Below are positions 1 through 64,000 of a DNA stretch of 64,000 nucleotides, one piece after another; position 1 is the first letter of the stretch; the number at the start of each line of letters is the position of its first letter. A program made the translations under genes and the position numbers. The notes beneath the pieces were generated by a model. It was not told the DNA's origin. It did no database searches and was given only the letters and a program-made list of their open reading frames with translations. The DNA comes from Eledone cirrhosa (lineage: Eukaryota), in assembly GCA_964016885.1 (NCBI GenBank), contig OZ024743.1, positions 116,250,001 through 116,314,000 on the forward strand. The letters run 5' to 3'.

Positions 1-3000
1 TATTAACTGCGAAGACGGTGGTCTATCATCAGAAAAAACAACAACATCCAATAAAACTAGTTTTGCAATCGATTATTCACCAACAATAGTTCGTATGTAC
101 ATCAAATCGTCCATCCAAAACTTTACTTTTACATTCGAGCACATCACTTGTTCTACAGTTCTAATTTGCGATGTTTTACTTTAGAAAATGTTTTAATCAC
201 GATGCTGAAGTCAATTTTTTCTGCCAGTTCTCGCTCTATGTACATCATTACCAGAGCATTCAACCGCTCTTCACTCATGGTACTACGCAAATAATTCTTT
301 ATCAGTTTGAGCCTGCTGAAGGTTCGCTCAGCCTGCGCCGAGCTAACCGGAATAGTTATGAACATTTTGTATAAGGCAAACACGTTCGGATAGGCTTTAT
401 CTAAGTCATTAGAAATCATAAACGAAGCGATCTCAGAACTCGATATGGATTTATCTAAACACACTTCCTTGTAAAAATCTTTGAATGATAAATACTCGTC
501 GAAGATAGAGTCATTTTCTATTTTCACCCTCGTAGAATTTCACAAGATTATCGATTCTCTTTCTATTGCATGTGTCGTCGAGATCGAAGTGCGTCGGTAT
601 CAAGCACGAACAATCCTTCACTAGATCGTGCAAGTCGGCAAAACGTTCGTTAAAGCTACTAATGATTCGATCTAAGATAGTGAAATAAACGTCCCGTTTA
701 AAATGCTGACACATCGTCTCATGAGGTTCGTCACTGGCATTTTCGTCATGAAAACGCTTCTTTTTTCTTTTCCGATTCTCTGTTGTAAACTCTGGTTCAA
801 CTTGACATTGCTCGGCGCGACTTTTAGCGTCTGATAATGTTCGTTCAAAATATTCATTTGAGCGGATGTCTTCAATTTATTTTACTACATTTTTAATCCT
901 GACGTCCACCTCCTTCTGCAAATATTGTGAAACAGAATGCAGCTTTTTAAGTAAATTCTGAAAAAACTTCAACATGAAAATGAATTCAATCTTGCTCAGA
1001 TTTAGTAGCAAACCTCTGGCTTCGGCTAATACTTTCGTAGCAGTGTTGTGAACATCCCCACTTATTATCCTCTCTAGTGCACTTATTAATGCCGGTAAGT
1101 TGTAAATGGTAGCCTCTACAGCCTGAATCTGACTAAACTAGCGCATATCTGAGAGTCTTTTTAATGTTAATACCGTTGCAGTCAATAGTTTTTCTTGTTC
1201 TTCTTCGAGGATTTTCAGCCTTGGCAAGCTTGATGTTAAGAAAACATACAGGCTCTCCAATATACCAAAAAATAATTTACCATCCACTGACGATTGGCTA
1301 CCATCGATTAACACCAGGTTCGGGTTATGAACGCAACAATGGACGTAAACAGCTTTCGAAGAGCATCGCTCTTTAACTCTAGCCTGAAGCCCAGAAATAT
1401 GGCCTCACATATTCGACGCTCCGTCGTAAGCTTGTCCCCTAATATATTGAGCATCCAAGGATAGATCCTGGAAAACAACTTTCACAAGCGTATCGTAAAA
1501 TGATTCAGTGGCTGCTGATTCTAGTTCACAAAACGTCAGGAAATGCTCCTGTGCGTGGCCACTTTTCGATACATATCGCAGTGACACAGAGCATTGAGCC
1601 TGATGCGAAATGTCTATTGTGGAATCGACGATGACTGAATAGTATTTTGCCGCTTTCACTTCCGTGATTATTTGTTGAGTACATTCGTTTGCCAGGCATT
1701 CTATGAATTCGTTTTGTAATTTTGTACTTAAGTACATAAGCTGTCTTTTAGTGCGCCCAGGCGAGAATAAATGGCTTTCCAAGATCGTATGTTACTTGGC
1801 CATCGATTTCAACAATTCAATAAAGTTTCCTTCATTTTCTGATTTGATGCCAAGTCCAGCATATTCCCTGTGACCTCTGATGGACCTGAGGCATCTTCGA
1901 CGTTAGATTCTCGCGACTCTCAAGTGCTTTTCTGTTTCTCCAGTTCATCTGACCAGACCGACTCGCCGGAAATTCCGGCAGTTACGTTGCTTTGGGATGC
2001 GTCACTACTTGTTGACGAAGACTGTTGACTTTTCAGAAAACTGATTAAATGACATTTCTTTGAAGATTCTGCCGTGGCAGCTTGTCTAGCTTCTCTCCTC
2101 TTTGTTGCTCCAGTTTTGTAAGTTTTTTTTAGGCATAATTGTTAATAAGCACTATATTGACACTGTTTTCCAGTGGCTTTGTCTTAAACAAAATTATTTC
2201 TTTTTCCTTTTTTTTTTTTTTTCTATAAGTCTTTAAGTGCCGAAATAGCTTGTGATTAGAAAGCCACTTCACTTACCGCGTTTCTCTGGTCCTGGCAAAG
2301 TCGTTGCCTGGTTTTCCTCTCTTCCACGTGTGTACAATCCAGCTCGCCGATCGCAGCCCCAAATCGCACGTCTGTCTCAGTTCGATGACCGCGGTAAAAA
2401 AGAAAGGGGCCTCTCAAGCTGACGTCACATCTGCTCGTCCTTCCGGTCGAGCACGCTTCCGGTCAAGCACGCCCAGCCTCCGGCCACTACACACCATACC
2501 CACAATGAGCACTATATTGACAGACTTGGAATAATGCAATTTGCTTGATTTGATATTCAACACCGAAGAATGTAAAACACGTCAAATAATCGACGAAAAA
2601 CAAAACATAGAGCAAAAGTCCAGGAAATGTCGCAAATACCAAATTGTTCAAAAATGTGATTAATGATAAAAAGTAACAATATAAATAAAAATATTATATA
2701 TATTTTTTCTATATATACACACAATATATAGATATATATATTTGTGTGTATATACTCATGCATAATTATACTTTTAATTAAATATTAGGTTAAAAACCTG
2801 AGTATAGAGAATAACATAAGCATGTATTACAACATTTCAAAAAATAGAATAATATAGAATTTAGATATCAACTCATTTATTTATATTTACAAATCAAAGA
2901 ATATAATAATCGGTTTTTAATGAGATCCCTGTGATTGATGCAAGGCTACTAATTTGTCAATGTTTGGTGTGAAAGCCGTTAGAGAGAGTTGTAAATCACC

Positions 3001-3336
3001 TCTTCTTTCTATATCAAGGCGATTTTGACTTTTTGAAAGCAGATGCATCACCTGACTGAAACCTGACTCAACTAAATAAGATGTGGGGAAAGCAAGTAAA
3101 AAAAAATGTTACGTTTTAAATTCGACGGAATATTGTCTACACTTTGTTTTAGATGCAGTTACCATTTTATCCGAAATATTATATTTTTTAAATAAACAAG
3201 AGATTGGTCTTAACTTCTAGTCTTGTTAGAGTTTAAGCGTTTTCTTTACGTTGTTGTAGTTAAGGATTCGTAATTACATGTGTAATAAGTTATGTGTTTA
3301 GAATTATAGCCTGCCACCCCGTTAGTTACGCCATTG
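1..3336 (-). mobile_element. Decayed hAT-superfamily DNA transposon; its other end is probably outside the window
   Basis: Contains transposase fragments. A hAT-like terminus CAATGGCGTAACTAACGGGGTGGC reads on the minus strand from 3336. Confidence 0.6.
153..2136 (-). pseudogene. hAT transposase pseudogene (ZMYM1-like type with C-terminal hAT dimerisation domain)
   Basis: Fragments YYSVIVDSTIDISH..QCSVSLRYV and RGQAYDGASNM (1405-1782), and YPNV..TIPVSSAQAERTFSRLKLIKNYLRSTMSEERLNAL (153-527). Likely ATG (MPKK..) at 2136. Multiple frameshifts and stops. Confidence 0.9.
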
Positions 3337-3379
3337 GTGATCACCCTGCGGGACACAGTACTTTATGTACCACCAACTG

Positions 3380-4380
3380 TTATTTCAGTCCGGAACTGGT
3401 TCAACACACTTTGTTTCGCCAGGTCTTTGTTGAGTGATGTTGTAGGTGGTTATCCTTTCATATTACTCCAGGTGATTAACATAACCAGCCTTGAGAGAAG
3501 TACACGCTGACAGAAATTGCATGTCCAATTACTAATGACTTCATCAAGACCGTGAGCACAGCCCTTCCTAAGTTGACGCTTCAGTTGTTTATGTTCTAGA
3601 CGATATTCCTCAAAAGTTTTGCAACTACCCTTTATGCGCTTTCTGCACTCAGCCTTATTTAGAGTTATCTCCTCCCAGCTGTCTATATCAAATGCCAGCT
3701 CTATGAGATTGTTCTTGATGCTGTCCCTGAACCTCATTTTTGGTTTGTGTTGAAGAGTTTATCCAAGATGGAGGTCACCGTAAACAGTTGCTTCGGGATC
3801 CTGTTTTCTTTCATGCGAATGATATGTCCTACCCAACACATTGGAGAAGATGTTACTTGGAGAATCTGCTTTGATGAGAACATGTATGTTAGGGGTTCTG
3901 TCTTGCCACTTGATGTTCCTGCTGAAAACGCTCAAGAAATTTGGTGTGTTTGCGGAATAGCATCCAGGTTTCGGCAGTGTATAAAAGAGCAGAGAGAACA
4001 CATGATCTATACACACACTCCTTGGTATTGTTGGAAATGTTGCGATTTGCCCAAACTCGCTATTCCAATTTCCCGAAGGCAACCGAGGCTCCTTCTGGAT
4101 GCGCAGATTTATTTCAGCATCCAAGGAACCATCATTTGAAAGTATGCTACCCTAGTAGACAAATGTATCTATTGCTCTTAGCCTGGTTCCATCAACGTTG
4201 AAATTGGATTCAGTATATGGTTCTCCGGGAGCAGGGTTAAACATTACATTGGTTTTGTTAAGGCTGATTGTAAGCCCAAATGCTCTCCTCGTGGATGAGA
4301 AACGGTCCATGATGTGTTGCATGTCTGCTTCTGTGTCTTTTAGAAAATCAAGCGTCGTCGGCGTAAAGAAGGTCTCTGAT
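3380..4380 (-). mobile_element. RTE (BovB-like) LINE 3' fragment, 5'-truncated and frameshifted
   Basis: Peptides DMQHIMDRFS..FGLTISLNKTNVM, TFVYLG, DAEINLRIQK and a C-terminal CNFC zinc-finger remnant, all typical of RTE ORF ends. Confidence 0.85.
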
Positions 4381-4861
4381 CTGAGCTGATATACAGATAT
4401 ACAATTGTTAATTCTCCCATTTGAAACAAATTTACCGAAAATGATATATGTATGAAACAATACCCCATGGTTGTATCATCGGGTAACTGTTGTGATATAC
4501 GGCATGTCTCGGAAACTATAAACATATTGCTGTTCATCCTATTCCAAGCCTGAGAAAAGACGATTTTTAAAAGAGAGGGTGTGAGAGTGGAAGTTAGAAA
4601 GAAATATAGCAGTTGAACGGCTGCCATTGCAGGATACATGTTATCAAACGTTGAAATTGGGCGGGATTTTAGTAGAGACGGTAGAGAGCCGAAACGAATA
4701 CCCCAAAGCCTTATATCAGACATTCCACAAATTTACGGCAAAGTAAACACACAAAAAAAAAAAAATTACAGTGGATATATTTTCGTATCGGAAGAATTTT
4801 CTTTCCGAAGAAACAGAACCAATCCTTTAAGTGTCATTAATTTAATATATTAATATTTATA

Positions 4862-4980
4862 GAACAAAGGAAGTGTGGTAAGGAACCAGGTGGACCATAA
4901 CGGACCAGAGTACTCGATACTTAGTGTAGTAGTAATGGGAAAAGAGTCAGGAGCCCGTCAGGGTCCTGACTCTTTTCCTA
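4862..4980 (-). repeat. Family A short fold-back with tail, diverged copy
   Basis: Tail matches 5440-5515 in reverse complement. Hairpin GGAAAAGAGTCAGGA..TCCTGACTCTTTTCC at 4938-4978. Confidence 0.75.
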
Positions 4981-5260
4981 TATAGACGCATGTACACAAT
5001 AAAAGCGCGGGCGCACACACACATATATATATATATATATAATAATTAAATATATATATAGAATAAATAGATATTGTTCTTTCAAAGACATTAATTTCAC
5101 ATAAGAATATATAAACATACGCGCACAGTGGCAAGAGTTCAACTATTATCTCATCGTTCAAATATATATATTACAATATATATATACACACACACACATA
5201 TATATATGTGTGTGTGTATCTTTGTTGTGAGTGTATGTATACGTGTGCGTATGTGTGTAC

Positions 5261-5295
<35 letters not shown>

Positions 5296-5349
5296 TAAAC
5301 ATGTATATATATATGCATATATATATGTATATATATATATATATATATA

Positions 5350-5513
5350 TAGGAACCAGTAAGACCCCGACAGCTGAGCTCAAGCCGTTTCGACGGCTAA
5401 TTCTGGACTCAGCTGTCGGGGTCTTACTGGTTCCTATTACCCACTCTACTACCTCAAGTATTGAGTACTTTGGTGCGTTATGGTCCACCTGGTTCCTTAC
5501 CACATTTCCTTCG

Positions 5514-5515
<2 letters not shown>
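5350..5515 (+). repeat. Family A fold-back element in (TA)n
   Basis: Perfect arms of ~29 bp (TAGGAACCAGTAAGACCCCGACAGCTGAG and its reverse complement), ~80-bp tail, TA tracts on both sides. Confidence 0.85.
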
Positions 5516-5567
<52 letters not shown>

Positions 5568-5618
5568 AAGTTAAATAAAAGTCAAATGATTAAAATTTAG
5601 CTTCGTTTATTACTTCTA

Positions 5619-5661
5619 AATATATTTCAGTGACAGCCATCTTTGGCTGTGACCTCTTCAG
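5619..5661 (-). ncRNA. Hammerhead ribozyme motif with degenerate stem I, in a PLE 3' fragment
   Basis: CUGAAGA-G-GUCACAGCCA-AAGA-UGGCUGUCAC-U-GAAA-UAUA-UU. Confidence 0.6.
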
Positions 5662-5777
5662 GCAATTTGAATTAGTATGGTATAGACAAGTACATATGTT
5701 GTTTCGGTGTATAATATTGCCAATACTCTGATATGCCCAGTTCCTTGTTGGGTTGTTAAATCACTGAGGAACTGGAG

Positions 5778-5842
<65 letters not shown>

Positions 5843-5846
<4 letters not shown>

Positions 5847-6022
5847 TAGATGTTTAACCTCGCCGGCAGAGCTCAAGCCGTTTCGACGGCTATTTCTGAA
5901 CGAGAAATAGCCGTCGAAACGGCTTGAGCTCTGCCCTTGGTGTTAAACATATTCCTACTACCCTAAGTATTGAGTACTCTGGTTCGTTATGGTCCATCTG
6001 GTTCCTTACCACACTTCGTTCG

Positions 6023-6024
<2 letters not shown>
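5843..6024 (+). repeat. Family A fold-back element in (TA)n
   Basis: Arms centred near 5900 (GCAGAGCTCAAGCCGTTTCGACGGCTATTTCT and its reverse complement) followed by the same tail as 5350-5515. Confidence 0.85.
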
Positions 6025-6069
<45 letters not shown>

Positions 6070-6096
6070 TACATATATATATATATATATATATAC

Positions 6097-6137
<41 letters not shown>

Positions 6138-6142
6138 CATAC

Positions 6143-6487
<345 letters not shown>

Positions 6488-6517
6488 AAATCAAAAGATT
6501 GTTAAAAGAGTTCCATG

Positions 6518-6588
6518 TATTTTATTATGCGCATTTCAAAAACAAATATCATCATGGAATGATATTTGCGTTCTCATCAGATAAAATA
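6518..6588 (-). ncRNA. Type I hammerhead ribozyme
   Basis: Stem I UAUUUUAU/AUAAAAUA; CUGAUGA; stem II CAAAUAUCAU/AUGAUAUUUG; GAAA; palindromic stem III AUGCGCAU; AUA cleavage triplet. Confidence 0.85.
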
Positions 6589-7194
6589 GGGAGACATGAT
6601 ATGAAGCTTAAAAAACACTTGCGCGCATTGAAGTCTTACATCAACATATAAAAAATAAAATAAGCTAGATATATGAGATTGGGAAAAAAAGGAAAGGAAT
6701 GGGGGAAGGAAAAGGTAAGGAAGCGGAAGAAAGAATATAATAAGAAAAAAATATATAATAATAAGGAAACGATGACTGTCACTGTATGCGAAATGTGTAT
6801 TATAATATCATAATTATTTTTTACTATCTTGATTGGAATTTAAAAAAAAAGATATGGCACTGCATTAACAGAAAATAGATTTTGGCTAAAAGTAAAATAT
6901 GGCGATTTGCTACAACTGATGAATAATGGAAACATATTAATCGACCTTAAATATCAATATGAAGCAGAGATATAAAGATTAAACACTTTATAACAGCCTC
7001 ATTATCAATAATAGCTTCTTTCACTTCTATAGAATATTTGTGGCCTTTTATAACTTCCCAGATTTAATCTATATAAAGTTGCATATAATAATCTCAAATA
7101 TTTAGTGTAATGTTTCATATTCATGTGTGTATGCGTGAGTGTGTGTGTGTGGGTATGGGTGTGTGTCTGTGTGTGTGTTTGTGGGTATGTGTGA

Positions 7195-7257
<63 letters not shown>

Positions 7258-7267
7258 TACATATACA

Positions 7268-7301
<34 letters not shown>

Positions 7302-7383
7302 GTTAATAAATTAAACCAAACAAAACACAGGAAGCAAAATCACACAATTTTATTAGGTTCATGCTTGGAGGAGGTGGAGGCAG

Positions 7384-7420
7384 TTTCAACGTTTCGAATA
7401 GAAGACCTTCTTCATGATAT
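7384..7420 (-). ncRNA. Degenerate HHR-like motif in a PLE-like 3' end
   Basis: AUGAAGA-AGGUCUUCUAUUC-GAAA-CG-UU, followed downstream by AAUAAA and then (TA)n. Core C3 is mutated. Confidence 0.35.
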
Positions 7421-7636
7421 ATTAGTATTGAGAAGGTTAGGAAGGGAAGTTAAGAAATCAAGGGAGTTGGGAGGAGAAATCATGGTAGGGGAGGGTGAGT
7501 GGAAGGTCAGGATTGGAGAGCAGGGTGAAAAGTACATGGATGTGTTTGTGTGAGTGTGTCGAAGGGAATTAATTGGTAGATGTGCGTAGCTTCATTCTAT
7601 AAAGTTGAGGTGTTCTGACTAGTATATGTGTATGTA

Positions 7637-8250
7637 TATATATAAAGTTGTAGTTCCTGTCTGTTTGTTTGTTTGTTCACGAACTCCTCCTATAGTTTTG
7701 GAGGTAGACCCCATAACCATATATATTCTGTAACTACATTGCCCAGGGTACTTGAATAAGTATATTTCATTTTAAAAAAAGTGTTCCCCGGGTGCACAAA
7801 TCCTCGCTGAAAATGTTTTCCCTTAGATTTATTTGAAATTTAAACCATAGGTAAATGCAAGATATGATGCCTATTCACAAAATTACAGCAAATTTCAATA
7901 ATACTAAGACACCCAAATGGGGGGTTAAACCCCCTATAGTGAAAGTTCTGGAAGCCCATTACTTGAGTATTGAACCTATATTATCACGGGGTTTTTCTAT
8001 TAATTAAATGTAAATCAACAAAAAAGCACCTCTTTTTATACTAAAATTTGACTAATTTAGACATTTTATCTATGGCAAAACATCACTAGAATTATGACAA
8101 CAAAAATTATTAGTTAATGCCTCTACCTTTTTAACATTTTTCCCTTTATTTTTTCCCCATAAATGATATCACTGATTTAAATTCAATCATCATTTTCTTA
8201 CCAAAAAAATGTATGAAACGCAGCAAGGCGCGGGTATTTTGGATGGTATG
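7637..8250 (+). mobile_element. Probable non-autonomous Helitron-like element
   Basis: Starts TATATAAAG..CTGTCTGTTTGTTTGTTTG and ends with GC-rich GCAAGGCGCGGGTA followed by a decayed CTAG-like terminus. Confidence 0.35.
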
Positions 8251-8728
8251 TATATATATAAATATATATATATATATTTGGGCTTTTTTATGGTTTTTTT
8301 TGTGTGCGTACGAATGAGTAATGTGCGGGTAGGTTTTTTTATGTAGTTTTTATGTATGTGCTTGTACAATTGCGTGTGTGTGTGTATGTGTATTATAACG
8401 TGTGTTGAATGAATGTGTATGTGAGAATGTCTACACGTAGGTCTTTATAGATGATTTTGTAAATTATTTCTATGTATGTGAATGTCTACGTATGTGGGTG
8501 TGTATATATCTATGTTAGTGGATGTATATCATCTGTAGAGGGACGCTTTTGTGTGTGTGTGCGTATGTGTGTGTTTATGTTTGTGTGTCCAATCATGTGA
8601 GTGTGTTATCTTTCTAATGTTTTTTCTTATGTGTGTTTGCGTATTTCTACGTGTGTGTCGGAAGATTGTGTGTATGTGTGCATGTTTATATGTGTGTGTG
8701 CGTGTGTGTGTGTGCCTGTGTGTGTGCC

Positions 8729-8847
<119 letters not shown>

Positions 8848-9029
8848 GTGCGTGTGTGTGTGTCTGAGGAACTGTTGTTTTTTCTTCTCAATGTCGGTTA
8901 TATATATATATATATATTAGACACCGAAGGAAATTCCTTGTTACAATATGATACATTCTAAAAGAAAAAGGGGTCTATTAAAAGAAAATAGAGAATTCAC
9001 TGTCAGAAACGTTTCGCAACTTGTGGATA

Positions 9030-9140
9030 TGGAAAAATCAAGATTTCAATTAATATATGGTCGAAAAACGAACATTACGGACATATAACGAAGAATTATT
9101 CATTGAAAAGTACAGGCCACAACTGAATACACAAATATGA
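9030..9140 (+). pseudogene. PLE GIY-YIG C-terminal remnant
   Basis: Frame 9060-9140 reads ..LRTYNEELFIEKYRPQLNTQI*, matching KENMFIQKYRPALNIV at 55870. Confidence 0.65.
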
Positions 9141-9452
9141 TATCTCATCACCCGGATACATTGATTCTAAAGTCCCATGTACATGAAAAAATCAAAGGAA
9201 CCAAGCTCAAATGGAGAACACTCAAACATTCAATCGTTGCAACAGAAAAGACTCCTCGGTGGTACGCTACATTTTTATTAGCCCCTCCTCCCCATTGCAC
9301 ATGTGGACAGACATACTTTTGTATGTGTATATGTATATATTTGTATGTGTAGGTCTGTAGACACCAACACAGACGTGTACGCATATATGGACTTGAATAC
9401 ACGCACGTATGTGTGGGTGTGTGTGTGTGAAAGCGTATATATATATATGGTC

Positions 9453-9495
<43 letters not shown>

Positions 9496-10282
9496 CCCAC
9501 ATGTGGCTTTGTTCACCTTTCCAGTCATGTTCCAATATGTTCATGGCTCTCTTCTCTCATTTGTAATTATAGCCCCAATCCCCAGCCACCACCCAACAGT
9601 TTCTTTTTATCTTAAAATATTTGTAAAATACAGCAACATCTTATTGCTTTATCACCTATTTATAATTATACCCTAATTTTCTCACCACATTCGTTTGGTC
9701 TCATTAAATTTGTTTTGGTTTTGAATCAGTGGATACAATATGGCGCCATTACTTAATCAACCTATCATAAAAATAATCTCTCTCATTTGTAAAAGACACC
9801 AGGATGTTATTGCTTTTCAGCTTTATCAATGTTATCACAAATGTCACTTAGATTATCTCTATCTGACCATCACAACAAAAACAGAATATCATTCTCACTC
9901 GATATTCATTTCCTTAATATGCAAAAACACTATCCTTTTAATTTATTAATTCTTTATATTTTTTTTAATTTCTATTACACTTTTTCATCTGTACATACCT
10001 TCTTATACTCCTCCACTCACAGACTGTCCTTCTCCCGCTATATATATTTGTATATATCTTCGACACAACAAAACAGACAAATGTGAAAACCACACCGAAT
10101 GCGAGAAAGTTCCACAGATAGTTAAGTTCTCCTGAGAAGTTAAAAAAGACTTACCAGAACTAATATCAATAACGACTTATTGTAAAGATTTGAATTTTTA
10201 AAGAACATCTAGCACTGGTGAAATCATTCGTCCCTTCTTTTCAAATATGTATATATACACACAACTACATATGATGTACATA

Positions 10283-10920
10283 TGATGGTTGCCCATTCGT
10301 TATCGAGTATGGCCATAGCGCGATATACCATTATTAGTAATTATTAATTAATTCTATCGTGCAATGTCTGTGCATGAAGATATTTTTTAAAGTTAGGAAA
10401 GACTGTGCACTGAGCCAATCCCATTCTCTGAGCAACAGTAACTACAACCCGAAAAGAAGAAAAGATCAACATCATCGGTACCTACTGAGCTGCAGGTTTT
10501 ATATCGGTGTTATCCCAGTTTCCTGAGTTGCTTTCTCCTAGAAGAATACCCTGACAAATGCTAGGGGTCCTTCACGCCCAGCAGTTTAACCGCGCGATTG
10601 GGTGTCCAGCCCGACTATTTCCATATCCCCGTGCATATACACACACATGTACCCATGTATATACACATATACATATACATGTGTATATATACAACATGTA
10701 CATGTGTATATACATATTTACACACTTTTGGATAGCCGTTGGCTCTTATGAGTTCTTCCGCCCTTTGTCAGGTTTCGTTTTTTGTCCTGCAGGGTGGGCA
10801 AAATAACCCTCCTTACCAAGTAAACTTGGTGGGGTTGCCGGTTTAGTCACTGACGACTGGACCATGTGACAGCTTTTACTGGGTTACATGTTACAAGTAG
10901 CACTCAAGAGTGACCTTACA
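10283..10920. repeat. Dispersed repeat, probably SINE- or LINE-derived; second copy at 51042-51290 and related piece at 47787-48295
   Basis: 10283-10531 aligns closely with 51042-51290. CTTGGTGGGGTTGC is shared between ~10826 and ~48210. The other copies adjoin (CATA)n. Confidence 0.7.
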
Positions 10921-10963
10921 TAATATGTACATATATATACATACATGCATATATATATATATA

Positions 10964-11245
10964 TATTAATAAGAGGAATTCCAACTTTGTCTGATTTACT
11001 CGTTTTATTTACAATCCTTTAAAATATATATAATGGTATTATAATGAAATAGTATGATAGAATATTAAATTCTAAGTGTCAATTAACACTTAGAATTTAA
11101 TATTCTATCATACTATTTCATTATAATACCATTATATATATTTTAAAGGATTGTAAATAAAACGAGTAAATCAGACAAAGTTGGAATTCCTCTTATTAAT
11201 ATAATCTTCTATACACAATCATACACACCCGTGTATATTTACCTA

Positions 11246-11250
<5 letters not shown>
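10964..11250 (+). repeat. Near-perfect palindrome (~115-bp arms) with tail in (TA)n; same family as 52531-52952
   Basis: Arms 10964-11079 and 11086-11201, tail to ~11250. Confidence 0.9.
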
Positions 11251-11318
<68 letters not shown>

Positions 11319-11371
11319 GTATATATACATATATAATTATGTATATATATATTTATATATATATAATTATG

Positions 11372-11400
<29 letters not shown>

Positions 11401-11403
<3 letters not shown>

Positions 11404-11529
11404 GTGAGTGGGTTCCATTATTATTTCTGGCAATATTATTACAACAATATGACCCTCCCAAGTATAACAACGTTTGTTTCGACACACGATTTCATATCAA
11501 AAACCTTGCAAAACAAATTCAATGCCGTC

Positions 11530-11532
<3 letters not shown>
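11401..11532 (+). mobile_element. 3' tail fragment of PLE subfamily 2 in (TA)n
   Basis: ATGACCCTCCCAAGTATAACAAC..GACACACGATTTCA..GCAAAACAAATTC is homologous to the ORF-start/tail of the main PLE and to 34468-34540. Confidence 0.8.
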
Positions 11533-11585
<53 letters not shown>

Positions 11586-11649
11586 GAGAGAGAGAGAGAG
11601 AGAGGGGGAGAGAGCGCGGGAAAGAGAGAGAGGGAGAGGAGGGGAGAGA

Positions 11650-12040
11650 AAGTGGAATTGGAAATTGTGAATGCAGAGTCAGGTTCGATCTGTAAAAGAT
11701 CCTGCCTTCAGCTGATCAACGGTGAAACATGTGTAATATGTTAATAAATTGTGTTGTGATGCATTCTTCATTATCTATTACAATATACTCTACACTGTGC
11801 GAGCATCGAGTGCTCAAACGCATACCGCCCACGGACGCATTCAATTGTAAACCTATACAACTATGTATATATTTGAGCACTCGATGTTCGCGGCGCAGAG
11901 CCGAGTATATTGATATAGATAAGGAGGAATGCATAAAAACACAATTTATCAACATATTACATGTTTCTCGTCGATCAGCTCAAGGCAGGATTTGTTACAG
12001 ATCGAATCCGACTCTGCATTCGCAATTTCCAATTCCACTC
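11650..12040. repeat. Diverged inverted repeat (~170-bp arms) between (GA)n/(TC)n and (TA)n
   Basis: 11650-11818 pairs imperfectly with 11872-12040, e.g. AGTGGAATTGGAAATTG / CAATTTCCAATTCCACT. Confidence 0.85.
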
Positions 12041-12056
12041 CCCCCCCCCTTCTCTC

Positions 12057-12101
<45 letters not shown>

Positions 12102-12252
12102 ATACTTTGGGAGGGTCATGTTGCCAATAAGAAACACACGCACCAGTTGCTTTCACTTCAATTTAATTTAATATATATTTATAAATTTACAAATTTATAA
12201 ATTTCTGGTTGGTTGGTTGGTTCCACAACCAGATAGTTGTTTATATATATAT

Positions 12253-12297
12253 AGTCATAGTTCTTTCGTCACACACTCTGTGACCTCTTCAGTGACT
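12253..12297 (-). ncRNA. Minimal type I hammerhead ribozyme (PLE unit 1)
   Basis: AGUCA-CUGAAGA-G-GUCACA-GAGUG-UGUGAC-GAAA-GAAC-UA|UGACU. Confidence 0.85.
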
Positions 12298-12601
12298 GGG
12301 GATTTCTTCCTTCGTTTCTGTGCCTTTCCTTTCTTCTATCCTACGCCATTTTGTTTGTGTGTGGGTTGCGTGCTCAGTTTGCGCATGCGCCACATCCGGG
12401 TGTCTGTGTGTGTTTGTGTTCATTTTTCTATTTTTCTATTTTTATATTTATATTTGTTTGTTTATTTATTTATTTATTGTTGGTTGGTTGTTTGTTCTAT
12501 GTGTGTGTGTGTTTTCATTTTGTCTTGTGTGTGTTTTCATTTTGTGTGTGTTTTCAATTGTAAGTTGTTTATATATGTGTGTGTGTGTTTTCATTTTGTC
12601 C

Positions 12602-15600
12602 TTAATTGTAAGTTGTGATGTTGCTGTTCCACTCATATTTTCTATTTAATTTTGGTTTTAATTCTTTTATGCTTACTGCCTCTGTAATTTGCCTAAACAT
12701 TGCGTCTTTCTTGTGTGTGGATTCTATTTTTATTTCTATGCTCTCTAATTTACCCCTGTGTTCTATCTTAGCATGTTGGTAGAGCACAGATGATTCTTTA
12801 CTATCTTGGAGGTCTCGCCAGTGTTCATTTATTCGTTCCCCTATACTACGAGCTGTCTCACCTATGTACACTATATTTTTGTTTCTACATTGTCCCTCAG
12901 TACATCTTATGCTATATACTACATTTCTAGTTTTACAGTTAATATGGGGGCTTATTTTACAGGTTATACATTTCTTATCTATACATGAGGGTCTTTGGAA
13001 CGGGTATGTCTTGCTAATAAGTGTTTTTACGGAGGTACCAGGTCTTTCTACTATCTTAATATTGAGATTATGTTTCTTTAGGGCCCTTCTAAATTTGTAG
13101 GCTAGTTCACCTCTAGGGGTTGTATTGATGAACATTACACTCTGGTATTTATTGCTATCATACCATGAGTTTATTCTATTGGCCTTGTTCTTAGTTCTTT
13201 CTATTCTATTCCAAAATTTGCTCCTATACAAGGGGCAGGTCCCATTTATGTCATTATTTACCATTTTTTCCCATTTGGTTCTGGCTCCTTTATACACTCT
13301 GATTCTATCTCTCTGATTGTAGCCAGAGAACTGCATACGGTGGATGAAGTGTTGTATGTGTCTCTCTAGTTCTTCGGGGTTGCACATGCGGGACACATTT
13401 CTCATCACCCGTATCAAATCCGCAATCAGTATGTTGATTTTGGTATGGTCCGAAATGGCCGAGTTTCGGTGGATCAGATGTTTGGAAGTCATGGGTTTGG
13501 CATAATGGGAATGGAGGATTTGTTTTTGGTTGTTAATAGTATCTAACCAGAGCTCTGTGTCTAGTACAGGTAATCGATGGTTGGGGTGTCTACTTGGGTA
13601 GTCTATAGTAACTCTAATGCTCTGGTGGATGGAGTTTGCTATTTGCTGGATGCTTTCCATTGTGTTTTTCTCAGGTTCCTGACTGTTCTTTAGTGGGGGT
13701 GTCTTAACTACGATGTTTATATCATCTACGTAGCGGGAGTACATTATCAGGGTTAATCTGTCTTCTAATTGTTCTTTAAGTTTTTGTTTAAGTCTACTGT
13801 CCCACCATACCATGAACAAGTTAGCTATGTCGCCTGCAATGCTAACACCAATGGCTGCTCCTTCCTCTTGGGCATATGTTTTACCATTAAATTTGAACAT
13901 ATGTTCCTTAAGGGTTAATTTTATGCTGGCCCCTACCGCATGTGCAATCATTTTCTTCAGTTCATCGTGGTTTTCGGGTGTCTGTATGGCTCTGGTCCAC
14001 CCGTTCCATCTATCTGTGTGGGTTTTCTTGGCCATTGAGGTAATGGTAGGTGGTCTGCCTCTTGCTGGTCTTGTAGGGCACAGGTTGCTAAGGTCATAAG
14101 TGTCTAGGTAACTATTACTATGGGTAAGCTTAAGTAGAAGTCCCAGCTCACTGGTATCAATCCCACGGAACTCAACCTTGCTCTCGCTGATCATTTCGAC
14201 GCATTTCTCCACAGCAAAATCCACGTCAATAGATGGATACAGGGACACAACATCCATACTGCCTATTATGCAGTTTGTTAGGTCCCCAGATCGGTTACCC
14301 GCGTCGATTCTGCTGAGGAGGTCCTCCGTGCTGTCACACACATCTGGGGACATCTCAATGATGGGGCGTATGATCAGGGAGAGGAAGTAGGACAGTCTGT
14401 AGTTACTAGCAATGTTAGCCCCACAGACTGGCCGTGTTGGTGGTCCCGCGACAGGGTCCCAGCCCGTTTTATGGTCTTTTCGAAGCCCATACAACGCCGG
14501 CACGTCATTGTTCCAGGCCTGGAAGTTGTTGGCAGTCCTTTTGTTGGGCTGCATTATATTTGTCCACATCACCATATGGGCATTGAGGGTTTTTTCTCTG
14601 TCCTCATGCTCCTGTGGTGTTACCTCTCTTGTGTTAGTGATGTGGGGTTGCATTGCCTGGATGTAGTTTGGCAGGCTGTCAACCGACATTCTGCCAGACT
14701 TGTCTGTTGGAAAGCATGCTATCTCTCCATTACGCGAGCGCTGCATGAGCTTACGCAAGCCATTTGCAGATTCTTCTCCCAGTTGCTGGGCCTCTATTCT
14801 ATTATGCTTCTTGCTATACTGTTCTATAATATTTCTAAGTTCGGATTTAGCTATACTAAATTGTGCTTCTGTTTGTTCATCGACCTGCGACGGCAACTGC
14901 GTGCGTTTGTTAAATGGCAAAGTCGTGGCGTGGACTCGTCGTAGGTCGAATGATTTATCGGAGTGGTTATAAAACGGAGAGTTCCAGGCTGCTGCTTTAT
15001 GTGTACTTGCGCTATTGTTAGTTGTGTTGTTTCTATTTCCACCAACAGCAGCAGCCTCAGCTTCATGGTTGTTTCTATGTCTCTCATAATTACTCCTGTC
15101 TCTTTCCACTGGCTCAATGTTGTTATCTACCCTATTTTGTGTGTCTGTGTGTTCGTCTTGGTTATTCTCTTTGTCCTTAGTCTCCCTACTCCTTTTAATC
15201 CTATTACTTTCTCTTATTTCTCTGATTTCTGTGCTACTGTCATTACTTGTTTTCTGTGTCTGTGTGTTTGTTAAGATTGTAGTGGTGGTGAGAGGCATTG
15301 AATGTGTGTGTGTTGTTGTTGTTGATGTGTGTTGTTGTTGATGTGTGTTGTTGTCTCCGTGTGTGTGTGTGTTATCGTTGTTGTGTGTGTTGTTATTGTT
15401 GTTTGTGTTTGCGTGTCTGTTGTTGTTGTATCTGGGTATGTTGCTGTTGTTGTTGTTGTTGATGTGTGTGTTGTTGTTATTGTTGTCTCCGTGTGTGTTG
15501 TTATTGTTGTTTGTGTCTGCGTGTCTGTTGTATCTGGGTATGTTGCTATTGTTGGTATTGTATCTGGGTATGTTGCTATTGTTGTTGTTATTGTTTGTGT

Positions 15601-16405
15601 CTGTGTGTCTGTTGTTGTTGGGATGTGTGTTGTATATGTGTGTGCGTATATTGTTGCTTTTGTTTTTGTTTTTGATGCTCCAGCGTAGTTTCGTAAATGA
15701 TTTTTCTATTTCTGACAGACAACTAATCATATTTACCTTCTTGAATGTCGCAAATTTGGGTGGCAAACGTAACACAGACATTTCATTATTGTCTATTTTC
15801 GTGTTTCCATAAATGTTGGTATTTTCATTGTTGAACTCTTCAGATAATGAGGTGTCGGCCATGTTGATACCGTCAATTTTGTCGGGATATCTATTGGTAT
15901 ACTCTATAGTATCCCGATTTAGCTTTGCCTGTTTAAGCCACTTTAATTTTCTGTTAAAGTGCTTATTACATTCTTGAGTAATGTACTGTTCTTCGGGGCG
16001 TATAAGGCTTATAAATGTTAGTTTTTCTGCTGGTGTGGTGATTTTAGATATTTCATCTATTAGGTTACGCTTTAGTTTTTCTTGATGACTTAATTCTCTA
16101 TAGATCTTCTTTTTTATGTTTAGAATTAAAGTTCGTTTTAGCCTATCTGCTTGTTTTTTGGTGAGTTGTAATCTTCTAACGTCGGTATTGATGGTGTTGG
16201 TGTAGATTCTAGAAGTGGTGCACAGTTTTATGAAGTGTAGTTGTCGAGATGTTATGGTTTTTCGTAGACAACAGAACATGGTGGTTTTCAGTATCTTGTT
16301 AGCCTGGCTAAGGCTTACGATATTTCGTTTCTGAATTTGTTTAGCAAGATTCTTTATCTGAAATCGTGTGTTGAAACCGATATTGTTATACTTTGGGAGG
16401 GTCAT
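12602..16405 (-). CDS. PLE polyprotein (RT + GIY-YIG endonuclease), 1267 aa, intact
   Basis: First ATG gives MTLPKY. Motifs DKSG, LYGLRKDHK, SMDVVSLYPSI, YAQEEGAAIG, RYVDD, LPVLD, CIDKKCITC and VVYSIRC..YIGET.RS..ER..EH. Confidence 0.95.
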   Translation of the reverse strand: MTLPKYNNIGFNTRFQIKNLAKQIQKRNIVSLSQANKILKTTMFCCLRKTITSRQLHFIKLCTTSRIYTNTINTDVRRLQLTKKQADRLKRTLILNIKKKIYRELSHQEKLKRNLIDEISKITTPAEKLTFISLIRPEEQYITQECNKHFNRKLKWLKQAKLNRDTIEYTNRYPDKIDGINMADTSLSEEFNNENTNIYGNTKIDNNEMSVLRLPPKFATFKKVNMISCLSEIEKSFTKLRWSIKNKNKSNNIRTHIYNTHPNNNRHTDTNNNNNNSNIPRYNTNNSNIPRYNRHADTNNNNNTHGDNNNNNTHINNNNNSNIPRYNNNRHANTNNNNNTHNNDNTHTHGDNNTHQQQHTSTTTTHTHSMPLTTTTILTNTQTQKTSNDSSTEIREIRESNRIKRSRETKDKENNQDEHTDTQNRVDNNIEPVERDRSNYERHRNNHEAEAAAVGGNRNNTTNNSASTHKAAAWNSPFYNHSDKSFDLRRVHATTLPFNKRTQLPSQVDEQTEAQFSIAKSELRNIIEQYSKKHNRIEAQQLGEESANGLRKLMQRSRNGEIACFPTDKSGRMSVDSLPNYIQAMQPHITNTREVTPQEHEDREKTLNAHMVMWTNIMQPNKRTANNFQAWNNDVPALYGLRKDHKTGWDPVAGPPTRPVCGANIASNYRLSYFLSLIIRPIIEMSPDVCDSTEDLLSRIDAGNRSGDLTNCIIGSMDVVSLYPSIDVDFAVEKCVEMISESKVEFRGIDTSELGLLLKLTHSNSYLDTYDLSNLCPTRPARGRPPTITSMAKKTHTDRWNGWTRAIQTPENHDELKKMIAHAVGASIKLTLKEHMFKFNGKTYAQEEGAAIGVSIAGDIANLFMVWWDSRLKQKLKEQLEDRLTLIMYSRYVDDINIVVKTPPLKNSQEPEKNTMESIQQIANSIHQSIRVTIDYPSRHPNHRLPVLDTELWLDTINNQKQILHSHYAKPMTSKHLIHRNSAISDHTKINILIADLIRVMRNVSRMCNPEELERHIQHFIHRMQFSGYNQRDRIRVYKGARTKWEKMVNNDINGTCPLYRSKFWNRIERTKNKANRINSWYDSNKYQSVMFINTTPRGELAYKFRRALKKHNLNIKIVERPGTSVKTLISKTYPFQRPSCIDKKCITCKISPHINCKTRNVVYSIRCTEGQCRNKNIVYIGETARSIGERINEHWRDLQDSKESSVLYQHAKIEHRGKLESIEIKIESTHKKDAMFRQITEAVSIKELKPKLNRKYEWNSNITTYN

Positions 16406-16538
16406 GTTGCCAATAAGAAACACACGCACCAGTTGCTTTCACTTCAATTTAATTTAATATATATTTATAAATTTACAAATTTATAAATTTCTGGTTGGTT
16501 GGTTGGTTCCACAACCAGATAGTTGTTTATATATATAT

Positions 16539-16583
16539 AGTCATAGTTCTTTCGTCACACACTCTGTGACCTCTTCAGTGACT
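16539..16583 (-). ncRNA. Minimal type I hammerhead ribozyme (PLE unit 2)
   Basis: Identical to 12253-12297. Confidence 0.85.
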
Positions 16584-16887
16584 GGGGATTTCTTCCTTCG
16601 TTTCTGTGCCTTTCCTTTCTTCTATCCTACGCCATTTTGTTTGTGTGTGGGTTGCGTGCTCAGTTTGCGCATGCGCCACATCCGGGTGTCTGTGTGTGTT
16701 TGTGTTCATTTTTCTATTTTTCTATTTTTATATTTATATTTGTTTGTTTATTTATTTATTTATTGTTGGTTGGTTGTTTGTTCTATGTGTGTGTGTGTTT
16801 TCATTTTGTCTTGTGTGTGTTTTCATTTTGTGTGTGTTTTCAATTGTAAGTTGTTTATATATGTGTGTGTGTGTTTTCATTTTGTCC

Positions 16888-19800
16888 TTAATTGTAAGTT
16901 GTGATGTTGCTGTTCCACTCATATTTTCTATTTAATTTTGGTTTTAATTCTTTTATGCTTACTGCCTCTGTAATTTGCCTAAACATTGCGTCTTTCTTGT
17001 GTGTGGATTCTATTTTTATTTCTATGCTCTCTAATTTACCCCTGTGTTCTATCTTAGCATGTTGGTAGAGCACAGATGATTCTTTACTATCTTGGAGGTC
17101 TCGCCAGTGTTCATTTATTCGTTCCCCTATACTACGAGCTGTCTCACCTATGTACACTATATTTTTGTTTCTACATTGTCCCTCAGTACATCTTATGCTA
17201 TATACTACATTTCTAGTTTTACAGTTAATATGGGGGCTTATTTTACAGGTTATACATTTCTTATCTATACATGAGGGTCTTTGGAACGGGTATGTCTTGC
17301 TAATAAGTGTTTTTACGGAGGTACCAGGTCTTTCTACTATCTTAATATTGAGATTATGTTTCTTTAGGGCCCTTCTAAATTTGTAGGCTAGTTCACCTCT
17401 AGGGGTTGTATTGATGAACATTACACTCTGGTATTTATTGCTATCATACCATGAGTTTATTCTATTGGCCTTGTTCTTAGTTCTTTCTATTCTATTCCAA
17501 AATTTGCTCCTATACAAGGGGCAGGTCCCATTTATGTCATTATTTACCATTTTTTCCCATTTGGTTCTGGCTCCTTTATACACTCTGATTCTATCTCTCT
17601 GATTGTAGCCAGAGAACTGCATACGGTGGATGAAGTGTTGTATGTGTCTCTCTAGTTCTTCGGGGTTGCACATGCGGGACACATTTCTCATCACCCGTAT
17701 CAAATCCGCAATCAGTATGTTGATTTTGGTATGGTCCGAAATGGCCGAGTTTCGGTGGATCAGATGTTTGGAAGTCATGGGTTTGGCATAATGGGAATGG
17801 AGGATTTGTTTTTGGTTGTTAATAGTATCTAACCAGAGCTCTGTGTCTAGTACAGGTAATCGATGGTTGGGGTGTCTACTTGGGTAGTCTATAGTAACTC
17901 TAATGCTCTGGTGGATGGAGTTTGCTATTTGCTGGATGCTTTCCATTGTGTTTTTCTCAGGTTCCTGACTGTTCTTTAGTGGGGGTGTCTTAACTACGAT
18001 GTTTATATCATCTACGTAGCGGGAGTACATTATCAGGGTTAATCTGTCTTCTAATTGTTCTTTAAGTTTTTGTTTAAGTCTACTGTCCCACCATACCATG
18101 AACAAGTTAGCTATGTCGCCTGCAATGCTAACACCAATGGCTGCTCCTTCCTCTTGGGCATATGTTTTACCATTAAATTTGAACATATGTTCCTTAAGGG
18201 TTAATTTTATGCTGGCCCCTACCGCATGTGCAATCATTTTCTTCAGTTCATCGTGGTTTTCGGGTGTCTGTATGGCTCTGGTCCACCCGTTCCATCTATC
18301 TGTGTGGGTTTTCTTGGCCATTGAGGTAATGGTAGGTGGTCTGCCTCTTGCTGGTCTTGTAGGGCACAGGTTGCTAAGGTCATAAGTGTCTAGGTAACTA
18401 TTACTATGGGTAAGCTTAAGTAGAAGTCCCAGCTCACTGGTATCAATCCCACGGAACTCAACCTTGCTCTCGCTGATCATTTCGACGCATTTCTCCACAG
18501 CAAAATCCACGTCAATAGATGGATACAGGGACACAACATCCATACTGCCTATTATGCAGTTTGTTAGGTCCCCAGATCGGTTACCCGCGTCGATTCTGCT
18601 GAGGAGGTCCTCCGTGCTGTCACACACATCTGGGGACATCTCAATGATGGGGCGTATGATCAGGGAGAGGAAGTAGGACAGTCTGTAGTTACTAGCAATG
18701 TTAGCCCCACAGACTGGCCGTGTTGGTGGTCCCGCGACAGGGTCCCAGCCCGTTTTATGGTCTTTTCGAAGCCCATACAACGCCGGCACGTCATTGTTCC
18801 AGGCCTGGAAGTTGTTGGCAGTCCTTTTGTTGGGCTGCATTATATTTGTCCACATCACCATATGGGCATTGAGGGTTTTTTCTCTGTCCTCATGCTCCTG
18901 TGGTGTTACCTCTCTTGTGTTAGTGATGTGGGGTTGCATTGCCTGGATGTAGTTTGGCAGGCTGTCAACCGACATTCTGCCAGACTTGTCTGTTGGAAAG
19001 CATGCTATCTCTCCATTACGCGAGCGCTGCATGAGCTTACGCAAGCCATTTGCAGATTCTTCTCCCAGTTGCTGGGCCTCTATTCTATTATGCTTCTTGC
19101 TATACTGTTCTATAATATTTCTAAGTTCGGATTTAGCTATACTAAATTGTGCTTCTGTTTGTTCATCGACCTGCGACGGCAACTGCGTGCGTTTGTTAAA
19201 TGGCAAAGTCGTGGCGTGGACTCGTCGTAGGTCGAATGATTTATCGGAGTGGTTATAAAACGGAGAGTTCCAGGCTGCTGCTTTATGTGTACTTGCGCTA
19301 TTGTTAGTTGTGTTGTTTCTATTTCCACCAACAGCAGCAGCCTCAGCTTCATGGTTGTTTCTATGTCTCTCATAATTACTCCTGTCTCTTTCCACTGGCT
19401 CAATGTTGTTATCTACCCTATTTTGTGTGTCTGTGTGTTCGTCTTGGTTATTCTCTTTGTCCTTAGTCTCCCTACTCCTTTTAATCCTATTACTTTCTCT
19501 TATTTCTCTGATTTCTGTGCTACTGTCATTACTTGTTTTCTGTGTCTGTGTGTTTGTTAAGATTGTAGTGGTGGTGAGAGGCATTGAATGTGTGTGTGTT
19601 GTTGTTGTTGATGTGTGTTGTTGTTGATGTGTGTTGTTGTCTCCGTGTGTGTGTGTGTTATCGTTGTTGTGTGTGTTGTTATTGTTGTTTGTGTTTGCGT
19701 GTCTGTTGTTGTTGTATCTGGGTATGTTGCTGTTGTTGTTGTTGTTGATGTGTGTGTTGTTGTTATTGTTGTCTCCGTGTGTGTTGTTATTGTTGTTTGT

Positions 19801-20691
19801 GTCTGCGTGTCTGTTGTATCTGGGTATGTTGCTATTGTTGGTATTGTATCTGGGTATGTTGCTATTGTTGTTGTTATTGTTTGTGTCTGTGTGTCTGTTG
19901 TTGTTGGGATGTGTGTTGTATATGTGTGTGCGTATATTGTTGCTTTTGTTTTTGTTTTTGATGCTCCAGCGTAGTTTCGTAAATGATTTTTCTATTTCTG
20001 ACAGACAACTAATCATATTTACCTTCTTGAATGTCGCAAATTTGGGTGGCAAACGTAACACAGACATTTCATTATTGTCTATTTTCGTGTTTCCATAAAT
20101 GTTGGTATTTTCATTGTTGAACTCTTCAGATAATGAGGTGTCGGCCATGTTGATACCGTCAATTTTGTCGGGATATCTATTGGTATACTCTATAGTATCC
20201 CGATTTAGCTTTGCCTGTTTAAGCCACTTTAATTTTCTGTTAAAGTGCTTATTACATTCTTGAGTAATGTACTGTTCTTCGGGGCGTATAAGGCTTATAA
20301 ATGTTAGTTTTTCTGCTGGTGTGGTGATTTTAGATATTTCATCTATTAGGTTACGCTTTAGTTTTTCTTGATGACTTAATTCTCTATAGATCTTCTTTTT
20401 TATGTTTAGAATTAAAGTTCGTTTTAGCCTATCTGCTTGTTTTTTGGTGAGTTGTAATCTTCTAACGTCGGTATTGATGGTGTTGGTGTAGATTCTAGAA
20501 GTGGTGCACAGTTTTATGAAGTGTAGTTGTCGAGATGTTATGGTTTTTCGTAGACAACAGAACATGGTGGTTTTCAGTATCTTGTTAGCCTGGCTAAGGC
20601 TTACGATATTTCGTTTCTGAATTTGTTTAGCAAGATTCTTTATCTGAAATCGTGTGTTGAAACCGATATTGTTATACTTTGGGAGGGTCAT
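16888..20691 (-). CDS. PLE polyprotein (RT + GIY-YIG), 1267 aa, intact
   Basis: Same protein as 12602-16405. The ATG lies 10 nt from the inversion junction. Confidence 0.93.
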   Translation of the reverse strand: MTLPKYNNIGFNTRFQIKNLAKQIQKRNIVSLSQANKILKTTMFCCLRKTITSRQLHFIKLCTTSRIYTNTINTDVRRLQLTKKQADRLKRTLILNIKKKIYRELSHQEKLKRNLIDEISKITTPAEKLTFISLIRPEEQYITQECNKHFNRKLKWLKQAKLNRDTIEYTNRYPDKIDGINMADTSLSEEFNNENTNIYGNTKIDNNEMSVLRLPPKFATFKKVNMISCLSEIEKSFTKLRWSIKNKNKSNNIRTHIYNTHPNNNRHTDTNNNNNNSNIPRYNTNNSNIPRYNRHADTNNNNNTHGDNNNNNTHINNNNNSNIPRYNNNRHANTNNNNNTHNNDNTHTHGDNNTHQQQHTSTTTTHTHSMPLTTTTILTNTQTQKTSNDSSTEIREIRESNRIKRSRETKDKENNQDEHTDTQNRVDNNIEPVERDRSNYERHRNNHEAEAAAVGGNRNNTTNNSASTHKAAAWNSPFYNHSDKSFDLRRVHATTLPFNKRTQLPSQVDEQTEAQFSIAKSELRNIIEQYSKKHNRIEAQQLGEESANGLRKLMQRSRNGEIACFPTDKSGRMSVDSLPNYIQAMQPHITNTREVTPQEHEDREKTLNAHMVMWTNIMQPNKRTANNFQAWNNDVPALYGLRKDHKTGWDPVAGPPTRPVCGANIASNYRLSYFLSLIIRPIIEMSPDVCDSTEDLLSRIDAGNRSGDLTNCIIGSMDVVSLYPSIDVDFAVEKCVEMISESKVEFRGIDTSELGLLLKLTHSNSYLDTYDLSNLCPTRPARGRPPTITSMAKKTHTDRWNGWTRAIQTPENHDELKKMIAHAVGASIKLTLKEHMFKFNGKTYAQEEGAAIGVSIAGDIANLFMVWWDSRLKQKLKEQLEDRLTLIMYSRYVDDINIVVKTPPLKNSQEPEKNTMESIQQIANSIHQSIRVTIDYPSRHPNHRLPVLDTELWLDTINNQKQILHSHYAKPMTSKHLIHRNSAISDHTKINILIADLIRVMRNVSRMCNPEELERHIQHFIHRMQFSGYNQRDRIRVYKGARTKWEKMVNNDINGTCPLYRSKFWNRIERTKNKANRINSWYDSNKYQSVMFINTTPRGELAYKFRRALKKHNLNIKIVERPGTSVKTLISKTYPFQRPSCIDKKCITCKISPHINCKTRNVVYSIRCTEGQCRNKNIVYIGETARSIGERINEHWRDLQDSKESSVLYQHAKIEHRGKLESIEIKIESTHKKDAMFRQITEAVSIKELKPKLNRKYEWNSNITTYN

Positions 20692-20701
20692 GTTGCCAAT
20701 A

Positions 20702-23700
20702 TGGAGCATCAAAAACAAAAACAAAAGCAACAATATACGCACACACATATACAACACACATCCCAACAACAACAGACACACAGACACAAACAATAACAAC
20801 AACAATAGCAACATACCCAGATACAATACCAACAATAGCAACATACCCAGATACAACAGACACGCAGACACAAACAACAATAACAACACACACGGAGACA
20901 ACAATAACAACAACACACACATCAACAACAACAACAACAGCAACATACCCAGATACAACAACAACAGACACGCAAACACAAACAACAATAACAACACACA
21001 CAACAACGATAACACACACACACACGGAGACAACAACACACATCAACAACAACACACATCAACAACAACAACACACACACATTCAATGCCTCTCACCACC
21101 ACTACAATCTTAACAAACACACAGACACAGAAAACAAGTAATGACAGTAGCACAGAAATCAGAGAAATAAGAGAAAGTAATAGGATTAAAAGGAGTAGGG
21201 AGACTAAGGACAAAGAGAATAACCAAGACGAACACACAGACACACAAAATAGGGTAGATAACAACATTGAGCCAGTGGAAAGAGACAGGAGTAATTATGA
21301 GAGACATAGAAACAACCATGAAGCTGAGGCTGCTGCTGTTGGTGGAAATAGAAACAACACAACTAACAATAGCGCAAGTACACATAAAGCAGCAGCCTGG
21401 AACTCTCCGTTTTATAACCACTCCGATAAATCATTCGACCTACGACGAGTCCACGCCACGACTTTGCCATTTAACAAACGCACGCAGTTGCCGTCGCAGG
21501 TCGATGAACAAACAGAAGCACAATTTAGTATAGCTAAATCCGAACTTAGAAATATTATAGAACAGTATAGCAAGAAGCATAATAGAATAGAGGCCCAGCA
21601 ACTGGGAGAAGAATCTGCAAATGGCTTGCGTAAGCTCATGCAGCGCTCGCGTAATGGAGAGATAGCATGCTTTCCAACAGACAAGTCTGGCAGAATGTCG
21701 GTTGACAGCCTGCCAAACTACATCCAGGCAATGCAACCCCACATCACTAACACAAGAGAGGTAACACCACAGGAGCATGAGGACAGAGAAAAAACCCTCA
21801 ATGCCCATATGGTGATGTGGACAAATATAATGCAGCCCAACAAAAGGACTGCCAACAACTTCCAGGCCTGGAACAATGACGTGCCGGCGTTGTATGGGCT
21901 TCGAAAAGACCATAAAACGGGCTGGGACCCTGTCGCGGGACCACCAACACGGCCAGTCTGTGGGGCTAACATTGCTAGTAACTACAGACTGTCCTACTTC
22001 CTCTCCCTGATCATACGCCCCATCATTGAGATGTCCCCAGATGTGTGTGACAGCACGGAGGACCTCCTCAGCAGAATCGACGCGGGTAACCGATCTGGGG
22101 ACCTAACAAACTGCATAATAGGCAGTATGGATGTTGTGTCCCTGTATCCATCTATTGACGTGGATTTTGCTGTGGAGAAATGCGTCGAAATGATCAGCGA
22201 GAGCAAGGTTGAGTTCCGTGGGATTGATACCAGTGAGCTGGGACTTCTACTTAAGCTTACCCATAGTAATAGTTACCTAGACACTTATGACCTTAGCAAC
22301 CTGTGCCCTACAAGACCAGCAAGAGGCAGACCACCTACCATTACCTCAATGGCCAAGAAAACCCACACAGATAGATGGAACGGGTGGACCAGAGCCATAC
22401 AGACACCCGAAAACCACGATGAACTGAAGAAAATGATTGCACATGCGGTAGGGGCCAGCATAAAATTAACCCTTAAGGAACATATGTTCAAATTTAATGG
22501 TAAAACATATGCCCAAGAGGAAGGAGCAGCCATTGGTGTTAGCATTGCAGGCGACATAGCTAACTTGTTCATGGTATGGTGGGACAGTAGACTTAAACAA
22601 AAACTTAAAGAACAATTAGAAGACAGATTAACCCTGATAATGTACTCCCGCTACGTAGATGATATAAACATCGTAGTTAAGACACCCCCACTAAAGAACA
22701 GTCAGGAACCTGAGAAAAACACAATGGAAAGCATCCAGCAAATAGCAAACTCCATCCACCAGAGCATTAGAGTTACTATAGACTACCCAAGTAGACACCC
22801 CAACCATCGATTACCTGTACTAGACACAGAGCTCTGGTTAGATACTATTAACAACCAAAAACAAATCCTCCATTCCCATTATGCCAAACCCATGACTTCC
22901 AAACATCTGATCCACCGAAACTCGGCCATTTCGGACCATACCAAAATCAACATACTGATTGCGGATTTGATACGGGTGATGAGAAATGTGTCCCGCATGT
23001 GCAACCCCGAAGAACTAGAGAGACACATACAACACTTCATCCACCGTATGCAGTTCTCTGGCTACAATCAGAGAGATAGAATCAGAGTGTATAAAGGAGC
23101 CAGAACCAAATGGGAAAAAATGGTAAATAATGACATAAATGGGACCTGCCCCTTGTATAGGAGCAAATTTTGGAATAGAATAGAAAGAACTAAGAACAAG
23201 GCCAATAGAATAAACTCATGGTATGATAGCAATAAATACCAGAGTGTAATGTTCATCAATACAACCCCTAGAGGTGAACTAGCCTACAAATTTAGAAGGG
23301 CCCTAAAGAAACATAATCTCAATATTAAGATAGTAGAAAGACCTGGTACCTCCGTAAAAACACTTATTAGCAAGACATACCCGTTCCAAAGACCCTCATG
23401 TATAGATAAGAAATGTATAACCTGTAAAATAAGCCCCCATATTAACTGTAAAACTAGAAATGTAGTATATAGCATAAGATGTACTGAGGGACAATGTAGA
23501 AACAAAAATATAGTGTACATAGGTGAGACAGCTCGTAGTATAGGGGAACGAATAAATGAACACTGGCGAGACCTCCAAGATAGTAAAGAATCATCTGTGC
23601 TCTACCAACATGCTAAGATAGAACACAGGGGTAAATTAGAGAGCATAGAAATAAAAATAGAATCCACACACAAGAAAGACGCAATGTTTAGGCAAATTAC

Positions 23701-23767
23701 AGAGGCAGTAAGCATAAAGAATTAAAACCAAAATTAAATAGAAAATATGAGTGGAACAGCAACATCA
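20702..23767 (+). pseudogene. 5'-truncated PLE ORF (unit 3) with a 1-bp deletion near the C-terminus
   Basis: Begins at WSIKNKN. ATAAAG instead of ATAAAAG at ~23716 gives a premature stop at 23725. Confidence 0.9.
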
Positions 23768-24085
23768 CAACTTACAATTAAGGACAAAATGAAAACACAC
23801 ACACACATATATAAACAACTTACAATTGAAAACACACACAAAATGAAAACACACACAAGACAAAATGAAAACACACACACACATAGAACAAACAACCAAC
23901 CAACAATAAATAAATAAATAAACAAACAAATATAAATATAAAAATAGAAAAATAGAAAAATGAACACAAACACACACAGACACCCGGATGTGGCGCATGC
24001 GCAAACTGAGCACGCAACCCACACACAAACAAAATGGCGTAGGATAGAAGAAAGGAAAGGCACAGAAACGAAGGAAGAAATCCCC

Positions 24086-24130
24086 AGTCACTGAAGAGGT
24101 CACAGAGTGTGTGACGAAAGAACTATGACT
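24086..24130 (+). ncRNA. Minimal type I hammerhead ribozyme (PLE unit 3)
   Basis: Same motif. Predicted cleavage after CUA at 24125. Confidence 0.85.
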
Positions 24131-24263
24131 ATATATATATAAACAACTATCTGGTTGTGGAACCAACCAACCAACCAGAAATTTATAAATTTGTAAATTT
24201 ATAAATATATATTAAATTAAATTGAAGTGAAAGCAACTGGTGCGTGTGTTTCTTATTGGCAAC

Positions 24264-27200
24264 ATGACCCTCCCAAAGTATAACAATATCGGTTTCAACA
24301 CACGATTTCAGATAAAGAATCTTGCTAAACAAATTCAGAAACGAAATATCGTAAGCCTTAGCCAGGCTAACAAGATACTGAAAACCACCATGTTCTGTTG
24401 TCTACGAAAAACCATAACATCTCGACAACTACACTTCATAAAACTGTGCACCACTTCTAGAATCTACACCAACACCATCAATACCGACGTTAGAAGATTA
24501 CAACTCACCAAAAAACAAGTAGATAGGCTAAAACGAACTTTAATTCTAAACATAAAAAAGAAGATCTATAGAGAATTAAGTCATCAAGAAAAACTAAAGC
24601 GTAACCTAATAGATGAAATATCTAAAATCACCACACCAGCAGAAAAACTAACATTTATAAGCCTTATACGCCCCGAAGAACAGTACATTACTCAAGAATG
24701 TAATAAGCACTTTAACAGAAAATTAAAGTGGCTTAAACAGGCAAAGCTAAATCGGGATACTATAGAGTATACCAATAGATATCCCGACAAAATTGACGGT
24801 ATCAACATGGCCGACACCTCATTATCTGAAGAGTTCAACAATGAAAATACCAACATTTATGGAAACACGAAAATAGACAATAATGAAATGTCTGTGTTAC
24901 GTTTGCCACCCAAATTTGCGACATTCAAGAAGGTAAATATGATTAGTTGTCTGTCAGAAATAGAAAAATCATTTACGAAACTACGCTGGAGCATCAAAAA
25001 CAAAAACAAAAGCAACAATATACGCACACACATATACAACACACATCCCAACAACAACAGACACACAGACACAAACAATAACAACAACAATAGCAACATA
25101 CCCAGATACAATACCAACAATAGCAACATACCCAGATACAACAGACACGCAGACACAAACAACAATAACAACACACACGGAGACAACAATAACAACAACA
25201 CACACATCAACAACAACAACAACAGCAACATACCCAGATACAACAACAACAGACACGCAAACACAAACAACAATAACAACACACACAACAACGATAACAC
25301 ACACACACACGGAGACAACAACACACATCAACAACAACACACATCAACAACAACAACACACACACATTCAATGCCTCTCACCACCACTACAATCTTAACA
25401 AACACACAGACACAGAAAACAAGTAATGACAGTAGCACAGAAATCAGAGAAATAAGAGAAAGTAATAGGATTAAAAGGAGTAGGGAGACTAAGGACAAAG
25501 AGAATAACCAAGACGAACACACAGACACACAAAATAGGGTAGATAACAACATTGAGCCAGTGGAAAGAGACAGGAGTAATTATGAGAGACATAGAAACAA
25601 CCATGAAGCTGAGGCTGCTGCTGTTGGTGGAAATAGAAACAACACAACTAACAATAGCGCAAGTACACATAAAGCAGCAGCCTGGAACTCTCCGTTTTAT
25701 AACCACTCCGATAAATCATTCGACCTACGACGAGTCCACGCCACGACTTTGCCATTTAACAAACGCACGCAGTTGCCGTCGCAGGTCGATGAACAAACAG
25801 AAGCACAATTTAGTATAGCTAAATCCGAACTTAGAAATATTATAGAACAGTATAGCAAGAAGCATAATAGAATAGAGGCCCAGCAACTGGGAGAAGAATC
25901 TGCAAATGGCTTGCGTAAGCTCATGCAGCGCTCGCGTAATGGAGAGATAGCATGCTTTCCAACAGACAAGTCTGGCAGAATGTCGGTTGACAGCCTGCCA
26001 AACTACATCCAGGCAATGCAACCCCACATCACTAACACAAGAGAGGTAACACCACAGGAGCATGAGGACAGAGAAAAAACCCTCAATGCCCATATGGTGA
26101 TGTGGACAAATATAATGCAGCCCAACAAAAGGACTGCCAACAACTTCCAGGCCTGGAACAATGACGTGCCGGCGTTGTATGGGCTTCGAAAAGACCATAA
26201 AACGGGCTGGGACCCTGTCGCGGGACCACCAACACGGCCAGTCTGTGGGGCTAACATTGCTAGTAACTACAGACTGTCCTACTTCCTCTCCCTGATCATA
26301 CGCCCCATCATTGAGATGTCCCCAGATGTGTGTGACAGCACGGAGGACCTCCTCAGCAGAATCGACGCGGGTAACCGATCTGGGGACCTAACAAACTGCA
26401 TAATAGGCAGTATGGATGTTGTGTCCCTGTATCCATCTATTGACGTGGATTTTGCTGTGGAGAAATGCGTCGAAATGATCAGCGAGAGCAAGGTTGAGTT
26501 CCGTGGGATTGATACCAGTGAGCTGGGACTTCTACTTAAGCTTACCCATAGTAATAGTTACCTAGACACTTATGACCTTAGCAACCTGTGCCCTACAAGA
26601 CCAGCAAGAGGCAGACCACCTACCATTACCTCAATGGCCAAGAAAACCCACACAGATAGATGGAACGGGTGGACCAGAGCCATACAGACACCCGAAAACC
26701 ACGATGAACTGAAGAAAATGATTGCACATGCGGTAGGGGCCAGCATAAAATTAAAAATAAAATTAAAATTAACCCTTAAGGAACATATGTTCAAATTTAA
26801 TGGTAAAACATATGCCCAAGAGGAAGGAGCAGCCATTGGTGTTAGCATTGCAGGCGACATAGCTAACTTGTTCATGGTATGGTGGGACAGTAGACTTAAA
26901 CAAAAACTTAAAGAACAATTAGAAGACAGATTAACCCTGATAATGTACTCCCGCTACGTAGATGATATAAACATCGTAGTTAAGACACCCCCACTAAAGA
27001 ACAGTCAGGAACCTGAGAAAAACACAATGGAAAGCATCCAGCAAATAGCAAACTCCATCCACCAGAGCATTAGAGTTACTATAGACTACCCAAGTAGACA
27101 CCCCAACCATCGATTACCTGTACTAGACACAGAGCTCTGGTTAGATACTATTAACAACCAAAAACAAATCCTCCATTCCCATTATGCCAAACCCATGACT

Positions 27201-28085
27201 TCCAAACATCTGATCCACCGAAACTCGGCCATTTCGGACCATACCAAAATCAACATACTGATTGCGGATTTGATACGGGTGATGAGAAATGTGTCCCGCA
27301 TGTGCAACCCCGAAGAACTAGAGAGACACATACAACACTTCATCCACCGTATGCAGTTCTCTGGCTACAATCAGAGAGATAGAATCAGAGTGTATAAAGG
27401 AGCCAGAACCAAATGGGAAAAAATGGTAAATAATGACATAAATGGGACCTGCCCCTTGTATAGGAGCAAATTTTGGAATAGAATAGAAAGAACTAAGAAC
27501 AAGGCCAATAGAATAAACTCATGGTATGATAGCAATAAATACCAGAGTGTAATGTTCATCAATACAACCCCTAGAGGTGAACTAGCCTACAAATTTAGAA
27601 GGGCCCTAAAGAAACATAATCTCAATATTAAGATAGTAGAAAGACCTGGTACCTCCGTAAAAACACTTATTAGCAAGACATACCCGTTCCAAAGACCCTC
27701 ATGTATAGATAAGAAATGTATAACCTGTAAAATAAGCCCCCATATTAACTGTAAAACTAGAAATGTAGTATATAGCATAAGATGTACTGAGGGACAATGT
27801 AGAAACAAAAATATAGTGTACATAGGTGAGACAGCTCGTAGTATAGGGGAACGAATAAATGAACACTGGCGAGACCTCCAAGATAGTAAAGAATCATCTG
27901 TGCTCTACCAACATGCTAAGATAGAACACAGGGGTAAATTAGAGAGCATAGAAATAAAAATAGAATCCACACACAAGAAAGACGCAATGTTTAGGCAAAT
28001 TACAGAGGCAGTAAGCATAAAAGAATTAAAACCAAAATTAAATAGAAAATATGAGTGGAACAGCAACATCACAACTTACAATTAA
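24264..28085 (+). CDS. PLE polyprotein (RT + GIY-YIG), 1273 aa, with a 6-aa in-frame insertion
   Basis: Same motifs, plus an A>V change at 24520 and an 18-bp insertion at 26755-26772. Confidence 0.95.
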   Translation: MTLPKYNNIGFNTRFQIKNLAKQIQKRNIVSLSQANKILKTTMFCCLRKTITSRQLHFIKLCTTSRIYTNTINTDVRRLQLTKKQVDRLKRTLILNIKKKIYRELSHQEKLKRNLIDEISKITTPAEKLTFISLIRPEEQYITQECNKHFNRKLKWLKQAKLNRDTIEYTNRYPDKIDGINMADTSLSEEFNNENTNIYGNTKIDNNEMSVLRLPPKFATFKKVNMISCLSEIEKSFTKLRWSIKNKNKSNNIRTHIYNTHPNNNRHTDTNNNNNNSNIPRYNTNNSNIPRYNRHADTNNNNNTHGDNNNNNTHINNNNNSNIPRYNNNRHANTNNNNNTHNNDNTHTHGDNNTHQQQHTSTTTTHTHSMPLTTTTILTNTQTQKTSNDSSTEIREIRESNRIKRSRETKDKENNQDEHTDTQNRVDNNIEPVERDRSNYERHRNNHEAEAAAVGGNRNNTTNNSASTHKAAAWNSPFYNHSDKSFDLRRVHATTLPFNKRTQLPSQVDEQTEAQFSIAKSELRNIIEQYSKKHNRIEAQQLGEESANGLRKLMQRSRNGEIACFPTDKSGRMSVDSLPNYIQAMQPHITNTREVTPQEHEDREKTLNAHMVMWTNIMQPNKRTANNFQAWNNDVPALYGLRKDHKTGWDPVAGPPTRPVCGANIASNYRLSYFLSLIIRPIIEMSPDVCDSTEDLLSRIDAGNRSGDLTNCIIGSMDVVSLYPSIDVDFAVEKCVEMISESKVEFRGIDTSELGLLLKLTHSNSYLDTYDLSNLCPTRPARGRPPTITSMAKKTHTDRWNGWTRAIQTPENHDELKKMIAHAVGASIKLKIKLKLTLKEHMFKFNGKTYAQEEGAAIGVSIAGDIANLFMVWWDSRLKQKLKEQLEDRLTLIMYSRYVDDINIVVKTPPLKNSQEPEKNTMESIQQIANSIHQSIRVTIDYPSRHPNHRLPVLDTELWLDTINNQKQILHSHYAKPMTSKHLIHRNSAISDHTKINILIADLIRVMRNVSRMCNPEELERHIQHFIHRMQFSGYNQRDRIRVYKGARTKWEKMVNNDINGTCPLYRSKFWNRIERTKNKANRINSWYDSNKYQSVMFINTTPRGELAYKFRRALKKHNLNIKIVERPGTSVKTLISKTYPFQRPSCIDKKCITCKISPHINCKTRNVVYSIRCTEGQCRNKNIVYIGETARSIGERINEHWRDLQDSKESSVLYQHAKIEHRGKLESIEIKIESTHKKDAMFRQITEAVSIKELKPKLNRKYEWNSNITTYN

Positions 28086-28389
28086 GGACAAAATGAAAAC
28101 ACACACACACATATATAAACAACTTACAATTGAAAACACACACAAAATGAAAACACACACAAGACAAAATGAAAACACACACACACATAGAACAAACAAC
28201 CAACCAACAATAAATAAATAAATAAACAAACAAATATAAATATAAAAATAGAAAAATAGAAAAATGAACACAAACACACACAGACACCCGGATGTGGCGC
28301 ATGCGCAAACTGAGCACGCAACCCACACACAAACAAAATGGCGTAGGATAGAAGAAAGGAAAGGCACAGAAACGAAGGAAGAAATCCCC

Positions 28390-28434
28390 AGTCACTGAAG
28401 AGGTCACAGAGTGTGTGACGAAAGAACTATGACT
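28390..28434 (+). ncRNA. Minimal type I hammerhead ribozyme (PLE unit 4)
   Basis: Same motif. Confidence 0.85.
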
Positions 28435-28567
28435 ATATATATATAAACAACTATCTGGTTGTGGAACCAACCAACCAACCAGAAATTTATAAATTTGTAA
28501 ATTTATAAATATATATTAAATTAAATTGAAGTGAAAGCAACTGGTGCGTGTGTTTCTTATTGGCAAC

Positions 28568-31500
28568 ATGACCCTCCCAAAGTATAACAATATCGGTTTC
28601 AACACACGATTTCAGATAAAGAATCTTGCTAAACAAATTCAGAAACGAAATATCGTAAGCCTTAGCCAGGCTAACAAGATACTGAAAACCACCATGTTCT
28701 GTTGTCTACGAAAAACCATAACATCTCGACAACTACACTTCATAAAACTGTGCACCACTTCTAGAATCTACACCAACACCATCAATACCGACGTTAGAAG
28801 ATTACAACTCACCAAAAAACAAGTAGATAGGCTAAAACGAACTTTAATTCTAAACATAAAAAAGAAGATCTATAGAGAATTAAGTCATCAAGAAAAACTA
28901 AAGCGTAACCTAATAGATGAAATATCTAAAATCACCACACCAGCAGAAAAACTAACATTTATAAGCCTTATACGCCCCGAAGAACAGTACATTACTCAAG
29001 AATGTAATAAGCACTTTAACAGAAAATTAAAGTGGCTTAAACAGGCAAAGCTAAATCGGGATACTATAGAGTATACCAATAGATATCCCGACAAAATTGA
29101 CGGTATCAACATGGCCGACACCTCATTATCTGAAGAGTTCAACAATGAAAATACCAACATTTATGGAAACACGAAAATAGACAATAATGAAATGTCTGTG
29201 TTACGTTTGCCACCCAAATTTGCGACATTCAAGAAGGTAAATATGATTAGTTGTCTGTCAGAAATAGAAAAATCATTTACGAAACTACGCTGGAGCATCA
29301 AAAACAAAAACAAAAGCAACAATATACGCACACACATATACAACACACATCCCAACAACAACAGACACACAGACACAAACAATAACAACAACAATAGCAA
29401 CATACCCAGATACAATACCAACAATAGCAACATACCCAGATACAACAGACACGCAGACACAAACAACAATAACAACACACACGGAGACAACAATAACAAC
29501 AACACACACATCAACAACAACAACAACAGCAACATACCCAGATACAACAACAACAGACACGCAAACACAAACAACAATAACAACACACACAACAACGATA
29601 ACACACACACACACGGAGACAACAACACACATCAACAACAACACACATCAACAACAACAACACACACACATTCAATGCCTCTCACCACCACTACAATCTT
29701 AACAAACACACAGACACAGAAAACAAGTAATGACAGTAGCACAGAAATCAGAGAAATAAGAGAAAGTAATAGGATTAAAAGGAGTAGGGAGACTAAGGAC
29801 AAAGAGAATAACCAAGACGAACACACAGACACACAAAATAGGGTAGATAACAACATTGAGCCAGTGGAAAGAGACAGGAGTAATTATGAGAGACATAGAA
29901 ACAACCATGAAGCTGAGGCTGCTGCTGTTGGTGGAAATAGAAACAACACAACTAACAATAGCGCAAGTACACATAAAGCAGCAGCCTGGAACTCTCCGTT
30001 TTATAACCACTCCGATAAATCATTCGACCTACGACGAGTCCACGCCACGACTTTGCCATTTAACAAACGCACGCAGTTGCCGTCGCAGGTCGATGAACAA
30101 ACAGAAGCACAATTTAGTATAGCTAAATCCGAACTTAGAAATATTATAGAACAGTATAGCAAGAAGCATAATAGAATAGAGGCCCAGCAACTGGGAGAAG
30201 AATCTGCAAATGGCTTGCGTAAGCTCATGCAGCGCTCGCGTAATGGAGAGATAGCATGCTTTCCAACAGACAAGTCTGGCAGAATGTCGGTTGACAGCCT
30301 GCCAAACTACATCCAGGCAATGCAACCCCACATCACTAACACAAGAGAGGTAACACCACAGGAGCATGAGGACAGAGAAAAAACCCTCAATGCCCATATG
30401 GTGATGTGGACAAATATAATGCAGCCCAACAAAAGGACTGCCAACAACTTCCAGGCCTGGAACAATGACGTGCCGGCGTTGTATGGGCTTCGAAAAGACC
30501 ATAAAACGGGCTGGGACCCTGTCGCGGGACCACCAACACGGCCAGTCTGTGGGGCTAACATTGCTAGTAACTACAGACTGTCCTACTTCCTCTCCCTGAT
30601 CATACGCCCCATCATTGAGATGTCCCCAGATGTGTGTGACAGCACGGAGGACCTCCTCAGCAGAATCGACGCGGGTAACCGATCTGGGGACCTAACAAAC
30701 TGCATAATAGGCAGTATGGATGTTGTGTCCCTGTATCCATCTATTGACGTGGATTTTGCTGTGGAGAAATGCGTCGAAATGATCAGCGAGAGCAAGGTTG
30801 AGTTCCGTGGGATTGATACCAGTGAGCTGGGACTTCTACTTAAGCTTACCCATAGTAATAGTTACCTAGACACTTATGACCTTAGCAACCTGTGCCCTAC
30901 AAGACCAGCAAGAGGCAGACCACCTACCATTACCTCAATGGCCAAGAAAACCCACACAGATAGATGGAACGGGTGGACCAGAGCCATACAGACACCCGAA
31001 AACCACGATGAACTGAAGAAAATGATTGCACATGCGGTAGGGGCCAGCATAAAATTAAAAATAAAATTAAAATTAACCCTTAAGGAACATATGTTCAAAT
31101 TTAATGGTAAAACATATGCCCAAGAGGAAGGAGCAGCCATTGGTGTTAGCATTGCAGGCGACATAGCTAACTTGTTCATGGTATGGTGGGACAGTAGACT
31201 TAAACAAAAACTTAAAGAACAATTAGAAGACAGATTAACCCTGATAATGTACTCCCGCTACGTAGATGATATAAACATCGTAGTTAAGACACCCCCACTA
31301 AAGAACAGTCAGGAACCTGAGAAAAACACAATGGAAAGCATCCAGCAAATAGCAAACTCCATCCACCAGAGCATTAGAGTTACTATAGACTACCCAAGTA
31401 GACACCCCAACCATCGATTACCTGTACTAGACACAGAGCTCTGGTTAGATACTATTAACAACCAAAAACAAATCCTCCATTCCCATTATGCCAAACCCAT

Positions 31501-32389
31501 GACTTCCAAACATCTGATCCACCGAAACTCGGCCATTTCGGACCATACCAAAATCAACATACTGATTGCGGATTTGATACGGGTGATGAGAAATGTGTCC
31601 CGCATGTGCAACCCCGAAGAACTAGAGAGACACATACAACACTTCATCCACCGTATGCAGTTCTCTGGCTACAATCAGAGAGATAGAATCAGAGTGTATA
31701 AAGGAGCCAGAACCAAATGGGAAAAAATGGTAAATAATGACATAAATGGGACCTGCCCCTTGTATAGGAGCAAATTTTGGAATAGAATAGAAAGAACTAA
31801 GAACAAGGCCAATAGAATAAACTCATGGTATGATAGCAATAAATACCAGAGTGTAATGTTCATCAATACAACCCCTAGAGGTGAACTAGCCTACAAATTT
31901 AGAAGGGCCCTAAAGAAACATAATCTCAATATTAAGATAGTAGAAAGACCTGGTACCTCCGTAAAAACACTTATTAGCAAGACATACCCGTTCCAAAGAC
32001 CCTCATGTATAGATAAGAAATGTATAACCTGTAAAATAAGCCCCCATATTAACTGTAAAACTAGAAATGTAGTATATAGCATAAGATGTACTGAGGGACA
32101 ATGTAGAAACAAAAATATAGTGTACATAGGTGAGACAGCTCGTAGTATAGGGGAACGAATAAATGAACACTGGCGAGACCTCCAAGATAGTAAAGAATCA
32201 TCTGTGCTCTACCAACATGCTAAGATAGAACACAGGGGTAAATTAGAGAGCATAGAAATAAAAATAGAATCCACACACAAGAAAGACGCAATGTTTAGGC
32301 AAATTACAGAGGCAGTAAGCATAAAAGAATTAAAACCAAAATTAAATAGAAAATATGAGTGGAACAGCAACATCACAACTTACAATTAA
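28568..32389 (+). CDS. PLE polyprotein (RT + GIY-YIG), 1273 aa, same protein as unit 4
   Basis: Translation identical to 24264-28085. Confidence 0.95.
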   Translation: MTLPKYNNIGFNTRFQIKNLAKQIQKRNIVSLSQANKILKTTMFCCLRKTITSRQLHFIKLCTTSRIYTNTINTDVRRLQLTKKQVDRLKRTLILNIKKKIYRELSHQEKLKRNLIDEISKITTPAEKLTFISLIRPEEQYITQECNKHFNRKLKWLKQAKLNRDTIEYTNRYPDKIDGINMADTSLSEEFNNENTNIYGNTKIDNNEMSVLRLPPKFATFKKVNMISCLSEIEKSFTKLRWSIKNKNKSNNIRTHIYNTHPNNNRHTDTNNNNNNSNIPRYNTNNSNIPRYNRHADTNNNNNTHGDNNNNNTHINNNNNSNIPRYNNNRHANTNNNNNTHNNDNTHTHGDNNTHQQQHTSTTTTHTHSMPLTTTTILTNTQTQKTSNDSSTEIREIRESNRIKRSRETKDKENNQDEHTDTQNRVDNNIEPVERDRSNYERHRNNHEAEAAAVGGNRNNTTNNSASTHKAAAWNSPFYNHSDKSFDLRRVHATTLPFNKRTQLPSQVDEQTEAQFSIAKSELRNIIEQYSKKHNRIEAQQLGEESANGLRKLMQRSRNGEIACFPTDKSGRMSVDSLPNYIQAMQPHITNTREVTPQEHEDREKTLNAHMVMWTNIMQPNKRTANNFQAWNNDVPALYGLRKDHKTGWDPVAGPPTRPVCGANIASNYRLSYFLSLIIRPIIEMSPDVCDSTEDLLSRIDAGNRSGDLTNCIIGSMDVVSLYPSIDVDFAVEKCVEMISESKVEFRGIDTSELGLLLKLTHSNSYLDTYDLSNLCPTRPARGRPPTITSMAKKTHTDRWNGWTRAIQTPENHDELKKMIAHAVGASIKLKIKLKLTLKEHMFKFNGKTYAQEEGAAIGVSIAGDIANLFMVWWDSRLKQKLKEQLEDRLTLIMYSRYVDDINIVVKTPPLKNSQEPEKNTMESIQQIANSIHQSIRVTIDYPSRHPNHRLPVLDTELWLDTINNQKQILHSHYAKPMTSKHLIHRNSAISDHTKINILIADLIRVMRNVSRMCNPEELERHIQHFIHRMQFSGYNQRDRIRVYKGARTKWEKMVNNDINGTCPLYRSKFWNRIERTKNKANRINSWYDSNKYQSVMFINTTPRGELAYKFRRALKKHNLNIKIVERPGTSVKTLISKTYPFQRPSCIDKKCITCKISPHINCKTRNVVYSIRCTEGQCRNKNIVYIGETARSIGERINEHWRDLQDSKESSVLYQHAKIEHRGKLESIEIKIESTHKKDAMFRQITEAVSIKELKPKLNRKYEWNSNITTYN

Positions 32390-32693
32390 GGACAAAATGA
32401 AAACACACACACACATATATAAACAACTTACAATTGAAAACACACACAAAATGAAAACACACACAAGACAAAATGAAAACACACACACACATAGAACAAA
32501 CAACCAACCAACAATAAATAAATAAATAAACAAACAAATATAAATATAAAAATAGAAAAATAGAAAAATGAACACAAACACACACAGACACCCGGATGTG
32601 GCGCATGCGCAAACTGAGCACGCAACCCACACACAAACAAAATGGCGTAGGATAGAAGAAAGGAAAGGCACAGAAACGAAGGAAGAAATCCCC

Positions 32694-32738
32694 AGTCACT
32701 GAAGAGGTCACAGAGTGTGTGACGAAAGAACTATGACT
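32694..32738 (+). ncRNA. Minimal type I hammerhead ribozyme (PLE unit 5)
   Basis: Same motif. Confidence 0.85.
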
Positions 32739-32951
32739 ATATATATATAAACAACTATCTGGTTGTGGAACCAACCAACCAACCAGAAATTTATAAATTT
32801 GTAAATTTATAAATATATATTAAATTAAATTGAAGTGAAAGCAACTGGTGCGTGTGTTTCTTATTGGCAACATGACCCTCCCAAAGTATAACAATATCGG
32901 TTTCAACACACGATTTCAGATAAAGAATCTTGCTAAACAAATTCAGAAACG

Positions 32952-32982
<31 letters not shown>

Positions 32983-33132
32983 ACGGCGGCGTTGAATTTG
33001 TTTTGCACTCACTGTTTGACTGCTTTTCGGTTCTGTATCTTTTATATCTCCATAGTTAATTCATTCGGCCATCAATGTTTATCATTGATTGACCAACGGT
33101 CAAAATACAGATATAAATACATATATATAGTC

Positions 33133-33176
33133 TAACAAAGTTCTTTCGTTGCACATCTGCAACATCATCAGTAGTA
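33133..33176 (-). ncRNA. Hammerhead ribozyme motif (subfamily 2, inverted arm)
   Basis: CUGAUGA-U-GUUGCA-GAUG-UGCAAC-GAAA-GAAC-UU. Confidence 0.7.
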
Positions 33177-34304
33177 CTTTTATGTTTCCTCCTGTTGTAT
33201 TGTATGTCTACGCCATTTTTGTTTTATCTGTTTATTTATTTTTTTTTTATTTTGATCTCTGCGCATGTGTTTCCGTGTATCTATAGTGTTTGGTATGTGT
33301 GTCCGTGTTTGGGAGACTGTGTATTCTATCTCAATTTATTAGTGTGTGCTTATATGTGTTTGTTGTTATTACGCTTGTGTATATATTTATTTATTAATTT
33401 ATTTATATTTCTCTGTACGATCAAACATAAATTGAAAGACACATCAAACACTACATCAACCGCATGCAGTTCTCTGGCTACAACCAAAGTGTCAGAATCA
33501 GAGTAAAGAAAGGAGCCAATTAGCTAACCAATGTAGAAAGGCCCTGAGAAAGACCCACTTAAATATTAAAGTGGTAGAAATGCCAGGAACTACCATGAAA
33601 TCCCTGATCAGCAAAATATACCCTTTTAAGAAAACCCACTGTAACAATAAGAAATGTGTTATATGTAAAGTAAACCACCAGATAAACTGTAAAACTAGAA
33701 ATGTAGTCAATAGCATAAGATGTACAGAGGGTACTTGCAGAAATATGACAACAACATACATAGGTGAGACAGCTCGAAGCATAGGAGAAAGAATAGACCA
33801 AAACTGGGGGGAATTAAAAGAACAAAAAAAAATGGTTCAATACTATACGAACACGCCAGACAACAACATGAGGGTAACATAGACAACATAGAAATTAAAA
33901 TAATACTAAACATAGAAATGATCCAACAGATAGACTAATCAGATAAGCAAGCGAAATAGAGCTTAGAAAGCCAAAACTAAACAGAAAAAATGAATGGAAT
34001 AACAACAACACCCAAACAAACAATGCTGACTTAAGAGAAATATAAATAAATAAATAAATAAATAAATAAATATATATATACACAAGCACAATAACAACAA
34101 ACACAGATAAACACACACTAATAAACTAAGATAGAATACAATAACCAAAACACAGTCACCCAAACGCGAACACACACCAAACATTATACACACACACGCA
34201 AACGCATGCGCAGAGACGAAGACAAAAAAAAAAAGAAAATAAATAAATAAACAGATGAAATAAAAATGGCGTAGACATACAATGCAACAGGAGGAAAATA
34301 ATAG

Positions 34305-34349
34305 TACCACTGATGATGTTGCAGATGTGCAACGAAAGAACTTTGTTAG
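34305..34349 (+). ncRNA. Hammerhead ribozyme motif (subfamily 2)
   Basis: UACCA-CUGAUGA-U-GUUGCA-GAUG-UGCAAC-GAAA-GAAC-UU|UGUUA. Confidence 0.72.
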
Positions 34350-34960
34350 ACCATATATACGTATTTATATCTGTATGTTTGACCGTTGGTCAATCAATGA
34401 TAAACATTGATGGCCGAATGAATTAACTATGGAGATATAAAAGATACAGAAGCAAAAACCAACCAAACAGTGAGTGTGTTCCGTTATAATTTCTGGCAAT
34501 ATTATTACAACAATATGACCCTCCCCAAGTATAACAATATATATATACACACATACACACACACACATTGCGCATTGCGCTTATGTTAAACTTGCCTTTC
34601 ATACTTCAAGGTTTGACGAAATTATGTATCAAGGCTGATATAATCTGATTTGCTGGCATTCTTCCTCAATTAGAAATCAATATGATTTGTATCACACTCA
34701 GCTCCAGGCATTGGCTTTGATAATAAAGATTCAAATCACATTGTCCAGTTTTAATGTAGTCAATAAGGTGCCAATGATGAGAGCATGGTTGTTGTTAGGA
34801 GAGTATTACATGTTTATTTGTCAGTAGCCAGTGTTAGGTATGAGCATTGAATAAACGATACAGAACTGTGAAAGAAGTCTGCTAGATTTATGATCCCAAA
34901 TACCTTTGCCGGAATAAACATATCCTTAAATATATTTTCCGTGCTATTTCCAATTTCATA

Positions 34961-35052
<92 letters not shown>

Positions 35053-35687
35053 GTATATATACATATTTCGCTCACCCCGTCTGCTAGTCACCTTTTCTCA
35101 GCCAGCCTGCCTCTATAACTATCTCTTTCTCGCTTCCTCTTACTTTCTCTCACACCCTCTCGGTTAGTCACCCTCTCCCGTACGCCACTGTGCGCAGTCT
35201 CTTCTCTCGCTAACACTGCTACAGTGAAGACGTGTCTTTTTTATCTCATCAAACTCGCCAGTTCTTACGTGTGAAATGAGTTGTTGACTTGATATTTTTC
35301 CTGTTTTTCCTCCCTTTACGTTGCTTCACCCTTCGTGTCTGGTTACAGCCCCCCCCTTGTATTACCCCAATAACTTATTTTAGTTATTGTTCGCCCTAGG
35401 CTTAGGTATCCTGTCTCTAATGCGAAGAAATACATATGATTATAGCAGACAACTGATGATGGATATTCCCCTCTTTCGCCGTAACTTTTATTTTTCGTCA
35501 TTTCTTTATATATATATATATATAATATTAGGGATACTATGTATGGTTATGTATATATTAAAACTTGTTATAGTTATGTATATTTTAAACCCTAAACAGT
35601 GAAGGTCAGTAATTTATTACTACCTTATTGCCAGTAAGATAAATAGCTCAATGTAATAACATCAGTTGTTCTACAGAGCAGTTATAT

Positions 35688-35785
35688 AGAATTCACAAGA
35701 ATCAAAGCTATGTTCAAAGCATTTATTCACTTACAATTGTAAGTGAAAAAATGCTTTGAACATAGCTTTGATTCTTGTGAATTCT
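35688..35785. repeat. Near-perfect 98-bp palindrome
   Basis: Centre TTCACTTACAATTGTAAGTGAA, one mismatch. Unique tail to the left up to (TA)n. Confidence 0.9.
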
Positions 35786-35838
35786 CTCTCTTTCTCTCTC
35801 CCTCTCTCTCTATATAGTTATATATATATATTATATAT

Positions 35839-35911
<73 letters not shown>

Positions 35912-36050
35912 GAGATAAACAGTATTAAATGGGTACATCAAAGAATGAGTTTTACAGTAGATTGGAAGCACTCTACAGTACAGTTTTTTCCAGAGTTATT
36001 AATATTAAAATACAAATATTAATAAAATAGATGTTCTTTTGATCAATCAA

Positions 36051-36103
36051 ATTTTATTATACATATTTCAGAGGTACAGCAGTACGTCCTCATCAGACAA
36101 AAT
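36051..36103 (-). ncRNA. Type I hammerhead ribozyme
   Basis: AUUUUGU-CUGAUGA-GGACGUAC-UGCU-GUACCUCU-GAAA-UAUGUA-UA|AUAAAAU. Confidence 0.8.
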
Positions 36104-36213
36104 ATAATGATACATGACATACCCTGAGATGTCAAATGGTTAAAATTTAATGAAGGTAGTACCTTGATTAAATCTTAACCATTAACATCTCAGGGTATGT
36201 CATGTATCACTAT

Positions 36214-36266
36214 ATATTGTCTGATGAGGACGTACTGTTGTACCTCTGAAATATGTATAATAAAAT
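36214..36266 (+). ncRNA. Type I hammerhead ribozyme (other arm)
   Basis: Same motif with one stem I mismatch. Confidence 0.75.
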
Positions 36267-36306
36267 GTAATTGATGAAAAGAACATCTATTTTATTAATA
36301 TTTGTA

Positions 36307-36349
<43 letters not shown>

Positions 36350-37140
36350 GTGTCGGTGTGGGAGTATGTTTGTGTGTGTGTGTGTGTGTGTGTGAGTGTG
36401 TGTTTGTTTGTGTGTTTGTTTGTGTGTGTGTCTATATATGTGTGTGTGTGTATGTGTTTTTGTATATGGTAATAAGTGCGTAAACAGCCGAATATATATA
36501 TTAAGTTGGTATAAAATTAAATACGTATTAACTAAAATATTTGCAATATTTATTCTTTAATGGTGTGAGAGCGCAGATTCTTTGTTTATTAACTGAAATT
36601 ATTCCAAAGTGTAATTTTAAGTATTGGACAATAATTGTATATATTTATACAAGTAGTATATCAAACATATTTGACAACTCTAACGATGATTTTCAATTAT
36701 GTTGGCCTAGTCACGAAGAACCAGTGCATAGCATGAAATCAACCGTTTCATTCAGAAGCAAACGGAAAAAATAAAACCAGTGTTTTGTGCTTTCACAATA
36801 TATTTATTCCTATGTATTCATCTTCAACAGTGGATGGAGATTTTATTGTTTACATTGTCGTATCTACTAAAATGTATTAACACTTTTATAATATACCAAG
36901 AAACTAATAGAGGAAACCTTTATGGCCGTTGCTTGTCACAAATCAACAAAGCTCACACCAATAATAACATTAGACGCTACCTTAGGGATTAATGCTCACG
37001 ACTCCCAATTTTTCCCTTTGTCATTGCCTTCTTGATTTCAATTGTTCTAATTCATTCATTTCTTCTTATTCTGTTTCTCTCTGTCTTGCATCTACCTTCT
37101 GGTGGAGCTTATTATCATGTGATAAGAGTGAAATCAACAG

Positions 37141-37335
37141 TAATAATTGTTTCTATTTTTGGCACAAGGCCAGCAATTATCACAGTGCATTATTGGTGCT
37201 ATATCCTATCGACCGCCGTAAGGATGAAAGGCAAAGTTAACCTCGGCGGGATTTAAACTCAGACCGCAAAGGGGCGTAACTCTATGCTGGAAAGCATTGG
37301 GTGTGACCCTCTACATATATTACTTATCCACCGGT
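37141..37335 (-). mobile_element. SINE
   Basis: B-box-like GAGTTTAAATCCC followed by GCCTTTCATCCTTACGG.GTCGATA central domain. At least four copies in the window. Confidence 0.8.
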
Positions 37336-37509
37336 AGCTTCAACTGTTTATTCTGTGTTTGTGTTAATATGAGAGAAAGAGAAAGTGAGATCTGGTATAT
37401 TTAAGTGTTACATAAATCTTTCATACAGGATGATACATAATCAGAAAGCTGCAACCGACAAATGTTTCAAATCAAAATATATATTGAAATACATACGCAC
37501 ACACACGCG

Positions 37510-38780
37510 AACAGTCCCTTTAAGACAATACTTTTCGTTCTGCCTTGTTTTTGTCCGATGTCTTTCTTTGTAAATTATGCTAATTTAATTATTATTAATC
37601 TCTGACGAACGTGTTCTTTTCTCTCGACAAAATAATTTCAAAGGATTGTTTTAAACACGTTATCTTATATTCTTATATCCTCGCTAGGGGGTCGGACACT
37701 ATGCTTTGCAGTATAGAGTTACGGCCCTTTATGATCTGAGTTTTAAATCCCGCCGAGGTTAACTCTGCCTTTCATCCTTACGGGGTCGATAAAATGAAGT
37801 ACCAGTAATGTACTGGGTAATTGCTGGCCTTGTGCCAAAAGTAGAAACAGTTATCTTATATTCTTCTTCTTGCCTTTTTTTCCATTTCTTTTCATTTTTC
37901 ATCTCATACCTCGTTTTACCTCCTTTTTTTCAGTCTCACGCGACTATCGTGCTACAAAAAGCACAAAGCCTTCTCTTCGTCGCCACATAAAATCCTATGT
38001 GGAACTGTTATGTTTTAATTGTTGCAAGGTATTGTTTTGCCTTGTATTTTACTCAATTGACAGTGAGTTCGCTTGTTTTTCAGACCGTATGGGCCCGGGT
38101 GTACCAGCAATAACACTAGTAGGAGTCGAGACTGCCAAAGTCAATCTCAATGGTCGAAAATCTTGGAGTTATGTCTTTCGTTTGCTTTTTATTTTCACTA
38201 AAATATTTAAAAAATGTTCCCCTGTCAATATTTTGTCTTTCTGCCTTATTTTCGTTCGGTGTCTTCTCTTTGTTAATTAGCCTCAATTTATTATAATTAA
38301 TCTGTAACGAACGAGTTCTTCCTTTCTCCTTCATAATTTGAATGGATTACATCTTAAATACGATAACTTACGTTCATGTTCTTGTCTCTTTCCTTTTCTT
38401 TTTCGTTATTCTTTTTTTATATCATAGTTGGCCTCCTTTTTTCATCTCAAGGGAACATCATTCTCATAAAAGCCCAATGTCTTCTCCTAGTCGTCCCATA
38501 ACAATTTAATTGTACCTGTTATGGCTTAATTGCCTCGGCTTTTACACTACCGACAGCGCTTTGGCCTGCTTGTCAGAGCTGTGATGCCGCGTGGACCAGC
38601 ATTACTATCGTTAGAGTCGAAACTGACAAAATCCATCTTAATGGCTGATGACCTTAGAGTTCTGTCTCTTTCGATTGTCTTTTTTCATTTTAAAAAAAAA
38701 TTCCCCCTAAAAAATGTGTATTTCTTTCTGACTTGTTTTAGGTTTTTTGTCTCCTCTTTTGTTGTTTATCCTAATTATAC
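37510..38780. repeat. Old degenerate tandem repeat (~500-bp unit, ~2.5 copies) interrupted by a SINE
   Basis: TTCTGCCTT..TTATTAATCT..ACGAACG at ~37537 recurs at ~38239 and in part at ~38726. 38080-38180 resembles 38570-38670. Confidence 0.6.
37683..37855 (+). mobile_element. SINE
   Basis: Same family as 37141-37335, opposite orientation. Confidence 0.8.
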
Positions 38781-38790
38781 AAATATATAG

Positions 38791-38923
<133 letters not shown>

Positions 38924-40178
38924 TATGTGTGTGTGTGTGAATATTCACTTGGAATAAGCAACCATTTTTGGGGGTGAAATGATGATATCCTGTAGATAGA
39001 TCGGCATTTAGGTTTTGGAGGCGCAAGATAGTTTAGATTTGATCGACCCCATATTTAACAAATGTAAGCCCTTTAAAACAATTTTCCCTGTGACACGCTT
39101 CTACGCTCTGCCATATTGACTTCCCTCTACTCAACAACACTTTGATTTTCATTTCTTCAGGGATAATCCCTAGTCATGTAATTTTCGTCTTCCCCTTTTT
39201 CTACCTCTTTCAGCTTACATCCTTCCCCTTCTTTCATTCCATATCGCTTAACAACACTGGCTCTTTTCACAACCTCCTCTGCAATTCATTGTTAGGTTTC
39301 CTCTTTATGAATAATATTCTTCTCATCGAACTTATTAGTCTCATTTCTAAACTTTCTGGCTTTCTCTGTGGTTCCATGTATTGGGTGATGAACGAATATT
39401 ATGGGATTTCTCGCACTCGCATAGCTTACAGCTTTCCTTTGTTTTAAAGAGACTCGTCTCAATAATACACCACTTATTTCCTAGAACTTCTAATAGTTGT
39501 GTTCGGATCCCTTGTTGACTAAACATGAAATAGATAATAATTACATCATTTACACATTAAATTTCAATTATTGCGTGAAATTGACAATTTACAAATACAA
39601 AATATAAATCAAAACACTTAATTGAATTTTTCATTATTAAGCGGTGTTTGGAACATAAGATAAGGTTTCTTTCATAAAAGTATGATGGAAAGATTTTAAA
39701 CAAAGTTAAATATTTCTTAAATCTTTTGTATAGTAGAACCAGTTTCATGGGGTTTGCTATCAAAATGATAATAGATTTTTAAACTATATTTTATCGCCAA
39801 GATTTAAGATTTTAAATACAATCTACGACATATTTTATCAAATCACAATGGTAAGTAATTTACTTACATGTTACTAAACAGTAAACACAATAAAAAATAC
39901 TTTGCTCCCTTTACAACAAAAAAGATGTCAGGGGAAGAGAGAGGAGAAATTGTGAGAGAGAAAGAAAGAAGAAAGGAAATAAATTAAGAAAACAAGTAGA
40001 AAAGAGACGGAATTTAGAGGAAAATATTTCACATTACTCGGAAATTTTTCAAATACATCAGTTCACTACCAGATCATGAAATCAAATGCTGAAGATAGTA
40101 AAAGAATGGGCATTATGTACATAGACACACAACATGGACATTTACCACACATACACACACATAATACAGATATATATG

Positions 40179-40226
<48 letters not shown>

Positions 40227-40236
40227 TATATATATA

Positions 40237-40372
40237 GTCCAGAATTAGCCGTCGAAACGGCTTGAGCTCAGCCGTCAAGCTCCTACTCGTTCCTATTACC
40301 CACTCTACTACCCTAAGTATTGAGTACCTTGGTGCGTTATGGTCCACCTGGTTCCTTACCACATTTCCTTCG

Positions 40373-40375
<3 letters not shown>
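40237..40375 (+). repeat. Family A tail-only copy in (TA)n
   Basis: Matches 5380-5515 and 5905-6024. Confidence 0.85.
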
Positions 40376-40400
<25 letters not shown>

Positions 40401-40407
<7 letters not shown>

Positions 40408-40643
40408 ATGTTGAAAAGGTAACACACCAGAGAGAGATATACAGTGCGTTATCAATAAAACAGGGGAAAAAACCACCAGTATATGGAATTGTTCCCTGTT
40501 TTATTGATAACGCACTGTATATCTCTCACTGGTGTGTTACCTTTTCAACATATTGTATTTTAAAGACCTCAGGATCTCTTCTCCTTTCAGCACATTATTT
40601 ACAGGGAATAGCGAGGCCGTATGCCTCCTTTAATTTATCGTGA
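40401..40643 (+). repeat. Fold-back (~65-bp arms) with tail in (TA)n
   Basis: Arms 40402-40466 and 40493-40558, tail to 40643. Confidence 0.88.
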
Positions 40644-40864
40644 TATATATATATATATATAAGTATGTATACGTACACACATATATGTATACAAACGTAC
40701 AGTAGTATGTATTTGCATACATACATACACACATATATATATGTACGTATGGGTTTACCGAACATTTATTATAATGTTCGGTTTGTTTCTAAATAAACAG
40801 CCCGAATTAAGCCGTACAGTGTTCGGCAAGCATTGTTGCCCTTTTGTTCAACACTGGCAAAGGA

Positions 40865-40907
40865 ACGATGAAATAGTTTCTAGCTTATTAGCTGTCATCA
40901 GCACCGT
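40865..40907 (-). ncRNA. Hammerhead ribozyme (retrozyme-like family)
   Basis: ACGGUG-CUGAUGA-CAGCUAAUAAGCUA-GAAA-CUAU-UU|CAUCGU. Confidence 0.75.
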
Positions 40908-41228
40908 ATATTAGCCTAATTTGCATATCGAGTGAGTTAGTCGGCCGGGCGTACCGAAAACGATAAATGGAAAAAATGAAATTTAATTTCTCACTCTTAG
41001 TACGGCTGATACTTAAATATAAGTATGTATACGTACATACATATATGTATACAGACGTAGAGTAGTATGTATATACATACATACATGCACACATATATAT
41101 GTACGTATGGGTTTACCGGTGCGCCCGGTCGCCTTAATCACTCGATATGCAAATACGGCTGCTCAGCCGTTTATATGCATAAGGAAAGTATATACTTTCA
41201 AACGTTCAATCGACTGACAGGAAGGTAT

Positions 41229-41271
41229 ACGGTGCTGATGACAGCTAATAAGCTAGAAACTAGTTCATCGT
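41229..41271 (+). ncRNA. Hammerhead ribozyme (retrozyme-like family)
   Basis: ACGGUG-CUGAUGA-C-AGCU-AAUA-AGCU-A-GAAA-CUAG-UU|CAUCGU, with palindromic stem III ACUAGU. Confidence 0.85.
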
Positions 41272-41520
41272 TCCTTTGTCAGTGTTGATTAAAAAGGCAA
41301 CGATGGTTGCCCGACACTGTACGGCATAATCCGGGCTGTTTGCTTACAAACAAACCGAACATTATAATAAATGTTCGGTGAACCCATACGTACATATGTG
41401 TGGGGATGTATGTATGTATATACATACTATTGTACGTCTGTATACATATATGTATGTACGTATCAGCCGTACTAAGAGTGAGAAATGGAATTTCATTTTA
41501 TCCATTTATATATATATATA

Positions 41521-42634
41521 TAAAGGTTTACATATATATATATATATATATAAAGGCATAGATATATATGTGTTTTGCAACAGGTCACGTTGTGGCAATG
41601 AAAAATTAATAAATTAAACAATCAGAGCTATATATCATAAATTATGTCTTTAGAGTCACTAGATATAATATATACAATTTCCTCTCCCTATTAGCATAAT
41701 TAACCATATAAAAAATCAATTAGACAAAGCTATAAGAATAAAGGCTCCTATGAAGAAATCTCCGACAAATAACCGAAAGCAGCCCCTTCGCAACAGCAAC
41801 GATGGATTATTTATCTAACATTTCGACAGCATGTAAAAATCGACCAGATATACAGTCAACCAAACGCAATAAGGTGTAAAAATTGAACTTGGAAAAATTG
41901 TGTACCTACCAAATTACCTCTACCATGGTTTCATCCGTATTTTAAGACATCCGATAACGGAATGTCTAGAGTTTCGGAATAATCAGGAGCGAACTCAAAA
42001 TTAGACATTTAATTTTCCAAAGTGATCGCACCAAAAATACATTCAAAAATGGCTAAGAATCGTGACGTGACAGCGGACAAGTTAGAAAGGATGTGATTAG
42101 TTGCTTACAGCGGGTAGGCTTAATGTTAGAAAGCGCAGCCTAATACTGCCAAATTGTATCTCGACCTAACAGGAGATTATTACATATAAAGGTTTACATA
42201 TATATATATAAAAAGTCATAGATATATATGTGTTTTGCAACAGGTTACGTTGTGTATTTTTGGTGCGATCACTTGTCTAATTTTGAGTTCGCTCCTGATG
42301 ATTCCGAAACTCTAGGCATTCCGTTATCGGATGTATTAAAATACTGATGAAACCATGGTAATTTGGTATGTACACAATTCTTTAGTTCAATTTTTACACC
42401 TTATTGAGTTTGGTTGACTGTATATCTGGTCGATTTTTACATGCTGCCAAAATGTTAGATAAATAATCCATCGTTGCCGCTGCGAAGGGGCTGCTTTCGG
42501 TTATTTGTCGGAGATTTCTTCATAGGAGGCTTTATTCTTATAGCTTTGTGTAATTGATTTTTATATGGTTAATTATGCTAATTGGGAGAGGAAATGGTAT
42601 ATATTATATCTAGTGATTCTAAAGACATATTTTA

Positions 42635-42640
<6 letters not shown>
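41521..42640. repeat. Non-coding ~665-bp unit with partial tandem repeat and ~390-bp inverted arm in (TA)n
   Basis: 41521-41594 repeats at 42187-42254. 41631-42040 is inverted to 42254-42640. CTGATGATTCCGAAAC at 42295. Confidence 0.85.
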
Positions 42641-42686
<46 letters not shown>

Positions 42687-42693
42687 TACAAAT

Positions 42694-42724
<31 letters not shown>

Positions 42725-42787
42725 CATATACATATGTATATACAGGCATATACAACACGCATGTATATACATACACACACACCGACA

Positions 42788-43098
<311 letters not shown>

Positions 43099-43852
43099 AA
43101 CTATATATATATACAGGATAACAGTATATATATATATATATACCTTTAGTATAGGCCACTTAAGTAACGAGTCTACAACTCTGTTTAAGACCCCATAAAA
43201 ACTATCATTATCACTAAATTAATCAAACGAAAATGTTTATCTGTCAAATAATAAAAAAATAAAAAGTAAATATACGGTTTATTGTTAGAATACCTACAGC
43301 ACAGTGGATACGTCATAAATTCTGTCTCCAAGTACAACTTAGTGGTTACTCTTATCTAGTGGCTACCCCATTACTATATCTAATGTACCTTATAGCAGTT
43401 TTCACACGTCAATTCCATACATCTGTATCATATCAGTCTGTATAACATTCTAGATTCTTCATTATACTCTATCACTTACTTATATTGACGTTATTATTTT
43501 AATTATCTGCTATTTGGTTATTTTATTTTATCATTGATATTATTGTTCTGGTTTAATCACACACCTATATAAAAACCATGCCTTATGTATTTTCTTCATT
43601 TCACCCGCTCTAATGAAATCGTCTGTTTATAAACAAAGTATTGGAGGTCGATTGGCGCATAATCAGGTGTATAGCGAACTCTAGACCTGCCAGATCAGAG
43701 AAACAATTGTCAGCAATGTGAATAAAACCCTTATTGTATAGCGAACCATGTCGATCTTCTTTCTTGAATTATATATATATATAGAGAGAGAGAGAGAGAA
43801 TGTTTACGTATCGGGAGAGAGAAAAAAGGAAAGATAAGCGATACATATATAT

Positions 43853-45756
43853 AGTTGCCAATAGTTTGTGCAAATGTGCTCAATACTCGTGCCTACAGGG
43901 TTAAATATTAGAAGCGTTAATATTTAGTGGGCGAGAAAATAAGCAGAGCGATTATAAAGGAAATGCATATAAGGAGTATATACCGTTAAAACATGTTTAT
44001 ATAACAATGCACCTACGTACGTTTCGCTCAGAACGGGCATATCAAGGGTATGGAAACCAAAACATTTATCAATACGCGACTCAGGATTATAAATTTACAT
44101 CAGAGTTCATTAACTTAAGTACGTTTGTTGTTATTAGTGCAGAGCAGAGGGAATAACGCTGGCCGGTGCTCGAATAATTTTGTCCCACTAGTTCTTTTTC
44201 CCCATTCACATGATGGTACTTTGCGTTATTATTTTACTAATGCCGGTTCGAGCCAGATCTGGGATGCACATTTATTATATTGTGGGTGCTGCTTTACTAA
44301 TGCCGGTTTGAGCTGGGTCTGGGATATACATTTAGTTCACAGATGTTTGTTCTATGGTTAACCCCCCCCCTCCTACTCTCGGAGTGTGTACTCCGACCTA
44401 CCGAGGATATTCTTCGAAGCCGTAGAGAATAATTTCCCACCCAAGCATAAATACAGGAAAATACTTAATAGGAACAATATCACAATATTCTTCTCTACCA
44501 CCCCCAATCTAGCAGACATCATAGGAGTAACTAACCACAGTAAGGTCACCAAAACACAGCACCTTTGCACAGATACATCTAGACCCGACAACAACACTAA
44601 TTACCTTAATATCTCCCTAACAGCACTCATTTGTCTTGGTGTCAGCTCCGACAGACAAAACGGTCGTAACCAAGGCGAGACTGGTGAATATACTGGTGAC
44701 CCGCAGGGGTCACCCACCGGCAACGGAACGAGCTGCGGCGTGCGGGGGAATAATGATACTACACCGCACGCCTCGAGATATAACCGTACCAACGACCGAG
44801 ATAGAGACATAGATAACAACATAGGTAGCAATAGTATGAGTTTTACTTCAGGAACTAGGAGCGACCGTGAAATTGCAATTGTCGTGACAGAGGATGCTGC
44901 CCTCTCAGGGGAAACTGCCTGACTGATAAGGTTATTTATAGGTGCACCATAACTAGCCATAATGGAGTTGAACACTATATAGGGGCCACCTCTGGCCAGT
45001 TCAAAACGAGATTTAGAACACATCGCCCCTCTTTCGGGAACAAAAAACTAAGGCACTCCACGTCACTTGCCAATTACGTCACTACATTAAAATACGCCAA
45101 CATCAGCTTCTCCACTAACTGGGATATTGTCGGTAGGGCTGCACCCTACAATTTCAAGAGGAAGTGCCATATTTGCCTGATGGAGCTTTACTACATCATA
45201 AGAACACCCCCACGAACTCATAAACAGCAGAGCCCAATCACTCATAAACTGTAGGCACTGAATCCAAGCGTCTTACTTCGGGTGCGAAGCGACTGAGGCA
45301 TGAAAATTATAAACTGGGTCTCCCTGCCCAAACCATAACACTCTGGTGGGCAGGCGGTGTAAAGAAACATCTCTGTACGTCCCAGACCCGGCTCAAACCG
45401 GCATTAGTAAAGCAGCACCCACAAAATAATAAATGTGTATCCCAGACCTTGCTCGGACCGGCATTAGTAAAATAATAACGCAAAACACCATCATGTGTAT
45501 GGAGAAAAAGAACTAGTGGGACAAAATTTTCGAGCACCGGCCAGCGTTATTCCCCCTGCTCTGCATTAATAACCACAAACGTACTTAAGCGAAGAATGAA
45601 CTATGATGTGAATTTAACCTTATAACCCCTCCTGGGTCGAGTATTGATCATTTTTTGGGTTTCCATGCCCTTGATAATCCCGTTCTGGGCGAAACGTACG
45701 TAGGTGCATTGTTATATAAACATGTTTTAACGGCATATACTCCTTGTATTCATTTC

Positions 45757-45760
<4 letters not shown>
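43853..45760 (+). mobile_element. Truncated PLE (third protein type) with inverted arm and variant HHR motifs at 44010-44050 (-) and 45666-45706 (+)
   Basis: Relic ORF 44355-45300: NNFPPKHKYRKILNRN..FSTTPN and CNCR..CPLRGNCL..VIYRC..HYIGATSGQFKTRFRTH. 43953-44347 is inverted to 45367-45760. Confidence 0.9.
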
Positions 45761-45821
<61 letters not shown>

Positions 45822-46307
45822 CACATATATACAGGTATATACAGCATATATATATATATGTGTGTGTGAGGGTATATACATGTATACACTCATATAAATA
45901 TGTTATATTGGGGGTCTTTGCTGCTTAATAAATCTTCCCATTCCCATTATAACGCATGAATTGACATTTATTGATCACGAACTTTTCTTATATATTCTCT
46001 CAGACTTTTGCGCGTTTTAAATCCTCATAGTATTATTTTATTAAACTTCATGGATGCATTAAGCATGGGGGTGAATTAGCAGAGTATTTAGAACATCATA
46101 CAGTGTGTTCTGCCTTACTTCTCCAGCTCACTTCGCACTGAGTTCACTACTCACCGATGTTAAAAATTGCTTTTCTAATTTCAAAGTAATTTGAGAAAGT
46201 CATTTGAACGTAGGGCAGAAGGCCTCGCTGTATTCATCCCCGCACAAATCTGGCAGCGATCAAATTGGACCTTCGCGTTTCCACTATATTTCCTTCTCTA
46301 TTCAATT

Positions 46308-46395
<88 letters not shown>

Positions 46396-46811
46396 TTCTC
46401 GTTCTCTCTAATTCTTTGCAAGAAATTGATTCCGTCACAAGATACGTGTCCATGCATACGTGTAAATGCTTTAAACTGAATCCAATAATAAAGCTAGCTG
46501 TAGTAAATTGTGATATGCAGATATGTAATAGAGATGTGACACTTAAAAAATACAAACAGATGCATTTCTCTTTCTATATACTAATCATTGATATACTTTA
46601 TACTAGTTTAGAAACACGAAGCGAGAGAGGAAAGTATACAGAGAAAATTTATATATATATAATTACTTCGGACAGAACATGATTTGAAACATAATTACGA
46701 ACAACCCTAAATGTATAAATTTTAATAATCCTTCTGATTTAATGCGGTTATTATTAAACTGTCAGAACATATTATGCTATATTTGTTCACCTCGTAGGGA
46801 GGTGTGTCTGT

Positions 46812-46885
<74 letters not shown>

Positions 46886-46963
46886 GTGACAGTGTGCGTG
46901 TGTGTGTGTGTGTGCAAATATATATATATAAACATATATAAACGCATACGTATATATATACCA

Positions 46964-47019
<56 letters not shown>

Positions 47020-47115
47020 GGATTCACGTATACATATGTCTACATATCCATATATAAATATATATAAATATAATAATAATTATTATAATGATAATAATAA
47101 ATAGATATGCATATA

Positions 47116-47257
<142 letters not shown>

Positions 47258-47268
47258 CATACACACAC

Positions 47269-47307
<39 letters not shown>

Positions 47308-47507
47308 TGTGTGTGTGTATTTAACACACATAACTATACAATATTTAGAATTGGCTGTTTTCCGCTTCCTAGTTCATATCACAATTTTTCTGGTCAATTT
47401 AATTTCAGTTATATTTGAAGAAAATCTTTTAGAAGTTTGATATCTGCAAGATTGGTTTGGTTAGAAAAAAAGATTTTACAATATTAATATTTTTAGATAA
47501 TATATAT

Positions 47508-47572
<65 letters not shown>

Positions 47573-47605
47573 TATGTGTATGTATATATATATATATATA
47601 TACAT

Positions 47606-47726
<121 letters not shown>

Positions 47727-47786
47727 TATATATACATGTGTGTGTGTGTGTATGTGTGTACTGATAAACATACATGCACACATACA

Positions 47787-48295
47787 TGATGGCTGCAAAC
47801 TCTGCTAAGAGTACTGCAATCACTTGTCAGATTATAGATTTCGGTGCACCTTTAGACTACGGCCACCCTCCCGAACCTCTAACAGCTCCTGAACAAGCAA
47901 TATTTGTGCTTTGATTGTTTTTTAAGTGGGGAAAGGCCTTGCACTCGACCACTCTCTGAGCATGGAAAACACTACCCGAAAAGGAGAAGTAGTCAACATC
48001 ATCGCGTGCTTCCGAAGCCGCAGGTTATTTTTCAGTGTTTCTCTCTCCGAAAAAAGGTGTTATGACAACAACTGAGGGCCTTTCATGCCCAGGTAGAAAA
48101 AAAAGTACTATTTGGATGGCCGTTGCCTTTGCTGAGTTCCTCCGCACTTCGCCGGGTCTTGTATATCATCCCGCAGGGTGCCCAAATATCACCCTCCTCA
48201 CCAAACTAGCTTGGTGGGGTTGCTGGTTTCGTCGCTGACGTCCCGACCATGAGACATATTGTACTGGGTTCCATATAACCTATAGCGACCTGTCA
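47787..48295. repeat. Dispersed repeat bounded by (CATA)n, related to 10283-10920
   Basis: Shared GATGGCTGC start and CTTGGTGGGGTTGC motif. Confidence 0.45.
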
Positions 48296-48323
48296 TACAT
48301 ACATACATACATACATACATACA

Positions 48324-48357
<34 letters not shown>

Positions 48358-49000
48358 CATACACACACACATACAAATGGCGACCGTTGTGGGCAGTGTC
48401 CGATAATCGGACGTGTGTAATTTCGGTTTACATGAAGGCAACTTACCATATATTGGAAAAAGTTGAGCTACATTACGCGGTAAGATTACATACAATAATT
48501 CTACATAAGTGTTTGAACTGTAAGTGTGTTGTAAAACACCTATTTATATGAACAATACATACACTTATGGTATATGAACTATACATACACTTTAACATAT
48601 AAATGCAACGTTGTTATATTACATCTGTAAACAAATATGCAAGTAACGTTTTCGATTCAGAAACAAAAACATAAGTGTTTGAACTGTGAATATGTTGTGA
48701 ATATGTTGTAGAACACCTATTTATATGAATGATACATAAACTTTAACATATAAATAGAGGGTTGTTATATTATATTACATTCATAAAGAAGTATGTGTCC
48801 TATATGTCATTAATACATACAGAGATACAAGTATAATCCGTATGCCAGTGTGGTTCGATAGCAAGTTAATAAATTAACAAGCTAGAACATATAAGATCAG
48901 GGGAGTGTAGAACAGAAAATATCTAAAAAAAAAAAAAAATAATTAAATTCCAAGTGGATTTCCATTATTTTTAAAGATATATTTCTGTGTTACACTCCCC

Positions 49001-49395
<395 letters not shown>

Positions 49396-49413
49396 TATAT
49401 ATATATATATATA

Positions 49414-49649
49414 TCAAGTAAGTATGTTTTGAAACAGTGAGCGAGTTTGAAATTAGAAAATATATAGCTTTCACCGTATTTTTAACTAAAGGAATTTTAG
49501 CTTGATAACGGGGTTTAGAACCCTCAGATAAATGGAAAAAGATGAGTATTGACGTACATGTACGTCAATACTCATCTTTTTCCATTTATCTGAGGGTTCT
49601 AAACCCCGTTATCAAGCTAAAATTCCTTTAGTTAAAAATACGGTGAAAG

Positions 49650-49654
<5 letters not shown>
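49414..49654 (-). repeat. Perfect palindrome (~96-bp arms, no loop) with tail in (TA)n
   Basis: Centre GACGTACATGTACGTC at 49551-49566, arms 49463-49654. Confidence 0.92.
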
Positions 49655-49719
<65 letters not shown>

Positions 49720-49726
<7 letters not shown>

Positions 49727-49945
49727 TAACAGATTAAAGTTTAAGCAAAGAATCGTTACTTTCACACTTAACGGGATCTTCTGAGTTGCAGAAGATCCCG
49801 TTAAGGGTGAAAGCAGCGATTCTTTGCTTAAACTTTAATCTGTTATTTTAATAAATATTGGCTCTACGGTTCTCATATATTTGATATATATTTATCCTTA
49901 TCGAGCCCTCTTTGGATTTTAGTCTTCAAATTTATTATTATTACT
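49720..49945 (+). repeat. Fold-back (~63-bp arms) with tail; the fold point lies at an HHR-like core
   Basis: Arms 49720-49783 and 49789-49851. CAGAAGA-UCCC-GUUAA-GGGU-GAAA. Confidence 0.85.
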
Positions 49946-51041
49946 ATATATATATATATATATTTATATATAAGCAGACGACAAAATATTGCATGCATTT
50001 TTACTCATTCCTCTAGAATTCTAAGCAACAATTCCCTGATTGGTATTCTTCTGGTTTGTAATATGTATGGTCCCGTAATCCCTCGTGCAGGGCACAGTAG
50101 TGAGAGGCAGTATTTCTTGGTTACACCCTTATCCAGGAGAAGGAGATAGAAAGAGAGAGCGTGAGAAAAAAAAAATAGGGATGAAAAATCATGTCCGTTA
50201 CAGGATGGCTACTTTTACATCGAGCTCTAAATTGATCTCATAGGATTTGAACTCAAAGAGCCGGAACGTATATCGCAATGCTTTACATATGATGTTTAAC
50301 AACGCTCACGATTCACCAAATATATTCCAATTTTTTCCTTTTTTTATTTGATCAATCCCTGAAATATGAACAGCAATGTTAACTTCAACAGTATTTGATC
50401 TCAGATCGCTGTGAGCCGAAACGAATTCCTCAAACCATACCCGATATTCTAACGATTCTCAAATGGTATTGGATGGTATTATGCAATTGAAGGAATAATT
50501 CAACAGTACATGCAGGATTACAGGAATAAGACCTATCGTGTCAAATGGAATGTTGCTCTACACATGCTTATATTCGTTGTAAATATATGTTGTGGACACA
50601 GACTAATACAATTTCCTTTGACATTACATGCAGTTGTAGATGTACCAGACAATCACGCAAAATAGAAATTATTTCACATTATGCAGCATGATGCAATAGA
50701 TGACATTGTCTCCTTTATTAATAATACTGATATATATATATAATTATCTCAGAGGACATTAATAGTTTATACATGGAATCATTTCTGAAAACGAGAATAT
50801 TCCAGGGCTCATATGAAAAATACACGTGATTTCTATACATAAAGAGACAGACAGTAATATACATACATCCACACATACAATAACATCCATATCTGCACAC
50901 ACATGCAGCTGCATACACATCTTCCTAGTTGAGGTTGTGTAAATTACAATGAGATAGTCTTGTGTCTATGTTAGAAACGAACTCTCTCTCTATTGGCAAA
51001 ACTATGTGAAATTATAAAACCAGAACACATACATACATGAT

Positions 51042-51290
51042 GATGGCTGCCCCCTCGTTATCGAGTATTGCCATTGCACGATATAACATTATTAATAATT
51101 ATTAATTAATTCTATCGTGCAATGCCTGTGCGTGAAGATATTTTTTTAAGTGAGGAAAGACTGTGCACTGAGCCAATCCCACTCTCTGAGCGACAGTAGC
51201 TATAACCCGAAAAGAAGAAAGGATGAACATTATCCCGTAACTACTGAGCCGCAGGTTTTATATCAGAGTTATCCCAGTTTTCTGAGTTGC
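51042..51290. repeat. Second copy of the dispersed repeat at 10283-10531
   Basis: Direct sequence match. Confidence 0.8.
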
Positions 51291-51778
51291 ATACATACAT
51301 GCATACATACATGCATACATACATACATACATACATACATACATACATACATACATACATACATACATACATACAGGGTGGTGGCTGCCAACTCGTTTTC
51401 GAGTACGGCCACTATTTTACATACATGTAGGAGAACCCCTACCGATGCGCTGAACGAGTGTGACTATTTAGTCCAGCCAGCATACATACATACATAGATA
51501 CATACATACAAACATACATACATACAAACAAACACATAACAATAAAAAAAATGTAGACACATAGACTTAGTTTAAAATAAGCCTGGAGATTGTGGCATTT
51601 GTGTGAATCCAATGTTTAATTCCAAAATATGCTGAATCATGCTTGTCTGAGAAAGTCGTTGAGTTTTCAACCAAATGTTTCCGGTTCGATTCTCTGCATA
51701 TCTTTTTGAGATCGTGACATCTCGTGCAATCTTAACTGTAATTCCTGGTGAGTGATATTTGATAGAAAACTGTGCAGT

Positions 51779-51861
<83 letters not shown>

Positions 51862-51898
51862 GCAGACACACATATATATATATATATATATTTATAAG

Positions 51899-52009
51899 TT
51901 GAAAAAAATGAAGACGAAATTTCATTTCTCACTCTTAGTATGGCACTTACTTAAATGTAAGTATGTATGTATACGTACATACATATATGTATACAGACGT
52001 ACAGTAGCA

Positions 52010-52080
<71 letters not shown>

Positions 52081-52489
52081 ATATACACACATATGCATAC
52101 AGGTACACATACATATATGCACGCATCAGTTTAGCCGACGTTTATTATAACGCCGCTTTGTTCGTTTGTTTGTCAACAAACCGAACAGACTGAATTTATG
52201 CCATACGGTGTTAAGGCAACCATGTCACCTTTTTGTTCAACACTGACACAGGAACGATGTACTAGTTTCAAGTTTGTTAGCTATCATCAGCACCGTTTAC
52301 CCATCTGCCAGATAGTTGAACGTTCGAAAGTATATACTTTCCTTATGAAAATTAACGGCTGAGCAGCCTAATTTGCATATTGAGTGAGTTAAATCGGTCA
52401 GGCATACCGAAAACGATACGTTGAAAAAAATGAAAACGAAATTTCATTTCTCACTCTTAGTATGGCACTTACTTATTAACGGGCGATAA

Positions 52490-52491
<2 letters not shown>
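51899..52491 (-). mobile_element. Candidate retrozyme copy with terminal direct repeat; HHR at 52254-52296
   Basis: ~55-bp direct repeat at 51899-51954 and 52421-52475. ACGGUG-CUGAUGA-UAGCUAACAAACUU-GAAA-CUAG-UA|CAUCGU. Homologous to 40661-41508. Confidence 0.72.
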
Positions 52492-52526
<35 letters not shown>

Positions 52527-52694
52527 TATAGATAGGTAAATATACACGGGTGTGTATGATTGTGTATAGAAGATTATATTAATAAGAGGAATTCCAACTT
52601 TGTCTGATTTACTCGTTTTATTTACAATCCTTTAAAATATATAATGGTATTATAATGAAATAGTATGATAGAATATTAAATGCTAAGTGTTAAT

Positions 52695-52733
52695 TGAACA
52701 AGTACTTTCATGCTTTCGCAATCTTCAGGTTCA
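52695..52733 (-). ncRNA. Minimal type I hammerhead ribozyme
   Basis: Reverse complement of 52805-52843. Confidence 0.85.
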
Positions 52734-52804
52734 TGATATGTGGTGACAGTCGAGTTTGCAATTTTCCAGTTGAAAATTGCAAACTCGACTGTCACCACAT
52801 ATCA

Positions 52805-52843
52805 TGAACCTGAAGATTGCGAAAGCATGAAAGTACTTGTTCA
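52805..52843 (+). ncRNA. Minimal type I hammerhead ribozyme
   Basis: UGAAC-CUGAAGA-U-UGC-GAAA-GCA-U-GAAA-GUAC-UU|GUUCA, with a GNRA loop on stem II and palindromic stem III AGUACU. Confidence 0.88.
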
Positions 52844-52952
52844 ATTAACACTTAGCATTTAATATTCTATCATACTATTTCATTATAATACCATTATATA
52901 TTTTAAAGGATTGTAAATAAAACGAGTAAATCAGACAAAGTTGGAATTCCTC

Positions 52953-53234
52953 CGTAGACATACAACACAACAGGAGGAAAAAATATAACACCACTGACGA
53001 TGTTGCAGATGTGCAACGAAAGATTTATGTAAATTATGTAAACTATATATATGTGTTTGTGTCTATATTGTATCTGTATTATTTTTGACCGTCGGTCAGT
53101 CAATGGCAACATTGAGGACCGATTAAGTTAGATCGCAGATATAAAAGACAGCGAGAAGCGAAAACCAACCAAACAGTGATGTGTTCTGTTATTAATTCTG
53201 GCAACATTACACAAATATGACCCTCCCCAAGTAT

Positions 53235-53240
<6 letters not shown>
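52953..53240 (+). mobile_element. PLE subfamily 2 3' fragment with HHR at ~52990-53030
   Basis: Aligns to 34270-34540. CUGACGA-U-GUUGCA-GAUG-UGCAAC-GAAA. Confidence 0.85.
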
Positions 53241-53308
<68 letters not shown>

Positions 53309-53311
<3 letters not shown>

Positions 53312-56300
53312 CAAAAGCGATGAAATCGAAAATGTAACTGGAGTCTTTATTTAAAAGATTATATATATTTATTTGGTTCCCTTACCGGTTCGCAGTTCTT
53401 CTGCTTTTCAAAAGTAGAGTTGAGATGGAGGGTCTGTGGGTATTTTCACATCTGGTTAGTCTTTGAATGTTACTTCTGTTTTACATGGAAAAAAGTGGCT
53501 CGAAATGCCAGAGAAGTAATTTGATTGGTTGGCGAATAAGTATAATAAATTTCGCGCCAGTTCGCGTTACAAAATTCTCCAAACAAATGGGGGGGGGGGG
53601 GGGCTCAGGTTGTTTTTTTTTATATATGAGTGAAGTTAGGTTGGTTGATGCAGTCACGTGAATAAGCACATCAGCTTTTGCACCAGTTTGTGCTTGAATT
53701 TCGTTTTACTTAAATAGAAGTGGCTCACTGATTTTTCTAAAAAATGTAATTTGAATGGGCATAAATGTAATTATGACTGTCACGTGAACACGTACATTAA
53801 ATTTAGCGCCCGTATTTTGGAATTATTTTTATACCCATTTAGAGAATGTTGTGCCAAACAAAAGATAATGGTCAAGAAAAGGGGATGGAGAGAGATGTTT
53901 TGTGTATGACTGATGTGCTGAAATGTAATTTGATTGGTTATGAATGAAATTATGACTGTCACGTGAACAAGTTCATTAAATTTCACGCCCATATTTGGGA
54001 ATTTATTTTGTAGCCTTTTAGAGAATTTTATGCCAAACGAAAGATAATGGTCAAGAGAAATGGGATGGGGAGAATTGTTCTGGTTTCGGTGAATATGGCT
54101 GGTGCGCTGGGGTGTCAAAATTCAGACTTTCTATTGAAATAAAGAAAGTAGAGATATGTATGTTTATGTGTGTGATTGTGTGTGTGTGTGTGTGTGTGTG
54201 TGTCTGTGTAGGAATATGATTCTATTAGTAGAAATGGGGGAGGGAGTTGTGTGTGTGTATGGGTGTTATGTGTGTGTGGGGTGGAGTATGGTTAGCATGT
54301 TAAGATGGAGAGAATATATATATTTTGTGTGTGTGTGTGTGTAGGAAAATGATTATATTAGTAGAATTGGGGGAGGGAGTTGTGTGTGTGTGTGGGTGTT
54401 ATATGTGTGTGTATGGGTGTTATGTGTGTGTGTAGTGTGTATATGTGTGTGGGACTATGGTTAGCATTTAAAGATGGAGAGTATATATATATGTTGTGTG
54501 TGTGTATGTGTGTGTAGGAAAATGATTCCGTTAGTAGAAATGGGGGAGGAAGTTATGTGTGTGTGGGGGCGTGGTTAGAATTTTAAGGTGTTAGATTATT
54601 AACGTATGTCAAGGTTTATTTAGTTCTGGTTTTTAGAGAAATATCCCAATGAAATATCCCAATGACATACCTGATAGAATAGAAAAAAGCTTCACCAAGG
54701 GATTAACATTTATTTTACAACTTTTGGGCTTTCTATGGCAGTACTTACAAGCAAATATCGGGGACTGCGATGGGTACAAAAGCCGCTCCAACTTATGCCA
54801 ACTTTGTCATGGAATACTTGGAAGTCCAGATATATGAACACTCCAAATCAAAATACGGATTGAACTTCCACAAATATTTATCAGAGAATTGGAAATGCTA
54901 CTTGGATGATTGTCTCATTCTTTGGTCTCACACACTCGACCAACTAAATGATTTCACAAATTTAATTAACGGGATCAATAACCACATCCAATTCACAATG
55001 GAATATAGCGAAGATCAACTCCCATTTCTGGACATCTTAATCTTAAACAAAGACACAAATATTGAAACTGACATACACTTCAAACCAACAGATTCCAAAC
55101 AATACCTGCTATTCACCTCCAACCATCCAAAGCATACGAAGACGAAGATTCCTTTTAACCTAGCAAAAAGAATTTGGACAATTGTCTCCAATTATGAAAC
55201 GCGAAATAAAAGACTTCAAGAATTAAAGGAAATTCTACTCGGAATAGAAAGGGCTAAAGCAATAGGCATTGATGAATTACGAAAACAGAAACAAATTCAA
55301 GGTACGTCCAATATTCTATCATATATCTTAACACACAACCCAAGAAATGCGGAAGCTTACAACACTATTCACAAGAACATCCCACTATTGAAACAAGATC
55401 CAAGAATGAACAAAGCCCTTGAAACGCAAAATAATCAAAAGCAAAACACAACCGAATTCACAAAAATAATTACTCACCAATTCCAAATTACCTACCACGA
55501 ACCCACAACCAACTGTTAAAAAATGTGGTCGCTCTAATTGAGGAACCTGCACTCACCTCATTGAAGGCAATACGTATACATTTCAACCACGACAGAATTT
55601 TGCTGTAAAACATCACTTCACTTGCTCATAAACAAATTTACTTTGAGCCATTAAATGAAAAGGATGCAATGAAGATTATATAGGACAAACTAAACTCACA
55701 CTCAGAAACAGAATGACAGTTCATCGCCAAAAATTACGAGATCCAACCACGATACAGATACCACTAAGACCATATCTAGACATATGTGCAAGTAATAAGA
55801 CACCCAAATTCCAAGTCTTTCCAAATTATCTTTGCGCTGACAATACAACAGAACAAATACGAATAAATAAGGAAAATATGTTTATTCAAAAATATAGACC
55901 AGCATTAAATATAGTTTAATATACATTATGTCAACACCATTACATGCTAACCATCCAAACAGACACACATATATATACACACACACATAACACCTATTTT
56001 AGAAAATAAAAACCAGAACTAAATAAATGTTAACATACGTTAATACTCTAACACCTTAACATGCTAAACCCCCCCCCATACAAACATAACTGCTTCCCCC
56101 ATATCTACTAACGGAATCATTTTCCTACACACACACACAAAAAAATATATATTGTCTACATCTTAACATGTTAACCATACTCCCACATACACATACACAC
56201 ACACACATAACACATATACACACACATCTCCCTCCCCATTTCTACTAATAGAATCATTTTCCTATACACACACACACACACAAAATATATATATTCTCCT

Positions 56301-56710
56301 CATCTTAACATGCTAACCGTACTCGTCCCCCACACATACACACACACATAACACCCATACACACACACAACTCCCTCCCCCATTTCTACTAATAGAAACA
56401 TTTTCCTATCCACACACACACAAAATATATATATTCTCTCCATCTTAACACGCTAACCATACTCCCACACACACATACACACACACACACACAAAACGCT
56501 CACACACAAAATATATATATATTCTCTCCATCTTAACATGCTAATCGTACACCCACACACACATACACACACATAACACCCGTACAGACACACACACAAC
56601 TCCCTCCCCCATTTCTACTAATATAATCATCTTCCCACACACACAAACACACACACATAACCCCCATACACACAACTCCCTCCCCCATTTCTACTAATAG
56701 AATCATCTTC

Positions 56711-56757
<47 letters not shown>

Positions 56758-57710
56758 TACACACACACACACACACACACCAGCACATAAATAAACATAC
56801 ATATCTATACTTTTTTTATTTCAATAGAAAGTCTGAATTCTGACACCCCAGCGCACCAGCCATATTCACTGAACCAGAACGATTCTCCCCATCCCATTTC
56901 ACTTGACCATTATTTGTTTGGCACAAAATTCTCTAAAAGGCTACAAAATAAATTCCCAAATATGGGCGTGAAATTTAATGAACTTGTTCACGTGACAGTT
57001 ATGATTGCATTTATAACCAATCAAATTACATTTCAGCACATCAATCATACTCAAAACAACTCTCTCCATCCCTTTTCTTGACCATTATCCTTTCTTTGGC
57101 ACGAAATTCTCTAAATGGGTATAAAAAAATTCCAAAATACGGGCGCTATATTTAATGTACTTGTTAACGTGACAGTCATAATTTCATTTATAACCAATCA
57201 AATTACATTTATAAAAAAAATTCACAGTGAGCCACTTTTTTTTAAGTAAAAAGAAATTCAAACACAAACTGGCGCGAATGCTGATATACGCATTCACGCG
57301 ACAGCATCAACCACCAAACTTCACTCATATAGGAAAAAACAACCTGAGCCCCCCCCCCCCCCCTTTGTTTGAAGAACTTTGTAAAGCGGACTGGCGTAAA
57401 GTTTATTATACTTATTCACCAATCAATCAAATTACTTCTCTAAAAACCTAGCATTTCGAGCCACTTTTTTCCATATAAAACAGAAGTAAAATTCAAAGAC
57501 CAACCAGATGTGAGACAAACCACAGACCCTCCATCTGAACTCTACTTTTGAAAAGCAGAAGAACTGCGAAACCGGTAAGGGAACCAAATAAATATATATA
57601 TTCTTTTAAAAAAGACTCCAGTTGCATTTTCGATTCCATCTTTTTTCCTTATACTTTCATTCGTCTAGGACACTCGGTTATTTTTTATTTCGTAATAAAA
57701 ACCTGACTTA

Positions 57711-57713
<3 letters not shown>
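53309..57713 (+). mobile_element. Decayed Neptune-like PLE with inverted 5' arm, minisatellite-bearing 3' UTR and variant HHR (57545-57582 +, 53377-53415 -)
   Basis: 53320-54635 is inverted to 55995-57640. ~110-bp repeats at 56040-56720. TA tracts on both flanks. Confidence 0.88.
54640..55919 (+). pseudogene. PLE RT + GIY-YIG pseudogene
   Basis: GTAMGTKAAPTYANFVM, YLDD, LPFLD, FKPTDSKQYL..SNHP, YIGQT..LRNRMTVH and KYRPALN, with stops and frameshifts. Confidence 0.92.
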
Positions 57714-57770
<57 letters not shown>

Positions 57771-57812
57771 TACACACACACATACACCCCCCCCCCCACA
57801 CACACAAACACG

Positions 57813-57914
<102 letters not shown>

Positions 57915-57929
57915 CGTGTGTAGGATAAC

Positions 57930-59833
57930 AATAAATCGTTAATGGTAATCCGATAAAAGTCTATGGAAACTATTCATCATGGACAGCTTAAGCGTACGGT
58001 ACGTTGTGACTCAACAAGAGGTTTACTTCGGTTACGATTTTATGACTTCGCTTGTGTTCCTATGTAAATATATCTTGGAGTAATAAAAGAGTGAAGAATA
58101 ACTTTGGTTGACAGTACAAAATAGTGCCAATTCCATAGAAATGTTTTCCTATGCGCCGGTTCTACTATATGATTTTGAAGATTGTTGTGTATGGGTTGCG
58201 AATTAGGTTTGTTGGTGTATTGCGGTGGTGTTCTTTGTCGTGTATTTGGTTGTGATGATGTAATCTGTGTGTGTTCTGTATTTGGTGATATGGAACTTAT
58301 GTGGGGGCAGCTTTGATTATGAATTCTTATGTAGTTAATTTTGTGAATGTGCGATTATATGTTGTTAGCAGTGGAGTATGATAGTGTGATAGTTTGTCTT
58401 TTAAAGATTTAATGATATTTATGTGTTTTAGGGAAGTGTTTGTCAACTAATTTAAAGAAAGTGAGAGGAAGCTTAGTTTTAATAGAGGAGTTAAACATTG
58501 GATTAAACCATAAGTAGTTTCTATTTCTGTATGTTCTATGTCCGCTAGTGGTATTAGTATTAGCATTTCGTATATGTAAATTAGGTGTATGCTGCCTATT
58601 TATGCGTCTAGACCTAGGTTTGTTGATTCTATGGTTGTGGGAAGTATCGTTAACATTAAGTGTGTTGTTATTTTTTGTATCAGGTATGTATTTGAGTCGT
58701 TATTTATGGCCTGCCTTAAGTAAAGATAAGTTGTAGTAGCTAGCGTGTTCATTAAAAATGTCATGGTTAGAGGATAGGCGTGAGATTCTAAAGGATATAC
58801 TAGACGCTATTGAGTTAATTATGGATCTAGGATGGTTCGAGTTATAGTTAATATAAGCTAAATATTCATTACTTTTATGGAAGGGTTCTATAAGTCCTGA
58901 GTTAAGGTTAAACGATACGTCCAAGAAGTTGACTTTTTTAGAGTTGGGTTCAAAAGTAATACTAAGGCCTAAGTTATTAAATAATTTTCTAATCTTCTTC
59001 CTTAATCTTTCTAAGTTTTGGCTATTTACCTTTCTAGCTAAAAGTAGAGTATCAGCTTATAAGTTATCAAATTCACTATGTAAGAAATATGCTATATAAA
59101 TTCCAACCAAGTCTGTGATCTTGGCTTAGTCTATTCTTTCGCTACCAGTAGCTGTCGTCGAATTTAATGATAGTTCGTCTAGCGGCTAGTATTACTTTAA
59201 TTTCATCCCTTTACGATGTGAGTTCAAATCCCGCCGAGATTGACTTTGCCTTTCATCCTTACGGAGTCGATCAAATAAAGTACCAGTAATGCACTGGTTA
59301 ATTGCTGGCCTTGTGCCTAAAGTAGAAACAATTATTTTAATTTCATCCGTTGAAAGATCCGAGTGATTTGGGGCAAAGGATAATTCCTTATTAAGGGTGA
59401 CTGGGGAGATAGAAGAGTAGTAGTCATTTATGTCAAATTGTATAAAGTTGAATATTTATACACCTCTCACCATTTGTCTCGATTATTTTACCCTATAGTA
59501 TAATACATTTCAAACTAGCTATTTTACGTAGTAATGTTTTATCGTCCGTTTATTTACTTTCTTTTCTCTCTTCTTCATATCCCCATATGCATGATTAATT
59601 ACTATCCCCTCCGCTTCCTCATCCCTCTTAATTTTCTTCTATTTCTTTCTCATCTGCCTTACTTATTCTTCCTCTCTGCCTATGCTCCGATGAAATTGAA
59701 TTTAGATGTATTGTAAATTGAGTTATACTTTCTCCAGTATTTAGCAATTTATAGACATTTCTATCATTGAAACAATTGTAAGACTGAAAATAAATATCCT
59801 TATTTTGTACTGTCAACCATGTTATTCTTCACT

Positions 59834-59837
<4 letters not shown>
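57930..59837 (-). mobile_element. Decayed PLE (same protein type as 44355-45300) interrupted by a SINE
   Basis: FLDVSFNL..PFHK..YINYNSNHPRSI and WFNP..VDKHFPKTHKY at 58350-58940. Short inverted repeat between 58070-58105 and 59801-59836. Confidence 0.8.
59165..59337 (+). mobile_element. SINE
   Basis: GAGTTCAAATCCC B box followed by the family central domain. Confidence 0.8.
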
Positions 59838-59873
<36 letters not shown>

Positions 59874-59988
59874 GGTAAACATTGATGCAATTCAATTCAT
59901 GCACTCAATGTACTTTTTCCACATAGGAGTAAATATCGAATAAGGAAAAGCGAAGTAGTTTCAGATGTTCAAGTCCTTTAATAATAAT

Positions 59989-60062
59989 GCTGTGATATAT
60001 ATTTCAATGACGACACTGGCCACACTCTTCCGTGTGCGAGTGTCGTGACATCATCAGACAGC
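59989..60062 (-). ncRNA. Type I hammerhead ribozyme with long stem II
   Basis: GCUGU-CUGAUGA-[ACGACACU..CACAC-GGAAGA-GUGUG..AGUGUCGU]-GAAA-UAUA-UC|ACAGC. Tail runs to (TA)n at 59870. Confidence 0.88.
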
Positions 60063-60527
60063 TTGTTACATAATAAGGTTATGTTTCCGAGGCAATCCAA
60101 ATTGAATCGACATGGGAACGGATGAAGTGCGTGCTTTGGGGTTTTTCATCCGTTCCTCTGTGAGTACCAATTCACCCCCACCGGTCTGCGCAGGCGCATG
60201 TCCGAAGGAAGTTGACCATTAGCTACCGCAGATTTCAACGAAATTCGTTTAGTCAGTTCACCCTCTCAGCCAAACATAGTTTACTGCTACCCATCCCGAC
60301 TGTGGCAGTCAGTCGAAAGCCACAGGGGATGGGAGAATGTTAGTTTTTACAGGTCATAACACTACCTCTCACCAAGCGTGGACAGTACGATTGACCATCA
60401 ACTCATAGGGAAAATAAACTTAATTCTAGGTATCATGGTTTTACATTGGAAGTTAAGAGTGAGAGTTGAAGATAAAAATTAAAATCTCGCAGAACTTCCC
60501 GCATAACTTCCTTTATTATAGTTTAGA

Positions 60528-60564
60528 CTAGCAGAAAACCACCCGGTGGGCGGTTTTCTGCTAG
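60528..60564. repeat. CTAG-terminated hairpin resembling a Helitron end; second copy at 63673-63708
   Basis: CTAGCAGAAAACC..GGTTTTCTGCTAG. Confidence 0.6.
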
Positions 60565-61041
60565 CAAATCTAGTGTATATACTGATATTGTTGAGATTTG
60601 GATAAGAAATGTTTTAGGCACCACATGTTCACCGTCTCTCGGTGTGTCTTTTATGCATGTATAAATATATATGTTATCTATACGGTGAAATCTTTGAAAT
60701 AAATATATGTTAAAACGAAAAAGAAGAAAAAGAGATTAGTGACGGAAATATAAACGTTATGATACATAAACGTTATGATATAACGATGGAAATATATCTT
60801 CAAATGGTCCTTGGCATGGTGTCAAGTCAGATCCGCCTCGAACTGGTTACTTCTGGCTTGTGCAAGGTGTCTCTATAGCAACCAGCGATTCCCACGGCCT
60901 CAGTGACCAAAGTCAGTGGAGAGGGGAAGGTAATGTTTCTATAGCGCCAGTGTTTCTTTTGGTAACCAAAGTGGAGAAAGGAAGGGGAAGGTAATATTTC
61001 TGTAGCACCTTCATTTGAGTTTTAGGAAAGGACAGACAGAG

Positions 61042-61088
<47 letters not shown>

Positions 61089-61106
61089 GAAATGCCCACA
61101 TATTTC

Positions 61107-61169
<63 letters not shown>

Positions 61170-61365
61170 CACACAGAGAAATGTATATATATTTCTGTGT
61201 GTGTGTATATATATATATTACACAAACAGACATGTATATATATTTCTTAGAACAAAATTATTATTAATTTTTTGCTGTTCATAACAATTAGAATTGAAAA
61301 ATTACTTTTGAAATTATTAGTTATTTTACTAATGCTTAGATATGTAAAAATGAAGCAATGTTTCT

Positions 61366-61560
61366 AATAATTGTTTCTACTTTTGGCAGAAGGCCAGCGA
61401 TTACCCAGTACATTACTGGTACTTTATTTTATCGACCCCGTGAGGATGAAAGGCAAAGTTAACCTCGGCGGTATTTGAACTCAGACCGTAAAGGGACGTA
61501 CCTCCATGCTATGAATCATGGTGTCCGACTCTCTACAGATTCTGCAAATCCACCGCCCTA
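61366..61560 (-). mobile_element. SINE
   Basis: Same family as 37141-37335. Confidence 0.8.
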
Positions 61561-62288
61561 ATGTCTGTACGTAATGAGGAAGTGAGAGGGGAGAGAAAGA
61601 AAGGCAGAGGTGAAGTGACGAAGTGACTCTCTCCTCCTCCTCCTCCATCTTCTCATTCGTCACAGCGATAGAGGGGAGGAATGTTAGTGTGTTACAAAGA
61701 GAAAGAGTGAGAGTGAGAGAAACAGACAGACTAAAAGAGAGGGATAGCTGGAGAGAGAGATAGCAACCACGCGCGCACGTGTTTCCACTGTCGGACAGAC
61801 AGACAGAGAAATTGCTGATTATATATTATAAGGAGATATAACTATAATCGCGCGAACACAAACTTATAAAAATACACGCTCACGGACATATATTCAGATA
61901 AATACACGTACTTTCACATATATACATTCACACATACATTTACACACACACACACACTTACTCAAACACAAAGACATGATAGCGTTGGGTGAATAGGAAA
62001 TGGGAGGGTAAAAGTACAACGTTTCATTTATTTATTAACAGCACAGTTTAAGTCATTTTTATTTTAAACTCATTTGTATAAAAATTTAATGATTACAGAA
62101 CGAAAACACAAACAAATATAATGTATACAAAGGAAAGAGAAAGGGGAAAAAAAGAAAGAGAAAAATACACAAGAACGTAATACACACATCTTAGACCACA
62201 CACAACAATATGCAGGTGAAAGAATGATAAAACGAGACCCTACCAGAGCAAAAGATAGCAATATAGCGAGGAGCACTGGGAAACCTCT

Positions 62289-62745
62289 CTAAGAATTTTT
62301 GAGGCAAGCCAGCACGCTCGCAGCGTTACCTTGGGTAATGGCTAGGCTGGGTTGCTGGAACAACCAAGTGCCCTCACGAGCATCACCAGTTAACTCTATT
62401 TGGCGAGCGGCCAGTGAAGATAAGAACCTCGCTGTCAGTAACCCGTCTCCCTCAAACGTCTCGAACGCCACAGGCTGGATAATGTTGTTAGCTGACGGAA
62501 CACGGTATTTTAAGATTTTGTTCCGGTCAGCTGCGGATGCTGTAGCTTTCGCCCTTACCGCTGCATCCAGGATATGGGAAGAAACAAAAGAGTCACTAAC
62601 TGTGACGTCCCAGATAAGGCACCTGCCTATTGACCAGGAGCACAGAGTAAGACCGTCACGTCTTTTCCCATCAATTCAGGACAACCCAGACGGTTCCAAA
62701 ATTGAGGGGATGTTTGCCCGGGACAAAGCTCTTGAGTGGTAATAG
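62289..62745 (-). mobile_element. CRE-like non-LTR retrotransposon 3' end (restriction-like endonuclease), 5'-truncated next to (TG)n
   Basis: Minus frame reads EPSGL..DGKRRDGLTL.SW..G..LIWDVTV.DS..PVAFETF..SLAITQGNAASVL. Confidence 0.8.
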
Positions 62746-62959
62746 GACAGTGTGTGTGTGTGTGTGTGTGCACGCACGAGTTTGTTGGTTTTCTTAAATT
62801 AGAGTCATGTGTGTGTGTATGTGTGTGTGTGTAACTGTTTTTAAGTTAGAAACATATATGCGTGTATCCCTTTCCTTCCTTTTACACACACATACATTCA
62901 CACAAACACAAATACACATTGTGTAATGGAGAGGTGGACAGAAGTTCCTCAAATTTATA

Positions 62960-63590
62960 TACATGTGAATGGAGTTCTACTGAAGCAGTTAGAGAGGTAC
63001 AAGTATCTTGGAGCTGTGTTCATGAGTGATGGAATGCAGGAGGCTGAATTAAGTGGAAGAATTGCAAAAGCTGATGCAGTAAAGCGCCAGCCTCAGCAAT
63101 CAGATGAAGGGGGTAGGTGTAAACGCCAAACTCGCTGTCTTCCTGGTATTCCTGCCAACTCTTACCGAGGATCATGAATCTTGAGTAATGACCACAAGAA
63201 TACAATTGCAAATAAAAGCGGCAGAAATGGGATCCCTGTGAAGGGTCTTTGGAGTGACGTTACTCGATAAAGTACATAGCTCAGAGACCAGAGAGTCACT
63301 CCTGGTAGAGCCGCTACTTCTCCTAATTGAGTGATCACAACTCCGATATTATGAGCATGAGGTTAGAATGTCTCAGTAAAGAATCGCTGGACACATTTAC
63401 AGGCAAAACCATTCGTCAAGAGACACTGAGGTAGACCCTGGGCAAGATAGTTGAATAACATCCATGAGCTTGGCTGGTCACGCTTTGAGATGCAGCTGGA
63501 TCAGTTAGAGATTTTTGCTTCTGACAGACTGGCTGGAAGGAGTGTTTGAGAAGGTCTCTGCCCCCACGACCCTCTCAGAAATAAATGAGC
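62960..63590 (+). mobile_element. RTE-clade LINE 3' fragment
   Basis: KYLGAVFMSDG..RIAKA, AAEMG.L.RVFGVTLLDKVHSSETRESL.VEPLLL.IE.SQLR and GRP. Confidence 0.85.
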
Positions 63591-63807
63591 GAAGAAGAAA
63601 ATATTGTCAATTTACTTTTCAATTTACATATATATATATTTGCGTATAATACCAATATGCACACTACATATGCTAGCAGAAAACTGCCCGAGGCGGTTTT
63701 TCTGCTAGTGTTTATGATGTAGACGAGGATGATTGTTGCTATAGATTTTAAATGATGATGAATAACGAGGATACATATATTGATCCTCTCATGGATAAGT
63801 GGGTGAC

Positions 63808-63909
63808 GAAGAAGAAGAAGAAGAAGAAGAAGAAGAAGAAGAAGAAGAAGAAGAAGAAGAAGAAGAAGAAGAAGAAGAAGAAGAAGAAGAAGAAGAAGAA
63901 GAAGAAGAA
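63808..63909. repeat. (GAA)n microsatellite
   Basis: About 34 perfect units. Confidence 0.95.
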
Positions 63910-64000
63910 TTTTATTTACATTCAGCTAACGATCGAACGCTCAGATGTAGTAATACATTTTTTTAATATTTCATACTGCATGATGTATTATTACTGGAGA

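Follow-up and report, generated by a model that had tools for sequence, protein, structure and literature searches.

The Neptune and Nematis retrotransposons are the described elements closest to the one analysed here (Craig et al. 2021, PMC8557442). They are defined by a CX2-5CxxC motif between the RT and the endonuclease, encode both in a single ORF with a C-terminal GIY-YIG domain, and carry a CCHH motif. They insert into (TA)n as partial tandems with pseudo-LTRs, an inverted 5'-truncated copy, a tail of 30–40 nt at one end and a hammerhead motif. In Penelope of Drosophila virilis, the commonest active form consists of two tandem copies, the 5' one truncated, and large inverted repeats of variable size flank the tandems; how the tandems are regenerated is given there as unknown (Schostak et al. 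2008, PMC2377424). The origin of tandem and inverted PLE insertions, and with it the regeneration of a promoter-bearing pseudo-LTR, is called open in passages of both papers.

Biochemical work on the Poseidon protein of Anolis carolinensis has shown that it cleaves and extends both strands of AT-rich DNA in vitro, that two RT start sites near the 5' end of the ORF define the tail, and that the ribozyme upstream of these sites is dispensable (Frangieh et al. 2024, PMC11167929). The minimal hammerheads of PLEs combine a short helix I, a long helix II and an extra nucleotide that separates position 9 from 10.1; they cleave weakly and only as dimers, the monomer cannot close helix III, and they occur as opposite-strand pairs 100–700 nt apart (Cervera and de la Pena 2014, PMC4209133). 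Animal non-LTR retrozymes, too, consist of tandem units that each hold a single type I hammerhead, and a rolling-circle route has been proposed for them (bioRxiv 10.64898/2026.07.22.740005). Earlier publications already cover tandems, inverted arms, a tail on one side, hammerheads and the hypothesis of a circle. What we add is a quantified rule for the two ends of an insertion and a single-donor origin of its arms and units.

A head-to-head insertion of five units

The window, a stretch of 64,000 nt from Eledone cirrhosa (contig OZ024743.1), contains five units at 12094–32957 with identities of 99.5–100%, in agreement with the first-pass annotation. That annotation had placed all five head to tail without spacers or scars. 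Instead, the array is a single head-to-head insertion in (TA)n, with two units on the minus strand followed by three on the plus strand, and the target is retained as (TA)n flanks at 12061..12097 on the left and 32954..32982 on the right. The left arm (12094..20701, minus strand) spans 8608 nt, that is, two identical 4286-nt units plus 36 nt; it starts, at its 5' end, 10 nt before the ATG and finishes, at its 3' end, at 12094, which is unit nt 164 (site A). The right arm (20702..32957, plus strand; 12,256 nt) consists of a shortened unit 3 and units 4 and 5, and its 3' end at 32957 is unit nt 224 (site B). Sites A and B both terminate in AATAT, matching the (TA)n target, and the 60-nt 'tail' between them (32898..32957, plus strand) is made of the first ORF codons. 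The tandem joins inside each arm are indeed free of spacers and scars, whereas the blunt inversion junction at 20701..20702, where unit nt 129 is joined to 862, is a scar.

The units of the left arm measure 4286 nt and units 4 and 5 measure 4304 nt, owing to an 18-nt hexamer-like expansion at 26736..26781 (plus strand) that is repeated in unit 5 at 31040–31085 and whose only two matches genome-wide are these. Units 4 and 5 also have in common a C>T change at 24520 (C395T) that is absent from units 1 and 2; outside units 4 and 5, 395T occurs at one further place, a 95% copy. In unit 3 (20702..24125, plus strand) the expansion is missing, as are nt 1 to 861 of the unit. A single base is deleted from an A run near 23715, which puts the last codons out of frame; this deletion may be a sequencing error. 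One rolling circle does not explain why, within the array, the expansion and C395T are confined to units 4 and 5, and a duplication, at the level of DNA or of the assembly, is likelier. An origin of the two unit lengths in two co-expressed subfamilies was rejected, since the expansion occurs only at this locus.

Four ORFs are open, as had been annotated, although only the two on the left have the canonical 1267 aa. These lie on the minus strand at 12602..16405 (unit 1, with a full pseudo-LTR upstream) and 16888..20691 (unit 2, identical in sequence and without an upstream pseudo-LTR). The ORFs of unit 4 (24264..28085) and unit 5 (28568..32389), both on the plus strand, are identical to each other and encode 1273 aa, with an A>V substitution caused by the change at 24520 and a six-residue insertion in the RT. 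This insertion, KIKLKL, sits in an RT helix at a place where none of 17 homologues is gapped. As a whole, the array is a very young copy of a Penelope-like element, and its length is unusual.

A Neptune-like element

By its sequence features we classify the element as a Neptune-like Penelope retrotransposon (EN+ PLE), an assignment to clade made on motif and target criteria. The order of RT and C-terminal GIY-YIG within one ORF was read from motifs in the translation and is conserved in the 17 homologues. Profile searches were in line with it: the RT part matches Pfam RVT_1 at E 1.2e-4, short of the curated cut-off, a homologue (P0005) matches the GIY-YIG profile at E 5.7e-4, and there is a weak match to the intron endonuclease 1mk0 (E 0.18). 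A Pfam search with the entire ORF gave no meaningful family, and a profile search against solved structures gave distant bacterial RTs only.

The general features of PLEs are all present, namely partial-tandem pseudo-LTRs, an inverted 5'-truncated copy, a tail at one end and a hammerhead motif in the pseudo-LTR. Those of Neptune and Nematis are found as well: a CX4CxxC linker between RT and endonuclease, conserved in the homologues, a CCHH motif with two Cys between GIY and YIG, and insertion into (TA)n. The element departs from the described type in its 60-nt tail and its long ORF of 1267 aa with an Asn/Thr-rich insert, and may also do so in the spacing of its RT motifs, which is IFD-like; canonical PLE RTs are characterised by having no insertion-in-fingers domain. 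The motif A Asp (D233) and the motif B Gln (Q361) are 128 residues apart, a spacing of about 128 holds in all homologues, and it is longer than is usual for Penelope-type RTs.

Other groups were considered and set aside: Naiad and Chlamys have an N-terminal GIY-YIG and no canonical hammerhead, and here the endonuclease is C-terminal and a hammerhead present; the Hydra clade lacks CCHH, has DKT and is under 3 kb, and here we find CCHH, DKS and 4.3 kb. A non-LTR retrozyme would be a short, non-coding tandem unit with a type I hammerhead, whereas this unit encodes a 1267-aa protein; the element is autonomous and 4.3 kb long, and multimers of it are rare. Penelope of D. virilis belongs to another clade; it shares with our locus the tandems with a truncated 5' copy and the inverted repeats (PMC2377424). 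Our locus differs in that each of its arms is a multimer and in where the arms end, at fixed points formed by two AATAT sites in (TA)n.

Nearly all two-armed insertions pair an A end with a B end

The two ends seen in the window recur throughout the genome. Counting from the ribozyme cut, arms end 164 nt (site A) or 224 nt (site B) further on, inside the ORF, and not at the cut itself. In 185 fetched stretches together with the window, 271/279 3' ends abutting (TA)n were at A or B, 134 of them exactly at 164 and 121 exactly at 224. Genome-wide, (TA)n junctions comprise 13,315 A ends and 13,921 B ends, a ratio near 1:1, and the family has about 13,000–14,000 insertions. Both ends also appear as loose ends in (TA)n in contigs and RAD-seq data from independent public runs (A and B in X1, X5 and X22; B in X4).

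Head-to-head pairs almost always combine the two sites: 87 of 91 pairs were A+B, with three A+A, no B+B and one other (binomial p 2e-22 against free choice). An independent census of the junction list over the first 37 Mb of C1 gave 45 A+B among 50 head-to-head neighbours, with three B+B and two A+A. The pairing is therefore near-strict, with exceptions in 4/91 and 5/50 cases, and the one-sided 'optional tail' of these elements amounts to a near-strict rule of one A and one B. Literature searches turned up no published statement of an A+B or twin-priming rule for PLEs, although one may exist in subscription papers or supplements. The inversion together with two fixed priming ends is the main mechanistic signal. 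The Poseidon start sites resemble A and B in their position near the ORF 5' end and in delimiting the tail; they are described, in the relevant parts of PMC11167929, as having neither target homology nor a strand difference, whereas in our family the sites match (TA)n and one is used per arm.

An inverted arm could also be a hairpin copy of the first arm, made by self-priming, with the tail left when an endonuclease resolves the intermediate, as proposed in PMC3846280 and in part of PMC8557442. Such a fold-back would likewise predict a single donor for both arms. It would fit overlaps of more than 5 nt at palindromes, seen at 8/84 junctions, and the excess of pairs with a long arm in which both breaks fall within 12 nt of the same unit position (4/39, expected 0.5, p 0.0006). 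Palindromic joins, however, are equally expected from annealing of two cDNA ends, and the RT start sites observed in vitro coincide with the tail ends (PMC11167929). The B arm always has the tail, yet the A arm extends further 5' in 20/44 pairs in which both arms are shorter than one unit, so that neither is a copy of the other made by folding back; as each arm of these 20 pairs has sequence missing in the other, trimming and kilobase loops would be needed. We regard the fold-back as improbable.

The family has a single master lineage. Its tree is ladder-shaped, with the window locus at the tip, and among 52 ORF starts examined, 15 outside the window open into ORFs of at least 1150 aa. Together with the number of A and B ends, these observations support the earlier suggestion that the family is probably active. 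With so many insertions, a master lineage and intact young copies, the end products of insertion become countable.

Arms and units come from one donor lineage

At 167 subfamily-diagnostic non-CpG sites, the two arms of an insertion disagreed in 53/2771 comparisons (1.9%) and successive units in 30/2311 (1.3%), compared with 45.5% for random pairs and 14.4% for identity-matched pairs. Sample-private alleles told the same story, with 59 shared by both arms in 64.6 kb and 25 by successive units in 50.3 kb, against 12 in 868.5 kb of control. In the window, all five units have rare alleles in common (among young copies, 753C occurs in 0/19, 2561A in 0/29 and 4235G in 2/38). Both arms and successive units thus derive from one donor lineage; a common donor is no proof of a common RNA molecule, and part of the allele sharing could stem from gene conversion between arms. 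No sibling or donor of the window locus was found among 19 stretches of the assembly, all at most 97.9% identical; the search started from 26 matches to the 2561A word, five of them in the window, and compared 18 fetched stretches and one other.

These data bear on the suggestion, made for PLE tandems in PMC6765202 and in PMC2377424, that arrays grow as one copy after another inserts independently into the AT-rich pseudo-LTR of the element itself. In its favour, a short (TA)n follows every predicted cut site. Against this, the family inserts with two arms between (TA)n flanks and yet the tandem joins are scar-free, the rare alleles are common to all five units, and successive units match far better than the identity-matched controls. 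This reading is largely refuted, and we consider it very improbable.

Two-ended priming as the likely route

The A+B rule, the single donor and the finding that neither arm is a copy of the other narrow the mechanism to coordinated two-ended priming. We think it reasonably probable that the array is a recent head-to-head insertion, primed from both ends at A and B on RNA of one donor, in which one 4304-nt unit was later doubled. The GIY-YIG domain would cut both strands of (TA)n, and each end of the break would prime reverse transcription at a fixed site within the ORF: its terminal ATAT would let each 3'-OH anneal to one of two AAUAU sites that lie 60 nt from each other. Copying would then be done independently by two RTs, over lengths that decay broadly; the two likely form a dimer, the state predicted for the Poseidon protein of the anole. 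The cDNA ends would be joined via microhomology, palindromes or short template-switch pieces, each acting as second-strand primer for the other, and the doubling of one 4304-nt unit probably followed at the DNA or assembly level.

Some points count against this reading: the A+B pairing is not absolute, and the Poseidon start sites show neither the target homology nor the asymmetry between strands that is seen here. In unbiased pairs the lengths of the two arms showed no significant correlation (rho 0.24, p 0.17, n=34), which makes two arms of at least two units at one locus improbable under a simple model and suggests a secondary duplication on the left arm also. Arms longer than one unit would need a longer template, whether an uncut read-through multimer, a homology-guided jump or a ligated circle.

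Hammerheads and the template for long arms

Each unit contains one type I minimal hammerhead, five in the array, located by eye and by pattern. The annotated spacing of one per 4286 nt applies to the left arm only, as units 4 and 5 have a period of 4304 nt. The two on the minus strand are that of the left arm's 3' pseudo-LTR (12253..12297; predicted cut between 12258 and 12257) and the one between units 2 and 1 (16539..16583; predicted cut between 16544 and 16543). On the plus strand they lie at 24086..24130, at 28390..28434 between units 4 and 5 (predicted cut 28429/28430) and at 32694..32738 in the 3' pseudo-LTR of the right arm (32733/32734). In the one at 24086..24130, the predicted cut at 24125/24126 follows a CUA triplet and was read directly from the sequence; helix I has 5 bp, the core is CUGAAGA with an extra G between 9 and 10.1, helix II has 6 bp with GAAA, and the 2-bp helix III is not closable in cis. 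In the short helix I, the long helix II, the extra nucleotide, the dimer-dependent helix III and the opposite-strand pairs, these motifs show no difference of substance from those in the corresponding parts of PMC4209133, with little variation among young copies. The genome holds 4602 exact matches to a 48-nt hammerhead word, against none to the reversed control, and the array is far beyond chance expectation; an Rfam scan (E up to 1) listed no hammerhead family, and none at gathering score, among 150 of its 178 matches. Counted from the predicted cut, the ATG is at +139 and the stop at +3942. The hammerhead thus lies 138 nt upstream of the ATG, whereas that of Poseidon overlaps it (PMC11167929).

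Dimeric hammerheads could cut read-through RNA into monomers, which would be ligated into circles around which the RT rolls to give multimers. The circle put forward in the first-pass annotation, like more-than-unit reverse transcription, was already proposed in 2014 (PMC4209133). The geometry is right: two successive cuts would release a monomer of exact length that holds the entire ORF. At diagnostic sites successive units agree, the lengths of long arms fall off smoothly past one unit with no common upper limit, and common hammerhead variants are confined to loops II and III and to H17 (A or U), all as a circle would allow. The predicted cut site is passed without a scar in 68/98 first and 47/66 second crossings, which is expected from a circle and from an uncut precursor alike.

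Several observations speak against a circle. Helix III does not close in cis and minimal hammerheads are weak even as dimers; hammerhead mutants left Poseidon insertion unaffected, and the part of that study dealing with RNA reports no RNA-seq ends at its cut site (PMC11167929); and units 4 and 5 carry changes missing from the left arm and, at the expansion site, from unit 3. As a sign of cleavage in vivo we looked for a pile-up of 5' ends at the predicted cut among unselected and long arms and saw none: 3/98 unselected arms ended 3–9 nt past the first cut site, and 1/66 long arms stopped exactly at the second, with three more inside the adjoining TA run. In one insertion, L046, there are two stops precisely at the cut, as expected of the 5' end of a cut linear RNA. 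There are 421 differences between upstream and downstream units, at 384 distinct site/allele combinations, a few of them recurrent; at one CA-repeat site the upstream and downstream pseudo-LTRs differ one way in five loci, which do not form one clade, and the reverse way in one, a weak hint of inherited linear templates. A circular template is possible, but we doubt it; a linear one, uncut or jumped, is slightly favoured, sequence data alone being unable to separate the two. Taken alone, the window locus is no demonstration of a circle; it represents a known architecture in an extreme and partly secondary form. The family offers a clean system for the question of circle versus linear template.

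The circle concerns the template only and is compatible with two-ended priming. In a combined form, an RT dimer on one hammerhead-made circle would prime both ends of the (TA)n break at the AAUAU sites 60 nt apart, each RT would pursue the other around the circle, displacing strands on the way, and the cDNAs would prime each other's second strand. This is unlikely in our estimation; if true, a single mechanism would account for how all endonuclease-bearing Penelope elements regenerate their pseudo-LTRs and come to have tandems, inverted arms and a tail on one side.

Multimeric arms are rare

Multimers are rare in the family, and the window locus is an extreme case: none of 98 unselected arms was longer than one unit, and no more than two pairs one unit apart occurred among the first 100 full-length ORF starts in a list of 398. 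Both figures, and the 100% identity of units 1 and 2 and of units 4 and 5, would fit an assembly that has added at least one identical extra unit to a real locus of about 4.3–8.6 kb plus 7.9 kb. We judge such an expansion to be rather unlikely. The inversion junction serves as a unique anchor, with the flanks at distances of 8.6 and 12.3 kb, probably within reach of long reads, and multimeric arms exist elsewhere, at L119 (8.3 kb) and at L008/L009 (about 11 kb), with one difference between units.

Architecture of the array

Self-alignment of the window matched 12094-20701 to the opposite strand of 32897-24254 at 99.6% and 12094-16415 exactly to 16380-20701. The array of five Penelope-like element (PLE) units (12094-32957) is thus made of two arms that lie head to head, joined at 20701/20702. 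The first-pass annotation had described five head-to-tail units; the orientation was wrong, and the near-identity it reported between units holds. Its period of 4286 nt describes the left arm (12094-20701; units 1 and 2, minus strand), which consists of two identical units of that length plus 36 nt. It does not describe the right arm (units 3-5, plus strand), where a unit without its first 861 nt is followed by two units of 4304 nt. Each arm runs out into a (TA)n run, at 12061-12097 and 32954-32982. Few differences separate the units. Units 4 and 5 carry a C>T substitution and an 18-nt expansion; unit 3 has lost 1 nt, and its ORF is truncated and frame-shifted. The claim of four intact ORFs stands for units 1 and 2 (1267 aa) and needs amending for units 4 and 5 (1273 aa), which have six residues added in an RT helix. 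Because this helix is ungapped in all 17 homologues, a function for the addition appears doubtful. The array is a real, young and extreme case of a known tandem/inverted PLE architecture, the one described for the commonest Penelope form in D. virilis (PMC2377424).

Two end sites and their pairing

Exact-word counts in the genome were 4602 for the 48-nt hammerhead, 24,484 for the word just 5' of end A (defined below), 8012 for the tail and 398 for the word just 3' of end B, which marks starts of full-length ORFs. From the same assembly we fetched 185 stretches, a non-random set: 60 in order along contig C1 from end-word lists, 87 around ORF starts (all among the leading 100 of those 398 matches), the 13 best matches at the DNA level, 18 chosen for the alleles they carry, and 7 that extend or flank other stretches.

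With the predicted hammerhead cut as origin, the ORF runs from its ATG at nt 139 to a stop at 3942. Once one duplicate stretch had been removed, 271 of 279 3' ends touching (TA)n fell at unit nt 164 (A) or 224 (B), both terminating in AATAT; the 60 nt between them form the tail. Genome-wide there are 13,315 A and 13,921 B junctions, and both sites occur as (TA)n loose ends in the public sequencing runs X1, X5 and X22, with B also in X4. These fixed ends make it likely that reverse transcription begins within the ORF, at 164 and 224 nt past the ribozyme site, rather than at an end produced by the ribozyme. The in vitro work on anole Poseidon (PMC11167929) points the same way, with two internal start sites, cutting and extension of both strands, and ribozyme mutants without effect.

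Among 91 head-to-head pairs, 87 joined an A arm to a B arm, three were A+A, none was B+B and one was of another kind. Junction lists alone gave 50 head-to-head neighbours (45 A+B, three B+B, two A+A), and the 10 tail-to-tail neighbours in these lists gauge chance adjacency. Elsewhere the tail is called optional, or often present at one end only (PMC8557442 and PMC3846280). We found no statement of strict A+B-type pairing for PLEs in the literature covered, namely the main text of papers open without subscription. For many A or B junctions the lists give no partner within 10 kb (100 of 197 ends are paired in the C1 lists), and some fetched insertions, such as L021 and L022, are truly one-armed with (TA)n at both sides.

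One donor for both arms

Arms and successive units were compared at 167 diagnostic non-CpG sites. The two arms of one insertion mismatched in 53 of 2771 comparisons across 42 pairs, and successive units in 30 of 2311 across 45 pairs; the mismatch was 45.5% between random pairs and 14.4% between identity-matched control pairs. Sample-private alleles were held in common at 0.91 per kb by two arms and 0.50 by successive units, compared with 0.014 in the control. The arms are not nested: the tail is always on B, yet in 20 of the 44 short pairs it is A that extends further 5'. Of the junctions in 84 pairs, 22 are 1-5-nt overlaps, 26 are blunt or have a tiny insertion, 8 are longer overlaps at palindromes and 28 hold inserted pieces. 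The simplest reading of these patterns is that two independent primings would occur on RNA of one donor, after which the cDNA ends of the two arms would anneal. Gene conversion between the arms remains a rival, as does a fold-back trimmed by an endonuclease. What seems new here, and deserves to be kept, is a rule drawn from counts: one arm ends at A and its partner at B, both come from one donor, and neither is copied from the other. It opens PLE insertion mechanics, so far an open question, to direct tests.

At four loci (L102, L058, L144 and L147; 4 of 39, with 0.5 expected) both arms break at one unit position, one arm being a full unit longer; two of these break at a palindrome near unit nt 27.

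The hammerhead and the template

As had been reported, there is one hammerhead per unit; all five are minimal and of type I, the minus strand carrying two and the plus strand three. The predicted fold contains helices I and II (z -1.3 to -2.6); helix III, with two base pairs enclosing a 2-nt loop, is unable to close in cis. Like the hammerheads of PMC4209133, these have an additional G between positions 9 and 10.1 and a dimer requirement. That paper finds such ribozymes to be of low activity and already puts forward ligated circles and reverse transcription over more than one unit. Common family variants fall at loop II, loop III and H17 (A 182, U 70, n = 255), a placement that weakly fits maintained function.

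The ribozyme site is passed scar-free by 68 of 98 unselected arms. On the second pass, 47 of 66 long arms are scar-free, 18 end before the site and one ends on it. A ligated circle as template, suggested by the first-pass annotation by analogy with retrozymes and already published as an idea, would predict such crossing; a linear template, uncut or seamlessly jumped, predicts it equally. The arm that ends on the site (L046:4840-4990, contig C26; 4.4 kb) is the only one of its kind among the 66, and its 5' end and a neighbouring 28-nt inserted piece both begin exactly at the predicted cut.

All five window units have in common three alleles that are rare in young copies, and comparison of the fetched allele carriers found no young sibling of the locus in the assembly, as would be expected of one event whose donor is absent from the assembly. 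The 18-nt expansion has two genome matches only, units 4 and 5, which alone also have C395T in common; unit 3, the next made on the same arm, is without the expansion. A single circle is therefore insufficient for this locus, barring a precise reversion. Doubling of one unit by unequal exchange, second-strand slippage or assembly error can explain the pattern. A weak hint of a linear template comes from a CA-repeat site at which upstream and downstream pseudo-LTRs differ in the same way in five loci, which are non-monophyletic, and in the opposite way in one.

Protein and classification

Besides RT motifs, the array protein contains a CX4CxxC linker, a GIY-YIG domain bearing CCHH residues, and a low-complexity stretch rich in Asn/Thr; N-rich inserts are described for rotifer Penelope ORFs (PMC3846280). 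Pfam support is weak (RVT_1, E 1.2e-4), and the nearest named protein is a hypothetical one from Octopus vulgaris (67% identity), which makes an octopod host likely. Judged by the features listed in PMC8557442, the element is probably a C-terminal-endonuclease PLE of Neptune/Nematis type. RT motifs A and B are separated by ~128 residues, a spacer that is kept in 20 homologues and resembles an insertion-in-fingers domain despite the C-terminal endonuclease.

Family size and age

Among the 98 arms of the 60 unselected stretches, the median length is 318 nt and no arm is longer than one unit. Long arms become steadily fewer between 4.3 and 7.2 kb. If arms with a mapped 3' end outside the window are considered, two units are approached or passed only by L119 (8.3 kb) and L008/L009 (about 11 kb). 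Multimers are thus a rare tail of the family and not its norm. ORFs remain open for at least 1150 aa at 19 of 52 starts with enough downstream sequence, four of the 19 being in the window. The 45 long arms placed in a tree form a ladder, with the window locus at its tip. Runs X5-X9, labelled as five other organisms, contain 25-46% of the element's words. In X5, the one of these runs that was mapped along the element, sequence covers each of the 30 bins and shows both end sites, which indicates that related species share the family.

Neighbouring copies

Directly beside the array, at 33006-34476 (inverted 33006-33406/34054-34476), lies a second insertion with two arms, which belongs to a different PLE family. 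It has minimal hammerheads at 33138-33171 (minus) and 34310-34343 (plus) and a GIY-YIG fragment with 59% identity to the array protein. An older one-armed copy of the array's family (49104-49414, 87%) ends at B in (TA)n and has a mutated hammerhead core. A short fragment of a related family (11445-11521) ends at unit nt about 212, with another terminal word before (TA)n, and this end recurs in many fetched loci. An inverted repeat of 89% identity (53306-54209/56749-57653; span 53306-57653) surrounds an RT fragment (54707-55519) whose motifs we take to be of Penelope/Poseidon type. More hammerhead-like cores, on both strands and some in opposite-strand pairs within palindromes, occur at 36060-36257, 40874-41262, 52263-53025 and 5621-5661, which suggests at least three further PLE families in the window.
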